From: Macrostomum lignano
Taxonomy: Eukaryota
Assembly (NCBI GenBank): GCA_002269645.1
Contig: NIVC01003413.1
Location: 1 to 64,000 of the forward strand
Reading direction: 5' to 3'
DNA length: 64,000 nt
The notes under the pieces were generated by a model. That model had not been told where the DNA came from. It saw nothing but the letters and a program-made list of their open reading frames with translations, and did not search any database. Position 1 is the stretch's first letter. The number at the start of each line of letters is the position of its first letter. Shown here piece after piece: positions 1-64,000 of the stretch. A program made the position numbers and the translations under genes.

Positions 1-1344
1 GTCTGTCTGTCATTTCGACAACTCCTCCTTGAATAGTGCAACTCAGCGTTGAAACTTATATGGGAAGATTGGAAATTATCCGAGGTCGGCTATAGGCTAT
101 TTTAATTCTGAAATTTTAATTTCTAAGATCCTCAAAAAGCAGAAAACGGCGGTCTTGACCTTTGATAATCTTAATTGTCCCCTCTTTCTGCTTGGAGCTG
201 AAAATTTGCATGAATTTCAAGTGATTGCGCCACAACTTTTCCCTATCTCTGCAATATTTTCTCTCCAGTGGGGGATGGGGCGTTCTAAATGGCTGCCTGT
301 GTACAATCGGACCCTGGCTCACTGGCTGACTGTATAGACAATTGCGCAAAGATTTTGTGTTCTAATTTTCAATAGGCAGCCCTGTGATTTTGTTGAACCT
401 TGAAATTCAATGCATAAACTTGCGGGCCTCTTTAGCAGGCAGTGAACGTACAATTGATATTTCAATGCTTTAAATCAGAAAGTTTCAAACGCAAACTGTT
501 GCTCGAGTTTTTAACTTTGAGAGAAAAAATTAATATTGCTGGAAAGAACTTGCAAAGCTGATTTCAGGGATATAAATTGTTTGCTTTAAATATGAAAAGA
601 AAAAGCACAGCATTGAAAAAACTATTTCCATACTTTTAACTTTCTGCAAAAATTGTACTCAGTTTTGCGAGACGTAATAGATAAAGTTTGGGGGAGGGTT
701 CAACTTCTTACTGCTGCTGTGTATTGGAGGGTTGATTTAGATTGCGCAATGTTTTCTTAACTTTAACTGAGACTGATACTGACTGACTGTGAAATCGGTT
801 GCGCCATCAATTTGTTTTATTATCTGTGCCTTTCAATAGGCTGCCCTGTGTAATAGCCAGCCTGTGTAATGAATGAATAAATTTGCGAGCCTCTTTGGCA
901 GGCAGTGAACGTACACGCGATATTTCAATGCCTTAAAACGGGAACTTTCAAACGCTAACTGCTCTTCGAGTTCTAAACTTTAAGAGAAGAGACTTATACT
1001 GCTGAAAAGATCTTGCAACGCTGAGTTCGAGGATATAAATTGTTTGCTTAAAATATAAAGACTAAAAGAGCAGCATCAAAAAAACTATTTCCATACTTTT
1101 AGCTTTATGCAAAGATTGTACTCATTTTTTGGTTCAATGCCCCCAACAGTTCGGCGTTCAATTTCTAACTGCTACTGCGTATTGAAAAGAGGTCGGTCTC
1201 TGTGTACTGGAGGGTTGATTTAGATTGCGCAATCTTTTTGTTAACTTTAACTGAGACTGATACTGACTGACTGAGAAATCGGTTGCGCAATCAATTGATT
1301 CAATTGGTTCAATTTTTTTTTGAACACGCAGCTGTGTGTAGCTT

Positions 1345-1379
1345 TAACCCTAACCCTAACCCTAACAATAACCCTAACC
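1345..1379. repeat. Interstitial telomere-like (CCCTAA)n tract, unit 1
   Basis: taaccctaaccctaaccctaac...taaccctaacc read directly. Confidence 0.9.
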
Positions 1380-3667
1380 AATGAATCCTGATATTTATTT
1401 TTTTGACGGAGAAAATTTCGATTGAGTCCAGTTTAAAAGAGAGAATTTCGATGGTTTTCAGTTTCACGGAAAGGATTTCGAAGGAGTCCAGTTTCACGGA
1501 GAGGATTTCGATGGTTTTCAGTTGCACGGACAGGATTTCTGCTTCGCGGAGAGGATCTTGATGGATTTGGCATCTTCAATCAGTCAGAGAAAAGAGTAAA
1601 GAGAAGAATGAAAGCAGAAGAGAGATGAGATGATAGAAAACAGAGTAGAAATAAGTGGAGATATTAGACATGACAGATTGGAGAGAAGAGGGGATTTAGG
1701 CGGGAACGAAGAGGGAGAGAGAAGAAAAAGGAGAGAGGAGAGAAAATAGATTAGGGATAAGAGCGTACAGAGAAAATAGAAGAGAGGGGAGAGTAGAGGA
1801 GAAAGAAAGAGTGAGATGAGGGGATGAGGATGAGAGAGGAGGGAGACAGGAGAGACAAGAAAGAGAAAAGAGGGGAGAAAGGAGAAAGGAGAGAGTAGAG
1901 ACGAAGGACCAGTTAGAAGATATAAATACGGTAGTAGAGATGAGAGGAGAGATAGGAGAGAGAAGCGAGAGAAGAAGCGAGAGGAGAAGAGAAAGAGGAG
2001 AGAGGAGAGAGATGAAATAGATAAGAGAGTTAAGAGAGGAAAGTAGTGAGGAGAGGAGAGATGAGAGATGAGAGATGCGATGATAAGAGATGAGTGAGAA
2101 CATAAGAGAGAAGAGAGAAGAGATTAGAGAAGAGAGGGGAGAAGATAAAAGGAGCAAGGGGAGAAAAGAGAGAATGGAGAGGATAGAAAAGAGAGAAGAG
2201 AAGAGACAGGGAAAAGTGGAAAGGAGGAAAGAAAGATTGGAGACAAGTAAGTGGAGTGTGAGAGCGTATATGAGATATGAGAAATGAGAGCAGAGAGGAA
2301 AGAAAAGAGAAGAGAGAGAGGGTTAAGAGAGACGATAGATAAGTGAATAGGGATGACATATAAAAGAGGAGAGAAGAGGGAGAGATAAGAGAGAAGAGAG
2401 AAGACAGGAGACAGAAGTGAAGAGGAGAGATATGAGAGAAGAGAGGAGACAAGAGACAGGAGAGGGTACAGACGAAAGACGAGGTAGAAAACATAAATAA
2501 GGGAGTACGGGTAGAGATGAGATGAGAGAGAGGAGAGAGAAGAGAGTCACGATAATAGCACAGAGTGGAGAGAGTAGATATGAGAGACGTGAGAGTCTTT
2601 GAGCTATGGTCTTTGAAAGGTTTTCTAAAGAATTTGGAGACGATTTGGAAGATAGGGTTCAAGACATGGAATTTCAGTTGATGGACATTTCAGGGAATGG
2701 AATTCCGGTGATGGAGTTCTTCCCCTTTCTCCTCCGAAGGAGGAGTTCCACTCTATATACTAAAGTTGACGCGTTGTTGTCTGTCTGTATGTCTGTCTGT
2801 TGTCTGTCTGTCATTTCGACAACTCCTCCTTGAATAGTGCCAACTCAGCGTTGAAACTTATATGGGAAGATTGGAAATTATCCGAGGTCGGCTATAGGCT
2901 ATTTTAATTCTGAAATTTTAATTTCTAAGATCCTCAAAAAAGCAGAAAACTCTAATCTTGACCTTTGATAATCTTAATTGTCCCCTCTTTCTGCTTGGAG
3001 CTGAAAAATGCATGAATTTTTAGTGATTGCGCCACAACCTTTCCCTATCTATGCAGTGTATTTTCTTTCCAGTGGGGGGTGGGAGCGTTCTCAGTGGCTG
3101 CGTGTGTACACTTGGACCCTGGCTCACTGGCTGACTTTATAGATAATTGCGCAATGATATGGCTACTGATAAGTTTTCCTGCCTTTCAATGGGCAGTCCT
3201 GTGTATTTGTTGGACATTGAAATTCAATGCATCATCTTGCAAGCAGGCAGTGAACGTACACTCGATACTTCAATGCTATAAATCAGACAGTTTCAAACGC
3301 TAACTGTTCCTCGAGTTTTAAACTTTGAGAGGAGAATCTTACATTGCTGGCAAGATCTTGCAACGCTGAGTTCGGGGATATAAGTTGTTTGCTTTAAATA
3401 TGAAAAGAAAAAGCACAGCATTTGAAAAACGATTTCCATACTTTTAACTTTCTGCAAATATTGTACTTTAATCTGCAAAGATTGTTGGGGGAGGGTTCAA
3501 CTTCTCACTGCTGCTGTGTATTAGAGGGTTGATTTAGATTGCGCAATGTTTTTGTTAACTTTACCTGAGGCTGATACTGACTGACTGTGAAATCGGTTGC
3601 GCAATGAATTGATTCAATTAGTTCAATATTTTTATCTGTGCCTTTTAACACGAAGCTGTGCGTAGTT

Positions 3668-3707
3668 CTAACCCTAACCCTAACCCTAACCCTAACCCTA
3701 ACCCTAA
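3668..3707. repeat. Interstitial telomere-like (CCCTAA)n tract, unit 2
   Basis: About 6 perfect CCCTAA copies. Confidence 0.9.
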
Positions 3708-5837
3708 TGAATCTGGCGAGTTGAGTTGTTTGACGGAAAAAATCGATTAAGTCAAGTTTAGCGGAGACGATTTCAATGTTTAAATTCTGACGGAGAAGAT
3801 TTCTGTTTCGTGGAGAGGATTTCGATGGTGTTCAGTTTCACGAAAGGATTTCCATAGTGTTCAGTTTCACGGAGAGGATTTCGATCATGTTCAGCTTCAC
3901 GGAGAGGCTTTCTGTTTCGCGGAGATAATTTATGATTGATTTCTGTTTTATGGAAACAATTTTGATGGATTTAAGTTTCAAGGAGAGGATTTCGAAGGAG
4001 TCCAGTTTCACTGAGAGGATTTCGATGGTTTTTAGTTGCACAGACAGGATTTTTGCTTCGCGGAGAGGATCTTGATGGATTTGGCATCTTCAATCAGTCA
4101 GAGAAGAGAGTGTAAAGAGAAGACTGAAAAGAGAAGAGAGAAGAGATGATAGAAAACAGAGTATAATTGAGTGGAAGATTAGACATGACAGATTGGAGAT
4201 GATAGGAGAGAGAATAGATGAGGGATAAGAGCGTACAGAGGCAATAGAAGAGAGGGGAGAGTAGAGGAGAAAGAAAGAGTGAGATGAGGAGATGAGGGAT
4301 GAGAGAGCAGGGGAGAGAGGAGACAGGAGAGAGTACAGACGAAAGACTAGGGAGAAGATATAAATAAGGTAGTAAAGATGAGAGGAGAGAGAGGAGAGAG
4401 AAGCGAAAGGAGAAGAGAGTGAGGAGAGAGGAGAGAGATGAAAGGAGCAAGGAAAGGAGAAAAGAGAGAATGGAGAGAATAGAAAAGAGAGAAGAGAAGA
4501 GACAGGGGATAGTGAAAAGGAGGAAGAAAGATGGGAGACAAGAAAGTAGTGTCAGAGCGTATATGAAATATGAGAAATGAGAGCAGAGAGAAGAGAAAAG
4601 AGAAGAGAGAGAGAGGGTTAAGAGAGACGATAGATAAGTGAGTAGAGATGACATATGAGAGAGGAGAGAAGAGGGAGAGATAAGAGTGAAGAGAGGAGAC
4701 AGAAGACAGGAGAAGGTACAGACGAAAGACGAGGGAGAAGAGATAAATAAGGAAGCAGGGGTAGAGATGAGATGAGAGAGAGGAGAGAGGAGATATGAGA
4801 GACTTGAGAGTCTTTGAGCTATGGTCTTTGAAAGATTTTGTAAAGAATTTGGAGACGATTTGGAAGATAGGGTTAAAGACATGGAATTTCAGTTGATGGA
4901 TATTTCAGGGAATAGAATTCCGGTGATGGGAGTTCTTCCCCTTTCTCCTCCGAAGGAGGAGTTCCACTCGTATATACTAAAGTTGACGTGTTGTTTGTCT
5001 GTCTGTCTGTCTGTGTGTCATTTCGACAACTCCTCCTTGAATAGTGCCAACTCAGCGTTGAAACTTATATGGGAAGATTGGAAATTATCCGAGGTCGGCT
5101 ATAGGCTATTTTAATTCTAAAATTTTAATTTCTAAGATCCTCACAAAAGCAGAAAACTCGAATCTTGACCTTTGATAATCTTATTTGTCCCCTCTTTCTG
5201 CTCGGAGCTGAAAATTTGCATGAATTTTAAGTGATTGCGCCATAAAATTTTGCTAACTTGGCAGTGTATTTTCTCTCCAGTGGGGGGATAGGAGCGTTCT
5301 CAGTGGCGGCGTGTGTACACTTGGACCCTAGCTAACTGGCGGACAGTGAAATTCAATGCATCAATTTGCGAGCCTCTCTAGCAGGCAGTGAACGTACACT
5401 CGATATTTCAATGCTTTAAATCAGAAAGTTTCAAATGCTAACTGTTGCTCGATTTTTGAACTTTGAGAGGAGAGACTTATACTGCTGAAAAGATCTTGCA
5501 ACGCTGAGTTCGAGCATATAATTTGTTAGCTTTCAATATAAAGACTAAAAGAGCAGCATCAAAAAAACTATTTCCATACTTTTAGCTTTATGCAAAGATT
5601 GTACTCATTTTTTGGTTCAATGCCCCCCAACAGATGGGGGTTCAATTTCTAACTGCCACAGCGTATTGAAAAGGGGTCGGTCTCTGTGTACAGGAGGGTT
5701 GATTTAAATTGCGCAATCTTTTGGTTAAATTTAACTGAGACTGATACTGACTGACTGTGAAATCGGTTGCGCAATGAATTGATTCAATTAATTCAATATT
5801 TTTATCAGTGCCTTTTAACACGAAGCTGTGCGTAGTT

Positions 5838-5861
5838 CTAACCCAAACCCTAACCCTAACC
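5838..5861. repeat. Interstitial telomere-like tract, unit 3
   Basis: ctaacccaaaccctaaccctaacc. Confidence 0.85.
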
Positions 5862-8600
5862 AATGAATCCGGAGAGTTGAGTTGTTTGACGGAAAAAAAT
5901 CGATTGAGTCCAGTTTAGCGGAGACGATTTCAATGTTTTAATTTTGACGGAGAGGATTTCTGTTTCGTGGAGAGGATTTCGATGGTGTTCAGTTTCACGG
6001 AGAGGATTTATGTTTCGCAGAGATAATTTATGACTGATTTCTGTTTTATGGAGACGATTTTGATGGATTTAAGTTTCAAGGAGAGGATTTCGAAGGAGTC
6101 CAGTTTCACGGAGAGGATTTATGTTTCGCAGAGATAATTTATGACTGATTTCTGTTTTATGGAGACGATTTTGATGGATTTAAGTTTCAAGAAGAGGATT
6201 TCGAAGGAGTCCAGTTTCACGGAGAGGATTTCGATGGTTTTCAGTTGCACCGACAGGATTTTTCTGCTTCGCGGAGAGGATTTGGCATCTTCAATCAGTC
6301 AGAGAAGAGAGTAAAGAGAAGAATGAAAAGAGAAGAGAGATGAGATGATAGAAAACAGAGCAGAAATGAGTGGAGAGATTAGACATGACAGATAGGAGAG
6401 AAGAGGGGAGTAAGGCGGGAACGAAGTAGAGAGAAGAGAAGAGGAGAGAGGAGATGAGAGGGGAGATATGAGATAGCAGAGGGAGACAAGAGAGATGATA
6501 GGAGAGAGAATAGAGATGTGAGATAAGAGCGTACAGAGGAAATAGAAGAGAGGGAGAGTAGAAGGGAAAGAAAGAGTCAGATGAGGGATGAGAGATGAGA
6601 GAGGAGGGGAGAGAGAAGAGAGGAAAAAAGAGGGGAGAAATGAGACAAGAGAGAGTAGAAACGAAAGACCAGGGAGAAGATATAAATAAGGTAGTAGAGA
6701 TGAGAGGAGAGAGAGGAGAGAGAAGCGAGAGGAGAAGAGAGAGAGGAGAGAGAAAAGAGATGAAAGATCAGAGATGAGAGAGTTAAGAGAGGAAAGTAGT
6801 GAGGAGAGGAGAGATGAGAGATGCTATGAGAAAAGAGATGAGTGAGAACATAAGAGAAAAGAGATGAGTGAGAACATAAGAGAAAAGAGATTAGAGATTA
6901 GAGAAGAGAGGGGAGAAGATGAAAGGAGAAAGGAGAGGAGAGAAGAGGGAGAGATAAGAGAGAAGAGAGGATACAGGAGACAGAAGTGAAGAGGAGAGAT
7001 ATGAGAGAAGAGAGGAGACAAGAGACAGGAGAAGGTACAGACGAAAGACGAGGGAGAAGAGATAAATAAGGGAGTAGGGGTAGAGATGAAATGAGAGAGA
7101 GGAGAGAGAAGAGAGTCACGATCACGATAATAGCGAACAGAGGAGAGAGGAGATATGAGAGACGTGAGAGTCTTTGAGCTATGTTCTTTGAAAGGTTTTG
7201 TAAAGAATTTGGAGACGATTTGGAAGATAGGGTTCAAGACATGAAATTTCAGTTGATGGATATTTCAGGGAATGGAATTCCGGTGATGGGAGTTCCTCCC
7301 CCCTCTCCTCCGAAGGAGGAGTTCCACTCGTATATACTAAAGTTGACGTGTTGTTTGTCTGTCTGTCTGTCTGTGTGTCATTTCGACAACTCCTCCTTGA
7401 ATAGTGGCAACTCAGCGTTGAAACTTATATGGGAAGATTGGAAATTATCCGAGGTCGGCTATAGGCTATTTTAATTCTGAAATTTTAATTTCTAAGATCC
7501 TCAAAAAAGCAGAAAACGGCGGTCTTGACCTTTGATAATCTTAATTGTCCCCTCTTTCTGCTTGGAGCTGAAAATTTGCATGAATTTCAAGTGATTGCGC
7601 CACAACTTTTCCCTATCTCTGCAGTGTATTTTCTCTCCAGTGGGGGGATGGGGCGTTCTAAATGGCTGCCTGTGTACAATCGGACCCTGGCTCACTGGCT
7701 GACTGTATAGATAATTGCGCAATGATATGCTACTGATAAGTTTTCCTGCCTCTCAATGGGCAGCCCTGTGTATTTGTTGGACATTTAAATTAGCAGGCAG
7801 TGAACGTACAATCGATATTTCAATGCTTTAAATCAGAAAGTTTCAAACGCAAACTGTTGCTCGAGTTTTTAACTTTGAGAGAAAAAATTAATATTGCTGG
7901 AAAGAACTTGCAAAGCTGATTTCAGGGATATAAATTGTTTGCTTCAAATATGAAAACTAAAAGCTCTGCATTGCAAAAACTATTTCCATACTTTAAACTT
8001 TCTGCAAATATTGTACTCATTTTGGCGAGAGGTGAGAGATAAAGTTGGGGGTTTCGACTTCTAACTGGCGCTGTGTATAGGAAGGGGGTCAGTTGCTTTG
8101 TATTGGAGGGTTGATTAGATTGCGCAAACTTTTTGTTAACTTTAACTGAGACTTATACTGACTAACACAGAAATATATTGCGCAATCAATTGATTCAATT
8201 GGTTCACTTTTTTATTATCGGCCCTGTGTATTAGCTTGGCAGTGAAATTCAATGTACAAAATTGCGAGCCTTTCAGGCAAGCAGTCGGGAAATTGGGAAA
8301 TTAGAAACGACAACTGTTCCACGAGTTTTAAACTTTAAGAGAAGAGACTTATATTGCTGGAAAGAGCTTGCAACGCTGAGTTCGGGGGTATAAGTTTCTT
8401 GCTTTAATCATGAAAACAAAAAGCACAGCATTCAAGAAAAATCTTTCTTTAAATTTTCTGACACTATTCAATTCAAATAACCCGTGTTGGGGCCAGGGGT
8501 GGCGGGCCGCGGTGAAGTGATAGGGTTCAGTGTACACAGTGAATGCCCAGTAGGCTACAGATAGCAATGAAATGAAAGAACGATGAAATGATGGGGAACG

Positions 8601-8630
8601 CTAACCCTAACCCTAACTCTAACCCTAACC
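8601..8630. repeat. Interstitial telomere-like tract, unit 4
   Basis: ctaaccctaaccctaactctaaccctaacc. Confidence 0.85.
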
Positions 8631-11196
8631 ACTGACACCTCTAACTTGAATATTTTAAGTGTGAAAAGCATCTTTTGGATCTCAATTTAGCAGTCTTGAT
8701 GGACTGCAATTTCATGGAGATATCGGGTATTATGATTAAAAATTGATGAATCGCAGCTTGACGGAGATGATAGCTATTGATAGATTGTCGTTGAAAGGAG
8801 AGGATTTTGATGGAATTCTGTTTCATGAAAAGAATTTGATGAAGTTCTGTTTCACGGAGACGATTTCGATGGCTTTCAGTTTCCCAAAGAGGATTTTGAT
8901 AGATTTCTGTTTCACGGAGAGAATTTTGATGGGTTTCTGTTTGACGGAGAGGATTTCTATGGCTTTGGCACCTTCAGTCAGTCAGAGAAGAGACAAAAGA
9001 GATGATAGAAAAGAGAGTAAACATGAGAGAGGAGAGATTAGAGATGACATATGGGAGAGAATAGGAGAGTAAGGCGAGAATGAAGAAGGAGAGAAAAGAG
9101 AAGAGGAGAGAGGAGATTAGAAGGGAGATGAGGTAGCAGAGAGAGACAGGAGAGATGGGAGGAGAAAAGAGAGGAGGGATAAGAGCGTACAGAGGAAATA
9201 GAAGAGAGGAGAAAGAAGAGTGAGATGAGGGATGAGAGATGAGAGTAGAGGAGAGAGGAGAGAGAAGATATGAGAAAAGAGGGGAGAAAAGATACAGGAG
9301 AGAGTAGAGACGAAAGACCAGAGAGAAGAGATAAAGAAGGTAGTAGAGATGAGAGGAGAGGAGAGAGAAGCGAGAGGAGACGGGAGAGAGGAGAGAGATG
9401 AGAGAGTTAAGAGAAGAAAGTAGTGAGGATAGGAGAGATGAGAGATGCGATGAGAAAAGAGATGAGTGACAAAATAAGAGAGAGAAGTGATTAGAGATTA
9501 GAGAGAAGAGAGAGAGGGTAGAGGAGAGACGATAGATAACTGAGTACAGATGAGATATGAGAGAGGAGAGAAGAGGGAAGAGAGAAAAGAGAAAAGAGGA
9601 GGCAGGAGTGAGGAGACAGGAGAGGGTACAGACAAAAGACAATGGAGAAGAGATAAATAAGGGAGTAGAGATGAGAAAAGAGAAAGGAGAGATAAGCGAG
9701 AAGAGTAGGAATAGAGGAGAGAGAGAAGCGAGAAAAGGAAGAGAGGAGGGAGAAGACAGATCAGAGATCAGAGATCAGAGATTTAAGAGAACAATGTAGT
9801 GAGGAGAAAGAAGAGGGTAAAGGTGAGAGTGCAGAGAGGAGAGATAAGAGATGCAATGAGAAAAGAGATGAGTGAGAAAATAAGAGCAAGAGAGATTTGA
9901 GAAGAGAGGGGAGAAGATGAGAGGAGAAAGGAAAGGAGAGAAAAGAGAATGGAAAGGAGAAAAAAGAGAGGAGACAGGAGACGGTAGTAAGGAGGGCAGA
10001 AAGATGGGAGATAAGAATGGAGAGGGTGATATGAGAGATATGAGATATGAGAAATGAGAGCAGAGACATGAGAGTCCGAGTCTGGACAATGCCAGTGAGT
10101 TTTTGCAAACAGGGAAAACAAGAAATCCGATATTTAAAATGCATTGTAGAGGATTTGGAGATGATTTGGAAGATGGGATTCAAGTCATGGAATTTCAGCT
10201 GATGGGAGTTCTTCGCCTTCAGAATTCCGGTGATGGGAGTTCTTCCCCTTTCTCCTCCAGAGGAGGAGTTCCACTCGTACATATACTAAAGTTCACGTGT
10301 TGTTTGTCTGTCATTTCGACAACTCCTCCTTGAATAGTGGCAACTCAGCGTTGAAACTTATATGAGAAGATTGGAAATTATCCGAGGTTGGCTATAGGCT
10401 ATTTTAATTCTGAAATTTTAATTTCTAAGATCCCCAAAAAAGCAGAAAAATGCTTTTTTAACCCCCAATAACCTTCTTTTGCCACTCTGCCTGGGGCTGC
10501 AGCCAGTTTGTAAAAATAGCCACCCCAACCTCCGCCCGCGGGCCGCTGTGTATTGAGGGGTGGTGACTGGTGGGTGCGCGTGTTCTACGTTCAATGCTAA
10601 TAAAACCCACGCGTGTTGGCGGGTTGAGTTAAATTTAATGATTCCCCCGGAACGGGGGGTTGGGCTTGGGCTGAGTGTACATAGCTGTTGTGAACAGATA
10701 AAACTGTGCAGAGATTCAATTGGTTTTATTATCGGCCCTGTGTATTAGCTGGGCAGTGAAATTCAATGAACAAACTTGCGAGTCTGTCAGGCAAGCAGTC
10801 GGGAAATTTCAAACGCTAACTGTTCCTCGAGTTTTAAACTTTGAGAGGAGAAACTTATATTGCTGGAAAGATCTTGCAACGCAGAGTTCGAGGATATAAG
10901 TTGTTTGCTTTATATATGAAAACTAAAAGCTTTTCATTGGGAAAACTATTCCCATACTTTTAACTTTCTGCAAAAATTGTACTCAGTTTTGCGAGACGTA
11001 ATAGATAAAGTTGGGGGGGGAGGGTTCAACTTCTCACTGCTGCTGTGTATTGGAGGGTTGATTTAGATTGCGCAATGTTTTTGTTAACTTTAACTGAGAC
11101 TGATACTGACTGACTGTGAAATCGGTTGCGCAATGAATTGATTCAATTAGTTCAATATTTTTATCAGTGCCTTTTAACACGAAGCTGTGCGTAGTT

Positions 11197-11226
11197 CTAA
11201 CCCTAACCCTAACCCTAACTCTAACC
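11197..11226. repeat. Interstitial telomere-like tract, unit 5
   Basis: ctaaccctaaccctaaccctaactctaacc. Confidence 0.85.
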
Positions 11227-11254
11227 AATGAATCCGGAGAGTTAAGTTGTTTGA

Positions 11255-11765
11255 CGGAAAGAAATCGATTAAGTCCAGTTTAGCGGAGACGATTTCAATG
11301 TTTTAATTTTGACGGAGAGGATTTCTGTTTCGTGGAGAGGATTTCGATGGTGCTCAGTTTCACGGAGAGGATTTCGAAGGTGCTCAGTTTCACGGAGAGG
11401 ATTTCGATGATGTTCAGCTTCACAGAGAGGATTTCTGTTTCGCGGAGTTTAATTTATAATTGATTTCTGTTTTATGGAGACGATTTTGATAGATTTAAGT
11501 TTCAAGGAGAGGATTTCGAAGGTGTTAAGTTTCACGGAGAGGATTTCGAAGGTGTTCAGTTTCACGGAGAGGATTTCGATGATGTTCAGCTTCACGGAGA
11601 GGATTTCTGTTTCGCGGAGTTTAATTTATGATTGATTTCTGTTTTATGGAGACGATTTTGATAGATTTAAGTTTCAAGGAGAGGATTTCGAAGGAGTCCA
11701 GTTTCACGGAGAGGATTTCGATGGTTTTCAGTTGCACGGACAGGATTTCTGCTTCGCGGAGAGGA
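11255..11765. repeat. 30-bp/18-bp minisatellite block (longest example; one per array unit)
   Basis: Unit ggagaggatttcgatggtgttcagtttcac interleaved with ggagaggatttctgtttc. Other blocks at about 1405-1560, 3730-4075, 5885-6280, 8750-8960, 14795-15135 and 17015-17330. Confidence 0.85.
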
Positions 11766-11789
11766 TCTTGATGGATTTGGCATCTTAAA

Positions 11790-13710
11790 TCAGTCAGAGA
11801 AGAGAGTAAAGAGAAGAATGAAAAGAGAAGAGATATGAAATGGTAGAAAACAGAGTAGAAATGAGTGGAGAGATTAGACATGACAAATGGGAGAAAAAAG
11901 GGGAGTAAGGCGGGAACGAAGGAGAGAGAAGAGAAGAGGAGAGAGGAGATGAGAGGGAAGATATGAGATAGCAAAGGGATACAAGAGAGATAATAGGAGA
12001 GAGAATAGATGAGGGATAAGAGCGTACAGAGGAAATAGAAGAGAGGGGAGAGTAGAGGAGAAAGAAAGAGTGAGATGAGGGGATGAGGGATGAGAGAGGA
12101 GGGAAGACAGGAGAGAGAAGAGAGGAGAAAAAAGGGGAGAAAGGAGAGAGAAGCGAAAGGAGAAGAGAGAGGGGAGAGAGGAGAGAGATGAAAGATCATA
12201 GATGAGAGAGTTCAGAGAGGAAAGTAGTGAGGAGAGGAGAGATGAGAGATGCGATGAGAAGAGATGCGTGAGAACATAAGAGAGAAGAGATTAGAGATTA
12301 GAGATTAGAGAAGAGAGGGGAGAAGATGAAAGGAGCAAGGAGAGGAGAAAAGAGAGAATGGAGAGGATAGAAAAGAGAGAAGAGAAGAGACAGGGGATAG
12401 TGGAAAGAAGGAAAGAAAGATGGGAGACAAGAAAGTAGAGTGTGAGAGCGTATATGAGATATGAGAAATGAGAAGCAGATAGGAGAGAAAAGAGAAGAGA
12501 GAGAGGGTTAAGAGAGACGATAGATAAGTAAGGAGAGATGACATATGAGAGAGGAGAGAAGAGGGAGAGATAAGAGAGAAGAGAGGTGACAGGAGACAGA
12601 AGTGAAGAGGAGAGATATGAGAGAATAGAGGAGACAAGAGACAGGAGAGGGTACAAACGAAAGACGAGGGAGAAGAAATAAATAAGGGAGTAAGGGTTGG
12701 AAGATTTGTTGTAAGATTTGGCATCTTCAATCAGTCAGAGAAGAGAGTAAAGAGAAGAATGAAAAGAGAAGAGAGATGAGATGATAGAAAACAGAGTAGA
12801 AATGAGTGGAGAGATTAGACATGACAGATGGGAGAGAAGAGGGGAGTAAGGCGGGAACGAAGGAGAGAGAAGAGAAGAGGGATAAGAGCGTACAGAGGCA
12901 ATAGAAGAGAGGAAAGAGAGGAGAGAGGTGAGAGAAGAGAGATGAAAGATCAGAGATCAGAGATTTAAGAGAAGAAAGTAGTGAGGAGAAAGAAGAGGGT
13001 AAAGATGAGAGTGCAGAGAGGAGAGAAACGAGAGGAGACAGGTAGTAGAAAGGAAGTGTAAAAACAGGAGATAAGAAAGGAGAGGGTGAGTGTGAGAGCA
13101 TATAGGAGTGTAAAAGGGGAGCAGAGGAGAGAGAATAGATAAGTGAGTAGAGAAGAGATATGAGGGAGGAAGAGATTAGCAGATTAGAGAAGAGTGAGGA
13201 GAGATGAGAGGAGTAAGAGAGAGAATGGAGAGGAGAGAAAAGAGAGGAGAGGAGACATGTGATGCAGTAGAAAGGAGGGAAGAAAGATGGTAGATAAGAA
13301 AGGAGAGGGTGAGAGCGTATAAGAGATACGAGAAATGAGAGCAGAGAGAAGAGAGAAAAGGGAAGAGAGAAAGTAGAGCGGAGACGATAGATAAGTGAGT
13401 AGAGATGAGATATGAGTGAGGAGAGAAAAGGGGAGAGATAAGAGAAGATAGGAGAGTAGACAGGAGAGGGTACAGACGAAAGACGAGGGAGAAGAGATAA
13501 ATAAGGGAGTAGAGATGAAAAAAGAGAGAGAAGAGATAAGAGAGAAGAGTAGGAATAGAGGAGAGAGAGAGAGAACGAGAGAAGGGAGAGAGGAGGGAGA
13601 AGAGAGATGAAAGATCAGAGATGAGAGAGATGAAAGAGTGGAGAGGAGTAATTAATGAGGAGAAAGAAGAGAGTAAAAATAAATATCAGAGCGCAGGGCG
13701 CAAGAGATGA
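11790..13710. repeat. GA-rich polypurine low-complexity tract (longest example; one per array unit)
   Basis: Plus strand almost entirely A/G. Other tracts at about 1585-2595, 4097-4810, 6297-7170, 8980-10075, 15162-15875 and 17350-18385. These tracts are the source of the Ser/Leu-rich and Arg/Glu-rich ORFs. Confidence 0.9.
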
Positions 13711-14737
13711 GAGATGGGAGTTGATAGATTGTAGAGGATTTGGAGATTATTTGGAAGATGGGATTCAAGTCATGGAATTTCAGCTGATGGGAGTTCTTCC
13801 CCTTCAGAATTCCGGTGATGGGAGTTCTTCCCCTTTCTCCTCCAGAGGAGGAGTTCCACTCGTCTTTATCTATACTAAAGTTGACGCGTTGTTTGTCTGT
13901 CTGTGTGTCATTTCGACAACTCCTCCTTGAATAGTGCCAACTCAGCGTTGAAACTTATATGGGAAGATTGGAAATTATCCGAGTCGGCTATAGGCTATTT
14001 TAATTTGAAATTTTAATTTCTAAGATCCTCAAAAAAGCAGAAAACGGCGGTCTTGACCTTTAATAATCTTAATTGTCCCCTCTTTCTGCTTGGAGCTGAA
14101 AAATGCATGAATTTTTAGTGATTGCGCCACAACTTTTCCCTATCTCTGTAGTGTATTTTCTTTCCAGTGGGGGTGGGAGCGTTCTCAGTGGCTGCGTGTG
14201 TACACTTGGACCCTGGCTCACTGGCTGACTTTATAGATAATTGCGCAATGATATGGCTACTGATAAGTTTTCCTGCCTTTCAATGGGCAGTCCTGTGTAT
14301 TTGTTGGACATTGAAATTCAATGCATCAACTTTCAAGCAGGCAGTGAACGTACACTCGATACTTCAATGCTATAAATCAGACAGTTTCAAACGCTAACTG
14401 TTCCTCGAGTTTTAAACTTTGAGAGGAGAAACTTATATTGCTGGCAAGATCTTGCAACGCTGAGTTCGGGGATATAAGTTGTTTGCTTTAAATATGAAAA
14501 GAAAAGCACAGCTTTAACTTTCTGCAAAGATTGTACTTTAATCTGCAAAGATTGTTGGGGGAGGGTTCAACTTCTCACTGCTGCTGTGTATTGGAGGGTC
14601 GATTTAGATTGCGCAATGTTTTTGTTAACTTTACCTGAGGCTGATACTGACTGACTGTGAAATCGGTTGCGCAATGAATTGATACAATTAGTTCAATATT
14701 TTTATCTGTGCCTTTTAACACGAAGCTGTGCGTAGTT

Positions 14738-14771
14738 CTAACCCTAACCCTAACCCTAACCCTAACCCTAA
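14738..14771. repeat. Interstitial telomere-like tract, unit 6
   Basis: About 5 CCCTAA copies. Confidence 0.85.
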
Positions 14772-16958
14772 TGAATCTGGCGAGTTGAGTTGTTTGACGG
14801 AAAAAAATCGATTAAGTCAAGTTTAGCGGAGACGATTTCAATGTTTAAATTCTGACGGAGAAGATTTCTGTTTCGTGGAGAGGATTTCGATGATGTTCAG
14901 TTTCACGAAAGGATTTCCATCGTGTTCAGTTTCACGGAGAGGATTTCGATCATGTTCAGCTTCACGGAGAGGCTTTCTGTTTCGCGGAGATAATTTATGA
15001 TTGATTTCTGTTTTCTGGAAACAATTTTGATGGATTTAAGTTTCAAGGAGAGGATTTCGAAGGAGTCCAGTTTCACTGAGAGGATTTCGATGGTTTTTAG
15101 TTGCACAGACAGGATTTTTGCTTCGCGGAGAGGATCTTGATGGATTTGGCATCTTCAATCAGTCAGAGAAGAGAGTAAAGAGAAGACTGAAAAGAGAAGA
15201 GAGAAGAGATGATAGAAAACAGAGTATAATTGAGTGAGAGATTAGACATGACAGATTGGAGATGATAGGAGAGAGAATAGATGAGGGATAAGAGCGTACA
15301 GAGGCAATAGAAGAGAGGGGAGAGTAGAGGAGAAAGAAAGAGTGAGACGAGGAGATGAGGGATGAGAGAGGAGGGGAGAGAGGAGACAGGAGAGAGTACA
15401 GACGAAAGACTAGGGAGAAGATATAAATAAGGTAGTAAAGATGAGAGGAGAGAGAGGAGAGAGAAGCGAAAGGAGAAGAGAGTGAGGAGAGAGGAGAGAG
15501 ATGAAAGGAGCAAGGAAAGGAGAAAAGAGAGAATGGAGAGAATAGAAAAGAGAGAAGAGAAGAGACAGGGGATAGTGAAAAGGAGGAAGAAAGATGGGAG
15601 ACAAGAAAGTAGTGTCAGAGCGTATATGAAATATGAGAAATGAGAGCAGAGAGAAGAGAAAAGAGAAGAGACAGAGAGGGTTAAGAGAGACGATAGATAA
15701 GTGAGTAGAGATGACATATGAGAGAGGAGAGAAGAGGGAGAGATAAGAGTGAAGAGAGGAGACAGAAGACAGGAGAAGGTACAGACGAAAGACGAGGGAG
15801 AAGAGATAAATAAGGGAGCAGGGGTAGAGATGAGATGAGAGAGAGGAGAGAGGAGATATGAGAGACTTGAGAGTCTTTGAGCTATGGTCTTTGAAAGATT
15901 TTGTAAAGAATTTGGAGACGATTTGGAAGATAGGGTTAAAGACATGGAATTTCAGTTGATGGATATTTCAGGGAATAGAATTCCGGTGATGGGAGTTCTT
16001 CCCCTTTCTCCTCCGAAGGAGGAGTTCCACTCGTACATATACTAAAGTTCACGTGTTGTTTGTCTGTCATTTCGACAACTCCTCCTTGAATAGTGGCAAC
16101 TCAGCGTTGAAACTTATATGGGAAGATTGGAAATTATCCGAGGTTGGCTATAGGCTATTTTAATTCTGAAATTTTAATTTCTAAGATCCTCAAAAAAGCA
16201 GAAAACTGCCTTTTTGACCCCCAATAACCTTCTTTTGCCACTCTGCCTGGGGCTGCAGCCAGTTTGTAAAAATAGCCACCCAACCTCCGCCCGCGGGCCG
16301 CTGTGTATTGAGGGGTGGTGGGTGCGCGTGTTCTGCGTTCAATGCAAATAAAACCCCCCGCGTGTTGGGGGGTTGAGTTGAATTTAATGATTCCCCCAGA
16401 ACGGGGGTAGGGCTTGGGCTGAGTGTACATAGCAGTTGTACAGTGTAAACAGATAGACTGTGTCGAGATTCAATTGGTTTTATTATCGGCCCTGTGTATT
16501 AGCTTGGCAATTGAAATTCAATGAACAAACTTGCGAGCCTCTCAGTCAAGCAATCGGGAAATTGGGAAATTACAAACGGTAACTGTTCCTCGAGTTTTAA
16601 ACTTTGAGAGGAGAGACTTATATTGCTGGAAAGATCTTGCAACGCTGAGTTCGGGGATATAAGTTGTTTGCTCTAAATATAAAAATAAAAAGCACAGCAT
16701 TTGAAAAACTATTTCCATACTTTTAACTTGCTGAAAAGATTGTACTCAGTTTTGCGAGACGTAATAGATAAAGTTGGGGGGGAGGGTTCAACTTCTCACT
16801 GCTGCTGTGTATTGGAGGGTTGATTTAGATTGCGCAATGTTTTTGTTAACTTTAACTGAGACTGATACTGACTGACTGTGAAATCGGTTGCGCAATGAAT
16901 TGATTCAATTAGTTCAATATTTTTATCAGTGCCTTTTAACACGAAGCTGTGCGTAGTT

Positions 16959-16988
16959 CTAACCCTAACCCTAACCCTAACTCTAACC
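16959..16988. repeat. Interstitial telomere-like tract, unit 7
   Basis: ctaaccctaaccctaaccctaactctaacc. Confidence 0.85.
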
Positions 16989-18593
16989 AATGAATCCGGA
17001 GAGTTAAGTTGTTTGACGGAAAGAAATCGATTAAGTCCAGTTTAGCGGAGACGATTTCAATGTTTTAATTTTGACGGAGAGGATTTCTGTTTCGTGGAGA
17101 GGATTTCGATGGTGTTCAGTTTTACGAAGAGAGGATTTCGATGATGTTCAGCTTCACGGAGAGGATTTCTGTTTTGCGGAGATAACTTATGATTGATTTC
17201 TGTTTTATGGAGACCATTTTGATGGATTTAAGTTTCAAGGAGAGGATTTCGAAGGAGTCCAGTTTCACTGAGATGATTTCGATGGTTTTCAGTTGCACGG
17301 ACAGGATTTCTGCTTCGCGGAGAGGATCTTGATGGATTTGGCATCTTCAATCAGTCAGAGAAGAGAGTAAAGAGAAGAATGAAAAGAGTAGAGAGATGAG
17401 ATGATAGAAAACAGAGTAGAAATGAATGGAGAGATTAGACATGACAGATGGGAGAGAAGAGGGGAGTAAGGCGGGAACGAAGGAGAGAGAAGAGAAGAGG
17501 AGAGAGGAGATGAGAGGGGAGATATGAGATAACAGAGGGAGATAAGAGAGATGATAGGAGAGAGAATAGATGAGGGATAAGAGCGTACAGAGGAAATAGA
17601 AGAGAGGGGAGAGTAGAGGAGAAAGAAAGAGTGAGATGAAGGATGAGAGATGAGAGAGGAGGGGAGAGAGAAGAGAGGAGAAAAGAGGGGAGAAAGGAGA
17701 CAGGAGAGAGTAGAGACGAAAGACCAGGGAGAAGATATAAATAAGGTAGTAGAGATGAGAGGAGAGAGAAGCGAAAGGAGAAGAGAGAGAGGAGAGAGAT
17801 GAAAGATCAGAGGAGAGAGTTAAGAGAGGAAAGTAGTGAAGAGAGGAGAGATGAGAGATGCGATGAGAAAAGAGATTAGTGATAACATAAGAGAGAAGAG
17901 ATTTGAGATTTGAGAAGAGAGGGGAGAAGATCAAAGGAGCAGGGAGAGGAGAAAAGAGAGAATGGAGAGGATAGAAAAGAGAGAAGAGAAGAGACAGGGG
18001 ATAGTGGAAATGAGGAAAGAAAGATGGGAGACAAGAAAGTAGAGTGTGAGAGCGTATATGAGATATGAGAAATGAGAGCAGAGAGGCGAGAAAAGAGAAG
18101 AGAGAGGGAGGGTTAAGAGAGACGATAGATAAGTGAGTAGAGATGAGATATGAGAGAGGAGAGAAAAGGGCAGAGATAAGAGAGAAGAGAGGAGACAGGA
18201 GACAGAAGTAAAAAGGAGAGTTATGAGAGAAGAGAGGAGACAAGAGACAGGAGAGGGTACAGACGAAAGACGAGGAGAAGATATAAATAAGGGAGTAGGG
18301 GTAGAGATGAGATGAGAGAGAGGAGAGAGAAGAGAGTCACGATAATAGCGAAGAGAGGAGAGAGGAGATATGAGAGACGTGAGAGTCTTTGATCTATGGT
18401 CTTTGAAAGGTTTTGTAAAGAATTTGTAGACGATTTAGACGATAGGGTTCAAGGCATGGAATTTCAGTTGATGGATGTTTCAGGGAATGGAATTCCGGTG
18501 ATGGGAGTTCTTCCCCTTTCTCCTCCGAAGGAGGAGTTCCACTCGTATTTCCATATTGGTTCGTCATAATTTCCACCTGTCCTGTCGGCTCAC

Positions 18594-21500
18594 CTCTTCC
18601 GAAGCGTTCTTGAGCTCTGCGTTCCCGCCGAACAGCGCCAGCATGTTGTCCTTGAAGTCCTCGGCAAAGATCGGCACGAAGCTGAGATTGCAGAAATCAG
18701 CTCGGCCCTTGCCAGCCGGGTAGTGCAGGTAGCTCGGCTCTGAGCTGTTGAGTCTCCAGCTGTTCCCGAACTCAAACAGCTGCCTCTCAGAGCTGCCAGC
18801 TGGCAGGACGCTGCCGTGTCTCAGTCTGAATCCGCTCGCATTGCTGTTGCCTAGCAACCCGTCCAGTCCGCTCGGGTATTTTCCTAACAAGTCCAGTTGA
18901 ACGCCGACTCTGAGCGAGCTAGTCTCCATGGTAACGGTGACGCTGACGCCGGTAGACTCGTCGACAATGTCGATGGTGCTGTTGTCGGGGACCTCCAGCC
19001 GGTAGCTGTCCAGTCTGGTCGCGTTGCTCAGCGCCGCCAGCTCGCCCCTGACGCTGCCGATCAGACGTCCGTCGCTGCTGAAGACGTCGAGGTCGTCGGA
19101 GCTTTCGTTGCGGATCACCGACACGGCCAGCTCGTTGAGGCCGGACTTCAGCGCGACGCCGACGAAGGCCGTGGCGGCTCCACCGCTGACTGGCGCGGTG
19201 CGCGCTTGCAGCCGCAGCATCGGTGAGTCCGGCCACCGCTCGCTGGTGAGCAGGTGGTACTCGCAGTGACCGTTGAATGTGTAGCTGCGGTTCGAGAGCG
19301 TGCTCAGATGGGGGTCGCCTCGGTTGAAGCCTGGAGATCGAGGTTGGTTGTTTGGTTTGGTGCTTAGTTGCTCAGGTTTTGGTTTTGGAGCTTATTTGCT
19401 TAGGTTTTGGTTCGATGCTTGGTTGCTTAGTTATTGGTTTACCTCCAGCAGGTGGCTGGTAGTCCTTGCTGGTGCACACGGGTCTTACGGCAGAATAAAC
19501 GGGCATCATTCCGGCCGCTGAGCAGACCCTTAAACCGTACAATTCATTTTTATACTGCTGAGATCCGAAACGAAATTGAACTCTATCAGTCGTCCTTTGC
19601 CGATAAAAGTACATTGCGTGTCCAGCACCGTCTGAGCTGCTGCTGATGAGGTGCCCAGCTGTAAATGATTATGTATTTTAACTCAATTAACTAAAACTAA
19701 ATATACGAGCGTATATTCAACTCTTCAATGCTCAGGTTCTGACTCACTGGTTGACATGCTGAACAGGATCCATTGCATGACAGTTCTCACAACCCAGAGG
19801 GGCTGACTTCTACGGCACAGCTGACTGATTTCGCTGCCAGCAGCTGCCGATGACATTTTGTAGCAGCACCTGGTCGACACCAGGTGACGGCAATTCTCAA
19901 GCTCGCATCTCAAGGAATTTTCCGGCTTACAACCGCTCGCACTGCTGCCTGTGAAGCTCCGAGCGCACTGGTAGCTGGTGTTACGGAAGCACATCCGGAT
20001 GCTGTCACCGGAGCACTCAAGCTTGTACGGACTGTACCGCCTGTCAAGGACTGCCGTGCGAAAATCGAAGGGACAGTCCGAGCAGCCTGGAAAGTCAGGG
20101 CTGCTCTTGTTGGCTCTGGCGGCTGCGATCCAACTGCCGCACTCAGGTGCACCCCTGTGCCCGATGCTGAGCTGCAGCACGTGACGCCCGGGTCTTCCCG
20201 AACTTCCGGGACTCAGGTTGGGCAGCTCGGGCCAGTCTGGGCTCAGGCTGAATGGCAGCCCTTTCCGAACGAATAAATTATCCGTGAATCCTGAGAATGC
20301 CATCAGGTTCAACGTTTGAGAGCTCCAGTTGAGGATTCTCGGCACAGGCAGGTGGAAGTCGCCGTAGTTGAAAATGGCGTATGAGTGAGTCTCGTTGCGT
20401 GTTACAACTGCTTGGAACTCGATGCTCTGAAATTGCATGCAGTAAGCAATTGTGCTCGAATGAGAAAGCATAAAAAAGCTGAAAAATGATTAAATCTAAC
20501 CTAGTGTTAGATTTCTGTGCAATTACATCGAGTAACCATAAAATCATAATAAGTTGCTTCGGGCGACCTTTTTTCTGTCTTTTATGGGATCTTCACGAAA
20601 TATATCAAATTCTAGTATGAGACGTCATAGCTTTTGCAAAGTATTAAAAAATGCATGCTAAAGAGTTGATTTTTTTCAGGAAAAATAACATTCTGGTTTT
20701 TCGTCTTCTTTTCCTTTTAAAGATACTTTAAATACAACATTGTTGTAAAAAGTGAAACTAAACTTAAAAAAACAGCTGCTTAGAGAATTTTGTTAAAAAT
20801 TACGTTATATATTTGCATCTTTGGGTCATTGCTAGCAAACAGAAGTGCAAATTATTTCCGTGGGAATGAGCTCCGTCAATTCGGAGAGATTTCCCCACTT
20901 ACAGCATTTGCCTTGGCTCGAGAACACAGGCCCAGGCAGAGGTCGAGCCAGCCGTTTTTCTCGTCCCAAGCTTGCCTAGAAGTGCAGTTCGAGACGCAGT
21001 CGAATCGGTTCCCATAAGGCAGTGACGGCGTCAGAATGCGCCAAGTCACGATGAGCGCCGTCAGAGGGTTGAACTTGGACCGAATCTCCTGCTCGATGAT
21101 CTGCTTGACCGCGCGCCAGTTCGAGCTAGAGCTATGGTTCCTCGAATTCAGCAGCTCGAAGGAAACCTTCGGAATCCAATCGCTTCCGTAGGTGGCAGGC
21201 TTAACGAACCAGTAAGGCGCAACGACGGCTCCAGGAAAGGTGACGTTGGCCGTGATGGAGTTGTATGGTAAATACCTCAGATACCCAGAGAAACTGATTG
21301 CGCCGTAGTTACTGATCTGGGTGTTGACATTTTTTTAAAATTATAAGCAGAGTTCAAAGAAAAATGAAGAAGTAGATTCTCCTTAATTTTGTCTTTCTAA
21401 GAATAGTTTTCTCCCAGCTCGTGAGCGCAACTGTCAATTCGAAGCTACAGTTCAACTATGTACGCAAAGTCATGTTGCGGAACTGGACTCACTTGAAAGG

Positions 21501-23006
21501 TCAAACTTTTCTGACTGCCAATCAGAAATGGAACGCCAAGTGGTGCGTGAATGATGTCATAGTCCGAGGTACTGGTTGCATTTACTGTCGATAGGAGCAT
21601 TTGAGCTGCAAAATGCATCCGGGATTGAGACAACTGGAGTGACTTCAGCCAAGTTATAATAACTGCAGCAGACTGTTGACACGTCAGTCAAAGTTTCATG
21701 CCCACAAACACTGACCCGAACTCAGTATGTGCTAGCCTAGCGCACATTAACTATGTGCTAGTTTATTTCTGTCTTATTGTTAAATGCTTTCTTTTTTAAC
21801 GAAAAAATATTTTTAGTGCCCACACAAATGGTTTTGCCACTATTGGAAGTTAAGATATGCATTAACCGTACCAAGCACTGACAATAAAAGTTTGACCTCT
21901 CGTTGCATCGTCAGATACAAATTCATCCGATTGGGACAGCATTCGCAGGCATCTCAGTCGAAGAGAATTTTTGTATCTGGGACATGGCCACAAGTGAATT
22001 AAATAAAAAGCTACTCAATCAAACGACATGTAGGAATAATGCATGCACTGCAGAGACTACTGACGAAATTGAGTTCGGTAGTGGATTTTCGCGCTGTTGC
22101 GAGCTGCAAGTTTTTTAATTAGCTTCTATGGCCACATAGGTGGTTAATGAGTGGCCCATCTGGTGTTTATACATGTATGATCTTTGGTACAAGCTTCAGC
22201 CATTCAGAACTTAAAAGGGACTACACCTTTTCACGTTCAATTTTGATCAAAGTCCAGTTCTAAAAAAACTAGCGGAAATTCAATTCAGACTGGGGATAAT
22301 TTTGTCTATGGCTAAACCTTGTTGCTTCGGTAGCAGAATGTTTTGAACTGGGGTTTGTTGCCCCAGTCTAAATTGAATTTCCGCAAGTTTTTTAGAACTG
22401 GACTTTGATCAAAATTGGACGTGAAAAGGTGTATTATTAAATTCAGACAGCCAATGAAATTCATGGGCTTCTAGATATATCCGGGGGAATATAAGCTGTA
22501 TATATCGGAGGGAATATCCCAATTTTTAGAAAGTCTTGGCCATAGACTCGCTTTAAGATGAGCGATCTTTTCTATTCCTTCATCCATGGTTCTACCTTGT
22601 AGTCAGTGAGTCTCTCTGTGATAAAAACCAATCCAAAAACCAAAGATGTCACATCAACTCACGATAGCAGACAGTCCCGTTGCCATAGTAACCCGGCTTG
22701 CAGATGCAATCAAATGAGCCGATCAGGTTGATGCAGTCGGCATTGGCATCGCACTTGGAGCTGCTGAGACACTCGTCAACGTCTTTATAATTTAGTTCAG
22801 TTTATGGCCAATAAAATACAGGCATAAATGTAGCTACAAGTATTCGCATTTTTAACAAGTGACCGAAATCAGAGGCTTTCACTTACCGGTGCAATTATCA
22901 GTTCCGTTGCCTTGAAACCCATCAAAGCAGGTGCAGTTGTACGACCCCGGCGTGTCGGTGCAAGTTGCGTAGAGACCGCAGGGCTTCGAATCGCATTTCT
23001 TCACGT
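18594..23006 (-). CDS. Module E (incomplete in window: ends after the VWD exon), 7 exons, 2,399 nt
   Basis: Exons: 22887-23006; 22663-22782; 21493-21605; 20903-21316; 19748-20426; 19443-19658; 18594-19330. The donor GTGAGC is intact at 18588-18593, and intron homology stops at about 18548. Confidence 0.8.
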
Positions 23007-26000
23007 CTGTAATGGTAGCAGCAGACACGCGTACGGAAATTATAACAAAATAAAGGAAAACAAGTAATCTATAGAATCTACAAAAAATTCCATCAGACCC
23101 ACACGAACACATATATTTTTTAATGTATATGGAAATGCTGTATGCTAGAATGTCTATAGATGCGATATCTACTGGTGTGGTAAATATATTTTCAGCTGCT
23201 GCCTTGACAGGCCCCGCCTTGAGGCAGATTTCAGCTAAGAGCTGTAAATTATATGTATGCTGTGTGTTATCCATAACATGGTGTCAGAGATGCAGTTAGA
23301 ACAGAACATGGTTCGTGTCAGACTGCTGCTGTTAGCAAATTTTACACGTAGTTGCACGGAGACAACAGCGAGGTGATGTTTGATTCGACTGGATTGCGAC
23401 CTCCAGGTCCCATGGTTTTCGACGACCTTTCACTCACTTTCATACAGTGAGAGCACATGGGCATACCATACTGAAGAGTGCTAAGACCTATCGTGAATGT
23501 GATTCAAGAAAGAGTGTTACATTCGAAGAGAAGCTGCATATCAATACTCATTTGGGTTCGCACATCCCTAGTAATGACATGCGACAGCCCTATATGACGC
23601 TCAGACGATTCATGGTCGTGTTGTTAAGCGTTAAACCGTGTTTTTGTTGTTGTTATCTGCTGCCTGAGCTGTGAGTACAACTGCATTCTCAAACTGTTGA
23701 GTATTTTACTATATGGAAAGGGGATGTTGCATGTATATGAATATGCTTTATGGAGAAGATACAGACGTAGCATAGAGTTGAGGGTGTAGTTCGGTCCTAG
23801 GAGTTTACGAAAAATACACTCTGCAAATCCAAATATACTAAATATTTGCTAAATTTCTCTTAAATTCCTGTGTTTGTGGCGATAAAATTACAACCAACAA
23901 ATTTATGCATAAAAAAGATAGGGGGATTTCTGAGGTGTAAGTACTTACCAACCGATAATCAGCTAAAGACAAAAATAATTTAGAATATAAATATTGGGGG
24001 TGTGAGAGTGAAGATCCCAACATTCTTCACCATATACCAGTTTTATCAAGGACAAAATCACTGCTCCATTCATTACTTCCTTCGTTTTATGTAGGGTAGG
24101 CCAAGTCAGAGCACAGGGTTTTACCTTCTGCCCCACACGGAACCTACGGAGAAGCAATGGTATGCAAATCGATCAATTGGCAAGAACAAATTGTCTGTCG
24201 CTGACATGTGCTCTGAAGTTGGAGTCCGCGCATTGGAGTCCGCATGTACAAACGGACCTCGGACATTCAAATCGGCAACTCATCGGCTTTTCTGGACTCC
24301 AAACTGCTACGCAATGTGAAAAAAAGACTCAGCAGACGAGTACGGTAGGCGTTAACTAAATTTTAACTTCCATAGCTGCTTTTTCATTATTAACAATTCA
24401 TTTTAGGTACGCCACATCGTGACTCCCTTATATTGTGACTGGAAAAAACTAAAGTGTTGTTGACTATGCATTGCCCTCGAATTCGTGTTTCTTCTTCATG
24501 CGTTTTTGGCTTTGAAAGTTTGTATCCTTTAAAAGAACATCGTGGGGATTTAACCTAGGATGCCTATGCGATGTCTATCGTAAATATACCTTTTCAAGCC
24601 CGAATGTGACAAAAGAAATCGAATGGCTATCTATCTGACCCAGACGAAAAAAGCATGCCGTACACAAGAATCTTAGAGACTGACCAATGAAGGCTCGTAA
24701 ACAGCTACAGAATTTTGCGACTTAAGAACTTACGGTTAAGCCGTTAAGACTAAGCGAATATAGCGGTGCCACATTTCGCTTACTTTACCACTTTTGGTTT
24801 TTGTATTTTGAAAGTACCACCTTCATGGAAGAAAGAATAGAATGGAGTGCTAATCTGAGCCAGTTATTTTTATCTCGTTCAATTTTCGCTTCTAACATCC
24901 CCTTCCCCCCGTTCTTTCCTATTGGCTCGTGACTGCCATAGACAAAGTATTTTTCGTCTCGTTTTTGTTTTCGTTCCCCTCTAAAAGGTATTTCCCAGCA
25001 TCGTACGAGCTCACAGCAAAATATGCTTTCAGCCAATAGGAAGGAACGGGGAAGGGATGTTAAAAGCGAAAATCGAGCGAGACAAAAATAACTGGCTCAG
25101 ATTAGCACTCCATTTTATTCCTCCCTCGATGACCACCTTACACAACTATTTTTAGATCTCTAAGCTCATATCCAAGCCATAGAAAAATTTGAAATTTGAA
25201 TTTGAAATTACTTTCGTCAAATTCGCGCCTGAAAAATATATACTGATAGCTAACGCCTTAAAGAGCCCCGAATTGTGAAAGAGATAAGCCAAGAGCTGCT
25301 AAATCTTTAACCCTGAGTAATAACTATAACGCAAACAAACATGAGACACTTAAGACACACACACACATCAGACCTACTAATAAGAATAATACGAGCTAAT
25401 AACTGATTACACCTGTCCAATGGGCAGATGTGCAACCGACAGCTCAGCCGCAGCTATTGCGCGACGCATCTGAAGGCTGCGCACGGCTGTTCAGTCCAAT
25501 GACTGGGGGGTCGCCACACCCACCCTCAATCACCCCAGCTAATTCTGGCACCCATTTTACAGCTAAGTGAACTGTAGCAATCCAGAGTTAAGCGTCTTGC
25601 TTAAGGACACAAATTGTTGCAGTGGGATCAGGAATCGAACATCCGACCTTCAAGTCGTGAATCCGACGCTCTAACCACTAGGCTACAACCCCTTTTGGCT
25701 ACAACCGCTTTTAGTAGGTGAGACCTACAAAAAACAAGTACACAAATGAGATCTAAGAGAACCCACATACAACCGAAAATAACACACGCATCAGACCCAC
25801 AAAAACACATACATAGGACACACAAGAACACAAATCAAACCCACAAGAAAACGAATCAGGCACACAAGAACACGAGAAAAATATATGAAAAATACTTTCA
25901 GGCTGCTGAACCTCACACAATTAAATACTTTACAGAACAGCTGCTCACCTTGCGGCTCCTGGCAGTCAGATGTCAGACAGGTTTTCACTGCCTGCTCGCA

Positions 26001-29000
26001 TTGGGGCCCTGTGAATCCCAGATCGCACTTGCACTCTTCACGGTGATAGTAAGCTGCAATTGTGACGGGTGAAGGGGTGAGTGAAAGAGTCAGTTAGTCA
26101 GTCAGTCAGTCAGTCAGTCAGTCAGTCGGTCAGTCATCCACTCACTCAAGTCAGTCAGTCAGTCAGTCAGTCACACTCACTCAAGTCAGTCAGTCAGTCA
26201 GTCAGTCAGTCAGTCAGTCAGTCAGTCACACTCACTCAAGTCAGTCAGTCAGCTACTCACCCGTGTCGTCAGCCATGCCGCAGTCAGGGCAGCAGCGGCC
26301 CCTGCTCCCGCAGTTGCACACCACAATCCTGGGAGTCCACACCGTGACGGCTCCGACCTCGTCCACCACCGCCAGCTGCAGTTTGATGTCGCCTCGCCAG
26401 TTGTCAACGGGCTGCCACACGAGCTGCCAGCTGCCGCTGGCTCCAGCCTCCAGCTTCGCGGTCCCCCCGACGGCCTCCAGCACGGTGACATTCGGTGAGG
26501 CGCCGTCGGGATCCGTCACGGAGAAGGTGACACTGACACTGTTGTTGCCGTTCACTCGCAGCTGGGCCGGGGCGCTCACGAACTGTGGTGGTCGGTTGGC
26601 CAGGACGACCCGGGTTCGAGTCTCGTCTCGAATAGCGACGGCCGCGTCTTGAGCGGCTGCGACCGAGCGAAGCTGAGCGGCGTCGAACATGCAGGTGAGG
26701 TAGGAGGAGCCGCGGCACACCTGCCATGGGAGAAGGCAGCCAGAGGGTCAGTACACAAATATAGCCTGTAATGCAACTTGTCAACTTCTAAATGAAGGAA
26801 TAAAATTTGTAACTCTTCCCTAATATTTTCATATTGGCTCGTCATAAATTCCACCTGTCCTTTCTACTCACCTCTTCCGAAGCGTTCTTGAGCTCCGCGT
26901 TCCCGCCGAACAGCGCCAGCATGTTGTCTTTAAAGTCCTCGGCAAAGGCCGGCACGAAGCTGAGATTGCAGAAGTCAGCTCGGCCCTTGCCAGCCGGGTA
27001 GTGCAGGTAGCTCGGCTCTGAGCTGTTGAGTCTCCAGCTGTTCCCGAACTCAAACAGCCGCCTCTCGGAGCTGCCAGCTGGCAAGACGCTGCCGTTTCTC
27101 AGTCTGAATCCGCTCGCATTGCTGTTGCCTAGCAACCCGTCCAGTCCGCTCGGGTATTTTCCTAACAAGTCCAGTTGAACGCCGACTCTGAGCGAGCTCG
27201 TCTCCATGGTAACGGTGACGCTGACGCCGGTAGACTCGTCGACAATGTCGATGGTGCTGTTGTCGGGGACCTCCAGCCGGTAGCTGTCCAGTCTGGTCGC
27301 GTTGCTCAGCGCCGCCAGCTCGCCCCTGACGCTGCCGATCCGACGTCCGTCGCTGCTGAAGACGTCGAGGTCGTCGGAGCTTTCGTTGCGGATCACCGAC
27401 ACGGCCAGCTCGTTGAGGCCGGACTTCAGCGCGACGCCGACGAAGGCCGTGGCGGCTCCACCGCTGACTGGCGCGGTGCGCGCTTGCAGCCGCAGCGTCG
27501 GTGAGTTCGGCCACCGCTCGCTGGTGAGCAGGTGGTACTCGCAGTGACCGTTGAATGTGTAGCTGCGGTTCGAGAGCGTGCTCAGGTGGGGGTCGCCTCG
27601 GTTGAAGCCTGGACATCGGAGGTGAATAAATAAATTAAGTACTCAAAATATGTGTGCTCAGAGCTAAAGTTACAGCAAATCAGTTACCTCCAACAGGTGG
27701 CTGGTAGTTCTTGCTGGTGCACACGGGTCTTACGGCAGAATAAGCGGCCATCATTCCGGCCGCTGAGCAGACTCTTAGGCCGTACAACTCATTTTGATAC
27801 TGGTGAGAGCCGAAGCCAAATCGAAAACTATCAGTCGTCCAATGCCGATAAAAGTACATTGCGTGTCTGGCGCCGTCTGAGCTGCTGCTAATGAGGTGAC
27901 CAGCTACAAATGATTATGTTTTTTTTAATTCAGTGGACTAACTCTTAATATTTATTGTACCATCAGCTTTGAGTTATTCAAACTTTTACGGTCAAGTTCT
28001 GACTCACTGGATGGCATGCTGAACATGATCCGTCGCAAGGCAGCTCTCACTTTCCAGAGGTCATCACTTCTACGGCACAGCTGACTGATTTCGCTGCCAG
28101 CTGCTGCCGATGACATTCTGTAGCAGCATGTGGTCGAAACCAGTTGGCTGCACCGTCGGAGCTGGCAGGCCCAAGAATTATAAGGTCTACATCTGCTCCC
28201 CATGTACCTGGACCTTTGTGCGCACTGGTAGCTGGTGTTGCGGAAACACATCCGGGTGCTGTCACCTGAGCACTCAAACTCGTACGGACTGTACCGCTTG
28301 TCAAGGACTGCCGTGCGAAGATCGAAGGGACAGTCGGAGCAGCCTGGAAATATAGAGCGGCTCTGGTTGGCTCTGGCGGCTGCGATCCAACTGCCGCACT
28401 CAGATAAAACCCTTTTCCCGATGCTCAGCACGTGGCGTCCGGGTCTTCCCGAACTTCCGGGACTCAGGTTGGGCAGCTCGGGCCAGTCTGGGCGCAGGCT
28501 GAATGGCAGCTCTTTCCGAACGAAAAAATTATCCGTAAATCCCGAGAATGCCATCAGGTTCAACTTTTGAGAGCTCCAGTTGAGGATTCTCGGCACAGGC
28601 AGGTGGAAGTCGCCGTAGTTGAAAATGGCGTATGAGTGAGTCTCGTTGCGCGTTACAACTGCTTGGAACTCGATGCTCTGAAATTGCATGCAGTAAGCAA
28701 TTGTGCTCGATTGAGAAAGAGCTGAAAAGCTTGATTTGCGGTCAGCTCTTCAAAGACGAAAAAAGTTTAAATTCGTTACTTGTTGCTTCGTTTTGACTGC
28801 TTTGCACGATAGCTTTCGTTTTAATTGCCAAATACTGCCCATTATGAGCGTTTAAGTTTGGGCTTCTAAGCAAGCAGTGTAAATTCGTGATGTTTTTTTT
28901 GGACTGCCTTGCGTGATAGTTTTATTAATGACCAAAGCATACCAATTTTTAGCACTTCCGGTGTTAGGCGTTACAAACTCTGCGTGCTTGCAGTCTCTGG

Positions 29001-32000
29001 CCGGAGATCGCAAGACAAAGTGGCTCTGCTTTGCGATCTCCAGTTCCGGACAACGTAAGGCATAACATAATTCGCGCCTTGCGTTTTCCCTGATTTGGGA
29101 TTTCCGCGGGTAAAATGTACATGAGTGGTGTACAACCACGGAGATGAAACTCTGTCAAATAATTATTGGTTGCATGTGCAGGAACTTACGCGGCCTTATA
29201 TGCAAACAGCTAAAATATATGTTTACTTAGCAGGGTGAGCTCTAAGTGTAATGGCGGAATGTATACTTCTTTCTCTCTGATTCTCAGTGTATTTTAAAAG
29301 CTATTTAATTAAGAATTTAGAAGGCTGCAAATGTGAATGATATACTTGTGCTTTCAAGTTCAGACAGACATGGCAAAGGCGGCTTTAAACCTAGTGTTTC
29401 TTTATTCATTGAACAACGAGTACGTCGACATTCCCGGAGACTTGCCAGCTGTCGGATTGTTACTGTAACTCGTGTTATTCCCTTTCTCAGTGAACGTACA
29501 AGCCCTGTGACTCCGCCCCACTCTAATGCGTGCCTAGCCAATCATATTTATTCTAGTACCCACCACCCCATCTCACTCCTGCGTGCGACTCAATAAATGT
29601 ACTGCACTAAACAATATAAATATATGGACGCTGTCGCAAGCCAAGAGGCTTTACTTTTCACGCTTCTCACAACAAGCACTTTGCCTCGCAGAACACATAA
29701 CTCCACACCAGCCAAAGGGAAGGACAGTTTGAAGCGCAAAATTTGAGAAAGAATAAGCCTTTTCCTTCCAAGACGGTCAATCGTTCTACAAAGTGAGAAA
29801 CCGGAACTGCAGCAAGAAAAGGCACCCAGAACAGCCGCGGCGTGTGCGTTTTACGAAGGATGAAGTCAGGAAAAAGATCAAAACACTGCACGTCGAGTCA
29901 TGTCACATGGGAATAAAGAACCCCATTAGCCTCTTTACCGCGCGATTCTACCAATTGTAGAGTCGGTAGTAAAGTCGTGCAATAGATGTGAGAAAAAGAG
30001 CAAGAAGTTCACTGGCAAACAGCGTGAAATACATCCGACGATTGAGGTGCCTACTGACGCTTAACAATTGTTCGGCTTCCTCTCCTTGGATTGCTGAGAA
30101 TGGAGCTCGTTAGATCCTGACTATATGTTGTCTCCTCTCCTGCGTAGAGCCCTCCTCAGGCTCAACCGTAGAGACCTCAGAGCAGTTAGCATGGCCCTCT
30201 CCGGGCATGGCTGCTTCTCTCGCCACCGCTTCCTTCAGTGCCAAGTACCCGAGGAGCGGTGCCCCTTCTGCCGCTCAGGCAGTGAAAACGCCGAGCACTT
30301 TATCTGCCACTGCCCGGTTTTCACCAGGGCCAGGTTCACTCACCTCGGGCCAAACCCGGTTCTCTCCGACTTTTGCAGGCCCGAGAGCATCCCGCTGCTC
30401 GCCCGGTACCTCAGGGACACGGGACGAGCTGATTTCTTCCCCACCGTCGGTGAGGAGGACCGCGCTGCAGGCGAGACCGACGGGTCCCCCTGAGAGACAT
30501 CACTTCAACGGAAGTCATTGGTCGCCAGGGGCTAGCGGAATGGGCGGTCTCCTCCGCCTCCTCCCTGCATCCGCCGGACGCCCCCTGCAGCTAAGCCAAG
30601 AAAGTCAAAGACTATATGTTGCAAATTTACTAAATTTGCAGTTAGTAAATTTGCAGTTTTGCGCCCAATACCAAATATTCAAGCCGACACGATTGCTCGA
30701 GAGAACTGAAAAGCCCATTTGGCCTTTTTGGCTGGCCTCGCATTCTTCTGAGTGATCAGGGCAGGGTATTCGGGAACTCCATCATCGAGGCTTTGCTACA
30801 GGAGGGCGGTACGGAAAGACGAGTAACGAGTGTTTACCATACTCAGACGAATGGACAAACTGAGAGGCTAAACCAAATGTGCCTCAGCCTGCTTCGCAGG
30901 GTTTGCAACTCCCCAACTGACATTAACTGGGATCGGCACCTGGACGCAATTCAACTTGCTTACAACAGCTATTCGACGACTCTGGCTTCGCCTTTCAGTG
31001 CTGTTTTTGGCTTTGAGTCTCTGCTTGGAAGCGATGCGGGGACTGCGCTCGGCCAGCCTGTGTCGCCTCCAGCATCAATTCAACGGCAATGGCGTGGAAA
31101 AAAGACCAGCAGCGCGCAACTGTGGCCTCCAGGTTGGCGGCCAGAATCAAAATTTCCCAGCAGCGAATGCGGGAATGTCACGTGAGGATTGCCAAAGGAG
31201 TGGAGACAATCAAACCTCGACTGCATGCTAGAGTTCGAAATTACCGGCGCGTAGATTGAAAAGTGGAAAACTTCTGTCCACCTAGAGCGACTGCACGCAC
31301 CTAGTGCGCAGAAGCGTGGGACGAATGGTCTACCAGTTGGCTGGCCTAAAGAGCTGTGTCAATGAAGTACATTTAAAACGATGGATAACGCAGGCCGAAC
31401 CTAATACTAGTAGTCGAAGTGCTTCCCCAATATTCTGGTGACTTTAACTAATTGAACTAACTAATTAATTTAACTAACTACGGGCTCGTACTAACGAACT
31501 ACTAACCAACTACACTCGTAATTTAACTAGCTAATTGACTATAAAAAACAAAAACTGCTTCTTGGAATTTTCGACGATTTAGCATTTACTGCTTCTTTGC
31601 TTTGAAAATATTAAACTGACAAATCGTTCATTGACCGGGACTCCACAATCCAGATATCGCAAAGAAAACCTTAGTTTTTCGGCCAGATATTTCAACCTGC
31701 TTGTGACTTCCAGGGGGGAGTGCAAGTACCCTGGAGAACGCAAAGCAGCTTCAGATATCCACACGGATACTTAAAGATGCTTGAAATATCTGGGGGGACA
31801 TCAAAAAGCACTTGGAATATCCCGGGGCGAGATCCGAAAGTACTTGTACAATCTGGGTGGACAACACAAAACACGGATATCCGAAAGTATAACACCGGTT
31901 TAACATTTGAGTTGCAAGACTACGATATTTTCTGGGTCATTGCCAGCAAACAGAAGTGCAAATTATTTCCGTGGGAATGAGCTCTGTCACTTCGGAGAAA

Positions 32001-35000
32001 TTTCCCCACTTACAGCATTTGCCTTGGCTCGAGAACACAGGCCCAGGCAGAGGTCGAGCCAGCCGTTTTTCTTGTCCCAAGCTTGCCAGGAAGTACAGTT
32101 CGAGACGCAGTCGAATCGGTTCCCATAAGGCAGTGACGGCGTCAGAATGCGCCAAGTCACGATGAGCGCCGTGAGAGGGTTGAACTTGGACCGAATCTCC
32201 TGCTCGATGATCTGCTTGACCGCGCGCCAGTTCGAGCTAGAGCTATGGTTCCTCGAATTCAGCAGCTCGAAGGAAACCTTCGGAGTCCAATATCTCCGGT
32301 AGTAGTTGGTGGCAGGCTTAACGAACCAGTAAGGCGCCACGACGGCTCCAGTAAAGTTGATTTTGGCCGAGGTGGAGTTGTATGGTAAATGCCTCAGGCG
32401 ATAACCAGAGAAACTGATTGCTCCGTATTGGCTAACCTAGGGTGTTGAGAGTATTTTTTCACATTAGGTACATAGAAAAAGATAAAAACACATCAAAGAA
32501 GTTGATTAAAGCTGCGAATTCCCGCCAGCTCAGTAGAAAAAATGTCAACTCGAAGTTACAGTTCAACTCTGTATGCAAAGTAAGATGTTGCGAAGCAGGA
32601 CTCACTCGACAAGACAAGCTTTCCTGACTGCCAATCAGAAAAGGAATTCCATGTGGTGCATCAACGGTGCGACGGTACCAGATACGGGTGTACGAGCTCA
32701 TTCGGGTGTACCGGATACGGGTTGCATTTACTGTCGATAAGAGCATTTGAGCTGAAAAATGCATCCGAGTTTGAGAAAACTTGAGTGACTTCAGCCAAAT
32801 TTAATTATAAATATATCACGTCAACTCACGATAGCAGACAGTCCCGTTGCCATAGTAACCCGGCTTGCAAATGCAATCAAATGAGCCAATCAGGTTGATG
32901 CAGTCGGCATGAGCATCGCATTTGGAGCTGCTGAGACACTCGTCAACGTCTGTAATTGGGTTCAGTTGATGGCCGATCAAATACAAGCACAAGTTTAGTT
33001 ATAATAAGCCGAATTTATTAAAAGTTAGTAAAGTCGAAGGTTTTCACTTACCGGTGCAATTATCAGTTCCGTTTCCTTGAAACCCATCGAAGCAGGTGCA
33101 GTTGTACGACCCCGGCGTGTCGGTGCAGGTAGCGTACAGACCGCAAGGCTTCGAATCGCATTTGCTCACGTCTGCAATGGTAGCATCAGCCGGATAAAGA
33201 AATAAAGAAAAACGGGTGATCAATGGAATCAACAAAACATCACATCAACCTCACACTAGCACACACATCAGATCCACAACAACACACACACGTCAAAAAA
33301 AACAAGAATACACACATGAGACCAGTAAGAACACACATCTGATGCACAAAAACACACAAAAATCCTACCAGAATACACACATTAGAGCCAGTAGAAAACA
33401 CAAACACAAATTATAAAAAAACAACCATCAAGCACACGATAACACGAGTAGAAAGTCTACGACAATAAATTTCAGATTGTGTGAATCTACTGTAATCGGG
33501 TAATCTACTGCGCAACTGCTCACCTTGCGGCTCCTGGCAGTCAGATGTCAGACAGACTTTCACTGCCTGCTCGCATTGGGGTCCTGTAAATCCTAGATCG
33601 CACTTGCACTCTTCACGGTGATAGTAAGCTGCAATGGTGACGAGTGGGTGAGTGAGTGAGCGAATGAGTCAGTCAGTCAGTCAGTCAGTCAGTCAGTCAG
33701 TCAGTCAGTCAGTCAGTCAGTCAGTCAGTCGGTCAGTCAGTCAGTCAGTCAGTCAGTCAGTCAGTCAGTCAGTCAGTCAGTCAATCAGTCAGTCAGTCAG
33801 TCAGTCAGTCAGTCAGTCAGCTACTCACCCGTGTCGTCAGTCAGTCAGTCAGTCAGTCAGTCACACTCACTCAAGTCAGTCAGTCAGCTACTCACCCGTG
33901 TCGTCAGCCATGCCGCAGTCAGGGCAGCAGCGGCCCCTGCTCCCGCAGTCGCACACCACAATCCTGGGAGTCCACACCGTGACGGCTCCGACCTCGTCCA
34001 CGGCCGCCAGCTGCAGTTTGATGTCGTCTCGCCAGTTGTCGACGGGCTGCCACACGAGTTGCCAGCTGCCGCTGGCCCCAGCCTCCAGCTTCGCGGTCCC
34101 CCCGACGGCCTCCAGCACGGTGACATTCGGTGAGGCGCCGTCGGGATCCGTCACGGAGAAGGTGACACTGACACTGTTGTTGCCGCTCACTCGCAGCTGG
34201 CTCGGGGCGCTCACGAACTGCGGTGGTCGGTTGGCCAGGACGACCCGGGTTCGAGTCTCGTCTCGAATAGCGACGGCCGCGTCTTGAGCGGCTGCGACCG
34301 AGCGAAGCTGAGCGGCGTCGAACATGCAGGTGAGGTAGGAGGAGCCGGAGCTGCGGCACACCTGCCAAAGCGGGGAGAAAGCAGCGACGGTCCATGGACG
34401 GTTTTTGGAATGCTTAATAAGTATTTACTAGCAATTTCATAATTTAAAAAATACGGTAGTAAAGCGCTGGCAACAACTTTTGAAATAAAGAAGTGGGTCG
34501 AAAATTGTTCCCGACCGATGCAACCTTTTCATTTAATCAGGAATTCATTGGAGCCATGTCACGACAAACTACGAGCTAGATTTCAGCGTGATTTTACCGC
34601 TACAGGTCGGATTTTATTTGGCTACAAAAAGAATCTTGACCATTTTTTTGACGAACCTTTCCGGAACCTATGAAGAACATTCTCAGGTTAGCCAACCCCA
34701 CTGATCCACATCAGGTCACCTGCACCGTAGAAATTATTGCTTCATCCTGAATACTGCTCATCTGGCACATCTTAATTTCCACCTGTCCTTTCTACTCACC
34801 TTTTCCGAAGTGTTCTTGAGCTCTGCGTTCCCGCCGAACAGCGCCAGCATGTTGTCCTTGAAGTCCTCGGCAAAGGTCGGCACGAAGCTGAGATTGCAGA
34901 AGTCAGCTCGGCCCTTGCCAGCCGGGTAGTGCAGGTAGCTCGGCTCTGAGCTGTTGAGTCTCCAGCTGTTCCCGAACTCAAACAGCTGCCTCTCGGAGCT

Positions 35001-38000
35001 GCCAGCTTGCAGGACGCTGCCGTTTCTCAGTCTGAATCCGCTTGCGTAGCTGTTGCCTAGCAACCCGTCCAGTCCGCTCGGGTATTTTCCTAACAAGTCC
35101 AGTTGAACGCCGACTCTGAGCGAGCTCGTCTCCATGGTAACGGTGACGCTGACGCCGGTAGACTCGTCGACAATGTCGATGGTGCTGTTGTCGGGGACCT
35201 CCAGTCGGTAGCTGTCCAGTCTGATCGCGTTGCTCAGCGCCTCCAGCTCGCCCCTGACGCTGCCGATCCGACGTCCGTCGCTGCTGAAGACGTCGAGGTC
35301 GTCCGAGCTTTCGTTGCGGATCACCGACACGGCCAGCCCGTTGAGGCCGGACTTCAGCGCGACGCCGACGAAGGCCGTAGCAGCTCCACCGGTGACTGGC
35401 GCGGTGCGCGCTTGCAGCCGCAGCGTCGGTGAGTTCGGCCACCGCTCGCTGGTGAGCAGGTGGTACTCGCAGTGACCGTTGAATGTGTAGCTGCGGTTCG
35501 AGAGCGTGCTCAGGTGGGGGTCGCCTCGGTTGAAGCCTGGGGATCGGAGGTTGGTTGTTTGATTTGATGCTTAGTTGCTCAGGCTTTGGTTTGATGCTTA
35601 GTTGCTTAGGTTTTGGTTTGATGCTTAGTTGCTCAGGTTTTGGTTTGATGCTTAGTTGCTCAGGTTTTGGTTTGATGCTTAGTTGCTCAGGTTTTGGTTT
35701 GATGCTTAGTTGGTTAGGTTTTGGTTTGATGCTTAGTTGCTCAGGTTTTGTTTTGATGCTTAGTTGCTCAGGTTTTGTTTTGATGCTTAGTTGCTCAGGT
35801 TTTTTGTTTCGGTGCTTGTAAGATACCTAAAGCTGATTAGCTGCCAAAAGCTGCCATGAGTGAATAAATAAATGAATGGCTCAAAATATATGTAGTCAAG
35901 CAAAGCAGTTACCTCCAGCAGGTTGCTGGTAATCCTGGCTGGTGCACACGGGTCTGACGGTAGAATAAGCGGACATCATATTGGCCGCTGAGCAGATTTT
36001 TTGGCCATGCAACTCATTTTGATACTGCTTAGACCAGAGGCTAAATCGAACACTATCAGTCCTGCCTTGCCGAAAGAAGTACATTGCGTGTCCTGTACCG
36101 TCTGAGCTGGTGCTGATGAGGTGGCCAGCTGCAAATGATTGTTTTTTTAATCAATTGAGAAATACGAAATATATAATTACCTCTTCATTGCTTAGGTTGT
36201 GACTCACTGGCTGAAATGTTGAACATGATCCGTCGCAAGGCAGCTCTCACTTTCCAAAGGGCATCACTTCTACGGCACAGCTGACTGATTTCGCTGCCAG
36301 CAGCTGCCAACGACATTTTGTAGCAGCACCTGGACGACACCAATTGACTGCACTTGTGGAGCTGGCAGGCCCAAGTTTTGTAGGGTCTACAACTGTACCA
36401 TGCACAACCCCTAAGTGTGGTCGAGTAGTACCAACAAAGTCTGTATTTCCTTTCTGCACACTTGAAGCTGCTGTTGCGAAAGCACATCCGGATGCTGTCA
36501 CTGGAGCACTCAAACTCGTACGGACTGTACCGCTTGTCAAGGACTGCTGTGCGAAAATCGAAGGGACAGTCGGAGCAGCCTGGAAAGGCAGAGCTGCTCT
36601 GGTTGGCTCTGGCGGCTGCGATCCAATTGCTGCACTTTAACGAGTCGCTTGTCTGTTGATACCAGCTGCTAAGCTGCAGCACGTGACGCCCGGGTCTTCC
36701 CGAACTTCCGGGACTTAGGTTGGGCAGCTCGGGCCAGTCTGGGCGCAGGCTGAATGGCAGCTGATTTTTAAAGAAAGCAATATCCGTGAATCCCGAGAAT
36801 GCCATCAGGTTCAACGTTGGATGGCTCCAGTTGAGAATTCTCGGCACAGGCAGGTGGAAGTCGCCGTAGTTGAAAATGGCGTATGAGTGAGTCTCGTTGC
36901 GCGTTACAACTGCTTGGAACTCGATGCTCTGAAATTGCATGCAGTAAGCAATTGCGCTTGATTGAGAAAGAGCTGAAAAGCTTGATTTTGCGGTCAGCTC
37001 TCAAAAGACGAAAAAAGTGTAAATCTGTTACTTTTTGCTTCGTTTAGACTGCTTTGCACGTTAGCTTTCCTTTTAATTGCCAAATACTGCCCATTATGAG
37101 CGTTTAAGTTTGGGCTTCTAAGCAAGCAGTGTAAATTCGTGATGTTTTTTCGTTCGGACTGCGTTGTGTTATAGCTTTATCAATTATCTTCGCACTCGCA
37201 AGCATGGGCAGATCTAGTTACGAAAGAAATGCAGGCTTGACACGCTTCGCTTCGACTTTGGCTTCGCTATGAAATAACTATTGAAGCTGAATCTTTGGGA
37301 TCTTATCAGTGACAGAAAATTCTAAAGTAGATGTACAGCTGTGCAAGAATATTTTGCGTCCATTGATACAGGTTTAGTAGCTGAGCTGCAAGAATCCTAG
37401 CAGATGCGCTACAAACTCTTAAATGCCGTTTCAGCCTAAGCTACTAACTACGATATTTTCTTGGTCATTGCCAAAAAACGGAAGTGCAAAATATTTCTCT
37501 GGGAATGAGCTCTGTCACTCCGGAGAGATTTCCCCACTTACAGCATTTGCCTTGGCTCGAGAACACAGGCCCAGGCAGAGGTCGAGCCAGCCGTTTTTCT
37601 CGTCCCAAGCTTGCCTAGAAGTGCAGTTCGAGACGCAGTCGAATCGGTTCCCATAAGGCAGTGACGGCGTCAGAATGCGCCAAGTCACGATGAGCGCCGT
37701 CAGAGGGTTGAACTTGGACCGAATCTCCTGCTCTATGATCTGCTTGACCGCGCGCCAGTTCGAGCTAGAGCTATGGTTCCTCGAATTCAGCAGCTCGAAG
37801 GAAACCTTCGGAGTCCAATATCTTCGGTAGTAGTTGGTGGCAGGCTTAACGAACCAGTAAGGCGCCACGATGGCTCCAGTAAAGTTGATCTTCGCCGAGG
37901 TGGAGTTGTATGGTAAATACGTCAGGCGATAACCAGAGAAATTGATTGCTCCGTATTGGCTAACCTAGGGTGTTGAGAGTATTTTTTCACATTAGGTAGA

Positions 38001-41000
38001 CATAAAGAGATAAAAACACATCAAAGAAGTTGATTAAAGCTGCGAATTCCCGCCAGCTCAGTAGAAAAAATGTCAACTCGAAGTTACAGTTAAACTCTGT
38101 ATGCAAAGTAAGATGTTGCGAAGCAGGACTCACTCGACAAGACAAGCTTTCCTGACTGCCAATCAGAAATGGAATGCTTTGTGTTGCGTTAACAGTGTGA
38201 TTTAGCCGGATACGGGTGTACCAGCTGATTCGGTAGTACCGGATACGGGTTGCATTTACTGTCGATAGGAGCATTTGAGCTGAAAAATGCATCCGGGATT
38301 GAGAAAACTCGAGTGACTTTAGCCAAATATAATTACAAATATATCACGTCAACTCACGATAACAGACAGTCCCGTTGCCATAGTAACCCGGCTTGCAAAT
38401 GCAATCAAATGAGCCAATCAGGTTGATGCAGTCGGCATGAGCACTGCATTTGGAGCTACTGAGACACTCGTCAACGTCTTTAATTGGGTTCAGTTGATTG
38501 CCGATCAAATACAAGCACAAGTTTAGTTATAATAAGCCGAATTTATTAAAAGTTAGTAAAGTCGAAAGTTTTCACTTACCGGTGCAATTATCAGTTCCGT
38601 TGCCTTGAAACCCATCGAAGCAGGTGCAGTTGTACGACCCCGGCGTGTCGGTGCAAGTTGCGTAGAGACCGCAGGGCTTCGAATCGCATTTTCTCACGTC
38701 TGCAATGGTAGCATCAGCCGGATAAAGAAATAAAAAAAAACGGGTGATCAATGGAATCTACAGAGCATGCTGTAGTCGGCTTGTTAGTGCTCGTGCACTG
38801 CTGAGGGGATTGTTTGTTATCGCGTGCACATTGGGGTGAGCGTACCCACCACACCGTTTTAGTTGAAACTCAAAATATAATGGGATGCGCAGTGAGGATG
38901 GACTCACATTTTTTTGGTTACTCAGTCTCAAGACCACGCTCTTACACTTGTGGCAGCGATTTCAAAATGGCCAAACAAGAAAAAAATAGTTTACTGCCTC
39001 CAAAATTTAGAGGCAATTGCAATGTTAGAATGTCTCTTAGCACTTTTAATGACCTCGCCGATGACTGCGAATGGGACGATAAGAAGACGGCAAGGAAGCT
39101 GAAACTGCTGTTGACAGGCGAAGCGCATAATCTTCGTCTGGGAGCAGCCGGCGGATGTGGCAGCCAGCTACGAGCAGCTGAAGCAAAAGTTTATCGAGTG
39201 CTTCGGCAACAGCCTGAGCTGCTACAAGGCAATAGAGGAGTTGAAGAGCGAAAGCGGCAGCCAAACTCGCCTACAACCTCGCCTACTCGCCTGAGGGAGC
39301 TCGCCTACAACCTGAAGCTTCTCCACCTTCGAGCTCGCCCGAACGACTCCGTAGGAGCTTGAAAAAAAGGATGTTCAGTTTCGCCTGATGCGCTTACCCC
39401 CATCGGCCGTGAGAGATGCGCTGCTAAAGGACAAGGACTCTGCCTCGTACTCGCTGGCATCGTCGACCGAGCTGCGCGACTTGAGCTGGAATCTGGCAAG
39501 ATAGGCCACGCGACTCCGGTTGAAGCAGCTGCCGTGGCAGTCAGAGGATAAGCCCGCTCGAGCAGCAGATGCAGCAGCTGACAGCCAGTATCCAAGGAGG
39601 CTCATCCCATATTAACAGGCGTCAAGGTTGGCATCAAGTGCCACAGCTGCTGCAAGCCAGGTCACATCGCCAGGTGGTGCCCGAAGGCTATCAGCTGTCG
39701 TTGCAGCCGGTGCTCAGGCAAGGGCCACACTGCAGCGGTGTGCCCGACTCCAGCTGGCAAGCCGCAGGGAAACTTCTGAGGGTCGGCAGCCTTGAGTCAA
39801 CACCGACCCGCTCTAATGGGGCCCTTGGCGTCGCGCCCTCGGTCCTCGCGAAGGTGCGTCTCGGCAGTTTGTCAGCGCCGGCTCTGCTAGACACTGGCGC
39901 TCAAGTTTCTTTGAAGGATAAGTCCTTGTTCGACAGACTGGCCCGCCAAATCGACTCCACTAGTGTTGATGCCTTGCCGACAGCGGTTGAAGGTTCGAGG
40001 CTGCCCTGCTTCGGCCTTTCGGCAGTGGAAGTAGCAATCGGCAAGATCATCCCACTGCGTCATCGCTTCACTATAGTGGACGGCACCCAGCCTAGCCTGA
40101 TCATCGGCATGGATCTCATCGACCAGATGTCAGAGGCGATGACCGTTGGCTTGAAAGAGGGTATCGTCAAGTTCGATGACACCACGGTGGCTCGGGAGGC
40201 GTAAACCACGGAGCTGCCCTCACGCAGCGAGAAGCTGGTGCGGCTTAAGGTGGATTCCACTGGCGAGCAAGGGCCATTCGAGCCGTCTGACAACTTCGTC
40301 AAGTCGACCGCCACCCTGCCTGCTCGCGTGCTGGTGGTCTCGGACGAGTGTCGCATACCGGTTAAAATGTACATCATCGTCTTCAGTAGGACCCTCGACA
40401 AGCATCTGGTGAGACTGGAGCGCGTTTTTCAACAGCTGCGAGATGCGGGTCTCAAACTGCACAAGGCCAACAGCGTTTCCGGCCATCGCTGGGTGCTGTA
40501 CCTGGAACACCTGATCAGCTAGCAGGGTATTGCACCGGACCCCAGCAAGGTTGAGGTCATTCACATCATGCCTAGTCCAAAGTCCGTCGAAGAGGTGAAG
40601 CGGTACTTAAGCATGCTAGGATTCTACCGCCGTTTCATCGAAAGATTCATCCAGAAGGCGAGAGTCCTGCACGAGGTAGGTGTGAAATCGAGAGACTTCG
40701 CGTGAACCAGCGACTGCGAGCGAGCTTTCAAAGAGCTTAAGGACCAGCTGACGAATGCTCCGGTTCTGAGACAAAGCAGTTTTTGTTACTCACACACTTT
40801 TTTGGTGACTCAGTTTTAAGACAACGCTCCGAACCACATAAAAACATCAGAACTACAAAATAACACACATCGGACCCACAAGAAAACACACATCAATTCC
40901 AAAAGAAAACACAACAGGTGTTAGCAGACACAGAAGAACACGAGTGAAAAGTTTACAAAAAAATCAGGTTTTTGAAACACCTGAAATCCGTTAATTTACT

Positions 41001-44000
41001 CAGCAACTGCTCACCCTGCGGCTCCTGGCAGCCAGATGTCAGGCAGATTTTCACTGAATGCTCGCACTGGGGCCCCGTGAATCCCAGATCGCACTTGCAC
41101 TCTTCACGGTGATAGTAAGCTGCAATGGTGACGAGTGGGTGAGTGAGTGAGTGAGTAAGTCAGTCAGTCAGTCAGTCAGTCAGTCAGTCAGTCAGTCAGT
41201 CATTCAGTGAGTCAGTCAGTCAGTTAGTCAGTCAGTCAGTCAGTTAGTCAGTCAGTCAGTCAGTTAGTCAGTCAGTTAGTCAGTCAGTCACCCACTCACT
41301 CAAGTCAGTCAGTCAGTCAGTCAGTCAGTCACCCACTCACTCAAGTCAGTCAGTCAGTCACCTACTCACTCAAGTCAGTCAGTCAGTCAGTCAGTCAGTC
41401 AGTCAGTCAGTCAGTCAGTCATTCAGTGAGTCAGTCAGTCAGTTAGTCAGTCAGTCAGTCAGTTAGTCAGTCAGTTAGTCAGTAAGTCACCCACTCACTC
41501 AAGTCAGTCAGTCAGTCAGTCAGTCACCCACTCACTCAAGTCAGTCAGTCAGTCACCTACTCACTCAAGTCAGTCAGTCAGTCAGTCAGTCAGTCAGTCA
41601 GTCAGTCAGTCAGTCAGTCAGTCAGTCAGTCAGTCAGTCAGTCAGTCAGTCATTCAGTGAGTCAGTCAGTCAGTCACCCACTCACTCAAGTCAGTCAGTC
41701 AGTCACCTACTCACTCAAGTCAGTCAGTCAGTCAGTCAGTCACCCACTCACTCAAGTCAGTCAGTCAGTCACCTACTCACTCAAGTCAGTCAGTTAGTCA
41801 GTCAGTCACCCACTCACTCAAGTCAGTCAGTCAGTCAGTCAGTCACCCACTCACTCAAGTCAGTCAGTCAGTCACCTACTCACTCAAGTCAGTCAGTCAG
41901 TCAGTCAGTCAGTCAGTCAGTCAGTCAGTCAGTCAGTCAGTCAGTCAGTCAGTCAGTCAGTCAGTCACCCACTCACTCAAATCAGTCAGTCAGTCACCCA
42001 CTCACTCAAGTCAGTCAGTCAGTCAGTCAGTCAGTCAGTCAGTCAGTCAGTCAGTCAGTCAGTCAGTCAGTTAGTCAGTCAGTCAGTCAGTCAGTCAGTC
42101 AGTCAGTCAGTCAGTCAGTCACCCACTCACTCAAATCAGTCAGTCAGTCAGTCAGTCAGTCAGTCAGTCAGTCAGTCAGTCAGTCAGTCAGTCAGTCAGT
42201 CAGTCAGTCAGTCAGTCAGTCAGTCAGTCAGTCAGTCAGTCAGTCAGTCAGTCAGTCAGTCAGTCAGTCAGTCAGTCAGTCAGTCAGTCAGTCAGTCAGT
42301 CAGTCAGTCAGTCAGTCAGTCAGTCAGTCAGTCAGTCAGTCAGTCAGTCAGTCAGTCAGTCAGTCAGTCAGTCAGTCAGTCAGTCAGTCAGTCAGTCAGT
42401 CAGTCAGTCAGTCAGTCAGTCAGTCAGTCAGTCAGTCAGTCAGTCAGTCAGTCAGTCAGTCAGTCAGTCAGTCAGTCAGTCAGTCAGTCAGTCAGTCAGT
42501 CAGTCAGTCAGTCAGTCAGTCAGTCAGTCAGTCAGTCAGTCAGTCAGTCAGTCACCCACTCACTCAAATCAGTCAGTCAGTCACCCACTCACTCAAGTCA
42601 GTCAGTCAGTCAGTCAGTCAGTCAGTCAGTCAGTCACCAACTCACTCAAGTCAGTCAGTCAGTCAGTCAGTCAGTCAGTCAGTCAGTCACCAACTCACTC
42701 AAGTCAGTCAGTCAGTCACCCACTCACTCAAGTCAGTCAGTCAGTCAGTCAGTCAGTCAGTCAGTTAGTCAGTCAGTCAGTCAGTCAGTCAGTCAGTCAG
42801 TCAGTCAGTCAGTCAGTCACCAACTCACTCAAGTCAGTCAGTCAGTCACCCACTCACTCAAGTCAGTCAGTCAGTCAGTCAGTCAGTCAGTCAGTCAGTC
42901 AGTCAGTCAGTCAATCAGTCAGTCAGTCAGTCAGTCAGTCAGTCAGTCAGTCAGTCAGCTACTCACCCGTTTCGTCAGCCATGCCGCAGTCAGGGCAGCA
43001 GCGGCCCCTGCTCCCGCAGTCGCACACCACAATCCTGGGAGTCCACACCGTGACGGCTCCGACCTCGTCCACCGCCGCCAGCTGCAGTTTGATGTCGCCT
43101 CGCCAGTTGTCGACGGGCTGCCACACGAGCTGCCAGCTGCCGCTGGCTCCAGCCTCCAGCTTCGCGGTCCCCCCGACGGCCTCCAGCACGGTGACATTCG
43201 GTGAGGCGCCGTCGGGATCCGTGACGGAGAAGGTGACATTGACGCTATTGTTGCCGCTCACTCGCAGCTGGGTCGGGGCGCTCACGAACTGCGGTGGTCG
43301 GTTGGCCAGGACGACCCGGGTTCGAGTCTCGTCTCGAATGGCGACGGCCGCGTCTTGAGCGGCTGCGACCGAGCGAAGCTGAGCGGCGTCGAACATGCAG
43401 GTGAGGTAGGAGGAGCCGGAGCTGCGGCACACCTGCCAGGGTACAGCAGGGGGTCGATGCACGATTTTTTACGGACTGTTCAATAAGTTTTTGTGAGTGA
43501 TTTTCCTGATTGTAAAAATCCGGTAGTGAGGCGCTAGAAACAACTTTTGAAATAAAGAAGTGGGTCGAGAATGGTTCTCAATGGAGCTAACCTTTTCATT
43601 TATTCTGCAATTCATTGGAGTCATGTCACGGCGAACTAGATTTCAGTACTATTTTTACCAGATTTTTATTTCGCTAGAAAAATGAGATCGTGACGCCTTT
43701 GCACGAATCTTTTCGGAAGCTATCAGGAATCTTCTCAGGTCAGCCAACCCCAATAATCCACATTAGGTCCCATGTGTTGCATTATGAGCCTTTTAGCTCG
43801 TAGATAAGGCAATCCCTTGTAGCAACTTTTCTTTCTATGGACCAAATATATATGACAGGCATTAAGCCCCGTGCCCACCGGGGACAAACCTCATTATCGT
43901 TCAAATGGCATGAGCCACAACATGGCTTCGAAAGCGGCGGAATAAGAAGCCCGAATTTAAAACGAAGTGGGCAGAAGACAAAACATTCTGTTGCAATGGC

Positions 44001-47000
44001 GCCCAAGATACACCTGCGGAACGCGCCACAGTTCGACAGTGAAAGCCAGATGACTTTATTCCCACAGTGGAAGCTTATGTGGGAGAATTTCAAGGAACTG
44101 TCTGGATAAAACGAAATTCAAGATGACGTAAAGAAAAATAAATATAGCCTCTTCGCACTGCGCGCATGTCTAAACATCATCGCCAGCATGCACCATCGCC
44201 TTAACCGGACTGCTGTCCACAATTACGGGCTGGCGAATGTGGGACGAGGACTTGCTCTCGGAACACCGTTTTATCCGCTTTTGCATTGAGCCGACCAAGC
44301 AAAAGCCTAAGGTCGCTTGGAGTCGGAACGTCAAGAAAACCGATTGGGCCGTCTTTAGCTCGTAGCTGAGCCACGGCCTTCGGGATCTTGACCTCCCCAG
44401 TAACCTTTCTGACTGCCGGGTTGTGGATGATCTCGCCTGCTCCCTGGGTGGGGCGATCACCACTGCCTATGAGGCAGCCTGCTTTCTAAAGGCCTGCAAA
44501 GCTCTAAAGGCCTACAAAGGCAAGAAATCTGCTCCCTGGTGGAACCCAGAACCCTGGAAAGAGCGACTACCAATCTTTGAAGGCCTTCAGCCCCATCAGC
44601 CTCACCTCTTGCTGCCTTGAGCTCCTCGAAAAACTGGTACTTTGGCGCCTACTTTCAAACGAGCTGAAGCGCTTCCCACTCTCGCCGAACTTGCCGAGTC
44701 ATTGTTGACTTCCTGGAGAGGGCCGTTCTTGGCAGCGGCTTTGCCCTCTCGCTTTTTCTGGACATTGAGTGGGCCATCAACAATGTTATCTTTGAGACCT
44801 TTTGCAGAGCCCTGAAATCCAGGGCCACGCACCCTCACCTTGTCCGGTGGATCATGTTCATGATCTGGAACCGCACTGTCGTGGCCCACCTAAATGGCAG
44901 CTCTCTTACGGCGCCTGTCCAGAAAGGGGGTCCCAAGGGCGGGGTCACCCGATGATGTGACCGCAATATGCGCGGGCCCCTCGGTTTATAGCATCAGAGA
45001 TCTTCTGCAGGACATTCTGGGACAAGCGGAGCGTTGGCCAAACCAATTTGGCCTTAGACTCTCAGATTCGAAAACCACAGCGGTCATGTTTACCAACAAA
45101 CTGCTCTGGAATATTAAGCCCCTCACTCTCTATGGAAAGGATATTTCCATGGAGAAGCAGGGGGGCAGGGGGAACCTGGGGGCTCGCCCCCAGAGAGCTG
45201 CTGTGGATTTACACTTCCATTATCCGCCCCTCAATCAGTTACGCCAGCCTCGTGTGGGCCAGCGGCCTGAGCGTCAAGAGCAACCTCGATGCTCTTTACA
45301 AAATCCAGGGCAGAGCCTGCCGCATGACCATGGGCGCTCCACCCTCTACTCCTTTTAAAGGCATGAATTTCTTCCTCTATGCTCCTCTTCTGGATATTTA
45401 TATCAAATGAGAGGCGACGAAGAGCAACCAGCGTCTTCTGGATGCTGGGGTGGCCTTCAAGAAAGTTCGGGCCTTTAAGAAGCGATCGCTTATCCCACAC
45501 TCTGATCTCTGCCTCAAGGCTCTCAAGGAGTTTGGTAGGCTCAACATCCTCACGGACTGGATCCCAGCTACCCTTTGCCTGAGGCAAAGGTATAAGGTCA
45601 CTATTCAGCCTCGGCACGAGGCGAGTTACAGCTGGAGCGATTCTGAAGTCCAGTGTTACACTGACGGCTCTATGCGGCATGGTCTCTCAGGCTTAGGAGC
45701 TTGCGGCTTATTCAAGGGAGAAGTGGTGTGGAGCTCTCCCAGCACACTGGGCTCAACTCCAGTGTTTTTCAGAGCGAGGTGCTTGCCATCAGCTCCTGCG
45801 CGGCAGAGCTGCGCCGAAGGCAGCTTAGCGGTAGGAAATTTATTTTTCACTCTGACAGCCAAGCAGCCCTTCAGGCCCTCTGCCGCAGCACCACCAGCTC
45901 CAGATCTGTACTGGATTGCAACGCCCAGCTCAAAAGGCTTGCGCAAGGCAACCAGGTAGAGCTCAGCAGAATCCCGGGCAACGCTAGTTTCCGAGGTCAA
46001 CGAGGGCGCTGACCTGATGGCCAAGGCTGGCTCCGCCGGCGTGCTGCTGGGGCCGGGCCCGGGGGCCCCCATCCCCGCCTCGGCGATCAACTCCCGCGTT
46101 AAGCGCTGGACTGATTCCAAGCATCTCCGTAGGTAGCACGACACCCGGAATTGTAGGCAATCCCGTGCTGCCGTCCCCTGCCCCTCTCCTCTCCTCCTCA
46201 GGCTCAACTGCAGAGACCTCAGAGCAGTAAACATGGCCCTCTACGGGCATGCCTGCTTCTCTCGCCACCGCTTCCTTCAAGGCTAAGTACCCGAGGAGCG
46301 GTGCCCCTTCTACCGCTCATGCAGTGAAAACGCCGAGCACTTTATCTGTCAATGCCCGGTTTTCATCAGGGCGAGGCGCACTCAGGCCCGAGTTTGCAGG
46401 CCCGAGAGCATCCCGCTGCTCGCCCGGTACCTCAGGGACACGGGACGAGCTGATTTCTTCCCCACCGTCAGTGAGGAGGACCGCGCTGCAGGCGAGACCG
46501 ACGGCTCCCCCTGAGCGACATCACTTCAACGAAAGTCATTGGTCGTCAGGGGCTAGCGAAATGGACGGTCTCGTCCGCCCCCTCGCTGCATCCGCCGGAC
46601 GCCCCCTGCGGCTAAGTCAAGTAAGTCAAGTCAAGCCTCGAACCCATGGGGGCAAACCCCATTGTTCTTCACATGGCATAAGCAACAACAACATGTACCT
46701 TTAAAATTGTCATTGCTTTCGCATATCATTGGCTCATCCAGGCGCGTTGCCACCGCAGGGAACAGGGGGCACATGTCCCCCCAAGTAAAATCTATGGGGG
46801 GACATGCCAATGCTTTGTCCCCCCACCAAACTTTTTGACCCGTTGTGGTAATTAATAACTTTTTCAGGGCGCCAAAGTATAGCGCCTTCGGCGCCAAACT
46901 GAGTTTCTGCGTCGCTAAAAGGAATGCCTGCGGCGATAAAATAAGTGCCTGCGGCGCAAAATGAGCGCTGACAACAGGGTTCGCAAAAAATGGAAATATA

Positions 47001-50000
47001 GGAATTTAGTCTTGTACATGTTGAATTCCTGGCTTTGTCCCCCACCATAAAATCTATGGCGACGCCCCTGGGCTCATCCTGACTTCCACCCGTCATGGCT
47101 ACTCACCTCTTCCGAAGCGTTCTTGAGCTCCGCGTTCCCGCCGAAAAGCGCCAGCATGTTGTCTTTAAAGTCCTCGGCAAAGGCCGGCACGAAGCTGAGA
47201 TTGCAGAAGTCAGCTCGGCCCTTGCCAGCCGGGTAGTGCAGGTAGCTCGGCTCTGAGCTGTTGAGTCTCCAGCTGTTCCCGAACTCAAACAGCTGCCTCT
47301 CGGAGCTGCCAGCTTGCAGGACGCTGCCGTTTCTCAGTCTGAATCCGCTCGCGTTGCTGTTGCCTAGCAACCCGTTCAGTCCGCTCGGGTATTTTCCTGC
47401 CAAGTCCAGTTGAACGCCGATTCTAAGCGAGCTCGTCTCCATGGTAACGGTGACGCTGACGCCGACAGACTCGTCGAAAATCTCGATGCTGCTGTTGTCA
47501 GGGACTTCCAGCCGGTAGCTGTCCAGTCTGGTCGCGTTGCTCAGCGCCGCCAGCTCACCCCTGACGCTACCGATCCGACGTCCGTCGCTGCTGAAGACGT
47601 CGAGGTCGTCGGAGCTTTCGTTGCGGATCACCGACACGGCCAGATCGTTGAGGCCGGACTTCAGCGCGACGCCGACGAAGGCCGTGGCGGCTCCACCGCT
47701 GACTGGCGCGGTGCGCGCTTGCAGCCGCAGCGTCGGTGAGTTCGGCCACTGCTCGCTGGTGAGCAGGTGGTACTCGCAGTGACCGTTGAATGTGTAGCTG
47801 CGGTTCGAGAGCGTGCTCAGGTGAGGGTCGCCTCGGATGAAGCCTGGAGATCGGAGGTTGATTGTTTGGTTTAATTGCTTAGTTGCTCAGGTTTTGGTTT
47901 GATGCTTAGTTGCTCAGGTTTTGGTTTGATGCTTAGTTGCTCAGGATTTTGGTTTGATGCTTAGTTGCTCAGGTTTTGGTTTGATGCTTAGTTGCTCAGG
48001 TTTTGGTTTGATTCTGTAAGTGACCTAAAGCAGTTGAGCGGCCGGTAGCTGCCAAAAGTGAATAATTTTTCAAAATACTTAAAATATCGCAGTCAGAGCT
48101 ACAATTAAAGCGAAGCAGTTACCTCTAGCTGGTTGCTGGTAGTTCTTGCTGGTGCACATGGGTCTGACGGCATAATAAGCGGCCATCATTCCGGCCGCTG
48201 AGCAGACTCTTAGGCCGTACAACTCATTTTGATACTGCGGAGATCCGAAGCCAAATTGAAAACTATCAGTCCTGCTATGCCGATAGAAGTACATTGCGTG
48301 TCCTGCTTTGTCTGAGCTGGTGCTGATGAGTTGGCCAGCTGTAAATGATTGTGTTTTGCAAATCAATGAATTAAAACTTATTTATATCTTATTATCTGGT
48401 TCAGTTTATTCAACTCCTCAATCCTCAAGTTCTGACTCACTGGATGGCATGCTGAACATGATCCGTCGCATGACAGCTCTCACATTCCAGAGGGCATCAC
48501 TTCTACGGCACAGCTGACTGATTTCGCTGCCAGCAACTGCCGATGACATTCTGTAGCAGCATGTAATCCAAACCAGTCGGCTGCACATTTGGAGCCGGCA
48601 GGTCCAAGAAGAATGAGGCCGACAGCCACTGAACGCGCTGCAATGGCACGTTTGTGAGCACTGGTAGTTGGTTTTGCGGAAGCACATCCTGATGCTGTCA
48701 CCGGAGCACTCAAACTCGTACGGACTGTACCGCTTGTCAAGGACTGCCGTGCGAAGATCGAAGGGACAGTCGGAGCAGCCTGGAAAGACAGAGCTGCTTT
48801 GGTTGGCTCTCGCGGCTGCGATCCAACTGCCGCACTCAGATAAAACCCTCTTCCCGATGCTCAGCACGTGTCGTCCGGGTCTTCCCGAACTTCCAGGACT
48901 CAGGTTGGGCAGCTCGGGCCAGTCGGGGCGCAGGCTGAATGGCAGCTCTTTCCGAACGAATAAATTATCCATGAATCCTGAGAATGCCATCAGGTTCAAC
49001 GTTGGATGGCTCCAGTTGAGGATTCTCGGCACAGGCAGGTGGAAGTCGCCGTAGTTGAAAATGGCGTATGAGTGAGTCTCGTTGCGCGTTACAACTGCTT
49101 GGAACTCGATGCTCTGAAATTGCATGCAGTAAGCAATTGTGCTCGATTGAGAAAGAGCTGAAAAGCTTGATTTGCGGTCAGCTCTCCAAAGACGAAAAAA
49201 GTTTAAATCTGTTACTTGTTGCTTCGTTTAGACTGCTTTGCACGATAGCTTTCGTTTTAATTGCCAAAGACTGCCAATTCTGATCATTCAAGTTTGTGCC
49301 GTTAAGCAAGCAGTGTATATTCGTGATGTTTCTTTGTTCGCACTGCCTTGCGTGACAGTTTTATTAATTACCAAAACATGCTAATTCTTAGCACTCCCAT
49401 GCATAAGCAGAGCTTTACGAAAGAAATGCAGGCGTGACACGCTTCGCTTTAAGTTTTCCATGAAATAACTATTGAAGCCCTACAAGAAGCTAAATTTCTG
49501 AAATCTTATTAGTGACAGGAAATTCTAAAGGTGTACAGCTGTGCAAGAATATTTTGCGTCCATTGATACCAGTTTAGTAGTTGCGCTGCAAGAATCCTAG
49601 CAGATGCGCTACAAACTCTTAATGCCGTTTCAGCCTAAGCTACTAACTACGATATTTGGGGGGCCGTAGCCGAGCGGTAGCGCAGCTGCTCTGGTGTACC
49701 AGCGACCCAGGCTCGATTCCAAGTGCAGTCACATTAATTTGGGGCTGAATTGGAATCTCGGCTTGGCTCTGCTCGTGCAATTAACGGCCTTGAGAGACAA
49801 CCCCCAAGGCGCAGTGAAGTTTACATGCCTAACGATAGAATAAAGTTAGGGCCGCTGTACACTCCTGTGTGAGTGTGTGCCTGCGTACGTATCCGCGCGT
49901 TTTTATGCCTGCTCAAGGAAGTCGGCGGAATGGGCAGTAATGCCTCTCGCCGGTTGTGTGCCTATGTCGCTTAAAGTGCACCAGGGTGCACACAACCCCC

Positions 50001-52646
50001 TGCCTCTAATAAAAAAGAACTAAGATATTTTCTTGGTCATTGCCAGCAAACGGAAGTGCAAATTATTTCCGTGGGAATGAGCTCTGTCACTTCGGAGAGA
50101 TTTCCCCACTCACAGCATTTGCCTTGTCTCGAGAACACAGGCCCAGGCAGAGGTCGAGCCAGCCGTTTTTCTCGTCCCAAGCTTGCCTAGAAGTGCAGTT
50201 CGAGACGCAGTCGAATCGGTTCCCATAAGGCAGTGACGGCGTCAGAATGCGCCAAGTCACGATGAGCGCCGTCAGAGGGTTGAACTTGGACCGAATCTCC
50301 TGCTCTATGATCTGCTTGACCGCGCGCCAGTTCGAGCTAGAGCTATGGTTCCTCGAATTCAGCAGCTCGAAGGAAACCTTCGGAGTCCAATATCTCCGGT
50401 AGTAGTTGGTGGCAGGCTTAACGAACCAGTAAGGCGCCACGACGGCTCCAGTAAAGTTGATCTTCGCCGAGGTGGAGTTGTATGGTAAATGCCTCAGGCG
50501 ATAACCAGAGAAACTGATTGCTCCGTATTGGCTAACCTAGGGTGTTAAGATTTTTTTATTTAAAGCACACAGAAAAAGTTAAAGGACAATTAAAAAGTTG
50601 ATTTGAGCGAAATCTCCATCAGCTCAGTAGAAATAACTGTCAATTCGAAGTTACAGTTCAACTTTGTACGCAAAGCCAGATGTTGCAGAGCAGGACTCAC
50701 TCGAAAAGACAAACTTTCCTGACTGCCAATCAGAAAAGGAGCACCACGTGGTGCGGAAATGGAGCGTCTGTCGCCGTACCAGATACGGGTGTACGAACTC
50801 ATTCGGTAGTACCGGATACGGGTTGCATTTACTGTCGATAGGATCATGTGAGCTGAAAAATGCATCCGGGATTGAGAAAACTCGAGTGACTTTAGCCAAA
50901 TATAAATACAAATATATCACGTCAACTCACGATAACAGACAGTCCCGTTGCCATAGTAACCCGGCTTGCAAATGCAATCAAATGAACCGATCAGGTTGAT
51001 GCAGTCGGCATGAGCATCGCATTTGGAGCTGCTGAGACACTCGTCAACGTCTTTAATTGGGTTCAGTTTATGGCCGTTCAAATACAAGCTCAAGTTTAGT
51101 TATAAGTAGCCGCATTTATTTAAAAGTTAGTAAAATAGAAGGTAGAGTAGCTCGCTTAATAAATAGGAATAAAATGAATGAGAGAACAAACATTAACTCG
51201 TTTTTTTACTTTAATTCAATTGCCAATGCATTTCGACCCTCGTAGGTCATCGTCAGGGCAGTAGTGAAATTGAAAATTCTAATAAACAGTTGAATAAATA
51301 TACCTGTGATAAGTTGAATACACAATATAAATTATTGTACGTAGTTTTCAATCGAAACAAGTTAACACACGGTGCAGTAGCGTACACTCAAAGCTAAAAC
51401 ACGCTGAGTATGTCCCAGTATGTCTGCAACTTGAAGTCTCGTGTCCCTCGGCCTCTCAATGCAGGTGTCGTTTATAAATTTCATTGCTCTGGCGACCAGA
51501 GTATTTCGTACATCGGAAAAACTAAGCCACACTTGTACACTAGGGTCAAGGAGCACTGGACCAAAAGATCTGCTGTACAGGAGCATCTTCTCACATGCAA
51601 CTCATGCTGTAACAACAAACCGATTGATTTATTTAAGATTATCGATTCTTGCCGCCATGAGCACACTTTGAATATCTTAGAGGCTATGTACATCAAAGAT
51701 CAGAACCCGAGCCTAAACTGCCAGCTAGCTATGGGGGGGTGCCAGCCGCCAACTCAGCGTGTTTTAGCTTGGAGTGTACGCTACTGCACCGTGTGTTAAC
51801 TTGTTTCGATTGAAAACTACGTAATAATTTATATTGTGTATTCAACTTATCACAGGTATATTTATTCAACTGTTTATTAGAATTTTCAATTTCACTACTG
51901 CCCTGACGATAACCTACAAGGGTCGAAATGCATTGGCAATTGAATAAAAGTAAAAAAACGAGTTAATGTTTGTTCTCTAATTAAAGTCGAAGGTTTTCAC
52001 TTACCGGTGCAATTATCTGTTCCGTTGCCTTGAAACCCATCGATGCAGGTGCAGTTGTACGACCCCGGCGTGTCGGTGCAGGTAGCGTACAGACCGCAAG
52101 GCTTCGAATCGCATTTGCTCACGTCTGCAATGGTAGGTCGTTACAGCAGATACGGATAACGAAATAAAGGAAAACGGGTGATCAATGGAATCAACAAAAC
52201 ATCACATCAACCTCACACTAGCACACACATCAGATCCACAACAAAACACATACACATCGGAAAAACAAGAATACACACATAAGACCCGCAAGCTCAAAAC
52301 ACAGATTAAAATGCAACCACCAGAAACAATAACACGAGAGGAAAGTTTACGGCAATAAATTTCAGATTGTGTGAATCTACTGCAATCCGGTAATCTACTG
52401 CGCAACTGCTCACCTTGCGGCTCCTGGCAGTCAGATATCAGACAGACATTCACTGACTGCTCGCATTGGGGTCCTGTAAATCCCAGATCGCACTTGCACT
52501 CTTCACGGTGATAGTAAGCTGCAATGGTGACGAGTGGGTGCGTGAGTGAGTGAGTGAGTGAGTGAGTGAGTGAGTGAGTGAGTAAGTGAGTGAGTGAGTG
52601 AGTCAGTCAGTCAGTCAGTCAGTCACCCACTCACTCCAGTCAGTCA

Positions 52647-52689
<43 letters not shown>

Positions 52690-52691
52690 TA

Positions 52692-52730
<39 letters not shown>

Positions 52731-52980
52731 CCCACTCACTCAAATCAGTCAGTCAGTCAGTCAGTCAGTCAGTCAGTCAGTCAGTCATCCACTCACTCAA
52801 ATCAGTCAGTCAGTCACCCACTCACTCAAGTCAGTCAGTCAGTCAGTCAGTCAGTCAGTCAGTCAGTCACCAACTCACTCAAGTCAGTCAGTCAGTCAGT
52901 CAGTCAGTCAGTCAGTCAGTCAGTCACCAACTCACTCAAGTCAGTCAGTCAGTCACCCACTCACTCCAGTCAGTCAGTCA

Positions 52981-53023
<43 letters not shown>

Positions 53024-53025
53024 TA

Positions 53026-53068
<43 letters not shown>

Positions 53069-53520
53069 CCCACTCACTCAAATCAGTCAGTCAGTCAGTC
53101 AGTCAGTCAGTCAGTCAGTCAGTCATCCACTCACTCAAATCAGTCAGTCAGTCACCCACTCACTCAAGTCAGTCAGTCAGTCAGTCAGTCAGTCAGTCAG
53201 TCAGTCAGTCACCCACTCACTCAAATCAGTCAGTCAGTCACCCACTCACACAAATCAGTCAGTCAGTCACCCACTCACTCAAGTCAGTCAGTCAGTCAGT
53301 CAGTCAGTCAGTCAGTCAGTCAGTCAGTCAGTCAGTCAGTCAGTCAGTCAGTCAGTCAGTCAGTCAGTCAGTCAGTCAGTCAGTCAGTCAGTCAGTCACC
53401 CACTCACTCAAATCAGTCAGTCAGTCACCCACTCACTCAAGTCAGTCAGTCAGTCAGTCAGTCAGTCAGTCAGTCAGTCAGTCAGTCAGTCAGTCAGTCA
53501 GTCAGTCAGTCAGTCAGTCA

Positions 53521-53554
<34 letters not shown>

Positions 53555-56500
53555 AAGTCAGTCAGTCAGTCACCCACTCACTCAAATCAGTCAGTCAGTC
53601 AGTCAGTCAGTCAGTCAGTCAGTCAGTCAGTCAGTCAGTCACCCACTCACTCAAATCAGTCAGTCAGTCAGTCAGTCAGTCAGTCAGTCAGTCAGTCAGT
53701 CACCCACTCACTCAAATCAGTCAGTCAGTCAGTCACCCACTCACTCCAGTCAGTCAGTCAGTCAGTCAGTCAGTCAGTCAGTCAGTCAGTCAGTCAGTCA
53801 GTCAGTCAGTCAGTCAGTCACCCACTCACTCAAGTCAGTCAGTCAGTCAGTCAGTCAGTCAGTCAGTCAGCTACTCACCCGTGTCGTCAGCCATGCCGCA
53901 GTCAGGGCAGCAGCGGCCCCTGCTCCCGCAGTCGCACACCACAATCCTGGGAGTCCACACCGTGACGGCTCCGACCTCGTCCACCGCCGCCAGCTGCAGT
54001 TTGATGTCGCCTCGCCAGTTGTCGACGGGCTGCCACACGAGCTGCCAGCTGCCGCTGGCTCCAGCCTCCAGCTTCGCGGTCCCCCCGACGGCCTCCAGCA
54101 CGGTGACATTCGGTGAGGCACCGTCGGGATCCGTCACGGAGAAGGTGACACTGACACTGTTGTTGCCGCTCACTCGCAGCTGGCTCGGGGCGCTCACGAA
54201 CTGCGGTGGTCGGTTGGCCAGGACGACACGGGTTCGAGTCTCGTCTCGAATGGCGACGGCCGCGTCTTGAGCGGCTGCGACCGAGCGAAGCTGAGCGGCG
54301 TCGAACATGCAGGTGAGGTCGGAGGAGCCGGAGCTGCGGCACACCTGCCAGGGCGGAGCGGCAGCGGCATGGGTTTCCATGCGCAAAATGTTTTTCTCGA
54401 AATGCATAGTAGGTCTTTACTGGCAATTTTCTCACCAAGAATCCGGTAGTGACGTTAGCAACAACTTTTTAATTTTTTCGAGCTCGTACATTAAATAACT
54501 GATTACACCTGTTCTGATAAGCAGATGTGCAACCGACAGCTGCGCCGCAGCTATCGGGGGGAGCATCTGAAAGCTGCGTACGGCTGTTCAGTCAAAGTAC
54601 TGCGGGCTCACCAAACTCACCCTATACTATCGCAGCTAATGCTGATTGTCATTTTAGAGCAGGTTTAACTGAAGAAATGTAGAGTTAAGTGTCTTGTTCG
54701 AGGACACTAATGGTTCCAGTGAGATCGGGAATCCAACGGTCAACCTTCATGTCGAGAGCTACAACCCCTTATAGATTAATGAGTGGATCCAGGGTGGCCA
54801 ACCATTTTTTGATCAGGGGTACATCAGAAATTTATACCACAACGAGCGAGGTATCAGCGCAATTTTACCACCACAGGTCAACATTTTCATTTCGCTTGAA
54901 AATAGGATCATGACCGTATCTCAGGAAATTTTTCTCTTAAGTGTCCGATGACCCAATAAATTCACACCAGGACTCATGCATCGTAAAAATTTCTGCTTTT
55001 TCCCGAATACTGTAGTTCCACATTAGCACTTCTTAACTTCAACCTGCCTGTCCGCTCACCTCTTCCGAAGCGTTCTTGAGCTCCGCGTTCCCGCCGAACA
55101 GCGCCAGCATGTTGTCCTTGAAGTCCTCAGCAAAGGTCGGCACGAAGCTGAGATTGCAGAAATCAGCTCGGCCCTTGCCAGCCGGGTAGTGCAGATAGCT
55201 CGGCTCTGAGCTCTTGATTCTCCAGCTGTTCCCGAACTCAAACAGCTGCTTCTCGGAGCTGCCAGCTTTTAGGGCGCCACCGTATCCCAGTCTGAATCGG
55301 TATGCGTACCTGTTGCCTAGCAACCCGTCCAGTCCGCTCGCGCATTTTCCTGTCAAGTCCAGTTGAACGCCGACTCTGAGCGAGCTCGTCTCCATGGTAA
55401 CGGTAACGCTGACGCCGGCAGATTCGTCGACAATGTCGATAGTGCTGTTGTCAGGGACCTCCAGCCGGTAGCTGTCCAGTCTGGTCGCGTTGCTCAGCGC
55501 CGCCAGCTCGCCCCTGACGCTGCCGATCCGACGTCCGTCGCTGCTGAAGACGTCGAGGTCGTCGGAGCTTTCGTTGCGGATCACCGACACGGCCAGCTCG
55601 TTGAGGCCGGACTTCAGCGCGACGCCGACGAAGGCCGTGGCGCCTCCACCGCTGACTGGCGCGGTGCGCGCTTGCAGCTGCACCCTCGGTAAGCGCCAGC
55701 AAAATATGTTGTAGAGCAGGTGGTACTCGCAATGACCGTTGAATGTGTAGCTGCGGTTCGAGAGCGTGCTCAGGTGAGGGTCGCCTCGGATGAAGCCTGG
55801 ATATCGGACGTTGGTGTTTGGTTTGATGCTTATAAGTGACCTAAAGTATTTGAGCTTTAATTACTTTATGAAATACTCAAAATATGGGTGCTTAGAGCTA
55901 CAGTTACAGCAAATCAGTTACCTCCAACAGGTGGCTGGTAGTTCTTGCTGGTGCACACGGGTCTTACGGCAGAATAAGCGGCCATCATTCCGGCCGCTGA
56001 GCAGACTCTTAGGCCGTACAACTCATTTTGATACTGCTGAGACCGGAGGCCAAATCGAACTCGATCAGTCGTCATTTGCCGATAAAAGTAAATTGCGTGT
56101 CCGGCGCCGTCTGAGCTGCTGCTGATGAGGTGACCAGCTACAAATGATTGTTTTTTTTAATTCAGTGGACTAACACTTGGTAAATATTTTACCGTATTTT
56201 ACATTTTACATTTATATTTAAATACATTTTACCATGTTATTCAAACTTTCACGGTCAAGTTGTGACTCACTGGATGACATGTTGAACATGATCTGTCGCA
56301 TGGCAGCTCTCACTTTCCAGACGGCATCACTTCTACGGCACAGCTGACTGATTTCGCTGCCAGCAGCTGCCAACGACATTCTGTAGCAGCAACTGGTCGA
56401 CACCAGCTGACTGCACTTTTGAAGCCGGCAGGCCAAGGAATAAGAAGGTCTACATCTGCTGTACCTGAACCTTTGTGCGCACAGGTAGCTGGTGTTGCGA

Positions 56501-58732
56501 AAGCACATCCTGATGCTGTCACCGGAGCACTCAAACTCGTATGGACTGTACCGCTTGTCAAGGACTGCCGTGCGAAGATCGAAGGGACAGTCGGAGCAGC
56601 CTGGAAAGACAGAGCGGCTCTGGTTGGCTCTGGCGGCTGCGATCCAACTGCCGCACTCAGATAAAACCCTCTTCCCAAAGCTCAGCACGTGACGTCCGGG
56701 TCTTCCCGAACTTCCGGGACTCAGGTTGGGCAGCTCGGGCCAGTCGGGGCGCAGGCTGAATGGCAGCTCTTTCCGAACGAAAACATTATCCGTGAATCCT
56801 GAGAATGCCATCAGGTTCAACGTTGGATGGCTCCAGTTGAGGATTCTCGGCACAGGCAGGTGAAAGTCGCCGTAGTTGAAAATGGCGTATGAGTGAGTCT
56901 CGTTGCGCGTTACAACTGCTTGGAACTCGATGCTCTGAAATTGCATGCAGTAAGCAATTGTGCTCGATTGAGAAAGAGCTGAAAAGCTTGATTTGCGGTC
57001 AGCTCTTCAAAGACGAAAAAAGTGTAAATTCGTGATGTTTTTTCGTTCGGACTGCGTTTTATCAATTACCAAAGCATGGCAATTCTTAGCACTCCCATGC
57101 ATGGGCAGATCTTAATGAAAGAAATAAAATGCAGGCGTGACACGCTTTGCTTCGAATTTGGCTTCGCTATGAAATATTCGTAACTATTGAAGCTAAATCT
57201 TTGGGATCTTATTAGTGACGCAAAATTCTAAAGTAGATGTACAGCTGTGCAACAAGAATATTTTGCGTCCATTGATACAGGTTTAACATTTGAGCTGCAA
57301 GAATCCTAGCAGATGCGCTACAAACTCTTAATGCTGTTTCAGCCTTAGCTACTAACTACGATATTTTCTGGGTCATCGCCAGAAACCCCCCTGCCTCTAA
57401 TAAAAAAGAACTAAGATATTTTCTGGGTCATTGCCAGCAAACAGAAGTGCAAAATATTTCTCTGGGAATGAGCTGTGTCACCTCGGAGAGATTTCCCCAC
57501 TTACAGCATTTGCCTTGGCTCGAGAACACAGGCCCAGGCAGAGGTCGAGCCAGCCGTTTTTCTCGTCCCAAGCTTGCCTAGAAGTGCAGTTCGAGACGCA
57601 GTCGAATCGGTTCCCATAAGGCAGTGACGGCGTCAGAATGCGCCAAGTCACGATGAGCGCCGTCAGAGGGTTGAACTTGGACCGAATCTCCTGCTGGATA
57701 ATCTGCTTGACCGCGCGCCAGTTCGACCTGGTGCTGTGGTTCCTCGAATTCAGCAGCTCGTAGGAAACCTTCGGAATCCAATATCTTCTGTAGTAGTTGG
57801 TGACAGGCTTAACGAACCAGTAAGGCGCCACGACGGCTCCAGTAAAGTTGATCTTCGCCGAGGTGGAGTTGTATGGTAAATACCCCAGGCGATAACCAGA
57901 GAAACTGATGGCGCCGTAGTTTGTGAGCTAGGGTGTTGATGATTCTTTATTATTAAGTACACACAAAAAGTACAAGCACAATTATCGTTATCATGTTTCA
58001 AGACATCCTAAAGTAAAGATATAAAGATCTATACTTTAAGATATAAAGATATTAAGTAAAGATATTTAAAGAATTTTTTTTTAAATGTAGTTGATTTGAG
58101 CCGATTTCCTCTCATCTCAGAAGAAAAAGTCGTCAATTTGAAGTTACCGTTTAACTCTGTATGCAAAGTAGGATGTTGCAAAGCAGGACTTACTCGACAA
58201 GACAAACTTTCCTGGCTGGCAATCAGAAACGGAGCGCCACGTGGAGCGGAAATGGTGCTACTGTACCATCCACTCGCACTGGTTGCATTTACTGTCGATA
58301 GGAGCATTTGAGCTGAAAAATGCATCCGGGATTGAGAAAACTCGAGTGACTTTAGCCAACTATAAATACAAATATATCACGTCAACTCACGATAACAGAC
58401 AGTCCCGTTGCCATAGTAACCCGGCTTGCAGATACAATCAAATGAGCCGATCAGGTTTATGCAGTCGGCATGAGCATCGCATTTGGAGCTGCTGAGACAC
58501 TCGTCAACGTCTGTAATTGGGTTCAGTTGATGGCCAAACAAATGCAAGCACAAGTTTAGTTATAAGTAGCCGCATTTAGTTAAAGTTATTAAAGTCGAAG
58601 GTTTTCACTTACCGGTGCATTTATCAGTTCCGTTGCCTTGAAACCCATCGATGCAGGTGCAGTTGTACGACCCCGGCGTGTCGGTGCAGGTAGCGTACAG
58701 ACCACAAGGCTTCGAATCGCATTTGCTCACGT
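18594..58732 (-). CDS. Giant multi-exon extracellular MUC4/SUSD2/mesh-like glycoprotein: 5 tandem EGF-EGF-NIDO-AMOP-VWD-cadherin-like-EGF modules (43 exons, ~4,810 aa; 5' and 3' ends not in window)
   Basis: Exons defined by GT(A/G)AG-type donors and YAG-type acceptors. Homologous introns have identical phases, and no stop codon was seen in the exons read. Motifs: cbEGF consensus CxD/NxxxxY/FxC, NIDO-like YGAISF...VAPYW, AMOP-like CPFD...CCY, VWD GDPHLSTL...YTFNGHCEY...GLLGN...FGNSW, NRPPQF...VTDPDG cadherin/Ig-like fold. Whether this is one transcript or several paralogs is not decidable from sequence alone. Confidence 0.8.
22222..22433. mobile_element. Foldback MITE, ~74-bp TIRs, TA ends (Tc1/mariner-like)
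   Basis: tacaccttttcacgttcaattttgatcaaagtccagttctaaaaaaac...gactgggg pairs with ccccagtc...ttttttagaactggactttgatcaaaattggacgtgaaaaggtgta. It lies inside a ~1 kb expansion unique to module E's EGF2 intron. Confidence 0.8.
23200..23290 (+). mobile_element. Possible LTR 3' end plus primer-binding site of a decayed Gypsy-like element
   Basis: ...ccataaca followed by tggtgtcagaga at 23279 resembles an LTR-CA/TGG PBS junction. No paired LTR or pol motifs were recognised. Confidence 0.3.
24824..25131. mobile_element. 308-bp MITE with ~100-bp imperfect TIRs and 8-bp TSD (P- or hAT-superfamily type)
   Basis: TSD accacctt at 24816-24823 and 25132-25139. Ends read CATGG... and ...CGATG. The arm aatggagtgctaatctgagccagttattttt...attggct is mirrored by agccaat...aaaaataactggctcagattagcactccatt. 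Confidence 0.85.
25395..25692 (-). mobile_element. tRNA-derived SINE with CORE-like central domain
   Basis: Minus strand starts ggggttgtagcctagtggttagagcgtcgg (A box), then gttcgattcc (B box), then tgtgtccttaagcaagacgcttaac...taaaatgggtgcc (CORE-like). A related copy lies at 54492-54770. Confidence 0.75.
25949..33171 (-). CDS. Module D, 9 exons, 2,997 nt / 999 aa
   Basis: Exons: 33052-33171; 32830-32949; 32606-32751; 32014-32436; 28008-28677; 27688-27903; 26872-27608; 26261-26720; 25949-26053. Confidence 0.85.
26090..26252. repeat. (TCAG)n microsatellite in the cadherin-EGF intron of module D
   Basis: tcag repeats with cactcactcaag interruptions. Confidence 0.95.
29880..31340 (+). mobile_element. 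Decayed Ty3/Gypsy integrase region (interrupted by the LINE at 30131-30609)
   Basis: SDQGRVF at ~30751 and YHTQTNGQTERLNQ...NWDRHLDAIQLAYN (ORF 30793-31185). A VKSCNRC zinc-binding-like fragment lies at ~29970. Confidence 0.7.
30131..30609 (+). mobile_element. 5'-truncated non-LTR retrotransposon 3' end with 12-bp TSD
   Basis: TSD gactatatgttg at 30119-30130 and 30610-30621. It encodes the C-terminal zinc motif LSGHG...CPFC...ENAEHFICHC and is the same family as 44170-46633. Confidence 0.85.
33524..38699 (-). CDS. Module C, 9 exons, 3,054 nt / 1,018 aa
   Basis: Exons: 38580-38699; 38358-38477; 38134-38279; 37542-37964; 36208-36928; 35913-36128; 34800-35536; 33896-34361; 33524-33628. Confidence 0.85.
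33645..33888. repeat. (TCAG)n microsatellite in the cadherin-EGF intron of module C
   Basis: Direct reading; includes a duplicated exon end at 33821-33840. Confidence 0.95.
35557..35800. repeat. 27-bp minisatellite (~9 copies) in the linker-VWD intron of module C
   Basis: Unit tttggtttgatgcttagttgctcaggt. Confidence 0.9.
38759..40830 (+). mobile_element. Internally deleted Ty3/Gypsy LTR retrotransposon (gag, zinc knuckles, protease, RT fragment)
   Basis: PBS-like tggcagcg at ~38951. Two CCHC knuckles (CHSCCKPGHIARWC, CSRCSGKGHTAAVC), protease LLDTGAQVSL, and RT C-terminal IIVFSRTLDKHLVRLERVFQQLRDAGLKL...LGFYRRFI. Similar LTR-end sequence appears at ~38900 and ~40790. Stops and frameshifts are present. 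Confidence 0.85.
41015..52124 (-). CDS. Module B, 9 exons, 3,012 nt / 1,004 aa
   Basis: Exons: 52005-52124; 50931-51050; 50701-50852; 50114-50536; 48441-49113; 48123-48338; 47107-47843; 42967-43432; 41015-41119. Confidence 0.85.
41140..42958. repeat. ~1.8 kb (TCAG)n array with interspersed cacccactcactcaa motif, module B
   Basis: Direct reading. Confidence 0.95.
44170..46633 (+). mobile_element. Decayed RNase H-bearing non-LTR retrotransposon (I/R1/Loa-like group)
   Basis: APE end SEHRFIRF; RT-like FLDIEWAINNV, KGVPRAG, DDVTAI, YTSIIRPSISYASLVW; RNase H CYTDGS, EVLAI, HSDSQAAL; C-terminal zinc motif; (AAGTC)-type tandem tail. Many frameshifts. Confidence 0.85.
46739..47070. mobile_element. 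332-bp hAT-like MITE with 8-bp TSD
   Basis: TSD ggctcatc at 46731-46738 and 47071-47078. TIRs caggcgcgttgcca / tggcgacgcccctg. Confidence 0.85.
47864..48012. repeat. 27-bp minisatellite (~5 copies) in the linker-VWD intron of module B
   Basis: Same unit as 35557-35800. Confidence 0.9.
49658..50016 (+). mobile_element. tRNA-derived SINE (second family) with 13-bp TSD
   Basis: ggggccgtagccgagcggt (A box), ggctcgattcc (B-box variant), aataaaaaa tail. TSD aacta(c/a)gatattt at 49645-49657 and 50018-50030. Empty site in module C. Confidence 0.8.
51221..51260 (-). ncRNA. Minimal type I hammerhead ribozyme motif (intact core)
   Basis: Minus strand UGCC-CUGACGA-U-GACC-uacgag-GGUC-GAAA-UGCAUU-GGCA: stem I UGCC/GGCA, stem II GACC/GGUC, palindromic stem III AUGCAU, AUU cleavage triplet. 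Confidence 0.8.
51410..51740 (+). pseudogene. GIY-YIG endonuclease domain fragment of Penelope-like element
   Basis: VVYKFHC...YIGKT..HL.TRVKEH...SAV.EHL...ILEAMYIKDQNPSLN is the PLE-type GIY-YIG signature. Confidence 0.85.
51899..51938 (+). ncRNA. Minimal type I hammerhead ribozyme motif (stem II first pair mutated)
   Basis: UGCC-CUGACGA-U-AACC-uacaag-GGUC-GAAA-UGCAUU-GGCA. Confidence 0.7.
52414..58732 (-). CDS. Module A (first in transcription order), 9 exons, 2,970 nt / 990 aa
   Basis: Exons: cbEGF 58613-58732; cbEGF 58391-58510; variable 58194-58312; NIDO-a 57505-57927; NIDO-b/AMOP 56271-56934; linker 55922-56137; VWD 55060-55796; cadherin-like 53879-54344; EGF 52414-52518. Confidence 0.85.
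52540..53870. repeat. ~1.3 kb (TGAG)n/(TCAG)n array with cacccactcactcaa motif, module A
   Basis: Direct reading. Confidence 0.95.
54492..54770 (-). mobile_element. Degenerate copy of the CORE-like SINE at 25395-25692
   Basis: Shared aataactgattacacctgt...cagatgtgcaaccgacagct...gagttaag.gtcttg...ggacac...gctacaacccc; tRNA head partly deleted. Confidence 0.7.
57384..57407 (+). mobile_element. 3' remnant of the SINE found full length at 49658-50016
   Basis: aacccccctgcctctaataaaaaa followed by gaactaagatatttt, with duplicated flanking intron sequence. Confidence 0.7.
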
Positions 58733-59086
58733 CTGCAATGGTAGGTCGTTGCAGCAGATACGGATAACGAAATAAAGGAAAACGGGTGATCGATGGAATC
58801 AACAAAACATCACATCAATCTCACACTAGCACACACATTAGATATACAACAACACACACATCGGAAAAACAAGAATACACACATAAGACCAGTAGGAACA
58901 CACATCTGATCCACAAAAACACACAAAAGGCCTACCAGAATACAAACATTATAGAGCCAGTTGAAAACACAGAAACAAATTAAAAAGCAACCATTAGACA
59001 CAATAACACGAGGGAAAGTTTAAGACAATAAATTTCAGATTGTGTGAATCTACTGCAATCCGGTAATCTACTACGCAACTGCTCAC

Positions 59087-59135
59087 CTTGCGGCTCCTGA
59101 CAGTCAGTTGTCAGAAAGACTTTCACTGACTGCTC
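59087..59135 (-). pseudogene. Truncated 3' half of the module-terminal EGF exon (edge of the module array)
   Basis: EQSVKVFLTTDCQEPQ plus intact GTGAGC donor. The 5' half (YYHREECKCDLGFTGPQC) is missing, one Cys is changed to Phe, and an in-frame TGA lies just upstream. Confidence 0.75.
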
Positions 59136-59558
59136 CTTCACTCACTGACTGAAATCTTCTATCTTCTGTCTTTTACATTCTTATACCCCGACTGCTGACT
59201 AAATCAAACTCACTTTTCTGGGACTGAGCTGTCTAATGGTTAGTGACTTTCGTTAGTGAGCCACGAGTGACTTTGATCATTATCTACCAATGAAACCGTA
59301 CACATAATATTATTGTCACATGATTTCGTAGTAAAAGTGTGTTGAATAATCTGTCATTGTGTCATGCTGTACGCTCATTATTCAACGCTTAGGAATCATT
59401 ATTTAAGGCTTCTAAAAATACATTCATGAGACAATGGGTTTGTGTATATGGTTTTGTCATAGACAATGATAAATTTTAGTCACTCCTTTTTTCGCCACTC
59501 GTAAAAATTTTATTATTGTCTACCTCCAAAACTATATAGACAATCTATTATTATCAAA

Positions 59559-61366
59559 CGTTTGATAATGATTGTTTAAATTTGGACTCTGATATGAGAC
59601 ATAGACATAGAAGAGGGACTCAGATAAATCCATAGAAAATTAAAATTTGACCCAGAAAAGAAAGTGGGTAGTGTTACACTAAAACTAAGTAAGGTTTTAT
59701 CAGAGAGTTTGTTTTCATTTGACTGCAGTATTTACAAGCTATGTCTATTGGGGCATCGAGAAGATGCCCAACTGGAGGACTTTATCCATTTCAATACCGA
59801 TCATTCACGCTCTGAAGATCAGTTGCTCGGTGTCGTTCTACCGGACGTCGAAGAAAGAAAAGATTTAAATACTAAGTACAGCATGGATAATGCCGAGTTG
59901 GATTCGCTTCCGAGAACAACCGAAGACTACATGTTCTCCTATGGTAACGCTTTTGGTAAATATATGAATGATTTGGGTCACTCTATCGACAGCCAGAAAA
60001 CGATGGAGCATAGTAGCCTTAATGAGCACCTGCGCCTTTACTACTTTCGGCTTATTAAACCCAATGGTGAGTTGTATTCTCCATCTAGTCTAGTTTGCAT
60101 CCGAGCAGGTATCCAAAGATTTTTTTAATTATATAGTCAAGCGTCAGGTCAAAATTGTCGACGATCCTAGCTTTGCTACCGCCAATCGCATGCTTAGAGT
60201 TAAAGTGCGGGACTTTCAATCTAATGGAGGCAGTGTGAAGCGTTATGAGCCAATAGAGCGCGCCGATCTAACCAAGTTGTCCAGCTACTTTGATCGCTCG
60301 ACCGGAGAGAGGCTGCAGGATGAAGTTATATATACGTTGCTATATATCCTAGGAGAGCGCGGTCAGGAACACCTCAAATACTTTCACCAGAAAGACGTCC
60401 TCATTGAAAAAGTCGACGGCGATGGCAACAACTATTTCGAGCTACCGAGCCTCGTCACAAAGAATCAGAGTGCCGATCCAGCTAAGGCTAAGCGATTTAA
60501 TCCAAAACAAGCGCGAATCTATGGAGCTCAATATGAGCTTATTAAGGCCTATCTCGAAGCTCTCCCTAATGAAACCAAGGACAATTCGTTTTTTCCAAAA
60601 CCATTGGCCTACCGGGAAGGAAGGCTGCAGTTTTCCTCTAAGCGGGTGCGTGGTATTAATTGGCTAGGATCGTTCATGTCTCGACTAAGTACCCTGTGTG
60701 AGCTCAATAAAAAGTATACGAACCATTGCATTCGAGTTACTCGGGCTGCTGATTTACACGAAGCCGGCTACACATATTCCGACATTATAAGTACATTATG
60801 AGTATGACTGGACAGCAAAGCGAGTCTACTGTCAGGAGGCACCTATCGAGGAAGAAGGATCATACACTGCGAGACATGGCTACGTCTGTTGGAGAAGCTT
60901 TACAACCAAGTGTGTCTTCTTCTAGCTCATTGGCCAAGACGTCTCGACCGTTTGAAGAAGAAATATCAACCGTGTCGCACATGACGGATGTTTCTAGCCA
61001 GAGCATTTCGCTTAGTAAGCAAAATGTCTCCAGTGTCTTCTCAGGCTGCCACTTCTCAAATTGTACGTTCAATTTGAGCAACTAGGTTTACAGTCACTAG
61101 AAATAGGTCGTCTCTGCTTCGTTGGGAATTTAGAATTTTAATCTTAAAAATGCATCAAACTTACTGTTCTATTTCGTACTGTACTGTGACTGTTTTCCAA
61201 TGTACCTTTTGCCAATTCCGCACCATTCAATGCCACTTTGTGTTTATTCATATCAAAAATATGCTTAAACGTGTATTACAGTATGAGTTTACTAAATACG
61301 CTCGTATAAACCCTGTTATTTGACCATAGTCTATGGTCCAAAGTTGAAAAAATCGTTTGATAATGA
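59559..61366 (+). mobile_element. Crypton-type (DUF3504-like tyrosine recombinase) DNA element; boundaries tentative
   Basis: A 13-bp direct repeat cgtttgataatga at 59559-59571 and 61354-61366 brackets the recombinase ORF. Several palindromes lie at both ends. Confidence 0.6.
59883..61085 (+). pseudogene. Frameshifted Crypton/DUF3504-type tyrosine recombinase (~400 aa if restored)
   Basis: YSPSSLVCIRAGIQRF, then a frameshift in the T-run at ~60120, then IVDDPSFATANRML...LGERGQEHL...YTNHCIRVTRAADLHEAGY, then a small duplication at ~60790, then MTGQQSESTVRRH. R and HxxR are present; the expected TGH and final Tyr read TGQ and His. Confidence 0.8.
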
Positions 61367-61398
61367 ATGCATTACTTTTGATAAGATAATGGATTAAT

Positions 61399-61493
61399 AA
61401 TCAGCGGTCCCAGTGCGTGACAACGATTGTCTGGCAAGCGCCGGTAGGCGCGAGCCATAGACAACTCGTTGTCACGTGCTGCGACCGCTGATT
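61399..61493. other. Long imperfect inverted repeat next to the Crypton-like element
   Basis: aatcagcggtc/gaccgctgatt, cgtgacaacga/tcgttgtcacg and ttgtct/agacaa arms. Confidence 0.8.
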
Positions 61494-61729
61494 CTTTGCA
61501 TTGTTTTTCTGTTTGACGATCCTACAGACAATGCATTGTTTTTAGTAATGGATTGTTCTGCATTAAAAGTGTGAATAATGATCGTCCAATCGCTAAACAA
61601 TGAAAGAAAGAGTGTGATAATGACTAAATTAACTTCACGTATGTCCAAAAAATTGTTAAAAGGTATACTAAATCTCTAATCTATGTCTGTGGTAATTTTG
61701 CTTTAATGCTTCCCTGTAAAAATGCTTTG

Positions 61730-62330
61730 CCTTCAAGGCTCATGGAGGTAATTACTGGAATGCTGCGGCTGTTGGGAGAATCGCCGACGTTGTTAGGGTA
61801 AGATTAATCACATAAACTATAAATTAATTGGGCTGTCAAAGGTGAAAGACTCATTGGGGAATTGCTAAGATGTCAAGGCTCATGGAGATATCTGAATTAT
61901 AGTGTGGCTTAATGCTCAGAGGGAATTGTTGTGATAGCGACACATGAGGATATTGCCAACATCTTGTGGCTCAAAAAAAGTTGCTGAGATATCAAGGCTC
62001 ATTGAAGGAATCGCTAGGATGTCAAAGCTCACGGGGGATCCCTGTAATGCTGTAGGCTGACTCTTGGGGTATTTCGGACTTCGGAGCATGCCAAGATTCA
62101 CAGAGGAATGGCTAAGATTTCAAAGGCTCCTAAAGGGAATAGCAGAAATTCAAGAAATGTTAAAGTTCATTAGGTAATTGTTAAAATTCTGTGGTTCATG
62201 GTGAGGATTGCTGAAATGTCCTGACTTGGCACTTTCACACGATTCATATGATTGAACCCTAAATGTACCAATATCAAAAGGTTAATCCCTAAATTTTCAA
62301 GCTCATGGAGGAACGGCTAACATGCGAAGA
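61730..62330. repeat. Degenerate ~30-bp tandem repeat
   Basis: Recurrent ggaattgctaagatgtcaaggctcatggag-like units. Confidence 0.55.
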
Positions 62331-62580
62331 CTCACTTATGAGTTAGGGCAAGGAATTATAAATCCTACTGGAATGACAACTGTGAGGACTAGTTTATACA
62401 AGATGAGGCTTACTGCGATTGCCACAGACAGGATTTGTTTGCCGCATCAACTTAGATTGCCAAAAAGAAGAAGCAACTTCGTTCGCCTTATTTTTTCTTA
62501 GCCTGTAGGCACTAATATGTCAGAGTGACTTTGCTGAAACCAAGTCTCTGCGTCCTCTGCAGAATTTTTGCGTCCTCTGC

Positions 62581-63983
62581 ATGCCAAATAAATGCGCCGT
62601 TTTTTTTGCAAGTTCGACAGCGAGTTGGCAACGGCACGGTCAGCGAGGATTTCATTCCACAAGTTTCCGAATCGAGACGACCTACTGGAAAAATGGTTAA
62701 AGAGCATTTCCCGAAAAGCAAATTTCAAACCATCGAAGCACATTCGAAGTTGCTCTCTTCTCTTCACGGAATCAGATTTTATTACGGAGAATCAGGACAA
62801 CAATGCATATCGGAAAAAGAAACAACACGAAGAAGGTGCCAATCTTGAAAAAAATTAAGAGAAGATGCAGTTCCCACCCACTACAGCACGACCAGCATGC
62901 CATCATATTTTACAAAAACTCCGCCAGCTTCGCGATCAGGAAACGCATCGTCGCAACGGCGTCACGAGATTGAAATCGCACAGGTGGAACAACAAGAGAG
63001 ATTATTTCGCCAGTGAAAGAATTCACTCACTTGAATATTTTGTCGCTAAGTTTTCGAAAGAGAAGAAGCCGTGTGGATTTGCTGCGCGTCAATCAGCAAA
63101 CAATCTCAGCATTATGCTTATAGCCAATGGTCTACCTCCCTTGATCAAGAGTTGCATAGTCGTGAATTGTATGTTGGAAGTCCTAGTTTTTTATGGCAGT
63201 CGGGCAGCATCGCCAAAACAGTACAGCCACATCATTCCAGCGTCCTAAACTCTGAGTTCAGCCACGCAGCTTGTAAATTTAATGGCCATTGTGAAGTCTT
63301 CAACTGAATCCAATACATTCCACGTTGACCACAAAGAGAGGCTGCTCTAGATAATCTCAAACAGTTGCTCCAGCAGGACAATTGTCCGTCGGACGGCAGT
63401 GCGCCGTCTTGCCTGGCTTTTATTTCTAATCTGGCGGCCGAGATTCGTGAAGAAGTTTATCTTAACTGTCTACCGGACAAAAGTGACATGGCCACAGTTT
63501 ACTATGTTAGTGGTTTCTTTGCGAGCTCATCAGTTAGGAAGAAGAAGTGGGAATCATGCAAACAGACTCTGGTGTGCGAAAATTCGATTGTGGACTTTGA
63601 ATTTGAAGAGACATCTCAAATGAAAGAATCGTCGGACCTTCTTCGTGAAATCGATCGAGGTGGTCTCTTCTGGTCGCAGGAGAATCTGTTTCAGTTGGGC
63701 ATTATGTGCTGGCGTGTCTTCACAGAAGTCAAGAACACACCCAACCTAAAAAGACAAACTTCTGTCAGCTTCCAATCAAAGGGAGACATTTTGTTTCGTG
63801 ATGGACCTCCTGCTGACAGATCATGGTGACTTTCTATTTGGTAAGACACACTGCACCGCTGGCCATGATCTGGTCCGCGAGATCATCAACAAGTTTTTCA
63901 ATTGCATGTCAAAGATGCTAACAAAGCAGATCAATAAAGATGAGACAAACAAAACATTGAAGAGGAAGCTTACAGATAGATAA
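62581..63983 (+). mobile_element. Decayed THAP-domain (P-element/THAP9-like) transposase, apparently lacking the catalytic core
   Basis: MPNKCAVF, a frameshift in a T-run, then CKFD...SFHKFPNRDDLLEKWLKSISRKANFKPSKHIRSCSLLFTESDF (THAP, zinc His lost). C-terminal YYVSGFFA...IDRGGL...IINKFFN segment typical of this family. Confidence 0.75.
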
Positions 63984-64000
63984 ACGGTTTATTTCACTCG

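What the first reader, a model, noticed from the sequence alone, without database searches (positions are those of the whole stretch)
19308..55788. RGDPH in all five modules: an autocleavage site fused to an integrin-type RGD
Seen: F(N/I)RGDPHLSTL at 19308-19322, 27586-27600, 35514-35528, 47821-47835 and 55774-55788, invariant even where neighbouring loops diverge. Established: GDPH at the start of VWD domains is cleaved autocatalytically at Asp-Pro in MUC4, MUC2, MUC5AC and FCGBP; the Asp anhydride formed can cross-link; RGD is the canonical integrin ligand. Inference: the precursor could self-process into ~1,000-aa subunits (VWD-Cad-EGFx3-NIDO-AMOP), each ending in ...RGD, coupling cleavage to exposure, destruction or covalent attachment of an adhesion motif.
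Basis: partly seen in the sequence, partly recalled or inferred. Interest (0 to 1): 0.75.

Follow-up and report, generated by a model that had tools for sequence, protein, structure and literature searches.

The report
Flatworm mucin-4-like repeats, shared cleavage motif
Five recently duplicated copies of a flatworm MUC4-like adhesion/mucin gene unit each carry the family's usual GDPH self-cleavage site, and the arginine that turns it into "RGD" is most likely an incidental substitution inherited by the copies rather than an integrin-binding signal.

Summary
The motif is real. RGDPH, within PGF(N/I)RGDPHLSTLSNRSYTFNGHCEYHLL, occurs five times at exactly the stated coordinates, but on the minus strand.

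The window is Macrostomum lignano (flatworm) DNA. It holds a tandem array of five 4.4–11 kb units. A full unit has 9 exons: EGF-EGF-NIDO-(Cys-rich region in the AMOP position)-VWD-Ig/cadherin-like-EGF. All exons and splice sites are intact, and the units join in phase into a 4,811-codon open frame.

The invariance carries no signal. The VWD exons are 92–98% identical in DNA with low synonymous divergence (dS 0.08, against 0.18–0.25 in five of the other exons). RGDPH sits in one of eight invariant runs of 9 or more residues.

GDPH is the family-typical Asp-Pro cleavage site at the β1–β2 turn of VWD, so cleavage is plausible but untested.

Arg before GDPH occurs at 11 of 188 homologous sites (5.9%), in at least six unrelated lineages; F, W, S and Y are usual. 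A second RGD in the Ig-like exon is RDD in one unit.

In solved cleaved VWD domains the Asp stays engaged in the fold and strand β1 stays in the sheet. Cleavage therefore nicks the chain rather than releasing subunits.

Whether the units form one precursor is likely for U1–U4 but unproven. Verdict: an ordinary new member of a known kind.

The parts
55774..55788 (-). RGDPH of unit U1 (context GFIRGDPHLSTL)
   Evidence: Minus-strand translation.
47821..47835 (-). RGDPH of unit U2 (GFIRGDPHLSTL)
35514..35528 (-). RGDPH of unit U3 (GFNRGDPHLSTL)
27586..27600 (-). RGDPH of unit U4 (GFNRGDPHLSTL)
19308..19322 (-). RGDPH of unit U5 (GFNRGDPHLSTL)
52414..58732 (-). Unit U1, 9 exons: EGFa 58732-58613, EGFb 58510-58391, NIDO 58312-58194 and 57927-57505, NIDO/Cys-rich 56934-56271, Cys-rich (AMOP position) 56137-55922, VWD 55796-55060, Ig/cadherin-like 54344-53879, EGFc 52518-52414
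   Evidence: Exon mapping with conserved AG/GT sites; 2970 nt, no stops, phase 1 at both ends.
41015..52124 (-). Unit U2, same 9 exons; VWD 47843-47107, Ig-like 43432-42967, EGFc 41119-41015. The VWD-to-Ig-like intron is 3.7 kb and contains repeated DNA.
   Evidence: 3012 nt, no stops.
33524..38699 (-). Unit U3; VWD 35536-34800, Ig-like 34361-33896, EGFc 33628-33524
   Evidence: 3054 nt, no stops.
25949..33171 (-). Unit U4, the reference unit of 999 codons; VWD 27608-26872, Ig-like 26720-26261, EGFc 26053-25949
18594..23006 (-). Unit U5, 7 exons ending with VWD 19330-18594. No Ig-like or EGFc exon follows; repeat-rich DNA begins at about 18.5 kb. U5 corresponds to the public model A0A1I8J495 (P0006).
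23007..23112 (-). Only in U5: an ATG-initiated, signal-peptide-like extension in frame with EGFa (MCSCGSDGIFCRFYRLLVFLYFVIISVRVSA/ATIT)
   Evidence: U1-U4 have a stop and no Met in the homologous stretch.
52125..52413 (-). U1-to-U2 junction: a 289-nt GT...AG interval, phase 1 to phase 1. The 352-nt interval 33172-33523 is the same for U3-to-U4.
   Evidence: Its start is homologous to the intron that precedes the terminal exon in paralogs, but the acceptor (cttcag) reads ctcgtg here and no tail exon follows.
59087..59135 (-). Partial EGFc remnant marking the 5' edge of the array
   Evidence: blastn match to EGFc positions 57-105.
54006..54014 (-). Second RGD (NWRGDIKLQL) in the Ig/cadherin-like exon of U1. 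Also at 43094-43102 (U2) and 26388-26396 (U4); RDD at 34023-34031 (U3).
   Evidence: The paralogs P0001 and P0002 have QGD.

Best explanation
The window carries a tandem array of five recently duplicated units of a Macrostomum lignano gene family descended from a MUC4-type (NIDO-AMOP-VWD) cell-surface mucin.

Each unit's VWD domain begins with the GDPH tetrapeptide conserved in this family. In the folded domain GDPH forms the tight turn between β-strands 1 and 2. It is the place where the Asp side chain attacks the Asp-Pro bond, through a cyclic anhydride, during passage through the secretory pathway. Cleavage here is inferred, not shown.

By analogy with solved cleaved VWD domains, the result would be a nick. 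Strand β1 (AGGFNR) stays in the sheet and the new Asp C-terminus stays hydrogen-bonded to the motif's own His and to neighbouring backbone. Cleavage would therefore mature and stabilise the domain rather than release free ~1,000-residue subunits.

The Arg that creates 'RGD' is a lineage-specific substitution at a variable position that is usually F, W, S or Y. It is identical in the five units because the VWD exon is almost identical in DNA, through recent duplication and/or gene conversion. It is most likely not an integrin ligand.

Units U1-U4 are probably spliced together, EGFc to the next EGFa, in phase, into one multi-unit protein. U5 may start a transcript of its own.
For: - Organism and family. 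The top hits are M. lignano proteins, and P0006 is the public model of U5 (compared by eye). Pfam finds EGF_3/EGF_CA, NIDO (34.8 bits against 25) and VWD (30.9 against 22.9).
- MUC4-type relative. A 46%-identical homolog from another sample (L002) reads Ser/Thr/Pro-rich mucin repeats, EGFx3, NIDO, VWD (GFNRGDPH), Ig-like, EGF, transmembrane segment.
- Position of the motif. The AlphaFold2 model of P0006 (mean pLDDT 78) puts residues 471-476 (AGGFNR) in a strand, GDP in a turn and HLS in the next strand. Foldseek matches VWD domains, including cleaved FCGBP D10 (8qci) and RGMB.
- Chemistry. Asp and His are required; the Gly-Asp bond is cis; the termini make many hydrogen bonds; β1 is lost only on denaturation and reduction (PMC10880436). 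All FCGBP GDPH sites are cleaved in the ER, with the anhydride hydrolysed and predicted buried (PMC8267560).
- Invariance explained. VWD exon dS is 0.08 and dN 0.046, against dS 0.18-0.25 in EGFa, EGFb, NIDO1, the two Cys-rich exons and EGFc. 203 of 246 columns are invariant, and the motif DNA is near-identical.
- Arg is rare and scattered: 11 of 188 sites, in at least six groups whose nearest relatives have W, F, T or N.
- The second RGD is not conserved: RDD in U3, QGD in paralogs.
- Multi-unit reading. All units are intact, with in-frame indels, phase 1-1 ends and conserved splice sites, giving 4,811 codons without a stop. U1-U4 lack any in-frame Met before EGFa. The terminal-exon acceptor present in paralogs is lost in U1-U4. 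The paralog P0001 really encodes two NIDO-containing units in one gene.
Against: - No cleavage data exist for any flatworm member.
- pLDDT is below 50 exactly at residues 474-478 (FNRGD), so local geometry and exposure are not reliably modelled. I could not compute solvent accessibility because no coordinates were available.
- In RGMB complexes the cleaved Asp is reported to be solvent-exposed (PMC10880436), so burial is not universal.
- Arg is retained across 46% sequence identity in L002/P0125 and in all M. lignano paralogs seen. Some lineage-level constraint on Arg, structural or otherwise, cannot be excluded.
- No start, signal peptide or terminal exon for a U1-U4 gene was found in the window.
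- Public gene models split the region (P0005-P0007).
- Reading through the EGFc donor gives a hydrophobic tail and a stop, so single-unit products remain possible.
Confidence: 0.75

Rival explanations
1. The Arg is selected, and RGD-PH couples Asp-Pro autocleavage to exposure, destruction or covalent attachment of an integrin-binding RGD at the new C-terminus of each ~1,000-residue subunit.
For: - RGD is present in all five units, in all M. lignano paralogs seen and in a 46%-identical homolog.
- RGD sits at a β-hairpin turn, which is a loop position in principle.
- The cleaved Asp is solvent-exposed in RGMB (PMC10880436).
- SUSD2, a relative, has been reported to associate with integrin β1, though not through its own RGD (PMC12951126).
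Against: - Arg occurs at position -1 in only 5.9% of GDPH sites and arose several times independently.
- Conservation within the window is explained by near-identical DNA.
- The Asp carboxylate needed for integrin metal coordination is the cleavage nucleophile. [quoted passage not shown]
- The turn is only 2-3 residues long, and β1 is part of the sheet.
- From memory (Pierschbacher and Ruoslahti 1984, not checked here), Pro after RGD abolishes activity in peptides.
- The other RGD in the same protein drifts to RDD or QGD.
- No paper in the library links a fused RGDPH to integrins.
Confidence: 0.06
2. The five units are separate single-unit genes, or partly dead copies, rather than modules of one precursor. 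Each would make a ~1,000-residue protein like the paralog P0004 (signal peptide ... EGFc, hydrophobic GPI-like tail).
For: - Single-unit paralogs exist with a signal peptide and a C-terminal hydrophobic tail (P0004, P0003).
- The related transcript L002 is single-unit with a transmembrane segment.
- U5 has its own ATG and a signal-peptide-like extension.
- 2.8 kb of unique DNA separates U4 from U5.
- Read-through after EGFc gives a hydrophobic tail and a stop.
- Public models split the region.
Against: - U1-U4 have a stop and no Met upstream of EGFa.
- The U1-to-U2 and U3-to-U4 spacers are 289 and 352 nt with canonical GT...AG and matching phase.
- The paralogs' terminal-exon acceptor is lost in U1-U4.
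- All exons remain intact, with dN/dS below 1 in every exon and only in-frame indels. That is unexpected for units that cannot be translated on their own.
- The hydrophobic read-through ORFs lie in TG-rich DNA, which yields such peptides in several frames.
Confidence: 0.3
3. GDPH in these units is retained as a structural turn only and is not cleaved, or is cleaved only by a host protease, so no self-processing occurs.
For: - Cleavage of Muc4 and SUSD2, the closest AMOP-VWD relatives, has been reported to be serine-protease dependent, and in vitro translated SUSD2 was not cleaved at neutral pH (PMC6696261).
- The flatworm VWD has an unusual Cys in NGHCEY where relatives have Gly.
Against: - The Asp, Pro, His and downstream Asn (in place of FCGBP Gln4094) that support autocleavage are all present.
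- Most data favour autocatalysis across GDPH proteins (PMC8267560).
- The SUSD2 evidence has been questioned as a folding artefact (PMC10880436).
Confidence: 0.15

Closest known systems
MUC4 / 'mucin-like protein' family (NIDO-AMOP-VWD-EGF-TM; GDPH cleavage into α and β subunits)
   Same: Domain order NIDO, Cys-rich region, VWD with GDPH at its start, then EGF. A close flatworm homolog (L002) also has the Ser/Thr/Pro mucin region and a transmembrane segment. The junction ...RP..C..Y.PP....GDPH..T....(Y/F).FNG is shared.
   Different: The window units have no mucin repeat or transmembrane segment. The AMOP Pfam model is not detected. An Ig/cadherin-like domain follows VWD. The units are repeated five times in tandem. 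Arg, rather than an aromatic residue, precedes GDPH.
FCGBP (13 VWD domains, 11 with GDPH, all cleaved)
   Same: Many GDPH-bearing VWD domains possibly in one polypeptide, giving nicking at every repeat. The VWD fold matches 8qci, 8rde and 8r0t.
   Different: FCGBP repeats are VWD-C8-TIL-E assemblies, and its fragments are held by an intradomain disulfide from a Cys five residues before the cleaved Asp (PMC8267560). The flatworm units lack C8/TIL and have no Cys in that position; the nearest is 16 residues upstream.
SUSD2 (AMOP-VWD-Sushi) and the 7,101-residue protein P0124 with ten AMOP-VWD-Sushi-like repeats
   Same: GDPH at the AMOP/VWD junction. P0124 shows that multi-unit concatenation of such modules, each with a GDPH, occurs elsewhere.
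   Different: P0124 has W, A or F before GDPH. It shows no NIDO and has a different domain downstream. Its source organism is unknown (ENA contig).
Repulsive guidance molecules (RGMa/b/c)
   Same: Proteins that carry both an RGD and a GDPH-cleaved partial VWD domain (PMC4395201 and PMC8902710 listed; structures 4bq8, 4ui2 and 6z3m matched).
   Different: In RGMs the RGD and the GDPH are separate motifs (my own knowledge, not checked here), not fused as RGDPH. RGMs have no NIDO or EGF and are not repeated.

Membership tests
VWD domain (Pfam PF00094) | Significant match to the VWD profile, and the VWD β-sandwich fold | tested here: met
   30.9 bits against a cut-off of 22.9. phmmer hits FCGBP, MUC5AC and VWF chains. 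Foldseek probability is 1.0 to MUC2, MUC5AC, VWF, FCGBP and RGMB VWD domains.
GDPH-cleaving VWD domains | Gly-Asp-Pro-His at the turn between β1 and β2, with Asp and His intact | tested here: met
   GDPH is present in all five units. The model places it between strands 471-476 and 480-482. The requirement comes from PMC10880436.
GDPH-cleaving VWD domains | Polar residue 14 positions after the Asp that hydrogen-bonds it (Gln4094 in FCGBP D10) | tested here: inconclusive
   Asn occupies that position (TFNG), and F491/N492 are nearly invariant in alignment A1. The equivalence to Gln4094 rests on counting residues, not on a structural superposition.
GDPH-cleaving VWD domains | Actual scission of the Asp-Pro bond | not testable with these tools
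   Needs protein expression or proteomics.
MUC4 / SUSD2-type (NIDO-AMOP-VWD) proteins | NIDO domain upstream of VWD | tested here: met
   Pfam NIDO scores 34.8 bits against a cut-off of 25, residues 130-357 of the unit.
MUC4 / SUSD2-type (NIDO-AMOP-VWD) proteins | AMOP domain (PF03782) between NIDO and VWD | tested here: not met
   There is no PF03782 hit even at E<=10, for the unit or for P0125. Only the last ~20 residues before GDPH align to AMOP-bearing homologs. A Cys-rich region (CSDCP...CCY...) occupies the AMOP position.
MUC4 / SUSD2-type (NIDO-AMOP-VWD) proteins | Ser/Thr/Pro mucin region and a membrane anchor | tested here: not met
   Neither was found in the window units. Both are present in the related transcript L002, and a GPI-like hydrophobic tail is present in paralogs P0001, P0003 and P0004.
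RGD integrin ligands | Arg-Gly-Asp tripeptide | tested here: met
RGD integrin ligands | Motif conserved among homologs beyond what the neighbouring constraint explains | tested here: not met
   G and D are fixed by GDPH. Arg at -1 occurs at 11 of 188 sites, in at least six unrelated groups.
RGD integrin ligands | Presentation on an exposed, flexible loop with a free Asp carboxylate | tested here: inconclusive
   The model shows a tight 3-residue turn and Arg as the last residue of β1, but pLDDT is below 50 at 474-478. In FCGBP D10 the Asp is engaged; in RGMB it is exposed.
RGD integrin ligands | Binding to an integrin | not testable with these tools
   Needs a binding or adhesion assay.
FCGBP-like multi-VWD self-nicking proteins | Several GDPH-VWD domains in one polypeptide | tested here: inconclusive
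   The 4,811-codon in-phase ORF, the missing starts in U1-U4 and the lost tail-exon acceptor favour it. No transcript evidence was available.
FCGBP-like multi-VWD self-nicking proteins | VWD-C8-TIL-E assembly | tested here: not met
   No C8 or TIL hits.

The most novel reading that the evidence does not exclude
The array encodes a giant protein of more than 4,800 residues that nicks itself at every VWD. The resulting ...RGD C-termini would be cryptic integrin (or other receptor) ligands, unmasked only when strand β1 is pulled out of the sheet by force or acid. That would be a mechanically or pH-gated adhesion switch in a flatworm surface or secreted glycoprotein.
Probability: 0.04. Interest if true: 0.7.

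Novelty: new member of a known kind. Interest (0 to 1): 0.25.

Why it matters
The evidence instead points to an ordinary GDPH site of a MUC4-like family, with an incidental Arg.

Two things remain of modest interest:
- M. lignano has expanded this family into tandem, in-phase units that may be translated as a multi-unit, repeatedly nicked protein. This parallels FCGBP and the ten-unit protein P0124, and the exon phases (1-1 cassettes) make the mechanism of such expansion plain.
- The current public gene models of the locus are fragmentary or chimeric.

Tried and rejected
- Plus-strand reading of the stated coordinates gives no motif.
- The word-indexed homolog search with the AMOP-to-Ig-like region found almost only M. 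lignano paralogs. The exhaustive HMMER search was needed instead.
- My regex for 'AMOP context' was too strict and excluded all Arg cases, so I use the unfiltered count.
- tblastn with the N- and C-terminal exons of paralogs P0001, P0003 and P0004 found no first or terminal exon in the window.
- Pfam on ten other ORFs of the window gave only a gag-type aspartyl protease fragment and a sub-threshold CARME hit.
- The literature search for 'RGDP' with integrin gave nothing relevant. The search for Macrostomum with AMOP/NIDO found no paper on this family.
- A neighbour-joining tree timed out and was replaced by nearest-neighbour identities.
- Solvent accessibility of the RGD could not be computed because model coordinates are not exposed.
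- I considered reading the Ser/Leu/Phe-rich ORFs at 1-18.5 kb as a mucin domain and rejected it. All three frames are open there, which I take to reflect low-complexity repeats (composition not measured); the DNA is a composite tandem repeat.

Full report
**Observation**

On the + strand the stated coordinates translate to unrelated peptide. On the minus strand each of them reads RGDPH exactly, within PGF(N/I)RGDPHLSTLSNRSYTFNGHCEYHLL. These are the only five GDPH in any of the six frames.

**What the locus is**

- The sequence is eukaryotic with short introns...ttgcag|exon|gtaagt..., and EGF exons in phase 1-1.
- I assembled one unit from nine exons. It is 2,997 nt, exactly 999 codons, in phase 1 at both ends.
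- Pfam finds EGF_3/EGF_CA, NIDO (34.8 bits) and VWD (30.9 bits), plus sub-threshold Big_9/Cadherin_5 hits after the VWD. The AMOP model is not detected, even at E<=10.
- The best database hits are Macrostomum lignano proteins at 73-89% identity. P0006 (A0A1I8J495) is the public model of the last unit. P0007 is a chimeric model that joins exons of two units.
- More distant relatives are 'mucin-like protein'/MUC4 of Anneissia and Branchiostoma, and SUSD2-like of a sea urchin.
- A 46%-identical homolog assembled from run SRR30276804 (L002) has an ORF open to its 5' end. It reads Ser/Thr/Pro-rich mucin repeats, three EGF, NIDO, VWD (GFNRGDPH), Ig-like, EGFs and a transmembrane segment. This is the MUC4 plan, so the family descends from a MUC4-type surface mucin.

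**The array**

- Self-comparison shows tandem units between 18.5 and 59.1 kb, with introns also alignable.
- All nine exons (seven in the last unit) were found in five units, U1-U5, each with a conserved AG and GT.
- The coding lengths are 2,970, 3,012, 3,054 and 2,997 nt, plus 2,399 nt for the truncated U5. None has a stop and all indels are in frame.
- Joined in order, the units give 14,432 nt, 4,811 codons, with no stop.
- U5 ends with its VWD exon at 18594. Below about 18.5 kb lies a different, composite repeat.

**Is the invariance meaningful?**

No.
- The VWD exons are 92-98% identical to U4 in DNA, and the Ig-like exons about 97%.
- Mean pairwise dS is 0.08 (VWD), 0.05 (Ig-like) and 0.08 (NIDO2), against 0.18-0.25 in EGFa, EGFb, NIDO1, the two Cys-rich exons and EGFc. 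The VWD part has therefore been duplicated or homogenised most recently.
- 203 of 246 VWD columns are invariant, and RGDPH lies in a 25-residue invariant run, one of eight runs of 9 or more.
- The motif's DNA differs only by two synonymous changes and the Asn/Ile change.

**Is Arg before GDPH usual?**

An exhaustive HMMER search with the VWD exon gave 493 hits.
- In the 154 proteins examined (146 newly returned hits of the 150 best, plus eight homologs fetched earlier) there are 188 GDPH sites. The preceding residue is F 45, W 41, S 32, Y 17, R 11 (5.9%) and L 9, with others rarer.
- The Arg cases are Lingula, the bivalve Potamilus, the gastropod Batillaria, an unnamed ENA protein and the flatworm pair.
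- By nearest-neighbour identity they fall into at least six groups, whose closest relatives carry W, F, T or N. Arg has therefore arisen repeatedly.
- The Anneissia and Branchiostoma homologs have F-GDPH, A-GDPH, RWDPH or RYDPH. Fish mucin-4 has lost the site (GGLH).
- Within Macrostomum, Arg is kept in all paralogs and in the 46%-identical homolog. This shows lineage-level retention, not a general feature.
- As an internal control, a second RGD (NWRGDIKLQL) in the Ig-like exon is RDD in U3 and QGD in the paralogs P0001 and P0002.

**Structure**

- An AlphaFold2 model of P0006, built with a 50-sequence alignment (A1), has mean pLDDT 78.
- It places AGGFNR (471-476) in a β-strand, GDP in a turn and HLS in the next strand. 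pLDDT is below 50 at 474-478.
- Foldseek matches the VWD domains of MUC2, MUC5AC, VWF, FCGBP D10 (8qci) and RGMB. Sequence search of the PDB agrees.
- The FCGBP D10 crystal structure paper (PMC10880436) reports several relevant points:
  - GDPH lies between the first two strands.
  - D-to-A/N and H-to-N mutations block cleavage.
  - The Gly-Asp bond is cis.
  - The peptide carrying β1 is lost only after denaturation and reduction.
  - Cleavage stabilises the domain.
- PMC8267560 shows that all FCGBP GDPH sites are cleaved in the ER. The anhydride was found hydrolysed, no cross-link was detected, and the new C-terminus is predicted to point inward.
- In RGMB, however, the Asp is solvent-exposed.
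- By analogy, the flatworm site would nick each VWD without releasing free subunits, and its Asp would be poorly placed to coordinate an integrin metal ion. From memory (not checked here), Pro after RGD is non-permissive in peptides.

**Autocatalysis caveat**

For Muc4 and SUSD2, the closest AMOP-VWD relatives, serine-protease-dependent cleavage has been reported, and in vitro translated SUSD2 was not cleaved (PMC6696261). The later FCGBP work questions that interpretation.

**One precursor or five genes?**

The single-unit paralog P0004 has three relevant features:
- a first exon (signal peptide plus half an EGF) ending in phase 1;
- the same EGFc donor in phase 1;
- a terminal exon about 100 nt downstream that encodes an acidic spacer and a hydrophobic tail.

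P0001 has its terminal exon 82 nt after EGFc. It truly contains two NIDO-bearing units in one gene, the first lacking VWD in the genome.

In the window:
- The first ~70 nt after EGFc are homologous to the P0001 intron in U1-U4. The acceptor (cttcag) reads ctcgtg, and no tail exon follows.
- The U1-to-U2 and U3-to-U4 spacers are only 289 and 352 nt, with GT...AG and matching phase.
- U1-U4 have a stop and no Met upstream of EGFa, whereas U5 has an in-frame ATG and a signal-peptide-like stretch.
- The U2-to-U3 spacer (2.3 kb) contains a gag-protease fragment.
- The U4-to-U5 spacer contains 2.8 kb of unique DNA.

This favours U1-U4 as one multi-unit ORF, with U5 possibly independent. Against it:
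- Read-through of the EGFc donor gives hydrophobic tails and stops, though in TG-rich DNA that does so in several frames.
- No 5' or 3' end of such a gene was found in the window.
- No transcript data were available.

Multi-unit relatives do exist elsewhere. P0124 (7,101 residues) has ten AMOP-VWD-Sushi-like repeats, each with GDPH.

**Verdict**

The motif is the ordinary GDPH site of a MUC4-like VWD, copied five times by recent tandem duplication. The Arg is most likely incidental. Cleavage is plausible but untested and would nick rather than liberate subunits. The multi-unit precursor is plausible for U1-U4. I found no literature on a functional fused RGDPH. Interest is low to moderate, and the finding is a new member of a known kind.

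Noticed in passing
window 1-18540: A different, composite tandem-repeat block (units of about 2.2-5.7 kb at 75-97% identity, with internal 30-172-bp arrays). Long Ser/Leu/Phe-rich ORFs are open in all three minus-strand frames, which looks like low-complexity repeat DNA rather than coding sequence. It starts within about 60 nt of the end of the U5 VWD exon, so U5 has no Ig-like or EGFc exon in the window.
   Followed up: partly
window 54006-54014, 43094-43102, 26388-26396 (RGD); 34023-34031 (RDD), minus strand: A second RGD (NWRGDIKLQL) sits in the Ig/cadherin-like exon of U1, U2 and U4. It is RDD in U3 and QGD in paralogs P0001 and P0002, which shows how readily RGD comes and goes in this protein.
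   Followed up: yes
window 23007-23112, minus strand: Only U5 has an ATG-initiated, signal-peptide-like extension in frame with its first EGF exon (MCSCGSDGIFCRFYRLLVFLYFVIISVRVSA/A). The homologous stretch of U1-U4 is interrupted by a stop and has no Met. U5 may be a separate gene.
   Followed up: partly
window 39569-40204 (+): An ORF with a gag-type aspartyl protease domain (Asp_protease_2, E=1e-5). It is a retroelement fragment inside the 2.3-kb U2-to-U3 spacer.
   Followed up: partly
window 30151-30608 and 46193-46629: An 89%-identical repeat is shared by an intron of U4 and the enlarged VWD-to-Ig-like intron of U2. The ORFs on both strands at 44-46.7 kb have no Pfam hit. These are probably insertions of a mobile element.
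   Followed up: no
window about 55690-55650 and about 55330-55250, minus strand (U1 VWD exon): The U1 VWD has two divergent patches: YNIFCWRLPRVQ for TSERWPNSPTLR just after the invariant run, and GKCASGL...NRYAYRFRLGYGGALK for GKYPSGL...NSNASGFRLRNGSVLP. A similar first patch occurs in the public protein P0005, which is not encoded in this window. A further U1-like copy therefore exists elsewhere, as an allele, a homeolog or upstream.
   Followed up: no
VWD exons of all units, e.g. window 27608-26872, minus strand: Flatworm-specific cysteines. NGHCEY appears where relatives have NGxGEY, and DFCNLSF where relatives have no Cys. This may be a lineage-specific disulfide inside the fragment C-terminal to the cleavage site. 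No Cys lies within 15 residues upstream of GDPH, unlike FCGBP.
   Followed up: no
public models P0005, P0006, P0007 (A0A1I8J4A5, J495, J499): The existing gene models of this locus are fragmentary or chimeric. P0007 starts at an intronic ATG and joins U1 Cys-rich exons to U2 EGFa and then to U2 VWD. P0006 ends by reading through the VWD donor.
   Followed up: partly
window 59087-59135 (-) and 59664-60128 (+): A half EGFc remnant marks the 5' edge of the array. Beyond it the sequence is unrelated. A + strand ORF there has a sub-threshold match to carnosine N-methyltransferase (17.9 bits against a cut-off of 27).
   Followed up: no
L003 (NIVC01000862.1) 20666-25976 and 48586-62159: The P0001 locus holds another full single unit upstream, plus a gene with two NIDO-bearing units of which the first lacks VWD, Ig-like and EGFc exons. 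The family is being rearranged by exon-cassette (phase 1-1) duplication and loss.
   Followed up: partly

What the first reader, a model, noticed from the sequence alone, without database searches (positions are those of the whole stretch)
19856..56490. Hypervariable, disulfide-stapled loop in the AMOP-like domain; extra cysteines arrive only in pairs
Seen: between CFR and CCY the framework Cys are fixed, but the loop after the first Cys differs completely. A: AQRFRYSR (8 aa). B: SQTCHCSAFSG (11, +2 Cys). C: AERKYRLCWYYSTTLRGCAWYS (22, +2 Cys). D: AQRSRYMGSR (10). E: ARSFTGSSASG (11). The flanking NIDO-b sequence is almost identical among modules. Approximate positions: 56379-56490, 48549-48675, 36316-36480, 28117-28235, 19856-19980. 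Inference: a conserved scaffold displaying diversified knob-like binding surfaces, as expected for recognition molecules (pathogen, allo-, gamete or substrate recognition).
Basis: partly seen in the sequence, partly recalled or inferred. Interest (0 to 1): 0.75.

Follow-up and report, generated by a model that had tools for sequence, protein, structure and literature searches.

The report
Module-specific cysteine loop in flatworm gene
Five tandem copies of a mucin-4-like extracellular module in the flatworm Macrostomum lignano copy sequence from one another and stay nearly identical, except for a cysteine-framed patch of about 35-50 codons that is old and specific to each module rather than fast-evolving.

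Summary
The peptides are real. They lie on the minus strand within about 10 nt of the stated coordinates, in intact GT-AG exons of Macrostomum lignano. Five tandem modules (EGF-EGF-NIDO-Cys-rich domain-VWD-Ig-like-EGF, about 1000 aa each) join in frame. The loop between framework Cys6 and Cys7 is 8, 11, 22, 10 and 11 aa long. It sits in the most divergent patch of the module.

Three parts of the claim weaken:
- "Differs completely" is overstated. The A and D loops differ by one base and a 6-nt indel.
- dN/dS is not above 1 (about 0.4-0.5). Synonymous divergence is raised as much as non-synonymous divergence.
- The patch is not intrinsically fast. Module E and a single-module paralogue at another locus have nearly identical patches (pS 0.05) while the remaining sequence of those two exons differs more (pS 0.17).

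A breakpoint test shows that E is a mosaic (p <= 0.001). Its flanks resemble its array neighbours and its Cys-rich segment resembles the outside paralogue. The best reading is concerted evolution by gene conversion, with a module-specific patch that escapes homogenisation.

The "AMOP" label rests on position only. The Pfam model, a profile search of 1.84 billion proteins and Foldseek all fail to link the domain to AMOP. Disulfide pairing could not be tested. Extra Cys come as a pair in both loops that have them, but modules A, C and D carry one unpaired extra Cys in NIDO.

The parts
52414..58732 (-). Module A. Nine exons: EGF1 58732-58613, EGF2 58510-58391, NIDO0 58312-58194, NIDOa 57927-57505, NIDOb+Cys-rich 56934-56271, second X-domain exon 56137-55922, VWD 55796-55060, Ig-like 54344-53879, EGF3 52518-52414.
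   Evidence: tblastn with M. lignano proteins plus GT-AG splice sites; open frame of 990 codons
41015..52124 (-). Module B. Exons: 52124-52005, 51050-50931, 50852-50701, 50536-50114, 49113-48441, 48338-48123, 47843-47107, 43432-42967, 41119-41015. The long introns hold transposon fragments and a 1.8-kb (AGTC)n run.
33524..38699 (-). Module C. Exons: 38699-38580, 38477-38358, 38279-38134, 37964-37542, 36928-36208, 36128-35913, 35536-34800, 34361-33896, 33628-33524.
25949..33171 (-). Module D. Exons: 33171-33052, 32949-32830, 32751-32606, 32436-32014, 28677-28008, 27903-27688, 27608-26872, 26720-26261, 26053-25949.
18594..23006 (-). Module E, incomplete in the window. Exons: EGF1 23006-22887, EGF2 22782-22663, NIDO0 21605-21493, NIDOa 21316-20903, NIDOb+Cys-rich 20426-19748, second X-domain exon 19658-19443, VWD 19330-18594. 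No Ig-like, EGF3 or tail exon follows.
   Evidence: homology to the single-module locus L001 ends at 18541
56386..56481 (-). Patch of module A (Cys6 to the CC pair). Loop AQRFRYSR at 56478-56455.
48556..48660 (-). Patch of module B. Loop SQTCHCSAFSG at 48657-48625. The two extra Cys codons (TGC) are each one base away from TTC and GGC of the E-type loop.
36323..36460 (-). Patch of module C. Loop AERKYRLCWYYSTTLRGCAWYS at 36457-36392. It reads as an A-like start plus a 42-nt insert that carries two TGT Cys codons. No donor copy of the insert exists elsewhere in the window.
28123..28224 (-). Patch of module D. Loop AQRSRYMGSR at 28221-28192, which is the A loop with one substitution and a 6-nt insertion.
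19863..19967 (-). Patch of module E. Loop ARSFTGSSASG at 19964-19932. The same type occurs in the single-module genes (L001 module F and Mlig002447, both AQSFTGSSASG).
59087..59135 (-). Relic 3' half of an EGF3-type exon (..VKVFLTTDCQEPQ) with its donor site, upstream of module A and preceded by a stop codon. It marks the upstream edge of the tandem array.

Best explanation
The window holds a tandem array of at least five paralogous modules of about 1000 codons from a Macrostomum lignano extracellular protein. Each module reads EGF, cbEGF, NIDO, a lineage-specific 14-Cys domain at the position AMOP occupies in MUC4, VWD with a GDPH motif, an Ig-like domain and EGF. The modules splice in frame, probably into one giant protein. 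They evolve in concert: gene conversion between neighbours keeps most of each module nearly identical, synonymous sites included. A segment in the Cys-rich domain escapes this homogenisation. It is centred on the loop between framework Cys6 and Cys7 plus the next 23 codons, and it keeps an old identity specific to each module. The patch is therefore deeply diverged and conserved within each type, not fast-evolving. Steps shown here: the gene structure, the mosaic ancestry, raised dS as well as dN in the patch, and conservation of the E-type patch across loci. Steps inferred: that the patch is a surface-exposed element determining specificity, that selection (rather than sequence divergence alone) keeps conversion out of it, and that the extra cysteines pair with each other.
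For: Gene structure: five complete sets of GT-AG exons have open frames, and each EGF3 exon joins the next EGF1 exon in phase 1-1. No signal-peptide or tail exon lies between modules, whereas the single-module paralogues have both (P0007; L001 4296-4403 and 12764-12910).

Raised divergence of both kinds: patch pS is 0.46-0.64 and pN 0.22-0.47, against flank pS 0.09-0.15. At codons whose amino acid never changes, 5 of 10 in the patch vary synonymously, against 58 of 441 elsewhere (Fisher p = 0.007). A-B patch pS is 0.52, while the adjacent intron differs by only 0.099.

Not a mutation hot spot: for E versus F, the patch has pS 0.047 and pN 0.050, while the remaining sequence of the two X-domain exons (NIDOb+Cys-rich and the second X exon) has pS 0.169 and pN 0.090. 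E, F and P0007 share 31-34 of 34 patch residues at 62-79% identity elsewhere in the region compared.

Mosaic ancestry: in sliding windows E is nearest to A-D in the NIDO-b part and in the second X exon and VWD, but nearest to F across alignment columns of about 300-660. In the best segment, 20 of 24 informative sites group E with F, against 5 of 54 outside it (maximum chi-square 41.9, permutation p <= 0.001). The closest module pair changes from segment to segment. The variable stretches occur as discrete types that are shuffled among paralogues.
Against: There is no transcript evidence that the five modules form one mRNA. dS estimates in the patch rest on only about 15-20 synonymous sites per pair, and the loop alignment is uncertain. 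The pair A versus P0002 shows a loop changing quickly (5 of 10 identical) while the rest of the region compared is 95% identical, so some loop types may turn over fast. The E mosaic could equally have arisen from an ectopic conversion of E by an F-like donor. Selection against homogenisation is inferred and not shown. Indels and divergence alone can block conversion.
Confidence: 0.6

Rival explanations
1. Diversifying (positive) selection. The loop would be a recognition surface driven to change amino acids, with cysteines added in pairs to staple new knobs.
For: The loop is the peak of amino-acid divergence. A versus its close paralogue P0002 shares 5 of 10 loop residues against 95% identity elsewhere in the region compared. 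The B-D patch has pN/pS of about 1.1. Both loops that have extra Cys have an even number of them.
Against: Pooled dN/dS is about 0.5 in the loop and 0.37 in the post-loop patch, no higher than in the flanks (0.4-1.2). Synonymous divergence is raised in parallel. The E-type patch is the best-conserved part of the domain in three paralogues. The two Cys of B arose by separate point changes, which implies an intermediate with an odd number of Cys.
Confidence: 0.2
2. A functionally indifferent surface loop. Under this reading the patch drifts under relaxed constraint, subject only to keeping the scaffold cysteines. It escapes gene conversion because indels and mismatches abort heteroduplex formation. 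The differences between modules would then have no functional meaning.
For: Patch DNA divergence (0.17-0.42) is similar to that of the short introns (0.19-0.33). Omega in the patch is about the same as in the flanks. Loop length ranges from 6 to 22 aa.
Against: The E-type loop and patch are under clear purifying selection across E, F and Mlig002447. The framework Cys and the length of the post-loop segment are strictly kept.
Confidence: 0.15
3. A local mutational hot spot or an assembly artefact produces the apparent variability.
For: Both dS and dN are raised in the patch. The M. lignano genome is repeat-rich and hard to assemble.
Against: E versus F shows lower divergence in the patch than outside it. 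All indels are multiples of three, all frames are open and all splice sites are canonical. Loops A and E are identical in independent gene models.
Confidence: 0.04

Closest known systems
MUC4 beta-subunit, SUSD2 and Drosophila Mesh (NIDO-AMOP-VWD extracellular proteins)
   Same: The order is NIDO, then a Cys-rich domain, then VWD with a GDPH motif, followed by EGF-like domains and a hydrophobic C-terminus in the single-module paralogues. The literature on this architecture is listed.
   Different: The middle domain does not match the AMOP model. It has 14 framework Cys rather than 8 and has homologues only in Macrostomum-like sequences. Five whole units are repeated in tandem and in frame, where the known proteins have one. 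No mucin repeat was seen.
AMOP domain of isthmin-1 (PDB 9C6T; PMC12000326)
   Same: The X domain, like the AMOP of MUC4 and SUSD2, ends just after its last Cys, at a Tyr.
   Different: No sequence match appeared in the PDB search, even at E <= 10. The two AF2 models gave no Foldseek match to 9C6T. The Cys count differs. Homology remains unproven.
Multigene families under concerted evolution with a specificity patch that escapes gene conversion (for example MHC peptide-binding exons and plant R-gene LRRs). This comparison rests on my general knowledge.
   Same: The flanks are homogenised and the specificity segment is deeply diverged. The nearest neighbour is discordant along the sequence.
   Different: Here the units are modules inside what is probably one gene. 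No polymorphism data and no ligand are known, and dN/dS above 1 is not seen.
Conotoxin-type hypervariable loops between cysteines. This comparison rests on my general knowledge.
   Same: Cys codons are fixed while the residues between them diverge, and synonymous change is raised as well.
   Different: The patch is conserved between paralogous loci, so there is no sign of sustained accelerated evolution.

Membership tests
AMOP domain (Pfam PF03782) | Significant match to the family HMM | tested here: not met
   No PF03782 hit at E <= 0.1 or E <= 10 for single exons, the 212-aa X domain, P0003, P0005, P0007, P0008 or P0010.
AMOP domain (Pfam PF03782) | Detectable sequence relatives among AMOP-containing proteins | tested here: not met
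   A profile of four X domains searched against 1.84 billion representative proteins gave five hits. P0007 and P0006 are M. lignano proteins, P0008 is a Logan transcript contig of unknown organism, P0010 is an unidentified JGI metagenome fragment, and P0009 is a spurious internally repetitive protein. None has an AMOP annotation. A PDB sequence search with the profile did not find 9C6T at E <= 10.
AMOP domain (Pfam PF03782) | Half beta-barrel core with thumb helices, as in PDB 9C6T | tested here: inconclusive
   The AF2 models have mean pLDDT 45 and 54. Foldseek against the PDB gave no hit with E <= 0.001 and 9C6T was absent from the rows shown. The models are too weak to exclude the fold.
AMOP domain (Pfam PF03782) | Eight conserved Cys forming C1-C8, C3-C6, C4-C9 and C5-C7 (PMC12000326) | not testable with these tools
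   The X domain has 14 framework Cys. Their pairing cannot be derived because the tool returns no model coordinates and no disulfide mapping is available.
AMOP domain (Pfam PF03782) | Position between NIDO and VWD, as in MUC4 and Mesh | tested here: met
   NIDO (E 1e-8 to 6e-12) lies upstream and VWD (E 2e-7 to 7e-14) downstream of the 205-aa domain.
MUC4/SUSD2/Mesh-type proteins | NIDO domain | tested here: met
   PF06119 scores above its gathering threshold in P0003, P0007 and P0008. In the window it is split over exons NIDO0, NIDOa and NIDOb.
MUC4/SUSD2/Mesh-type proteins | VWD domain with a GDPH autocleavage motif | tested here: met
   PF00094 hits. 'RGDPHLSTL' is present in all five modules. 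Cleavage itself was not tested.
MUC4/SUSD2/Mesh-type proteins | One NIDO-AMOP-VWD unit per protein plus a membrane anchor | tested here: not met
   Five units join in frame and no anchor exon lies in the window. The single-module paralogues P0007 and L001 do have a signal peptide and a hydrophobic tail.
Loops under diversifying selection | dN/dS above 1 in the variable segment | tested here: not met
   Loop dN/dS is 0.50 and the post-loop patch 0.37, by Nei-Gojobori counts pooled over 10 pairs. Per pair the pN/pS ratio is 0.4-1.1. Power is low with five sequences.
Concerted evolution / gene-conversion mosaic | Nearest neighbour changes along the sequence, with significant breakpoints | tested here: met
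   Sliding windows. Maximum chi-square 41.9 with permutation p <= 0.001. Segment-wise distance matrices.

The most novel reading that the evidence does not exclude
The five modules could be alternative or combinatorial cassettes. Every module starts and ends in phase 1, so any subset can be spliced in frame, and single-module paralogues show that one module suffices. The locus could then yield a small repertoire of surface proteins that differ mainly in the patch, kept distinct by selection. That would make it a recognition system (self/non-self, gamete or microbe) built on a lineage-specific Cys-rich domain.
Probability: 0.1. Interest if true: 0.7.

Novelty: new variant of a known kind. Interest (0 to 1): 0.4.

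Why it matters
The locus is a clean case for studying how gene conversion and selection divide up a repeat. Within a single exon the DNA switches from about 97% to about 60% identity and back, and an outside paralogue shows which part is original. It also flags a Cys-rich domain, so far seen only in Macrostomum-like sequences, at the place where AMOP sits in MUC4-type proteins. If that domain is a very divergent AMOP, it would extend the 'stable core, variable epitopes' picture drawn from the isthmin-1 structure to variation inside a single protein. For annotation, the current M. lignano gene models for this locus are fragments and chimeras (P0001, P0016) of what is probably one giant multi-module gene.

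Tried and rejected
- Pfam scans of exons and full paralogues for AMOP gave no hit. A first attempt with raw DNA references failed because of stop codons.
It was repeated with substrings of returned proteins.
- Sequence search of the PDB found only EGF and VWD relatives and one chance hit.
- Two AF2 runs (X domain of module E; X domain of P0008) were low-confidence. Both Foldseek searches against the PDB gave no match with E <= 0.001. Surface exposure and Cys pairing therefore remain untested.
- A search for more paralogous DNA found L001. No encoding contig is on record for P0002 or P0004.
- No signal-peptide or tail exon was found in the window.
- No donor for the 42-nt insert of C exists in the window.
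- The odd VWD stretch in module A was checked for a frameshift and is clustered substitutions instead.
- A literature search for the locus tags Mlig002447 and Mlig014470 gave no paper, and a search for Macrostomum lignano with NIDO gave nothing relevant. The isthmin paper has no supplement held as text, so no AMOP alignment was available.
- A junction-spanning protein search found only a chimeric computational model, P0016.
Full report
WHAT THE SEQUENCE IS. The window is nuclear DNA of the free-living flatworm Macrostomum lignano. A query built from the exons named in the finding hit only M. lignano proteins at 89-98% identity: UniProt A0A1I8J499, J4A5, J495 and G9N2, and NCBI BOX15_Mlig014470g1. 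The gene lies on the minus strand. tblastn with those proteins, followed by inspection of splice sites, gave five tandem units:
- A, 58732-52414
- B, 52124-41015
- C, 38699-33524
- D, 33171-25949
- E, 23006-18594

Each of units A-D has nine exons, all GT-AG and all open: EGF, calcium-binding EGF, NIDO in three exons, a Cys-rich domain, VWD, an Ig/cadherin-like domain and EGF. The third NIDO exon runs on into the Cys-rich domain, and that domain is completed by a further 216-nt exon. Unit E has only the first seven exons in the window. Pfam confirms EGF, EGF_CA, NIDO and VWD.

The last exon of each unit ends in phase 1 and the first exon of the next unit begins in phase 1, so the units join in frame (..CQEPQ|DVSKC..). 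No signal-peptide or tail exon lies between them. Single-module paralogues do carry both. Mlig002447 (P0007, 1069 aa) has a signal peptide and a hydrophobic C-terminus. Locus L001 on contig NIVC01002355.1 has a signal-peptide exon at 4296-4403 and a tail exon at 12764-12910. The array is therefore most simply read as internal module duplications of such a gene, probably giving one giant protein. No transcript evidence for this was available. The existing models are fragments or chimeras (P0001, P0016).

CHECK OF THE OBSERVATION. The domain has 14 framework cysteines, invariant in all modules and in paralogues down to 33% identity. The loop between Cys6 and Cys7 is 8, 11, 22, 10 and 11 aa long in A to E, and 6-11 aa in the other paralogues. 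It lies in the most divergent part of the roughly 1000-codon module.

Three points need correction:
- The loops are not wholly unrelated. D equals A with one substitution and a 6-nt insertion. C starts like A and carries a 42-nt insert. B shares its length and its S..SG end with E, and its two Cys codons (TGC) are each one base away from TTC and GGC of E.
- Other stretches also vary: the indel-rich NIDO0 exon, a stretch just before the Cys-rich part, the second exon of the domain, and two patches in the VWD of module A.
- Extra cysteines come in twos in the loops of B and C and in the VWD of A. However, A, C and D have one extra Cys in NIDO0, so their totals are odd. The parity rule is local and rests on very few cases.

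IS THE LOOP UNDER DIVERSIFYING SELECTION? Nei-Gojobori counts pooled over the ten module pairs give:
- aligned loop positions: pN 0.47, pS 0.64, dN/dS about 0.5 (the alignment there is doubtful)
- ungapped 23 codons after the loop: pN 0.22, pS 0.46, dN/dS 0.37
- flanks: pN 0.04-0.10, pS 0.09-0.15, dN/dS 0.4-1.2

The patch is therefore 3-5 times more diverged at both kinds of site, with no shift in their ratio. At codons whose amino acid never varies, half of those in the patch differ synonymously, against 13% elsewhere (Fisher p = 0.007). Five sequences give little power for this test.

WHY IS THE PATCH SO DIVERGED? Two results point to history rather than rate.

First, module E and module F (the single-module gene in L001) have almost the same patch (pS 0.047, pN 0.050), while the remaining sequence of the same two exons differs more (pS 0.169, pN 0.090). 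At the protein level E, F and Mlig002447 share 31-34 of 34 patch residues at 62-79% identity elsewhere in the region compared. The patch is therefore not a mutation hot spot, and in this type it is the best-conserved part of the domain.

Second, E is a mosaic. In sliding windows it is closest to its array neighbours in the NIDO-b part and in the second X exon and VWD. Across roughly 360 nt of the Cys-rich part it is closest to F. In the best segment 20 of 24 informative sites group E with F, against 5 of 54 outside it (maximum chi-square 41.9, permutation p <= 0.001). The closest pair of modules also changes from segment to segment. The A-B patch has pS 0.52, while the neighbouring intron differs by only 0.099. 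The variable stretches come in a few discrete types that are shuffled among paralogues.

This is the signature of concerted evolution by gene conversion, with one segment that is not homogenised. Whether selection keeps conversion out because the patch sets a module-specific property, or whether indels and mismatches simply block it, is inferred rather than shown. Strong conservation of the E type argues that the patch matters functionally. The pair A versus P0002 (loop 5 of 10 identical, rest 95%) shows that some loop types can still change quickly.

IS THE DOMAIN AN AMOP DOMAIN? This holds by position only.
- The Pfam AMOP model gives no hit, even at permissive thresholds.
- A profile of the domain searched with full HMMER against 1.84 billion representative proteins found five hits: two M. 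lignano proteins, one transcript contig of unknown organism, one small unidentified metagenome fragment and one spurious repetitive protein. None is annotated with AMOP.
- The PDB now holds an AMOP structure (isthmin-1, 9C6T). The paper describes a half beta-barrel locked by four conserved disulfides, with strongly variable surface loops.
- The profile did not match 9C6T by sequence.
- Two AlphaFold2 models (mean pLDDT 45 and 54) gave no Foldseek match with E <= 0.001.

The models are too weak to exclude a very divergent AMOP. They also cannot say whether the loop is exposed or how the cysteines pair, and the tool returns no coordinates. Indirect signs of exposure are the tolerance of 6-22 residues and an N-glycosylation sequon directly before the loop in four of five modules. 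In B the two extra Cys are in a C-H-C arrangement, which is an unlikely staple within the loop. In C they are nine residues apart, which could close a hairpin. Both statements are inference.

VERDICT. The 'hypervariable recognition knob' reading is only partly supported. The best-supported account is a tandem multi-module MUC4-like gene under concerted evolution, with an old, module-specific, cysteine-framed patch that escapes homogenisation. This is a new variant of known kinds (NIDO-x-VWD proteins; gene-conversion mosaics). It is of moderate interest, chiefly because of the lineage-specific domain, the unusual five-fold module repeat and the very sharp mosaic boundaries.

Noticed in passing
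window 1-18540: On the minus strand this is almost pure C+T low-complexity sequence. It shows about 11-kb self-similarity (4094-4882 resembles 15163-15945) and embedded 30- to 172-bp tandem repeats (3798-4066, 5954-6231, 8799-8966, 11312-11778, 14863-15131). Homology of module E to the single-module locus stops abruptly at 18541, so the Ig-like, EGF3 and tail exons of E are missing from the window. The cause could be an insertion, a very long intron or an assembly join.
   Followed up: partly
window 26088-26252, 33667-33887, 41142-42958, 52545-53870: (AGTC)n microsatellites of 40 to about 450 copies sit in the intron right after the Ig-like exon of every complete module. They are conserved in position but differ greatly in length.
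   Followed up: no
window 35558-35803 and 47865-48012: A 27-bp tandem repeat (TTTGGTTTGATGCTTAGTTGCTCAGGT, 5-9 copies) lies in the intron before the VWD exon of modules C and B.
   Followed up: no
window 38814-40204 (+), 44894-45959 (+), 59664-61085 (+): ORFs that look like transposable-element fragments lie in the long introns of module B. One carries an aspartic-protease-like 'LLDTGAQ' motif and another an RNase H-like 'YTDGS' motif. Three consecutive ORFs of unknown nature lie upstream of the array.
   Followed up: no
window 59087-59135 (-): A relic 3' half of an EGF3-type exon, with an intact donor site and preceded by a stop codon, marks the upstream breakpoint of the tandem duplication. 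No signal-peptide exon was found between it and position 64000.
   Followed up: partly
window about 55700-55660 and about 55330-55250 (-), VWD exon of module A: Two patches of clustered substitutions, not frameshifts, read 'LLYNIFCWRLPRV' and 'GKCASGL..NRYAYRFRLGYGGALK'. Each adds one cysteine. The A-like paralogue P0002 has its own versions of both. This is a second example of patchy divergence with an even gain of Cys.
   Followed up: partly
NIDO0 exons: 58312-58194, 50852-50701, 38279-38134, 32751-32606, 21605-21493 (-): Exon length varies from 113 to 152 nt because of a Tyr/Arg-rich, indel-prone stretch (RIRYYRMSSYTRIWY..), with pN up to 0.33. Modules A, C and D carry a single extra Cys here (SLSCR), which gives those modules an odd number of cysteines.
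   Followed up: partly
L002 (Logan SRR30276804 contig) and P0015 (M. lignano A0A1I8H9S7): A second, Trp/Tyr-rich subfamily has the same NIDO-X-VWD architecture, with C-terminal cbEGF repeats and a transmembrane segment. It is 33-37% identical to the window modules and its loops are VQYFPPRYD and VQNFANPPA. The source organism of the Logan contig was not identified.
   Followed up: partly

What the first reader, a model, noticed from the sequence alone, without database searches (positions are those of the whole stretch)
18594..58732. A ~4,800-aa, five-fold tandem NIDO-AMOP-VWD polyprotein hidden in 43 phase-matched exons
Seen: the nine-exon cassette (120, 120, 113-152, 414/423, 664-721, 216, 737, 460/466, 105 nt) repeats A to E. 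Intron phases are 1,1,0,0,1,1,0,1,1 in every copy, all length changes are multiples of 3, and no stop was seen. The last EGF exon of one module joins in phase to the first EGF exon of the next, with no start, signal-peptide, stop or TM exon between modules. Established: MUC4, SUSD2, mesh and coral mucin-like proteins usually carry a single NIDO-AMOP-VWD set. Inference: this is one giant extracellular matrix, mucus or adhesion protein built by whole-cassette duplication; I do not recall this architecture being described.
Basis: partly seen in the sequence, partly recalled or inferred. Interest (0 to 1): 0.85.

Follow-up and report, generated by a model that had tools for sequence, protein, structure and literature searches.

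The report
Five-cassette MUC4-like flatworm gene array
The minus strand carries five head-to-tail copies of a nine-exon cassette for an adhesion or mucin-type surface protein of the flatworm Macrostomum lignano; all 43 exons stay in one reading frame and show selection, but the array has no start or end exon in the window, so one giant protein is likely and unproven.

Summary
All are AG/GT-bounded, the intron phases are as stated, and the exons join into 14,432 nt (4,810 codons) with no stop.

This is not chance. About 23 stops would be expected under neutral drift. All 11 exon indels are multiples of 3, against 20 of 85 in introns. dN/dS is 0.44-0.64 overall and 0.06-0.23 in the junction EGF exons.

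The window is Macrostomum lignano, a flatworm, not a coral. Each cassette reads EGF, cbEGF, NIDO, a Cys-rich region, VWD starting with GDPH, an Ig-like region, then EGF. Pfam confirms NIDO and VWD. It does not detect AMOP, so that label stays unproven.

Complete paralogous genes elsewhere in the genome have a signal-peptide exon and a 49-aa hydrophobic tail exon. Neither occurs anywhere in the window.

The array is cut at both ends. A truncated e9 lies at 59135-59088, next to transposon-like ORFs. Module E stops after e7, next to satellite DNA.

Serial splicing into one long mRNA is the most economical reading. An RNA-seq-derived paralog model already joins 1.6 cassettes. No transcript data for this locus were available.

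Verdict: new variant of a known kind, moderate interest.

The parts
58613..58732 (-). module A e1 EGF-like (120 nt)
   Evidence: AG/GT-bounded, open in frame; Pfam EGF_3
58391..58510 (-). module A e2 Ca-binding EGF (120 nt)
   Evidence: Pfam EGF_CA/EGF_3
58194..58312 (-). module A e3 NIDO start (119 nt)
57505..57927 (-). module A e4 NIDO middle (423 nt)
   Evidence: Pfam NIDO
56271..56934 (-). module A e5 NIDO end + Cys-rich AMOP-like (664 nt)
   Evidence: Pfam NIDO
55922..56137 (-). module A e6 AMOP-like end (216 nt)
55060..55796 (-). module A e7 VWD, starts with GDPH (737 nt)
   Evidence: Pfam VWD; GDPH
53879..54344 (-). module A e8 C8-like + Ig-like (466 nt)
   Evidence: weak Big_9/Cadherin_5
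52414..52518 (-). module A e9 EGF-like (105 nt)
52005..52124 (-). module B e1 (120 nt)
50931..51050 (-). module B e2 (120 nt)
50701..50852 (-). module B e3 (152 nt)
50114..50536 (-). module B e4 (423 nt)
48441..49113 (-). module B e5 (673 nt)
48123..48338 (-). module B e6 (216 nt)
47107..47843 (-). module B e7 VWD/GDPH (737 nt)
42967..43432 (-). module B e8 (466 nt)
41015..41119 (-). module B e9 (105 nt)
38580..38699 (-). module C e1 (120 nt)
   Evidence: Pfam on spliced module C
38358..38477 (-). module C e2 (120 nt)
38134..38279 (-). module C e3 (146 nt)
37542..37964 (-). module C e4 (423 nt)
36208..36928 (-). module C e5 (721 nt)
35913..36128 (-). module C e6 (216 nt)
34800..35536 (-). module C e7 VWD/GDPH (737 nt)
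33896..34361 (-). module C e8 (466 nt)
33524..33628 (-). module C e9 (105 nt)
33052..33171 (-). module D e1 (120 nt)
32830..32949 (-). module D e2 (120 nt)
32606..32751 (-). module D e3 (146 nt)
32014..32436 (-). module D e4 (423 nt)
28008..28677 (-). module D e5 (670 nt)
27688..27903 (-). module D e6 (216 nt)
26872..27608 (-). module D e7 VWD/GDPH (737 nt)
26261..26720 (-). module D e8 (460 nt)
25949..26053 (-). module D e9 (105 nt)
22887..23006 (-). module E e1 (120 nt)
22663..22782 (-). module E e2 (120 nt)
21493..21605 (-). module E e3 (113 nt)
   Evidence: 100% match to UniProt A0A1I8J495
20903..21316 (-). module E e4 (414 nt)
19748..20426 (-). module E e5 (679 nt)
19443..19658 (-). module E e6 (216 nt)
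18594..19330 (-). module E e7 VWD/GDPH (737 nt), the last homologous exon. Module homology ends at 18545, 48 nt into intron 7.
59088..59135 (-). Truncated copy of the last 48 nt of e9, followed by an intact GTGAGC donor and the intron leading to module A e1. One Cys is changed to Phe, and an in-frame TGA lies 3 codons upstream. This marks the upstream limit of the array.

Best explanation
This is a real array of five head-to-tail cassettes in the Macrostomum lignano genome, and selection has kept it open. The cassettes arose by tandem duplication of the internal part of a MUC4-type surface-glycoprotein gene. The duplicated unit runs from just upstream of e1 to about 80 nt past e9, stopping just before the family's tail exon.

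The introns that flanked this unit in the ancestral gene are phase 1: signal-peptide exon to e1, and e9 to tail exon. Each added copy is therefore automatically in frame. The most likely expression mode is serial splicing, e9 of one cassette to e1 of the next. That would produce the internal >=4,810 aa of a very long secreted or surface-attached glycoprotein. Its signal-peptide exon and its terminal exon are not in the array and probably lie outside the window.

Each cassette encodes two EGF domains, NIDO, a Cys-rich AMOP-like region, a VWD that opens with the GDPH self-cleavage motif, an Ig-like region and one EGF. The product would be a multivalent, heavily N-glycosylated adhesion or barrier protein. 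It could self-cleave at up to five GDPH sites, as MUC4 and FCGBP do.

Shown: exons, frames, domains, selection, and the absence of internal start or stop exons. Inferred: the single transcript, cleavage and function.
For: - All 43 exons have AG/GT boundaries and join into 4,810 codons with no stop.
- About 23 stops would be expected if neutral. The expected share per module is 3-6, so each module is individually depleted.
- All 11 exon indels are multiples of 3, against 20 of 85 in introns.
- Pairwise dN/dS is 0.44-0.64.
- The junction EGF exons e1, e2 and e9 have dN/dS of 0.12, 0.06 and 0.23 at dS about 0.2. Every copy of e1 is therefore translated, yet e1 has no ATG or signal peptide. The A-to-B and C-to-D gaps are only 289 and 352 nt, and their indels do not keep frame (0 of 5).
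- Complete paralogous genes (L001, two genes; L003) each have a signal-peptide exon with a phase-1 donor and a 49-aa tail exon with a phase-1 acceptor 82 nt after e9. These exons are 82-100% conserved among paralogs but absent from the window.
- PAA75777.1 (P0001) joins a partial cassette (e1-e6) to a full one by a canonical phase-1 splice. That GenBank annotation is RNA-seq-derived (PMC5730564).
- Pfam finds NIDO at 1.7e-7, VWD at 2.7e-6 and the EGFs. GDPH is present in 5 of 5 cassettes, with 22-28 N-glycosylation sequons per cassette.
- A distant transcript-derived relative, P0131, has NIDO, the same Cys-rich region, GDPH-VWD, an Ig-like region, EGFs and a TM helix.
Against: - There is no start or signal-peptide exon and no terminal exon in the window. 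The upstream limit is a broken e9 next to transposon-like ORFs. Module E stops after e7 and abuts 18 kb of satellite or low-complexity DNA.
- No database protein spans an e9-to-e1 junction.
- No GenBank (RNA-seq-based) model matches cassettes A-E at >=90% identity. That annotation did, however, drop transcripts overlapping repeats.
- Lineage-specific pN/pS is about 1 for module C, and for A and E it is not significantly below 1.
- Low dS in e4, e7 and e8 points to gene conversion, which can keep frames open without selection.
Confidence: 0.55

Rival explanations
1. Orphaned array. The five cassettes are a young segmental-duplication product, cut off from the gene's signal-peptide and tail exons by rearrangement, transposon and satellite insertion. 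The array is no longer, or never was, a functional gene. Its frames are still open because the copies are young and are patched by gene conversion from functional paralogs.
For: - Both ends are truncated: mid-e9 at 59135, with an upstream in-frame stop and a Cys-to-Phe change, and 48 nt into intron 7 of module E.
- There is no start or tail exon in the window.
- No RNA-seq-derived GenBank model matches the array.
- Module C has pN/pS about 1.
- e4, e7 and e8 have dS of 0.05-0.08 and are 94-96% identical to distant loci, a signature of gene conversion.
Against: - There are no stops where about 23 are expected, and each module is individually depleted.
- 11 of 11 exon indels keep the frame.
- e1, e2 and e9 have accumulated synonymous divergence (dS about 0.2) but almost no replacements (dN 0.013-0.049). 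Conversion cannot explain this.
- All 86 splice dinucleotides are intact.
Confidence: 0.2
2. Alternative cassette use. One leader exon and one terminal exon are combined with one or a few of the cassettes per transcript. All cassette boundaries are phase 1, so any subset is in frame. The result would be a set of ~1000-2000 aa isoforms with variable NIDO and Cys-rich regions and a near-constant VWD and Ig-like part.
For: - The cassette boundaries are symmetric and phase 1.
- e3, e5 and e6 diverge fast (dN/dS 0.6-0.8), while e7 and e8 are homogenised.
- The P0001 model uses the signal-peptide exon of the upstream gene at L001 10001 and so passes over that gene's whole cassette at L001 20669-25976. 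A second, identical signal-peptide exon at 34345 means this is probably an annotation artefact.
Against: There is no direct evidence. No conserved intronic selector or docking elements were looked for or seen. The paralog P0001 shows serial inclusion across its e6-to-e1 junction.
Confidence: 0.12
3. Assembly artefact. Copies from different homeologous or duplicated regions of the redundant M. lignano genome were stitched head to tail by the assembler.
For: The M. lignano assembly is highly redundant and repeat-rich (PMC5730564). The window has satellite DNA at one end.
Against: - The cassettes differ by 8-19% in exons.
- They carry private insertions: a 3.7 kb insertion in B intron 7, 3.3 kb in D intron 4, and an LTR-retrotransposon fragment in the B-to-C gap.
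- Their microsatellite lengths differ.
- The inter-cassette junctions are continuous homologous intron sequence, not assembly breaks.
Confidence: 0.05
4. Five separate tandem genes, each expressed on its own.
For: Tandem complete genes of this family exist elsewhere: L001 holds two, each with its own signal-peptide and tail exons.
Against: - Here no cassette has a signal-peptide, leader EGF or tail exon.
- Two of the gaps are only 289 and 352 nt.
- The first in-frame Met is inside e3 and is not followed by a hydrophobic signal.
- Read-through tails after e9 are not frame-conserved.
Confidence: 0.05

Closest known systems
Macrostomum lignano paralogs PAA75777.1 / PAA75776.1 (BOX15_Mlig030817g1 / Mlig028699g1; 1711 / 1514 aa)
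   Same: The same cassette at 80% identity, with the same exon phases. The model already contains a partial cassette (e1-e6) spliced in frame to a full cassette, in an RNA-seq-derived annotation.
   Different: Only 1.6 cassettes. The gene has a signal-peptide exon, an extra EGF exon and a 49-aa hydrophobic tail exon, all missing from the window.
Macrostomum lignano single-cassette genes PAA78299.1 (BOX15_Mlig002447g2, 1069 aa) and the L003 gene (A0A1I8J489 / BOX15_Mlig014470g1)
   Same: The cassette runs EGF, cbEGF, NIDO, Cys-rich region, GDPH-VWD, Ig-like region, EGF, at 71-85% identity.
   Different: One cassette per gene, flanked by a signal peptide and a hydrophobic C-terminal tail (GPI- or TM-like).
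MUC4 and the NIDO-AMOP-VWD group (SUSD2, Drosophila Mesh, cnidarian or mollusc 'mucin-like protein')
   Same: NIDO is followed by a Cys-rich region and then a VWD that begins with GDPH, the site where MUC4 is thought to self-cleave (PMC8660890). EGF domains follow the VWD. Columns are shared with an octopus 'mucin-like protein' and with the MUC4-type C8-3 motif.
   Different: Known members carry one NIDO-AMOP-VWD set (PMC9080433). There is no PTS mucin repeat here. Pfam does not detect AMOP. An Ig-like region follows the VWD. The set is repeated five times.
FCGBP (IgGFc-binding protein; PDB 8rde, 8r0t)
   Same: A very long secreted protein built of tandem VWD-containing cassettes, many starting with GDPH (seen in the alignments). 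That these sites self-cleave is from my own knowledge. FCGBP is a model for how a multi-GDPH chain could behave.
   Different: Its cassettes are VWD-C8-TIL, with no NIDO, EGF or Ig-like parts. The sequence relationship is limited to the VWD.

Membership tests
MUC4-type NIDO-AMOP-VWD proteins | NIDO domain (PF06119) | tested here: met
   Spliced module C scores E=1.7e-7 and 31.9 bits against a cut-off of 25. The module A exon pieces also hit. The other modules align over their full length.
MUC4-type NIDO-AMOP-VWD proteins | AMOP domain (PF03782) between NIDO and VWD | tested here: inconclusive
   Tests that found nothing: Pfam at E<=10 on the ~230-aa region of modules A and C or on paralogs; a profile search of 1.84e9 proteins, which found only 5 relatives, none annotated AMOP; PDB, no hit. 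The AF2 model was too poor to use (pLDDT 45.8). In favour: the region sits in the right position, and it shares conserved C..W, C.CP, CCY and RP.C columns with an octopus 'mucin-like protein' and a Dimorphilus protein. That this pattern resembles AMOP is from memory only.
MUC4-type NIDO-AMOP-VWD proteins | VWD domain (PF00094) | tested here: met
   E=2.7e-6 and 28.2 bits against a cut-off of 22.9. The module A e7 piece scores 1.1e-5.
MUC4-type NIDO-AMOP-VWD proteins | GDPH motif at the start of the VWD, and cleavage there | tested here: met
   The motif is present once in each of the five cassettes, at the first residues of e7. Whether it is cleaved cannot be tested with these tools.
MUC4-type NIDO-AMOP-VWD proteins | Signal peptide and membrane anchor (TM or GPI-type tail) | tested here: not met
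   tblastn with the signal-peptide, leader EGF and tail exons of four paralogs finds nothing in the window. The same queries find these exons at 82-100% identity in L001 and L003. They may lie outside the window.
MUC4-type NIDO-AMOP-VWD proteins | Pro/Thr/Ser-rich mucin tandem-repeat domain (needed to call it a mucin) | tested here: not met
   S+T+P is 21-23% in every cassette, and there is no PTS-repeat exon.
Macrostomum lignano EGF-NIDO-VWD gene family | High identity over the whole cassette, with shared exon phases | tested here: met
   71-83% identity over 92-100% of the cassette. UniProt A0A1I8J495 matches module E at 100%. The same phase-1 junctions occur in L001.
FCGBP-type multi-VWD proteins | Repeated VWD-C8-TIL units | tested here: not met
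   Only the VWD is shared. Pfam finds no C8 or TIL domain. This is a functional analogy only.

The most novel reading that the evidence does not exclude
The array is a bank of alternative cassettes. One leader exon and one tail exon are spliced to one or a few of at least five phase-compatible cassettes. This would give a repertoire of surface proteins with variable NIDO and Cys-rich faces on a constant VWD/Ig-like stem that gene conversion keeps uniform. It would be a cassette-scale analogue of mutually exclusive exon arrays.
Probability: 0.08. Interest if true: 0.7.

Novelty: new variant of a known kind. Interest (0 to 1): 0.4.

Why it matters
If the five cassettes are spliced in series, this would be the largest tandem repeat of a MUC4-type NIDO / Cys-rich / VWD unit that I could find in the databases searched. 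It would also be one of the largest extracellular proteins of a model flatworm, and it is currently represented only by fragmentary and chimeric gene models.

Five GDPH sites in one chain would make it a natural test case for how self-cleaving VWD modules build multi-subunit surface or mucus structures.

The locus also shows cleanly how phase-1 symmetric boundaries let a whole multi-exon cassette multiply in frame. It may matter for work on Macrostomum epidermis, gut or adhesion. If the array is orphaned, it is instead a well-dated example of how a duplicated gene segment decays while gene conversion patches it.

Tried and rejected
- AMOP: I tried Pfam at E<=10, a PDB profile search, a HMMER profile search of 1.84e9 representatives, a word-index search seeded with the octopus AMOP-like region (no candidates) and a PDB search with that region (VWD hits only). 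None linked the Cys-rich region to an annotated AMOP.
- Structure: AlphaFold2 of module E (P0006) with an 11-sequence alignment gave pLDDT 45.8, so no fold search was run.
- Finding the source contig and its flanks: exact look-ups of P0006, P0132 and the ORF at 60190-60801 were not on record. L001 and L003 are paralogous loci, not this one, with at most 96% identity.
- P0132 looked like a spliced cDNA of module C. It reads through the e7 donor and is riddled with frame shifts, so I read it as a gene prediction on error-rich sequence, not as expression evidence.
- A scan for an ATG plus hydrophobic exon with a phase-1 donor upstream of module A gave only chance-level candidates, for example 62906-62786, with no similarity to the family's signal peptides.
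- Read-through tails after e9 are hydrophobic, but their frame is not conserved, so I rejected them as anchors.
- Consecutive UniProt accessions hint that a signal-peptide-bearing, A-like cassette (A0A1I8J4L5, 89.7% identical to A) might lie upstream of the window. I could not confirm this.
- Literature searches for the paralog gene names and for NIDO in Macrostomum found nothing relevant.
Full report
**1. The observation**

The feature lies on the minus strand. A self-comparison shows that the ~6.5 kb stretch 52001-58900 recurs four more times downstream, at 75-95% DNA identity and with introns included. I mapped the nine exons of the first copy onto the others and kept only AG/GT-bounded, frame-open solutions. 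This gave 43 exons:

| Module | Coordinates | Exons |
|---|---|---|
| A | 58732-52414 | 9 |
| B | 52124-41015 | 9 |
| C | 38699-33524 | 9 |
| D | 33171-25949 | 9 |
| E | 23006-18594 | 7 |

Joined, the exons give 14,432 nt (4,810 codons) without a stop.

**2. More than chance: selection**

- The five copies differ from their consensus at 634 nucleotides. Placing that many substitutions at random gives about 23 stop codons on average and never zero in 2000 trials. By its share of differences, each module would be expected to carry 3-6 stops.
- All 11 indel events in exons are multiples of three, against 20 of 85 in introns (Fisher P about 1e-6).
- Exons are more conserved than introns: 81-97.5% against 64-91%.
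- Pairwise dN/dS is 0.44-0.64.
- By exon, the three EGF exons that form the cassette junctions are the most constrained. e1 is 0.12, e2 is 0.06 and e9 is 0.23, at dS about 0.2. e3, e5 and e6 are relaxed, at 0.6-0.8.
- e4, e7 and e8 have much lower dS (0.05-0.08) and are 94-96% identical even to copies at other loci. That points to gene conversion.
- Lineage-specific changes show clear constraint in B and D (pN/pS 0.33 and 0.22), a weaker and non-significant signal in A and E (about 0.65), and none in C (1.07).

**3. Organism and domains**

The nearest proteins are all from the flatworm Macrostomum lignano. UniProt A0A1I8J495 (P0006) is 100% identical to module E exons 3-7 plus a short read-through of the e7 donor. 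A0A1I8J499 (P0008) is a chimera of A e5-e6, B e1 and B e7. The window is therefore M. lignano, and the locus is currently annotated only as fragments.

Pfam on a spliced cassette finds two EGF domains (EGF_3/EGF_CA), NIDO (1.7e-7) and VWD (2.7e-6), plus a weak Ig-like signal in e8. Every VWD exon begins with ...GF(N/I)RGDPH. GDPH is the site at which MUC4 is thought to self-cleave (PMC8660890). Each cassette has 22-28 N-glycosylation sequons and 45-47 cysteines (32 in the truncated module E), and no Pro/Thr/Ser-rich mucin domain.

**4. The AMOP label**

The ~230-aa Cys-rich region between NIDO and VWD is where AMOP sits in MUC4-type proteins. Pfam does not report AMOP at E<=10 for this region, for the paralogs, or for the octopus and Dimorphilus relatives. 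A profile of the region searched against 1.84 billion representative proteins found only five relatives. The PDB has none. An AlphaFold2 model was too poor to use.

The region does share conserved cysteine, tryptophan and proline columns with an octopus 'mucin-like protein' and a Dimorphilus protein that also carry NIDO and the MUC4-type C8-3 motif. I therefore call it AMOP-like by position and pattern, but unproven.

**5. What complete family members look like**

Locus L001 (GenBank NIVC01000862.1) holds two complete genes. Each has:
- a 28-aa signal-peptide exon ending in a phase-1 donor;
- an extra EGF exon;
- one cassette, or 1.6 cassettes;
- a 49-aa tail exon with a hydrophobic C-terminus, entered by a phase-1 acceptor 82 nt after e9.

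L003 holds a single-cassette gene with the same ends. A distant transcript-derived relative, P0131 from a Logan RNA assembly, has NIDO, the same Cys-rich region, GDPH-VWD, an Ig-like region, about six EGFs and a transmembrane helix. The family is therefore a set of membrane-tethered, MUC4-like surface glycoproteins.

In the 1.6-cassette gene (PAA75777.1) the partial cassette's e6 is spliced in phase 1 to the next cassette's e1 through canonical sites. That GenBank annotation was built from RNA-seq (PMC5730564). In-frame fusion of duplicated cassettes is thus already seen in this family.

**6. What the window lacks**

The signal-peptide, leader EGF and tail exons are 82-100% conserved among paralogs and easy to find in L001 and L003. 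None is present anywhere in the window. The A-to-B and C-to-D gaps are only 289 and 352 nt, and their indels do not preserve a frame. The B-to-C and D-to-E gaps are 2.3 and 2.9 kb; B-to-C holds a retrotransposon protease fragment on the other strand.

In the window, the sequence after e9 is homologous to the paralog's intron 9 up to the point where the tail exon would begin, and it diverges there. The duplicated unit therefore excludes the tail exon.

The array is also cut at both ends:
- Upstream of module A there is only the last 48 nt of an e9, with a Cys-to-Phe change and an in-frame stop just before it. Unrelated sequence follows, with a THAP-domain ORF and other ORFs on the plus strand.
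- Module E's homology stops 48 nt into intron 7. It gives way to CT-rich low-complexity sequence and 18 kb of satellite-like repeats.

**7. Interpretation**

The constraint on every copy of e1 and e2 means these exons are translated. They have no initiator or signal peptide of their own, so they must be reached by splicing from an upstream coding exon in phase 1. The nearest such exon is e9 of the preceding cassette.

Serial splicing into one long mRNA is therefore the most economical reading (confidence about 0.55). The leader and terminal exons would lie outside the window. In the paralog L001, the 5' exons lie 4 to about 19 kb upstream of the first cassette exon.

The rivals, in order of weight:
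- The array is a recently orphaned, non-functional segment whose frames are kept open partly by gene conversion (0.2). The broken ends, module C's neutral pattern and the lack of any RNA-derived model favour this. The stop-codon deficit, the frame-preserving indels and the low dN at appreciable dS in the EGF exons argue against it.
- Cassettes are used alternatively rather than all together (0.12).
- The array is an assembly artefact (0.05). Private insertions and 8-19% divergence between copies argue against it.
- There are five separate genes (0.05). The absence of start and tail exons argues against it.

**8. Comparison and novelty**

Known NIDO-AMOP-VWD proteins are described with one such set (PMC9080433). 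The closest precedent is the 1.6-cassette paralog in the same genome. FCGBP is a functional analogue: a long chain of VWD cassettes, many opening with GDPH (that they self-cleave is my own knowledge).

A five-fold repeat of the whole EGF, NIDO, Cys-rich, VWD, Ig, EGF unit is a new variant of a known kind. It is interesting but lineage-specific, and it still lacks expression evidence. Split-read mapping of existing RNA-seq across the four cassette junctions would settle the main question.

Noticed in passing
window 1-18400: G-rich (plus strand, GC skew up to 0.74) low-complexity and satellite-like DNA. It includes ~30-nt units (TTCAGTTTCACGGAGAGGATTTCGATGGTG; arrays at 5954-6231 and 11312-11778) and an ~11 kb internal duplication (3798-4066 resembles 14863-15131). 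The long minus-strand ORFs here are Ser/Leu-rich artefacts with no Pfam hits.
   Followed up: partly
window 52545-53870, 41142-42958, 33667-33887, 26088-26252: Intron 8 of modules A-D carries an (AGTC)n-type microsatellite with very different copy numbers: about 326, 448, 55 and 41. This accounts for most of the intron-length differences.
   Followed up: partly
window 35558-35803 and 47865-48012: A 27-nt minisatellite lies in intron 6, just upstream of the VWD exon. It has 9.1 copies in module C and 5.4 in module B. It reads as KPEQLSIK repeats in a frame that does not continue into e7.
   Followed up: partly
window 39569-40204 (+): An ORF with a retroviral-type aspartyl protease domain (Asp_protease_2, 1e-5) lies in the 2.3 kb gap between modules B and C, on the opposite strand. 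It is a fragment of an LTR retrotransposon.
   Followed up: partly
window 30151-30608 and 46193-46629: The same repeat (91-95% identical) is inserted in module D intron 4 and in module B intron 7. These are non-homologous introns, so the insertions are independent and post-date the cassette duplication.
   Followed up: no
window 59664-63829 (+): A cluster of plus-strand ORFs lies upstream of the array. One has a THAP zinc-finger domain (62592-62858, 3.9e-8). The others (59664-61085, 62865-63829) have no Pfam hit. This is probably transposon-derived sequence abutting the broken e9.
   Followed up: partly
window exons e4, e7, e8 of all modules; L001 and L003: Synonymous divergence is mosaic: dS is 0.05-0.08 in e4, e7 and e8, against about 0.2 in the other exons. 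The VWD/e8 region, with adjacent intron, is 94-96% identical even to paralogs on other contigs. This suggests ongoing gene conversion across the family.
   Followed up: partly
L001 10001-62162 (GenBank NIVC01000862.1): The annotated 52 kb gene for PAA75777.1 appears to borrow the signal-peptide exon of the upstream tandem gene. An identical signal-peptide exon lies at 34345-34428, and a complete first gene (signal-peptide exon, EGF exon, cassette, tail) lies at 10001-26205. The locus is probably two genes.
   Followed up: partly
UniProt A0A1I8J4L5 (P0121) and A0A1I8J4A5 (P0005): Two further module-A-like cassettes exist in M. lignano. They are 89.7% and 91% identical to A and 97% identical to each other, and both models end at the same point in e8. 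One carries a signal peptide spliced directly to e1. Their accessions are consecutive with the two models from this window, so they might lie just upstream. I could not confirm this.
   Followed up: partly

What the first reader, a model, noticed from the sequence alone, without database searches (positions are those of the whole stretch)
51133..51982. Penelope-like insertion places a hammerhead ribozyme on each strand, the intact one on the gene's own pre-mRNA strand
Seen: inverted ~228-bp pLTRs each contain UGCC-CUGACGA-U-stemII-GAAA-UGCAUU-GGCA. The minus-strand copy (51221-51260), which is sense for the host gene, has a perfect GACC/GGUC stem II; the plus-strand copy has AACC. Stem III is the palindrome AUGCAU. 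Established: PLE pLTRs carry minimal type I hammerheads with palindromic stem III that are thought to work as dimers. Inference: the pre-mRNA intron between EGF1 and EGF2 of module B could self-cleave, or fold into a ~230-bp dsRNA hairpin (editing or siRNA substrate), affecting transcripts at the A/B boundary.
Basis: partly seen in the sequence, partly recalled or inferred. Interest (0 to 1): 0.7.

Follow-up and report, generated by a model that had tools for sequence, protein, structure and literature searches.

The report
Dead Penelope retrotransposon fragment in intron
A broken, head-to-head copy of a Penelope-like retrotransposon landed in a short intron of an EGF-repeat gene, bringing one relic mini-hammerhead ribozyme motif on each strand; this is the usual footprint of such elements and the ribozyme is very unlikely to cut the host transcript.

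Summary
An 838-bp insert (51144-51981) sits in a minus-strand intron between two EGF exons. Four paralogous introns in the same window are empty (103 nt). The insert is two 5'-truncated copies of a canonical Penelope-like element (PLE) joined head to head. One is a 233-bp 3' fragment plus a 33-nt tail on the minus strand. The other is a 572-bp copy on the plus strand holding the C-terminal GIY-YIG endonuclease and the 3'UTR. A 13-bp target duplication flanks them.

Each copy carries a minimal type I hammerhead with the published PLE hallmarks. The minus-strand copy (51221-51260) is intact. The plus-strand copy has lost the G10.1-C11.1 pair.

Related PLE loci show the same hammerhead position after the ORF, and three of four show the same inverted layout, which the literature also describes.

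The functional inference is weak. Each transcript would hold one hammerhead, while this ribozyme type needs a dimer. In the host RNA its exact complement is transcribed first. The predicted fold buries it in a ~230-bp duplex. An intronic dsRNA hairpin is the only plausible RNA-level consequence, and it is untested. Verdict: ordinary, a new instance of a known kind.

The parts
51131..51143 (.). Left copy of the target-site duplication (TAAAATAGAAGGT)
   Evidence: Both flanks align to the same 13 bp (TAAAGTCGAAGGT) of empty paralogous sites near 33043, 38571 and 58604. 11 of 13 identical to the right copy.
51144..51176 (-). 33-nt 'tail' extension, present only at this end of the insert
   Evidence: Not part of the inverted repeat and absent from the empty sites. 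Matches the optional 30-40-bp PLE tail (PMC8557442, PMC11167929).
51177..51409 (-). Inverted, strongly 5'-truncated PLE copy: the last 233 nt of the element (end of ORF plus 3'UTR)
   Evidence: 97% identical to the reverse complement of 51752-51982.
51221..51260 (-). Intact minimal type I hammerhead motif, sense to the host gene. The predicted cleavage site is after U at 51225.
   Evidence: Only hit of the strict descriptor, 0 of 300 shuffles. Custom CM gives 42.3 bits, E about 7e-10.
51410..51981 (+). Direct 5'-truncated PLE copy (C-terminal endonuclease domain plus 3'UTR)
51410..51767 (+). GIY-YIG endonuclease coding remnant. It is frameshifted by an extra G in the run 51733-51739. The native stop is TAG at 51765-51767.
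   Evidence: Pfam GIY-YIG E=1.1e-5. 1342 homologues, matching the C-terminus of 600-880-aa RT-containing proteins. 84% identical to P0001, which carries RT plus EN. The frameshift is seen against L020.
51899..51938 (+). Degenerate hammerhead motif in the PLE sense orientation: A10.1 opposite C11.1, and loop 2 ACAA
   Evidence: Fails the descriptor. Custom CM gives 33.3 bits.
51982..51994 (.). Right copy of the target-site duplication (TAAAGTCGAAGGT)
51051..52004 (-). Host intron: 954 nt, or 103 nt without the insert and duplication. It lies between two EGF exons.
   Evidence: GT...AG boundaries, in-frame junction, EGF_CA and EGF_3 Pfam hits on both exons. Paralogous introns are empty.

Best explanation
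This is a dead, non-autonomous remnant of a single integration of a canonical endonuclease-positive Penelope-like element (RT plus C-terminal GIY-YIG) into a ~103-nt intron of a minus-strand NIDO/EGF-repeat gene.

How it formed (inferred from the anatomy and the published biochemistry): the PLE enzyme nicked both target strands 13 bp apart. Reverse transcription was primed from both nicks on the 3' end of the element RNA. One cDNA started at the distal start site and so kept the 33-nt tail, stopping after 233 nt. The other started at the proximal site and ran 572 nt into the endonuclease domain. The two were joined head to head.

Each copy therefore carries the element's 3'UTR hammerhead, which puts one motif on each genomic strand. 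The motifs are relics of the element's own biology. The plus copy has since lost G10.1, and the ORF has acquired a frameshift.

In the host pre-mRNA the two arms most likely zip into a ~230-bp hairpin. That loops the insert out, buries the single hammerhead and leaves splicing of the intron essentially as before. Self-cleavage is expected to be negligible.

Shown: the structure, the homology, the empty sites and the thermodynamics. Inferred: the integration pathway and the lack of cleavage.
For: - Empty paralogous sites and a 13-bp duplication delimit an 838-bp insert.
- The GIY-YIG ORF matches the C-termini of long RT-bearing proteins. The 84%-identical relative P0001 has RT plus EN contiguous.
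- The inverted arms are 97% identical, with a one-sided 33-nt tail. This is the arrangement described for PLEs (PMC8557442). It is explained by cleavage and extension of both strands and two RT start sites (PMC11167929).
- Related PLE loci L021-L024 each have a min-hammerhead 96-190 nt after the ORF stop, against 131 nt here. Three of them have the same inverted layout with 100% identical arms.
- Hammerhead hallmarks are met: a bulged nucleotide after A9, G10.1-C11.1 and a palindromic helix III (PMC4209133).
- The intron MFE pairs every hammerhead nucleotide with the other arm. Energies are -79 kcal/mol for the duplex against -9 to -12 for the ribozyme fold. The dimer gains about 2 kcal/mol.
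- Published data: monomers inactive and dimers weak (PMC4209133); no RNA-seq ends at a PLE hammerhead site and no need for it in insertion (PMC11167929).
Against: - No expression, RNA-end or small-RNA data are available, so inactivity is inferred, not shown.
- The duplication has 2 mismatches in 13, more than the ~2% arm divergence predicts.
- No copy of the same family with an intact 3'UTR was found (L020 ends 63 nt after the stop). The ancestral hammerhead sequence is therefore inferred from class-wide conservation of G10.1, not from a direct outgroup.
- In vivo chaperones could raise the activity of minimal hammerheads, as PMC4209133 suggests.
Confidence: 0.87

Rival explanations
1. The intact minus-strand hammerhead self-cleaves the host pre-mRNA, in cis as a monomer or in trans as a dimer of two nascent transcripts. 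This would lower or modulate output from this module of the gene.
For: The motif is complete and sits on the sense strand. Sense-strand intronic hammerheads exist in amniote genes (PMC6155905). Host factors might boost minimal hammerheads (PMC4209133).
Against: - There is one copy per transcript. Monomers of this class were inactive and dimers weak (PMC4209133).
- The dimer gains only about 2 kcal/mol.
- The complement is transcribed first and the duplex is about 70 kcal/mol more stable.
- The insert is absent from four paralogous introns.
- There is no Rfam hammerhead hit, so nothing resembles the monomer-active canonical types.
Confidence: 0.04
2. The insert matters as a long intronic dsRNA hairpin. 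The ~230-bp stem would be a substrate for Dicer (endo-siRNAs) or ADAR editing, with possible silencing of other copies of the same PLE family or effects on the host transcript.
For: The near-perfect 233-bp stem is the predicted MFE of the intron, at -491.5 kcal/mol. Both arms are in one transcription unit.
Against: No small-RNA or editing data are available. Splicing and intron turnover may outpace processing. There is no sign of conservation, since the paralogues lack the insert. Any effect would be a generic consequence of an inverted-repeat insertion, not of the hammerhead.
Confidence: 0.2
3. It is not a Penelope-like element but a foldback or MITE-type DNA transposon with long terminal inverted repeats, and the hammerhead-like strings are chance.
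For: Long terminal inverted repeats and a short duplication superficially resemble a DNA transposon.
Against: - The ORF between the arms is homologous to the C-terminal EN of RT-EN polyproteins.
- One arm simply continues that ORF's 3'UTR.
- The one-sided tail is asymmetric.
- The descriptor hit nothing in 300 shuffles.
- The hammerhead is in the same position in related RT-encoding loci.
Confidence: 0.01

Closest known systems
Minimal hammerhead ribozymes of metazoan Penelope-like elements (Cervera & de la Pena 2014, PMC4209133; Lunse, Weinberg & Breaker 2017, cited from PMC6765202, not read here)
   Same: - Type I topology, with a 4-bp helix I.
- An unpaired nucleotide between A9 and G10.1.
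- A G10.1-C11.1 pair.
- A 1-bp helix III with a 4-nt loop, which together form the palindrome AUGCAU for dimer formation.
- Location in the terminal repeat / 3'UTR of a PLE.
- Pairs of motifs on opposite strands 100-700 bp apart were already reported.
   Different: Nothing architectural. Helix II is 5 bp here, against 6-8 bp in the schistosome and D. virilis examples. The plus-strand copy has lost G10.1.
Canonical EN+ PLE insertions with an inverted 5'-truncated copy and a 30-40-bp tail (Craig et al. 2021, PMC8557442; Mob DNA 2024, PMC11167929)
   Same: [quoted passage not shown]
   Different: This copy retains no RT and no direct pseudo-LTR, so it cannot be transcribed as a tandem or transpose.
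Conserved intronic hammerheads of amniotes (RECK, CTCL, DTNB; reviewed in PMC6155905)
   Same: A hammerhead on the sense strand of an intron of a protein-coding gene.
   Different: Those are canonical hammerheads with loop-loop tertiary contacts, active as monomers and conserved across species. This one is a minimal dimer-type motif, lineage-specific, absent from paralogous introns, and masked by its own complement.
Hairpin-RNA (inverted-repeat) endo-siRNA or editing substrates made by inverted transposon copies (general knowledge, not tested here)
   Same: A >200-bp near-perfect intramolecular duplex within one transcription unit.
   Different: No evidence of processing. The loop is 342 nt and the structure is intronic.

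Membership tests
Penelope-like element (canonical EN+ clade) | Derives from an element encoding RT fused to a C-terminal GIY-YIG endonuclease | tested here: met
   Pfam GIY-YIG E=1.1e-5. phmmer gives 1342 hits, aligned to the C-terminal ~105 aa of 600-880-aa proteins with RVT_1. P0001 is 84% identical and has RT plus EN in one ORF.
Penelope-like element (canonical EN+ clade) | RT domain present in this copy (autonomous, full-length element) | tested here: not met
   The insert is only 838 bp and the ORF starts within the EN domain. It is a 5'-truncated fragment, which is itself typical of PLE insertions (PMC8557442). It is filed as a PLE fragment, not as an active PLE.
Penelope-like element (canonical EN+ clade) | Terminal repeats formed by partial tandem or inverted copies, with an optional one-sided 30-40-bp tail | tested here: met
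   233-nt inverted arms plus a 33-nt one-sided extension. The same layout occurs in related loci L021, L022 and L024.
Penelope-like element (canonical EN+ clade) | Target-site duplication of variable length | tested here: met
   13 bp, 11 of 13 identical, with both copies aligning to the empty paralogous sites. The two mismatches are unexplained.
PLE-type minimal hammerhead | Catalytic core C3-U-G-A-N-G8-A9 ... G12-A-A14 ... U16.1-H17 | tested here: met
   Both copies have CUGACGA ... GAA ... UU.
PLE-type minimal hammerhead | Extra unpaired nucleotide between A9 and G10.1 | tested here: met
   A U in both copies.
PLE-type minimal hammerhead | G10.1-C11.1 base pair | tested here: met
   Met in the minus-strand copy (G at 51248). 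Not met in the plus-strand copy (A at 51911). The pair is invariant in 18 of 18 comparison motifs.
PLE-type minimal hammerhead | Palindromic 15.2-16.2 / loop 3 that allows an intermolecular helix III | tested here: met
   AUGCAU here. Relatives have AUAUAU and ACCGGU.
PLE-type minimal hammerhead | Helices I and II supported by covariation across the class | tested here: met
   In 18 independent motifs, 91.9% of cells are paired against 69.5% in shuffles, and 7 of 10 pairs have double changes. Caveat: 16 of the 18 were fished with a pattern derived from this motif's core.
PLE-type minimal hammerhead | Mg2+-dependent self-cleavage after H17 (as a dimer) | not testable with these tools
   Only thermodynamics was available: double-hammerhead -23.9 kcal/mol against 2 x -11.0 for monomers.
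Rfam hammerhead families (types I, II, III, HH9, HH10) | Match to a curated covariance model | tested here: not met
   No hit at the gathering threshold or at E<=10, even on a 91-nt slice. This is expected, because those models require a real helix III and longer helices. A custom CM built from min-HHRs scores 42.3 and 33.3 bits.
Domesticated intronic hammerheads | Conservation of the motif at the same intron across gene copies or species | tested here: not met
   Four paralogous introns in the window are empty. Orthologues could not be examined.

The most novel reading that the evidence does not exclude
A recently inserted, antisense-oriented PLE fragment could give a host gene a conditionally active sense-strand ribozyme. 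Under this reading the hairpin normally masks the hammerhead, but helicases, ADAR editing of the stem or antisense transcription unmask it, so that pre-mRNA from this one module of a tandem EGF array is cleaved or turned into siRNAs. That would be an early step toward the kind of domestication seen for amniote intronic hammerheads.
Probability: 0.03. Interest if true: 0.6.

Novelty: new member of a known kind. Interest (0 to 1): 0.15.

Why it matters
Mostly as annotation. It explains why this intron is 954 nt while its paralogues are 103 nt. It dates the insertion after the module duplications. It flags a long inverted repeat that can disturb assembly and could form intronic dsRNA.

It is also a clean textbook example, with internal empty-site controls, of the two-strand priming model for Penelope-like elements: a 13-bp stagger, one arm with the tail and one without.

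It does not open a new question about ribozymes. Minimal hammerheads on opposite strands of truncated PLEs, and their weak dimer-dependent activity, are already described.

Tried and rejected
- Rfam scans of the whole window, of the 1.1-kb region and of a 91-nt slice found no hammerhead family. I take this as a limit of the models, not as absence of the motif.
- My first fixed-spacing pattern had one N too many and found nothing.
- Word-indexed protein searches with the 129-aa ORF and with a NIDO exon found nothing. The exact-sequence lookup of the ORF also found nothing. The source organism therefore remains unidentified.
- A family-specific hammerhead pattern including helix I found nothing in metagenome or viral contigs.
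- The closest relative's contig (L020) ends 63 nt after the stop and then runs into a CT microsatellite. It gives no outgroup for the hammerhead.
- Two of the 19 metagenome pattern hits (L002, L013) are bacterial coding sequence with an unpaired 'helix II', so they were discarded as chance.
- MAFFT misaligned L023, so it was dropped from the model alignment.
- My first dimer energy evaluation used a crossing, invalid topology. It was redone with the proper double-hammerhead pairing.
- Lunse et al. 2017 is not held in the library.
- The foldback DNA transposon and chance-motif readings were considered and rejected (see rival explanations).

Full report
**1. What is in the sequence**

The region holds a 233-nt inverted repeat, arms 51177-51409 and 51752-51982. 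The arms differ by five substitutions and one 2-bp indel.

On the minus strand, 51260->51221 reads UGCC CUGACGA U GACCU ACGA GGGUC GAA AUGCAU U GGCA. The plus strand, 51899-51938, is the same except for two G->A changes, at 51911 (position 10.1) and 51918 (loop 2, a CpG->CpA change).

I wrote a strict minimal-hammerhead descriptor: helix I of at least 4 bp, CUGANGA, 0-1 bulged nucleotide, helix II of at least 4 bp opening with G-C, GAAA, a palindromic helix III, then UH. It hits the 64-kb window exactly once, at 51221-51260 on the minus strand. It hits none of 300 dinucleotide-preserving shuffles. The plus-strand copy fails it because A10.1 faces C11.1.

Rfam finds no hammerhead family at the gathering threshold or at E<=10. 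Those models do not represent hammerheads whose helix III is a single pair.

**2. Host context**

The flanking ORFs on the minus strand are EGF_CA/EGF_3 exons. With the GT donor at 52004-52003 and the AG acceptor at 51052-51051, they join in frame as ...GNGTDNCT|DVDECLSS....

The window is a tandem array of NIDO/EGF modules. Paralogous copies of this intron, at about 22878, 33043, 38571 and 58604, are all empty.

Comparison with the three closest paralogues gives the pre-insertion sequence AAAAGTTAGTAAAGTCGAAGGTTTTCACTTACC. It also shows that 13 bp are present on both sides of the insert: TAAAATAGAAGGT at 51131-51143 and TAAAGTCGAAGGT at 51982-51994.

The insert is therefore 51144-51981, or 838 bp. 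The intron is 954 nt here and 103 nt without the insert and duplication. The insertion postdates the module duplications.

**3. Identity of the insert**

The plus-strand ORF 51410-51799 has a GIY-YIG domain (Pfam E=1.1e-5).

An exhaustive phmmer search found 1342 homologues. The match falls at the extreme C-terminus of 600-880-aa proteins that carry an RT domain, for example P0004, P0015, P0057 and P0072. The best hit, P0001, is 84% identical and has RT motifs and the GIY-YIG domain in one ORF. This is the architecture of canonical EN+ Penelope-like elements.

Against the DNA of that relative (L020), the window copy has one extra G in the run 51733-51739. This shifts the frame. The native stop is TAG at 51765-51767.

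The plus copy therefore consists of the C-terminal EN domain plus a ~214-nt 3'UTR. The minus copy is the last 233 nt of the element plus 33 further nucleotides (51144-51176) that the plus copy lacks.

Craig et al. describe exactly this layout: 5' truncation, an inverted 5'-truncated copy abutting the main copy, and a 30-40-bp 'tail' at one end only (PMC8557442). The 2024 biochemical study adds two findings. A PLE protein cleaves and extends both target strands. Reverse transcription also starts at two adjacent internal sites, whose spacing corresponds to the tail (PMC11167929).

The window insert reads as a direct product of that mechanism. The nicks were 13 bp apart. One cDNA started at the distal start site and so carries the tail, and the other started at the proximal site. 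The two were joined at 51409/51410. This pathway is inferred from the anatomy, not observed.

**4. Related loci**

Four loci encoding relatives at about 45% amino-acid identity (L021-L024) each have a minimal hammerhead 96-190 nt downstream of the ORF stop. Here the distance is 131 nt.

Those motifs show:
- the U3-A8 core covariant reported by Cervera & de la Pena;
- the bulged nucleotide;
- the G10.1-C11.1 pair;
- palindromic helix III sequences AUAUAU or ACCGGU.

Three of these loci also have an upstream inverted copy. It gives 100% complementary arms of 185-469 nt and a hammerhead on each strand.

A pattern scan of metagenome contigs returned 19 loci, of which 17 fold as min-hammerheads. 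L005 is a tandem RT-encoding element. L004 has a weak GIY-YIG ORF. Two hits are chance matches in bacterial genes.

Across 18 such motifs, 91.9% of pair cells are standard pairs against 69.5% in shuffles, and 7 of 10 pairs show double changes. One caveat applies: 16 of these 18 were retrieved with a pattern based on this motif's core, so only the stems are independent evidence.

A covariance model built from them, without the window sequences, finds only two sites in the window. They are 51220-51261 minus (42.3 bits) and 51898-51939 plus (33.3 bits). The next best hit scores 9.6 bits.

**5. Would it work as a ribozyme in the host transcript?**

All four hallmarks listed by Cervera & de la Pena are present in the minus copy. 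[quoted passage not shown] The motif is a bona fide member of the class.

The same paper reports no detectable cleavage for single motifs and only low activity for dimers and trimers (PMC4209133). The 2024 study found no RNA-seq ends at a PLE hammerhead site and no requirement for the ribozyme in insertion (PMC11167929).

Here each strand's transcript carries a single hammerhead, so a cis dimer is impossible. The symmetric double-hammerhead of two molecules is only about 2 kcal/mol better than two separate monomers (-23.9 against 2 x -11.0).

In the host-sense RNA the antisense of the plus copy is transcribed about 640 nt before the hammerhead. The predicted MFE of the intron (-491.5 kcal/mol) pairs every hammerhead nucleotide with the other arm. 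The 40-nt motif with its complement scores -79 kcal/mol, against -9 to -12 for ribozyme-compatible folds. The helix can nucleate at the inner ends of the arms and zip up behind the polymerase, so kinetics do not rescue the ribozyme either. That kinetic argument is inference.

The fact that the intact copy lies on the gene's strand needs no selective explanation. Two of five substitutions fall in 40 of 233 nt, which has a binomial probability of about 0.2.

**6. What remains plausible**

If the gene is transcribed, a ~230-bp intronic hairpin is almost certain to be able to form. It may be trimmed, edited or diced. This is a generic property of inverted transposon copies and cannot be tested here.

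The hairpin would also bring the splice sites back to roughly their original spacing. The antisense arm contributes AAUAAA hexamers at 51878 and 51866. I treat their effect as speculative.

**7. Comparison and verdict**

This is a new instance of a well-described kind. Cervera & de la Pena already noted pairs of min-hammerheads 100-700 bp apart on opposite strands and attributed them to truncated PLEs.

It differs from the conserved intronic hammerheads of amniotes (PMC6155905) in several ways. It is minimal and dimer-type, lineage-specific, absent from paralogous introns, and masked by its complement.

The self-cleaving pre-mRNA inference is not supported. Interest is low.

The organism could not be identified.

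Noticed in passing
window 1-64000, minus strand; paralogous EGF introns near 22878, 33043, 38571, 51996 and 58604: The whole window is a tandem array of diverged NIDO/EGF exon modules (80-97% identical blocks) with variable spacing caused by insertions. It looks like one very large repetitive extracellular-protein gene or gene cluster.
   Followed up: partly
window 38740-40204 (+): Another mobile-element insertion lies in the neighbouring module. Its ORFs have a gag-like N-terminus and a retroviral-type aspartyl protease (Pfam Asp_protease_2 E=1e-5), so it is probably an LTR-retrotransposon fragment.
   Followed up: partly
window 25623-25692 (-): An Rfam tRNA hit lies just above gathering score (30.1 against 29 bits) with a defective T-arm. 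ARAGORN does not call it. It is likely a tRNA-derived SINE or a pseudogene.
   Followed up: partly
window 51131-51143 vs 51982-51994: The 13-bp target duplication differs at two positions (G->A and C->A in the left copy), although the 233-nt arms differ by only ~2%. Either repair at the left junction was error-prone, or the true duplication is shorter (TAAA) and the tail is 42 nt.
   Followed up: partly
window 51733-51739 (+): A run of seven G where the 84%-identical relative has six. This frameshifts the last ~11 codons of the endonuclease ORF, which then reads on into the inverted repeat.
   Followed up: yes
window 52524-52600: A (GAGT)n microsatellite lies in the next intron upstream on the host strand.
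   Followed up: no
L021, L022, L024 (ENA ERZ25070167) and L023 (ERZ25070786): Very young PLE insertions with 100% identical inverted arms. Their hammerheads use the U3-A8 core covariant and AUAUAU or ACCGGU helix III. This would be a good data set for studying PLE integration products.
   Followed up: partly
window 63508-63533 (-): A CUGAUGA...GAAA core-like string without supporting helices. It scores nothing with the custom model and is judged to be chance.
   Followed up: yes
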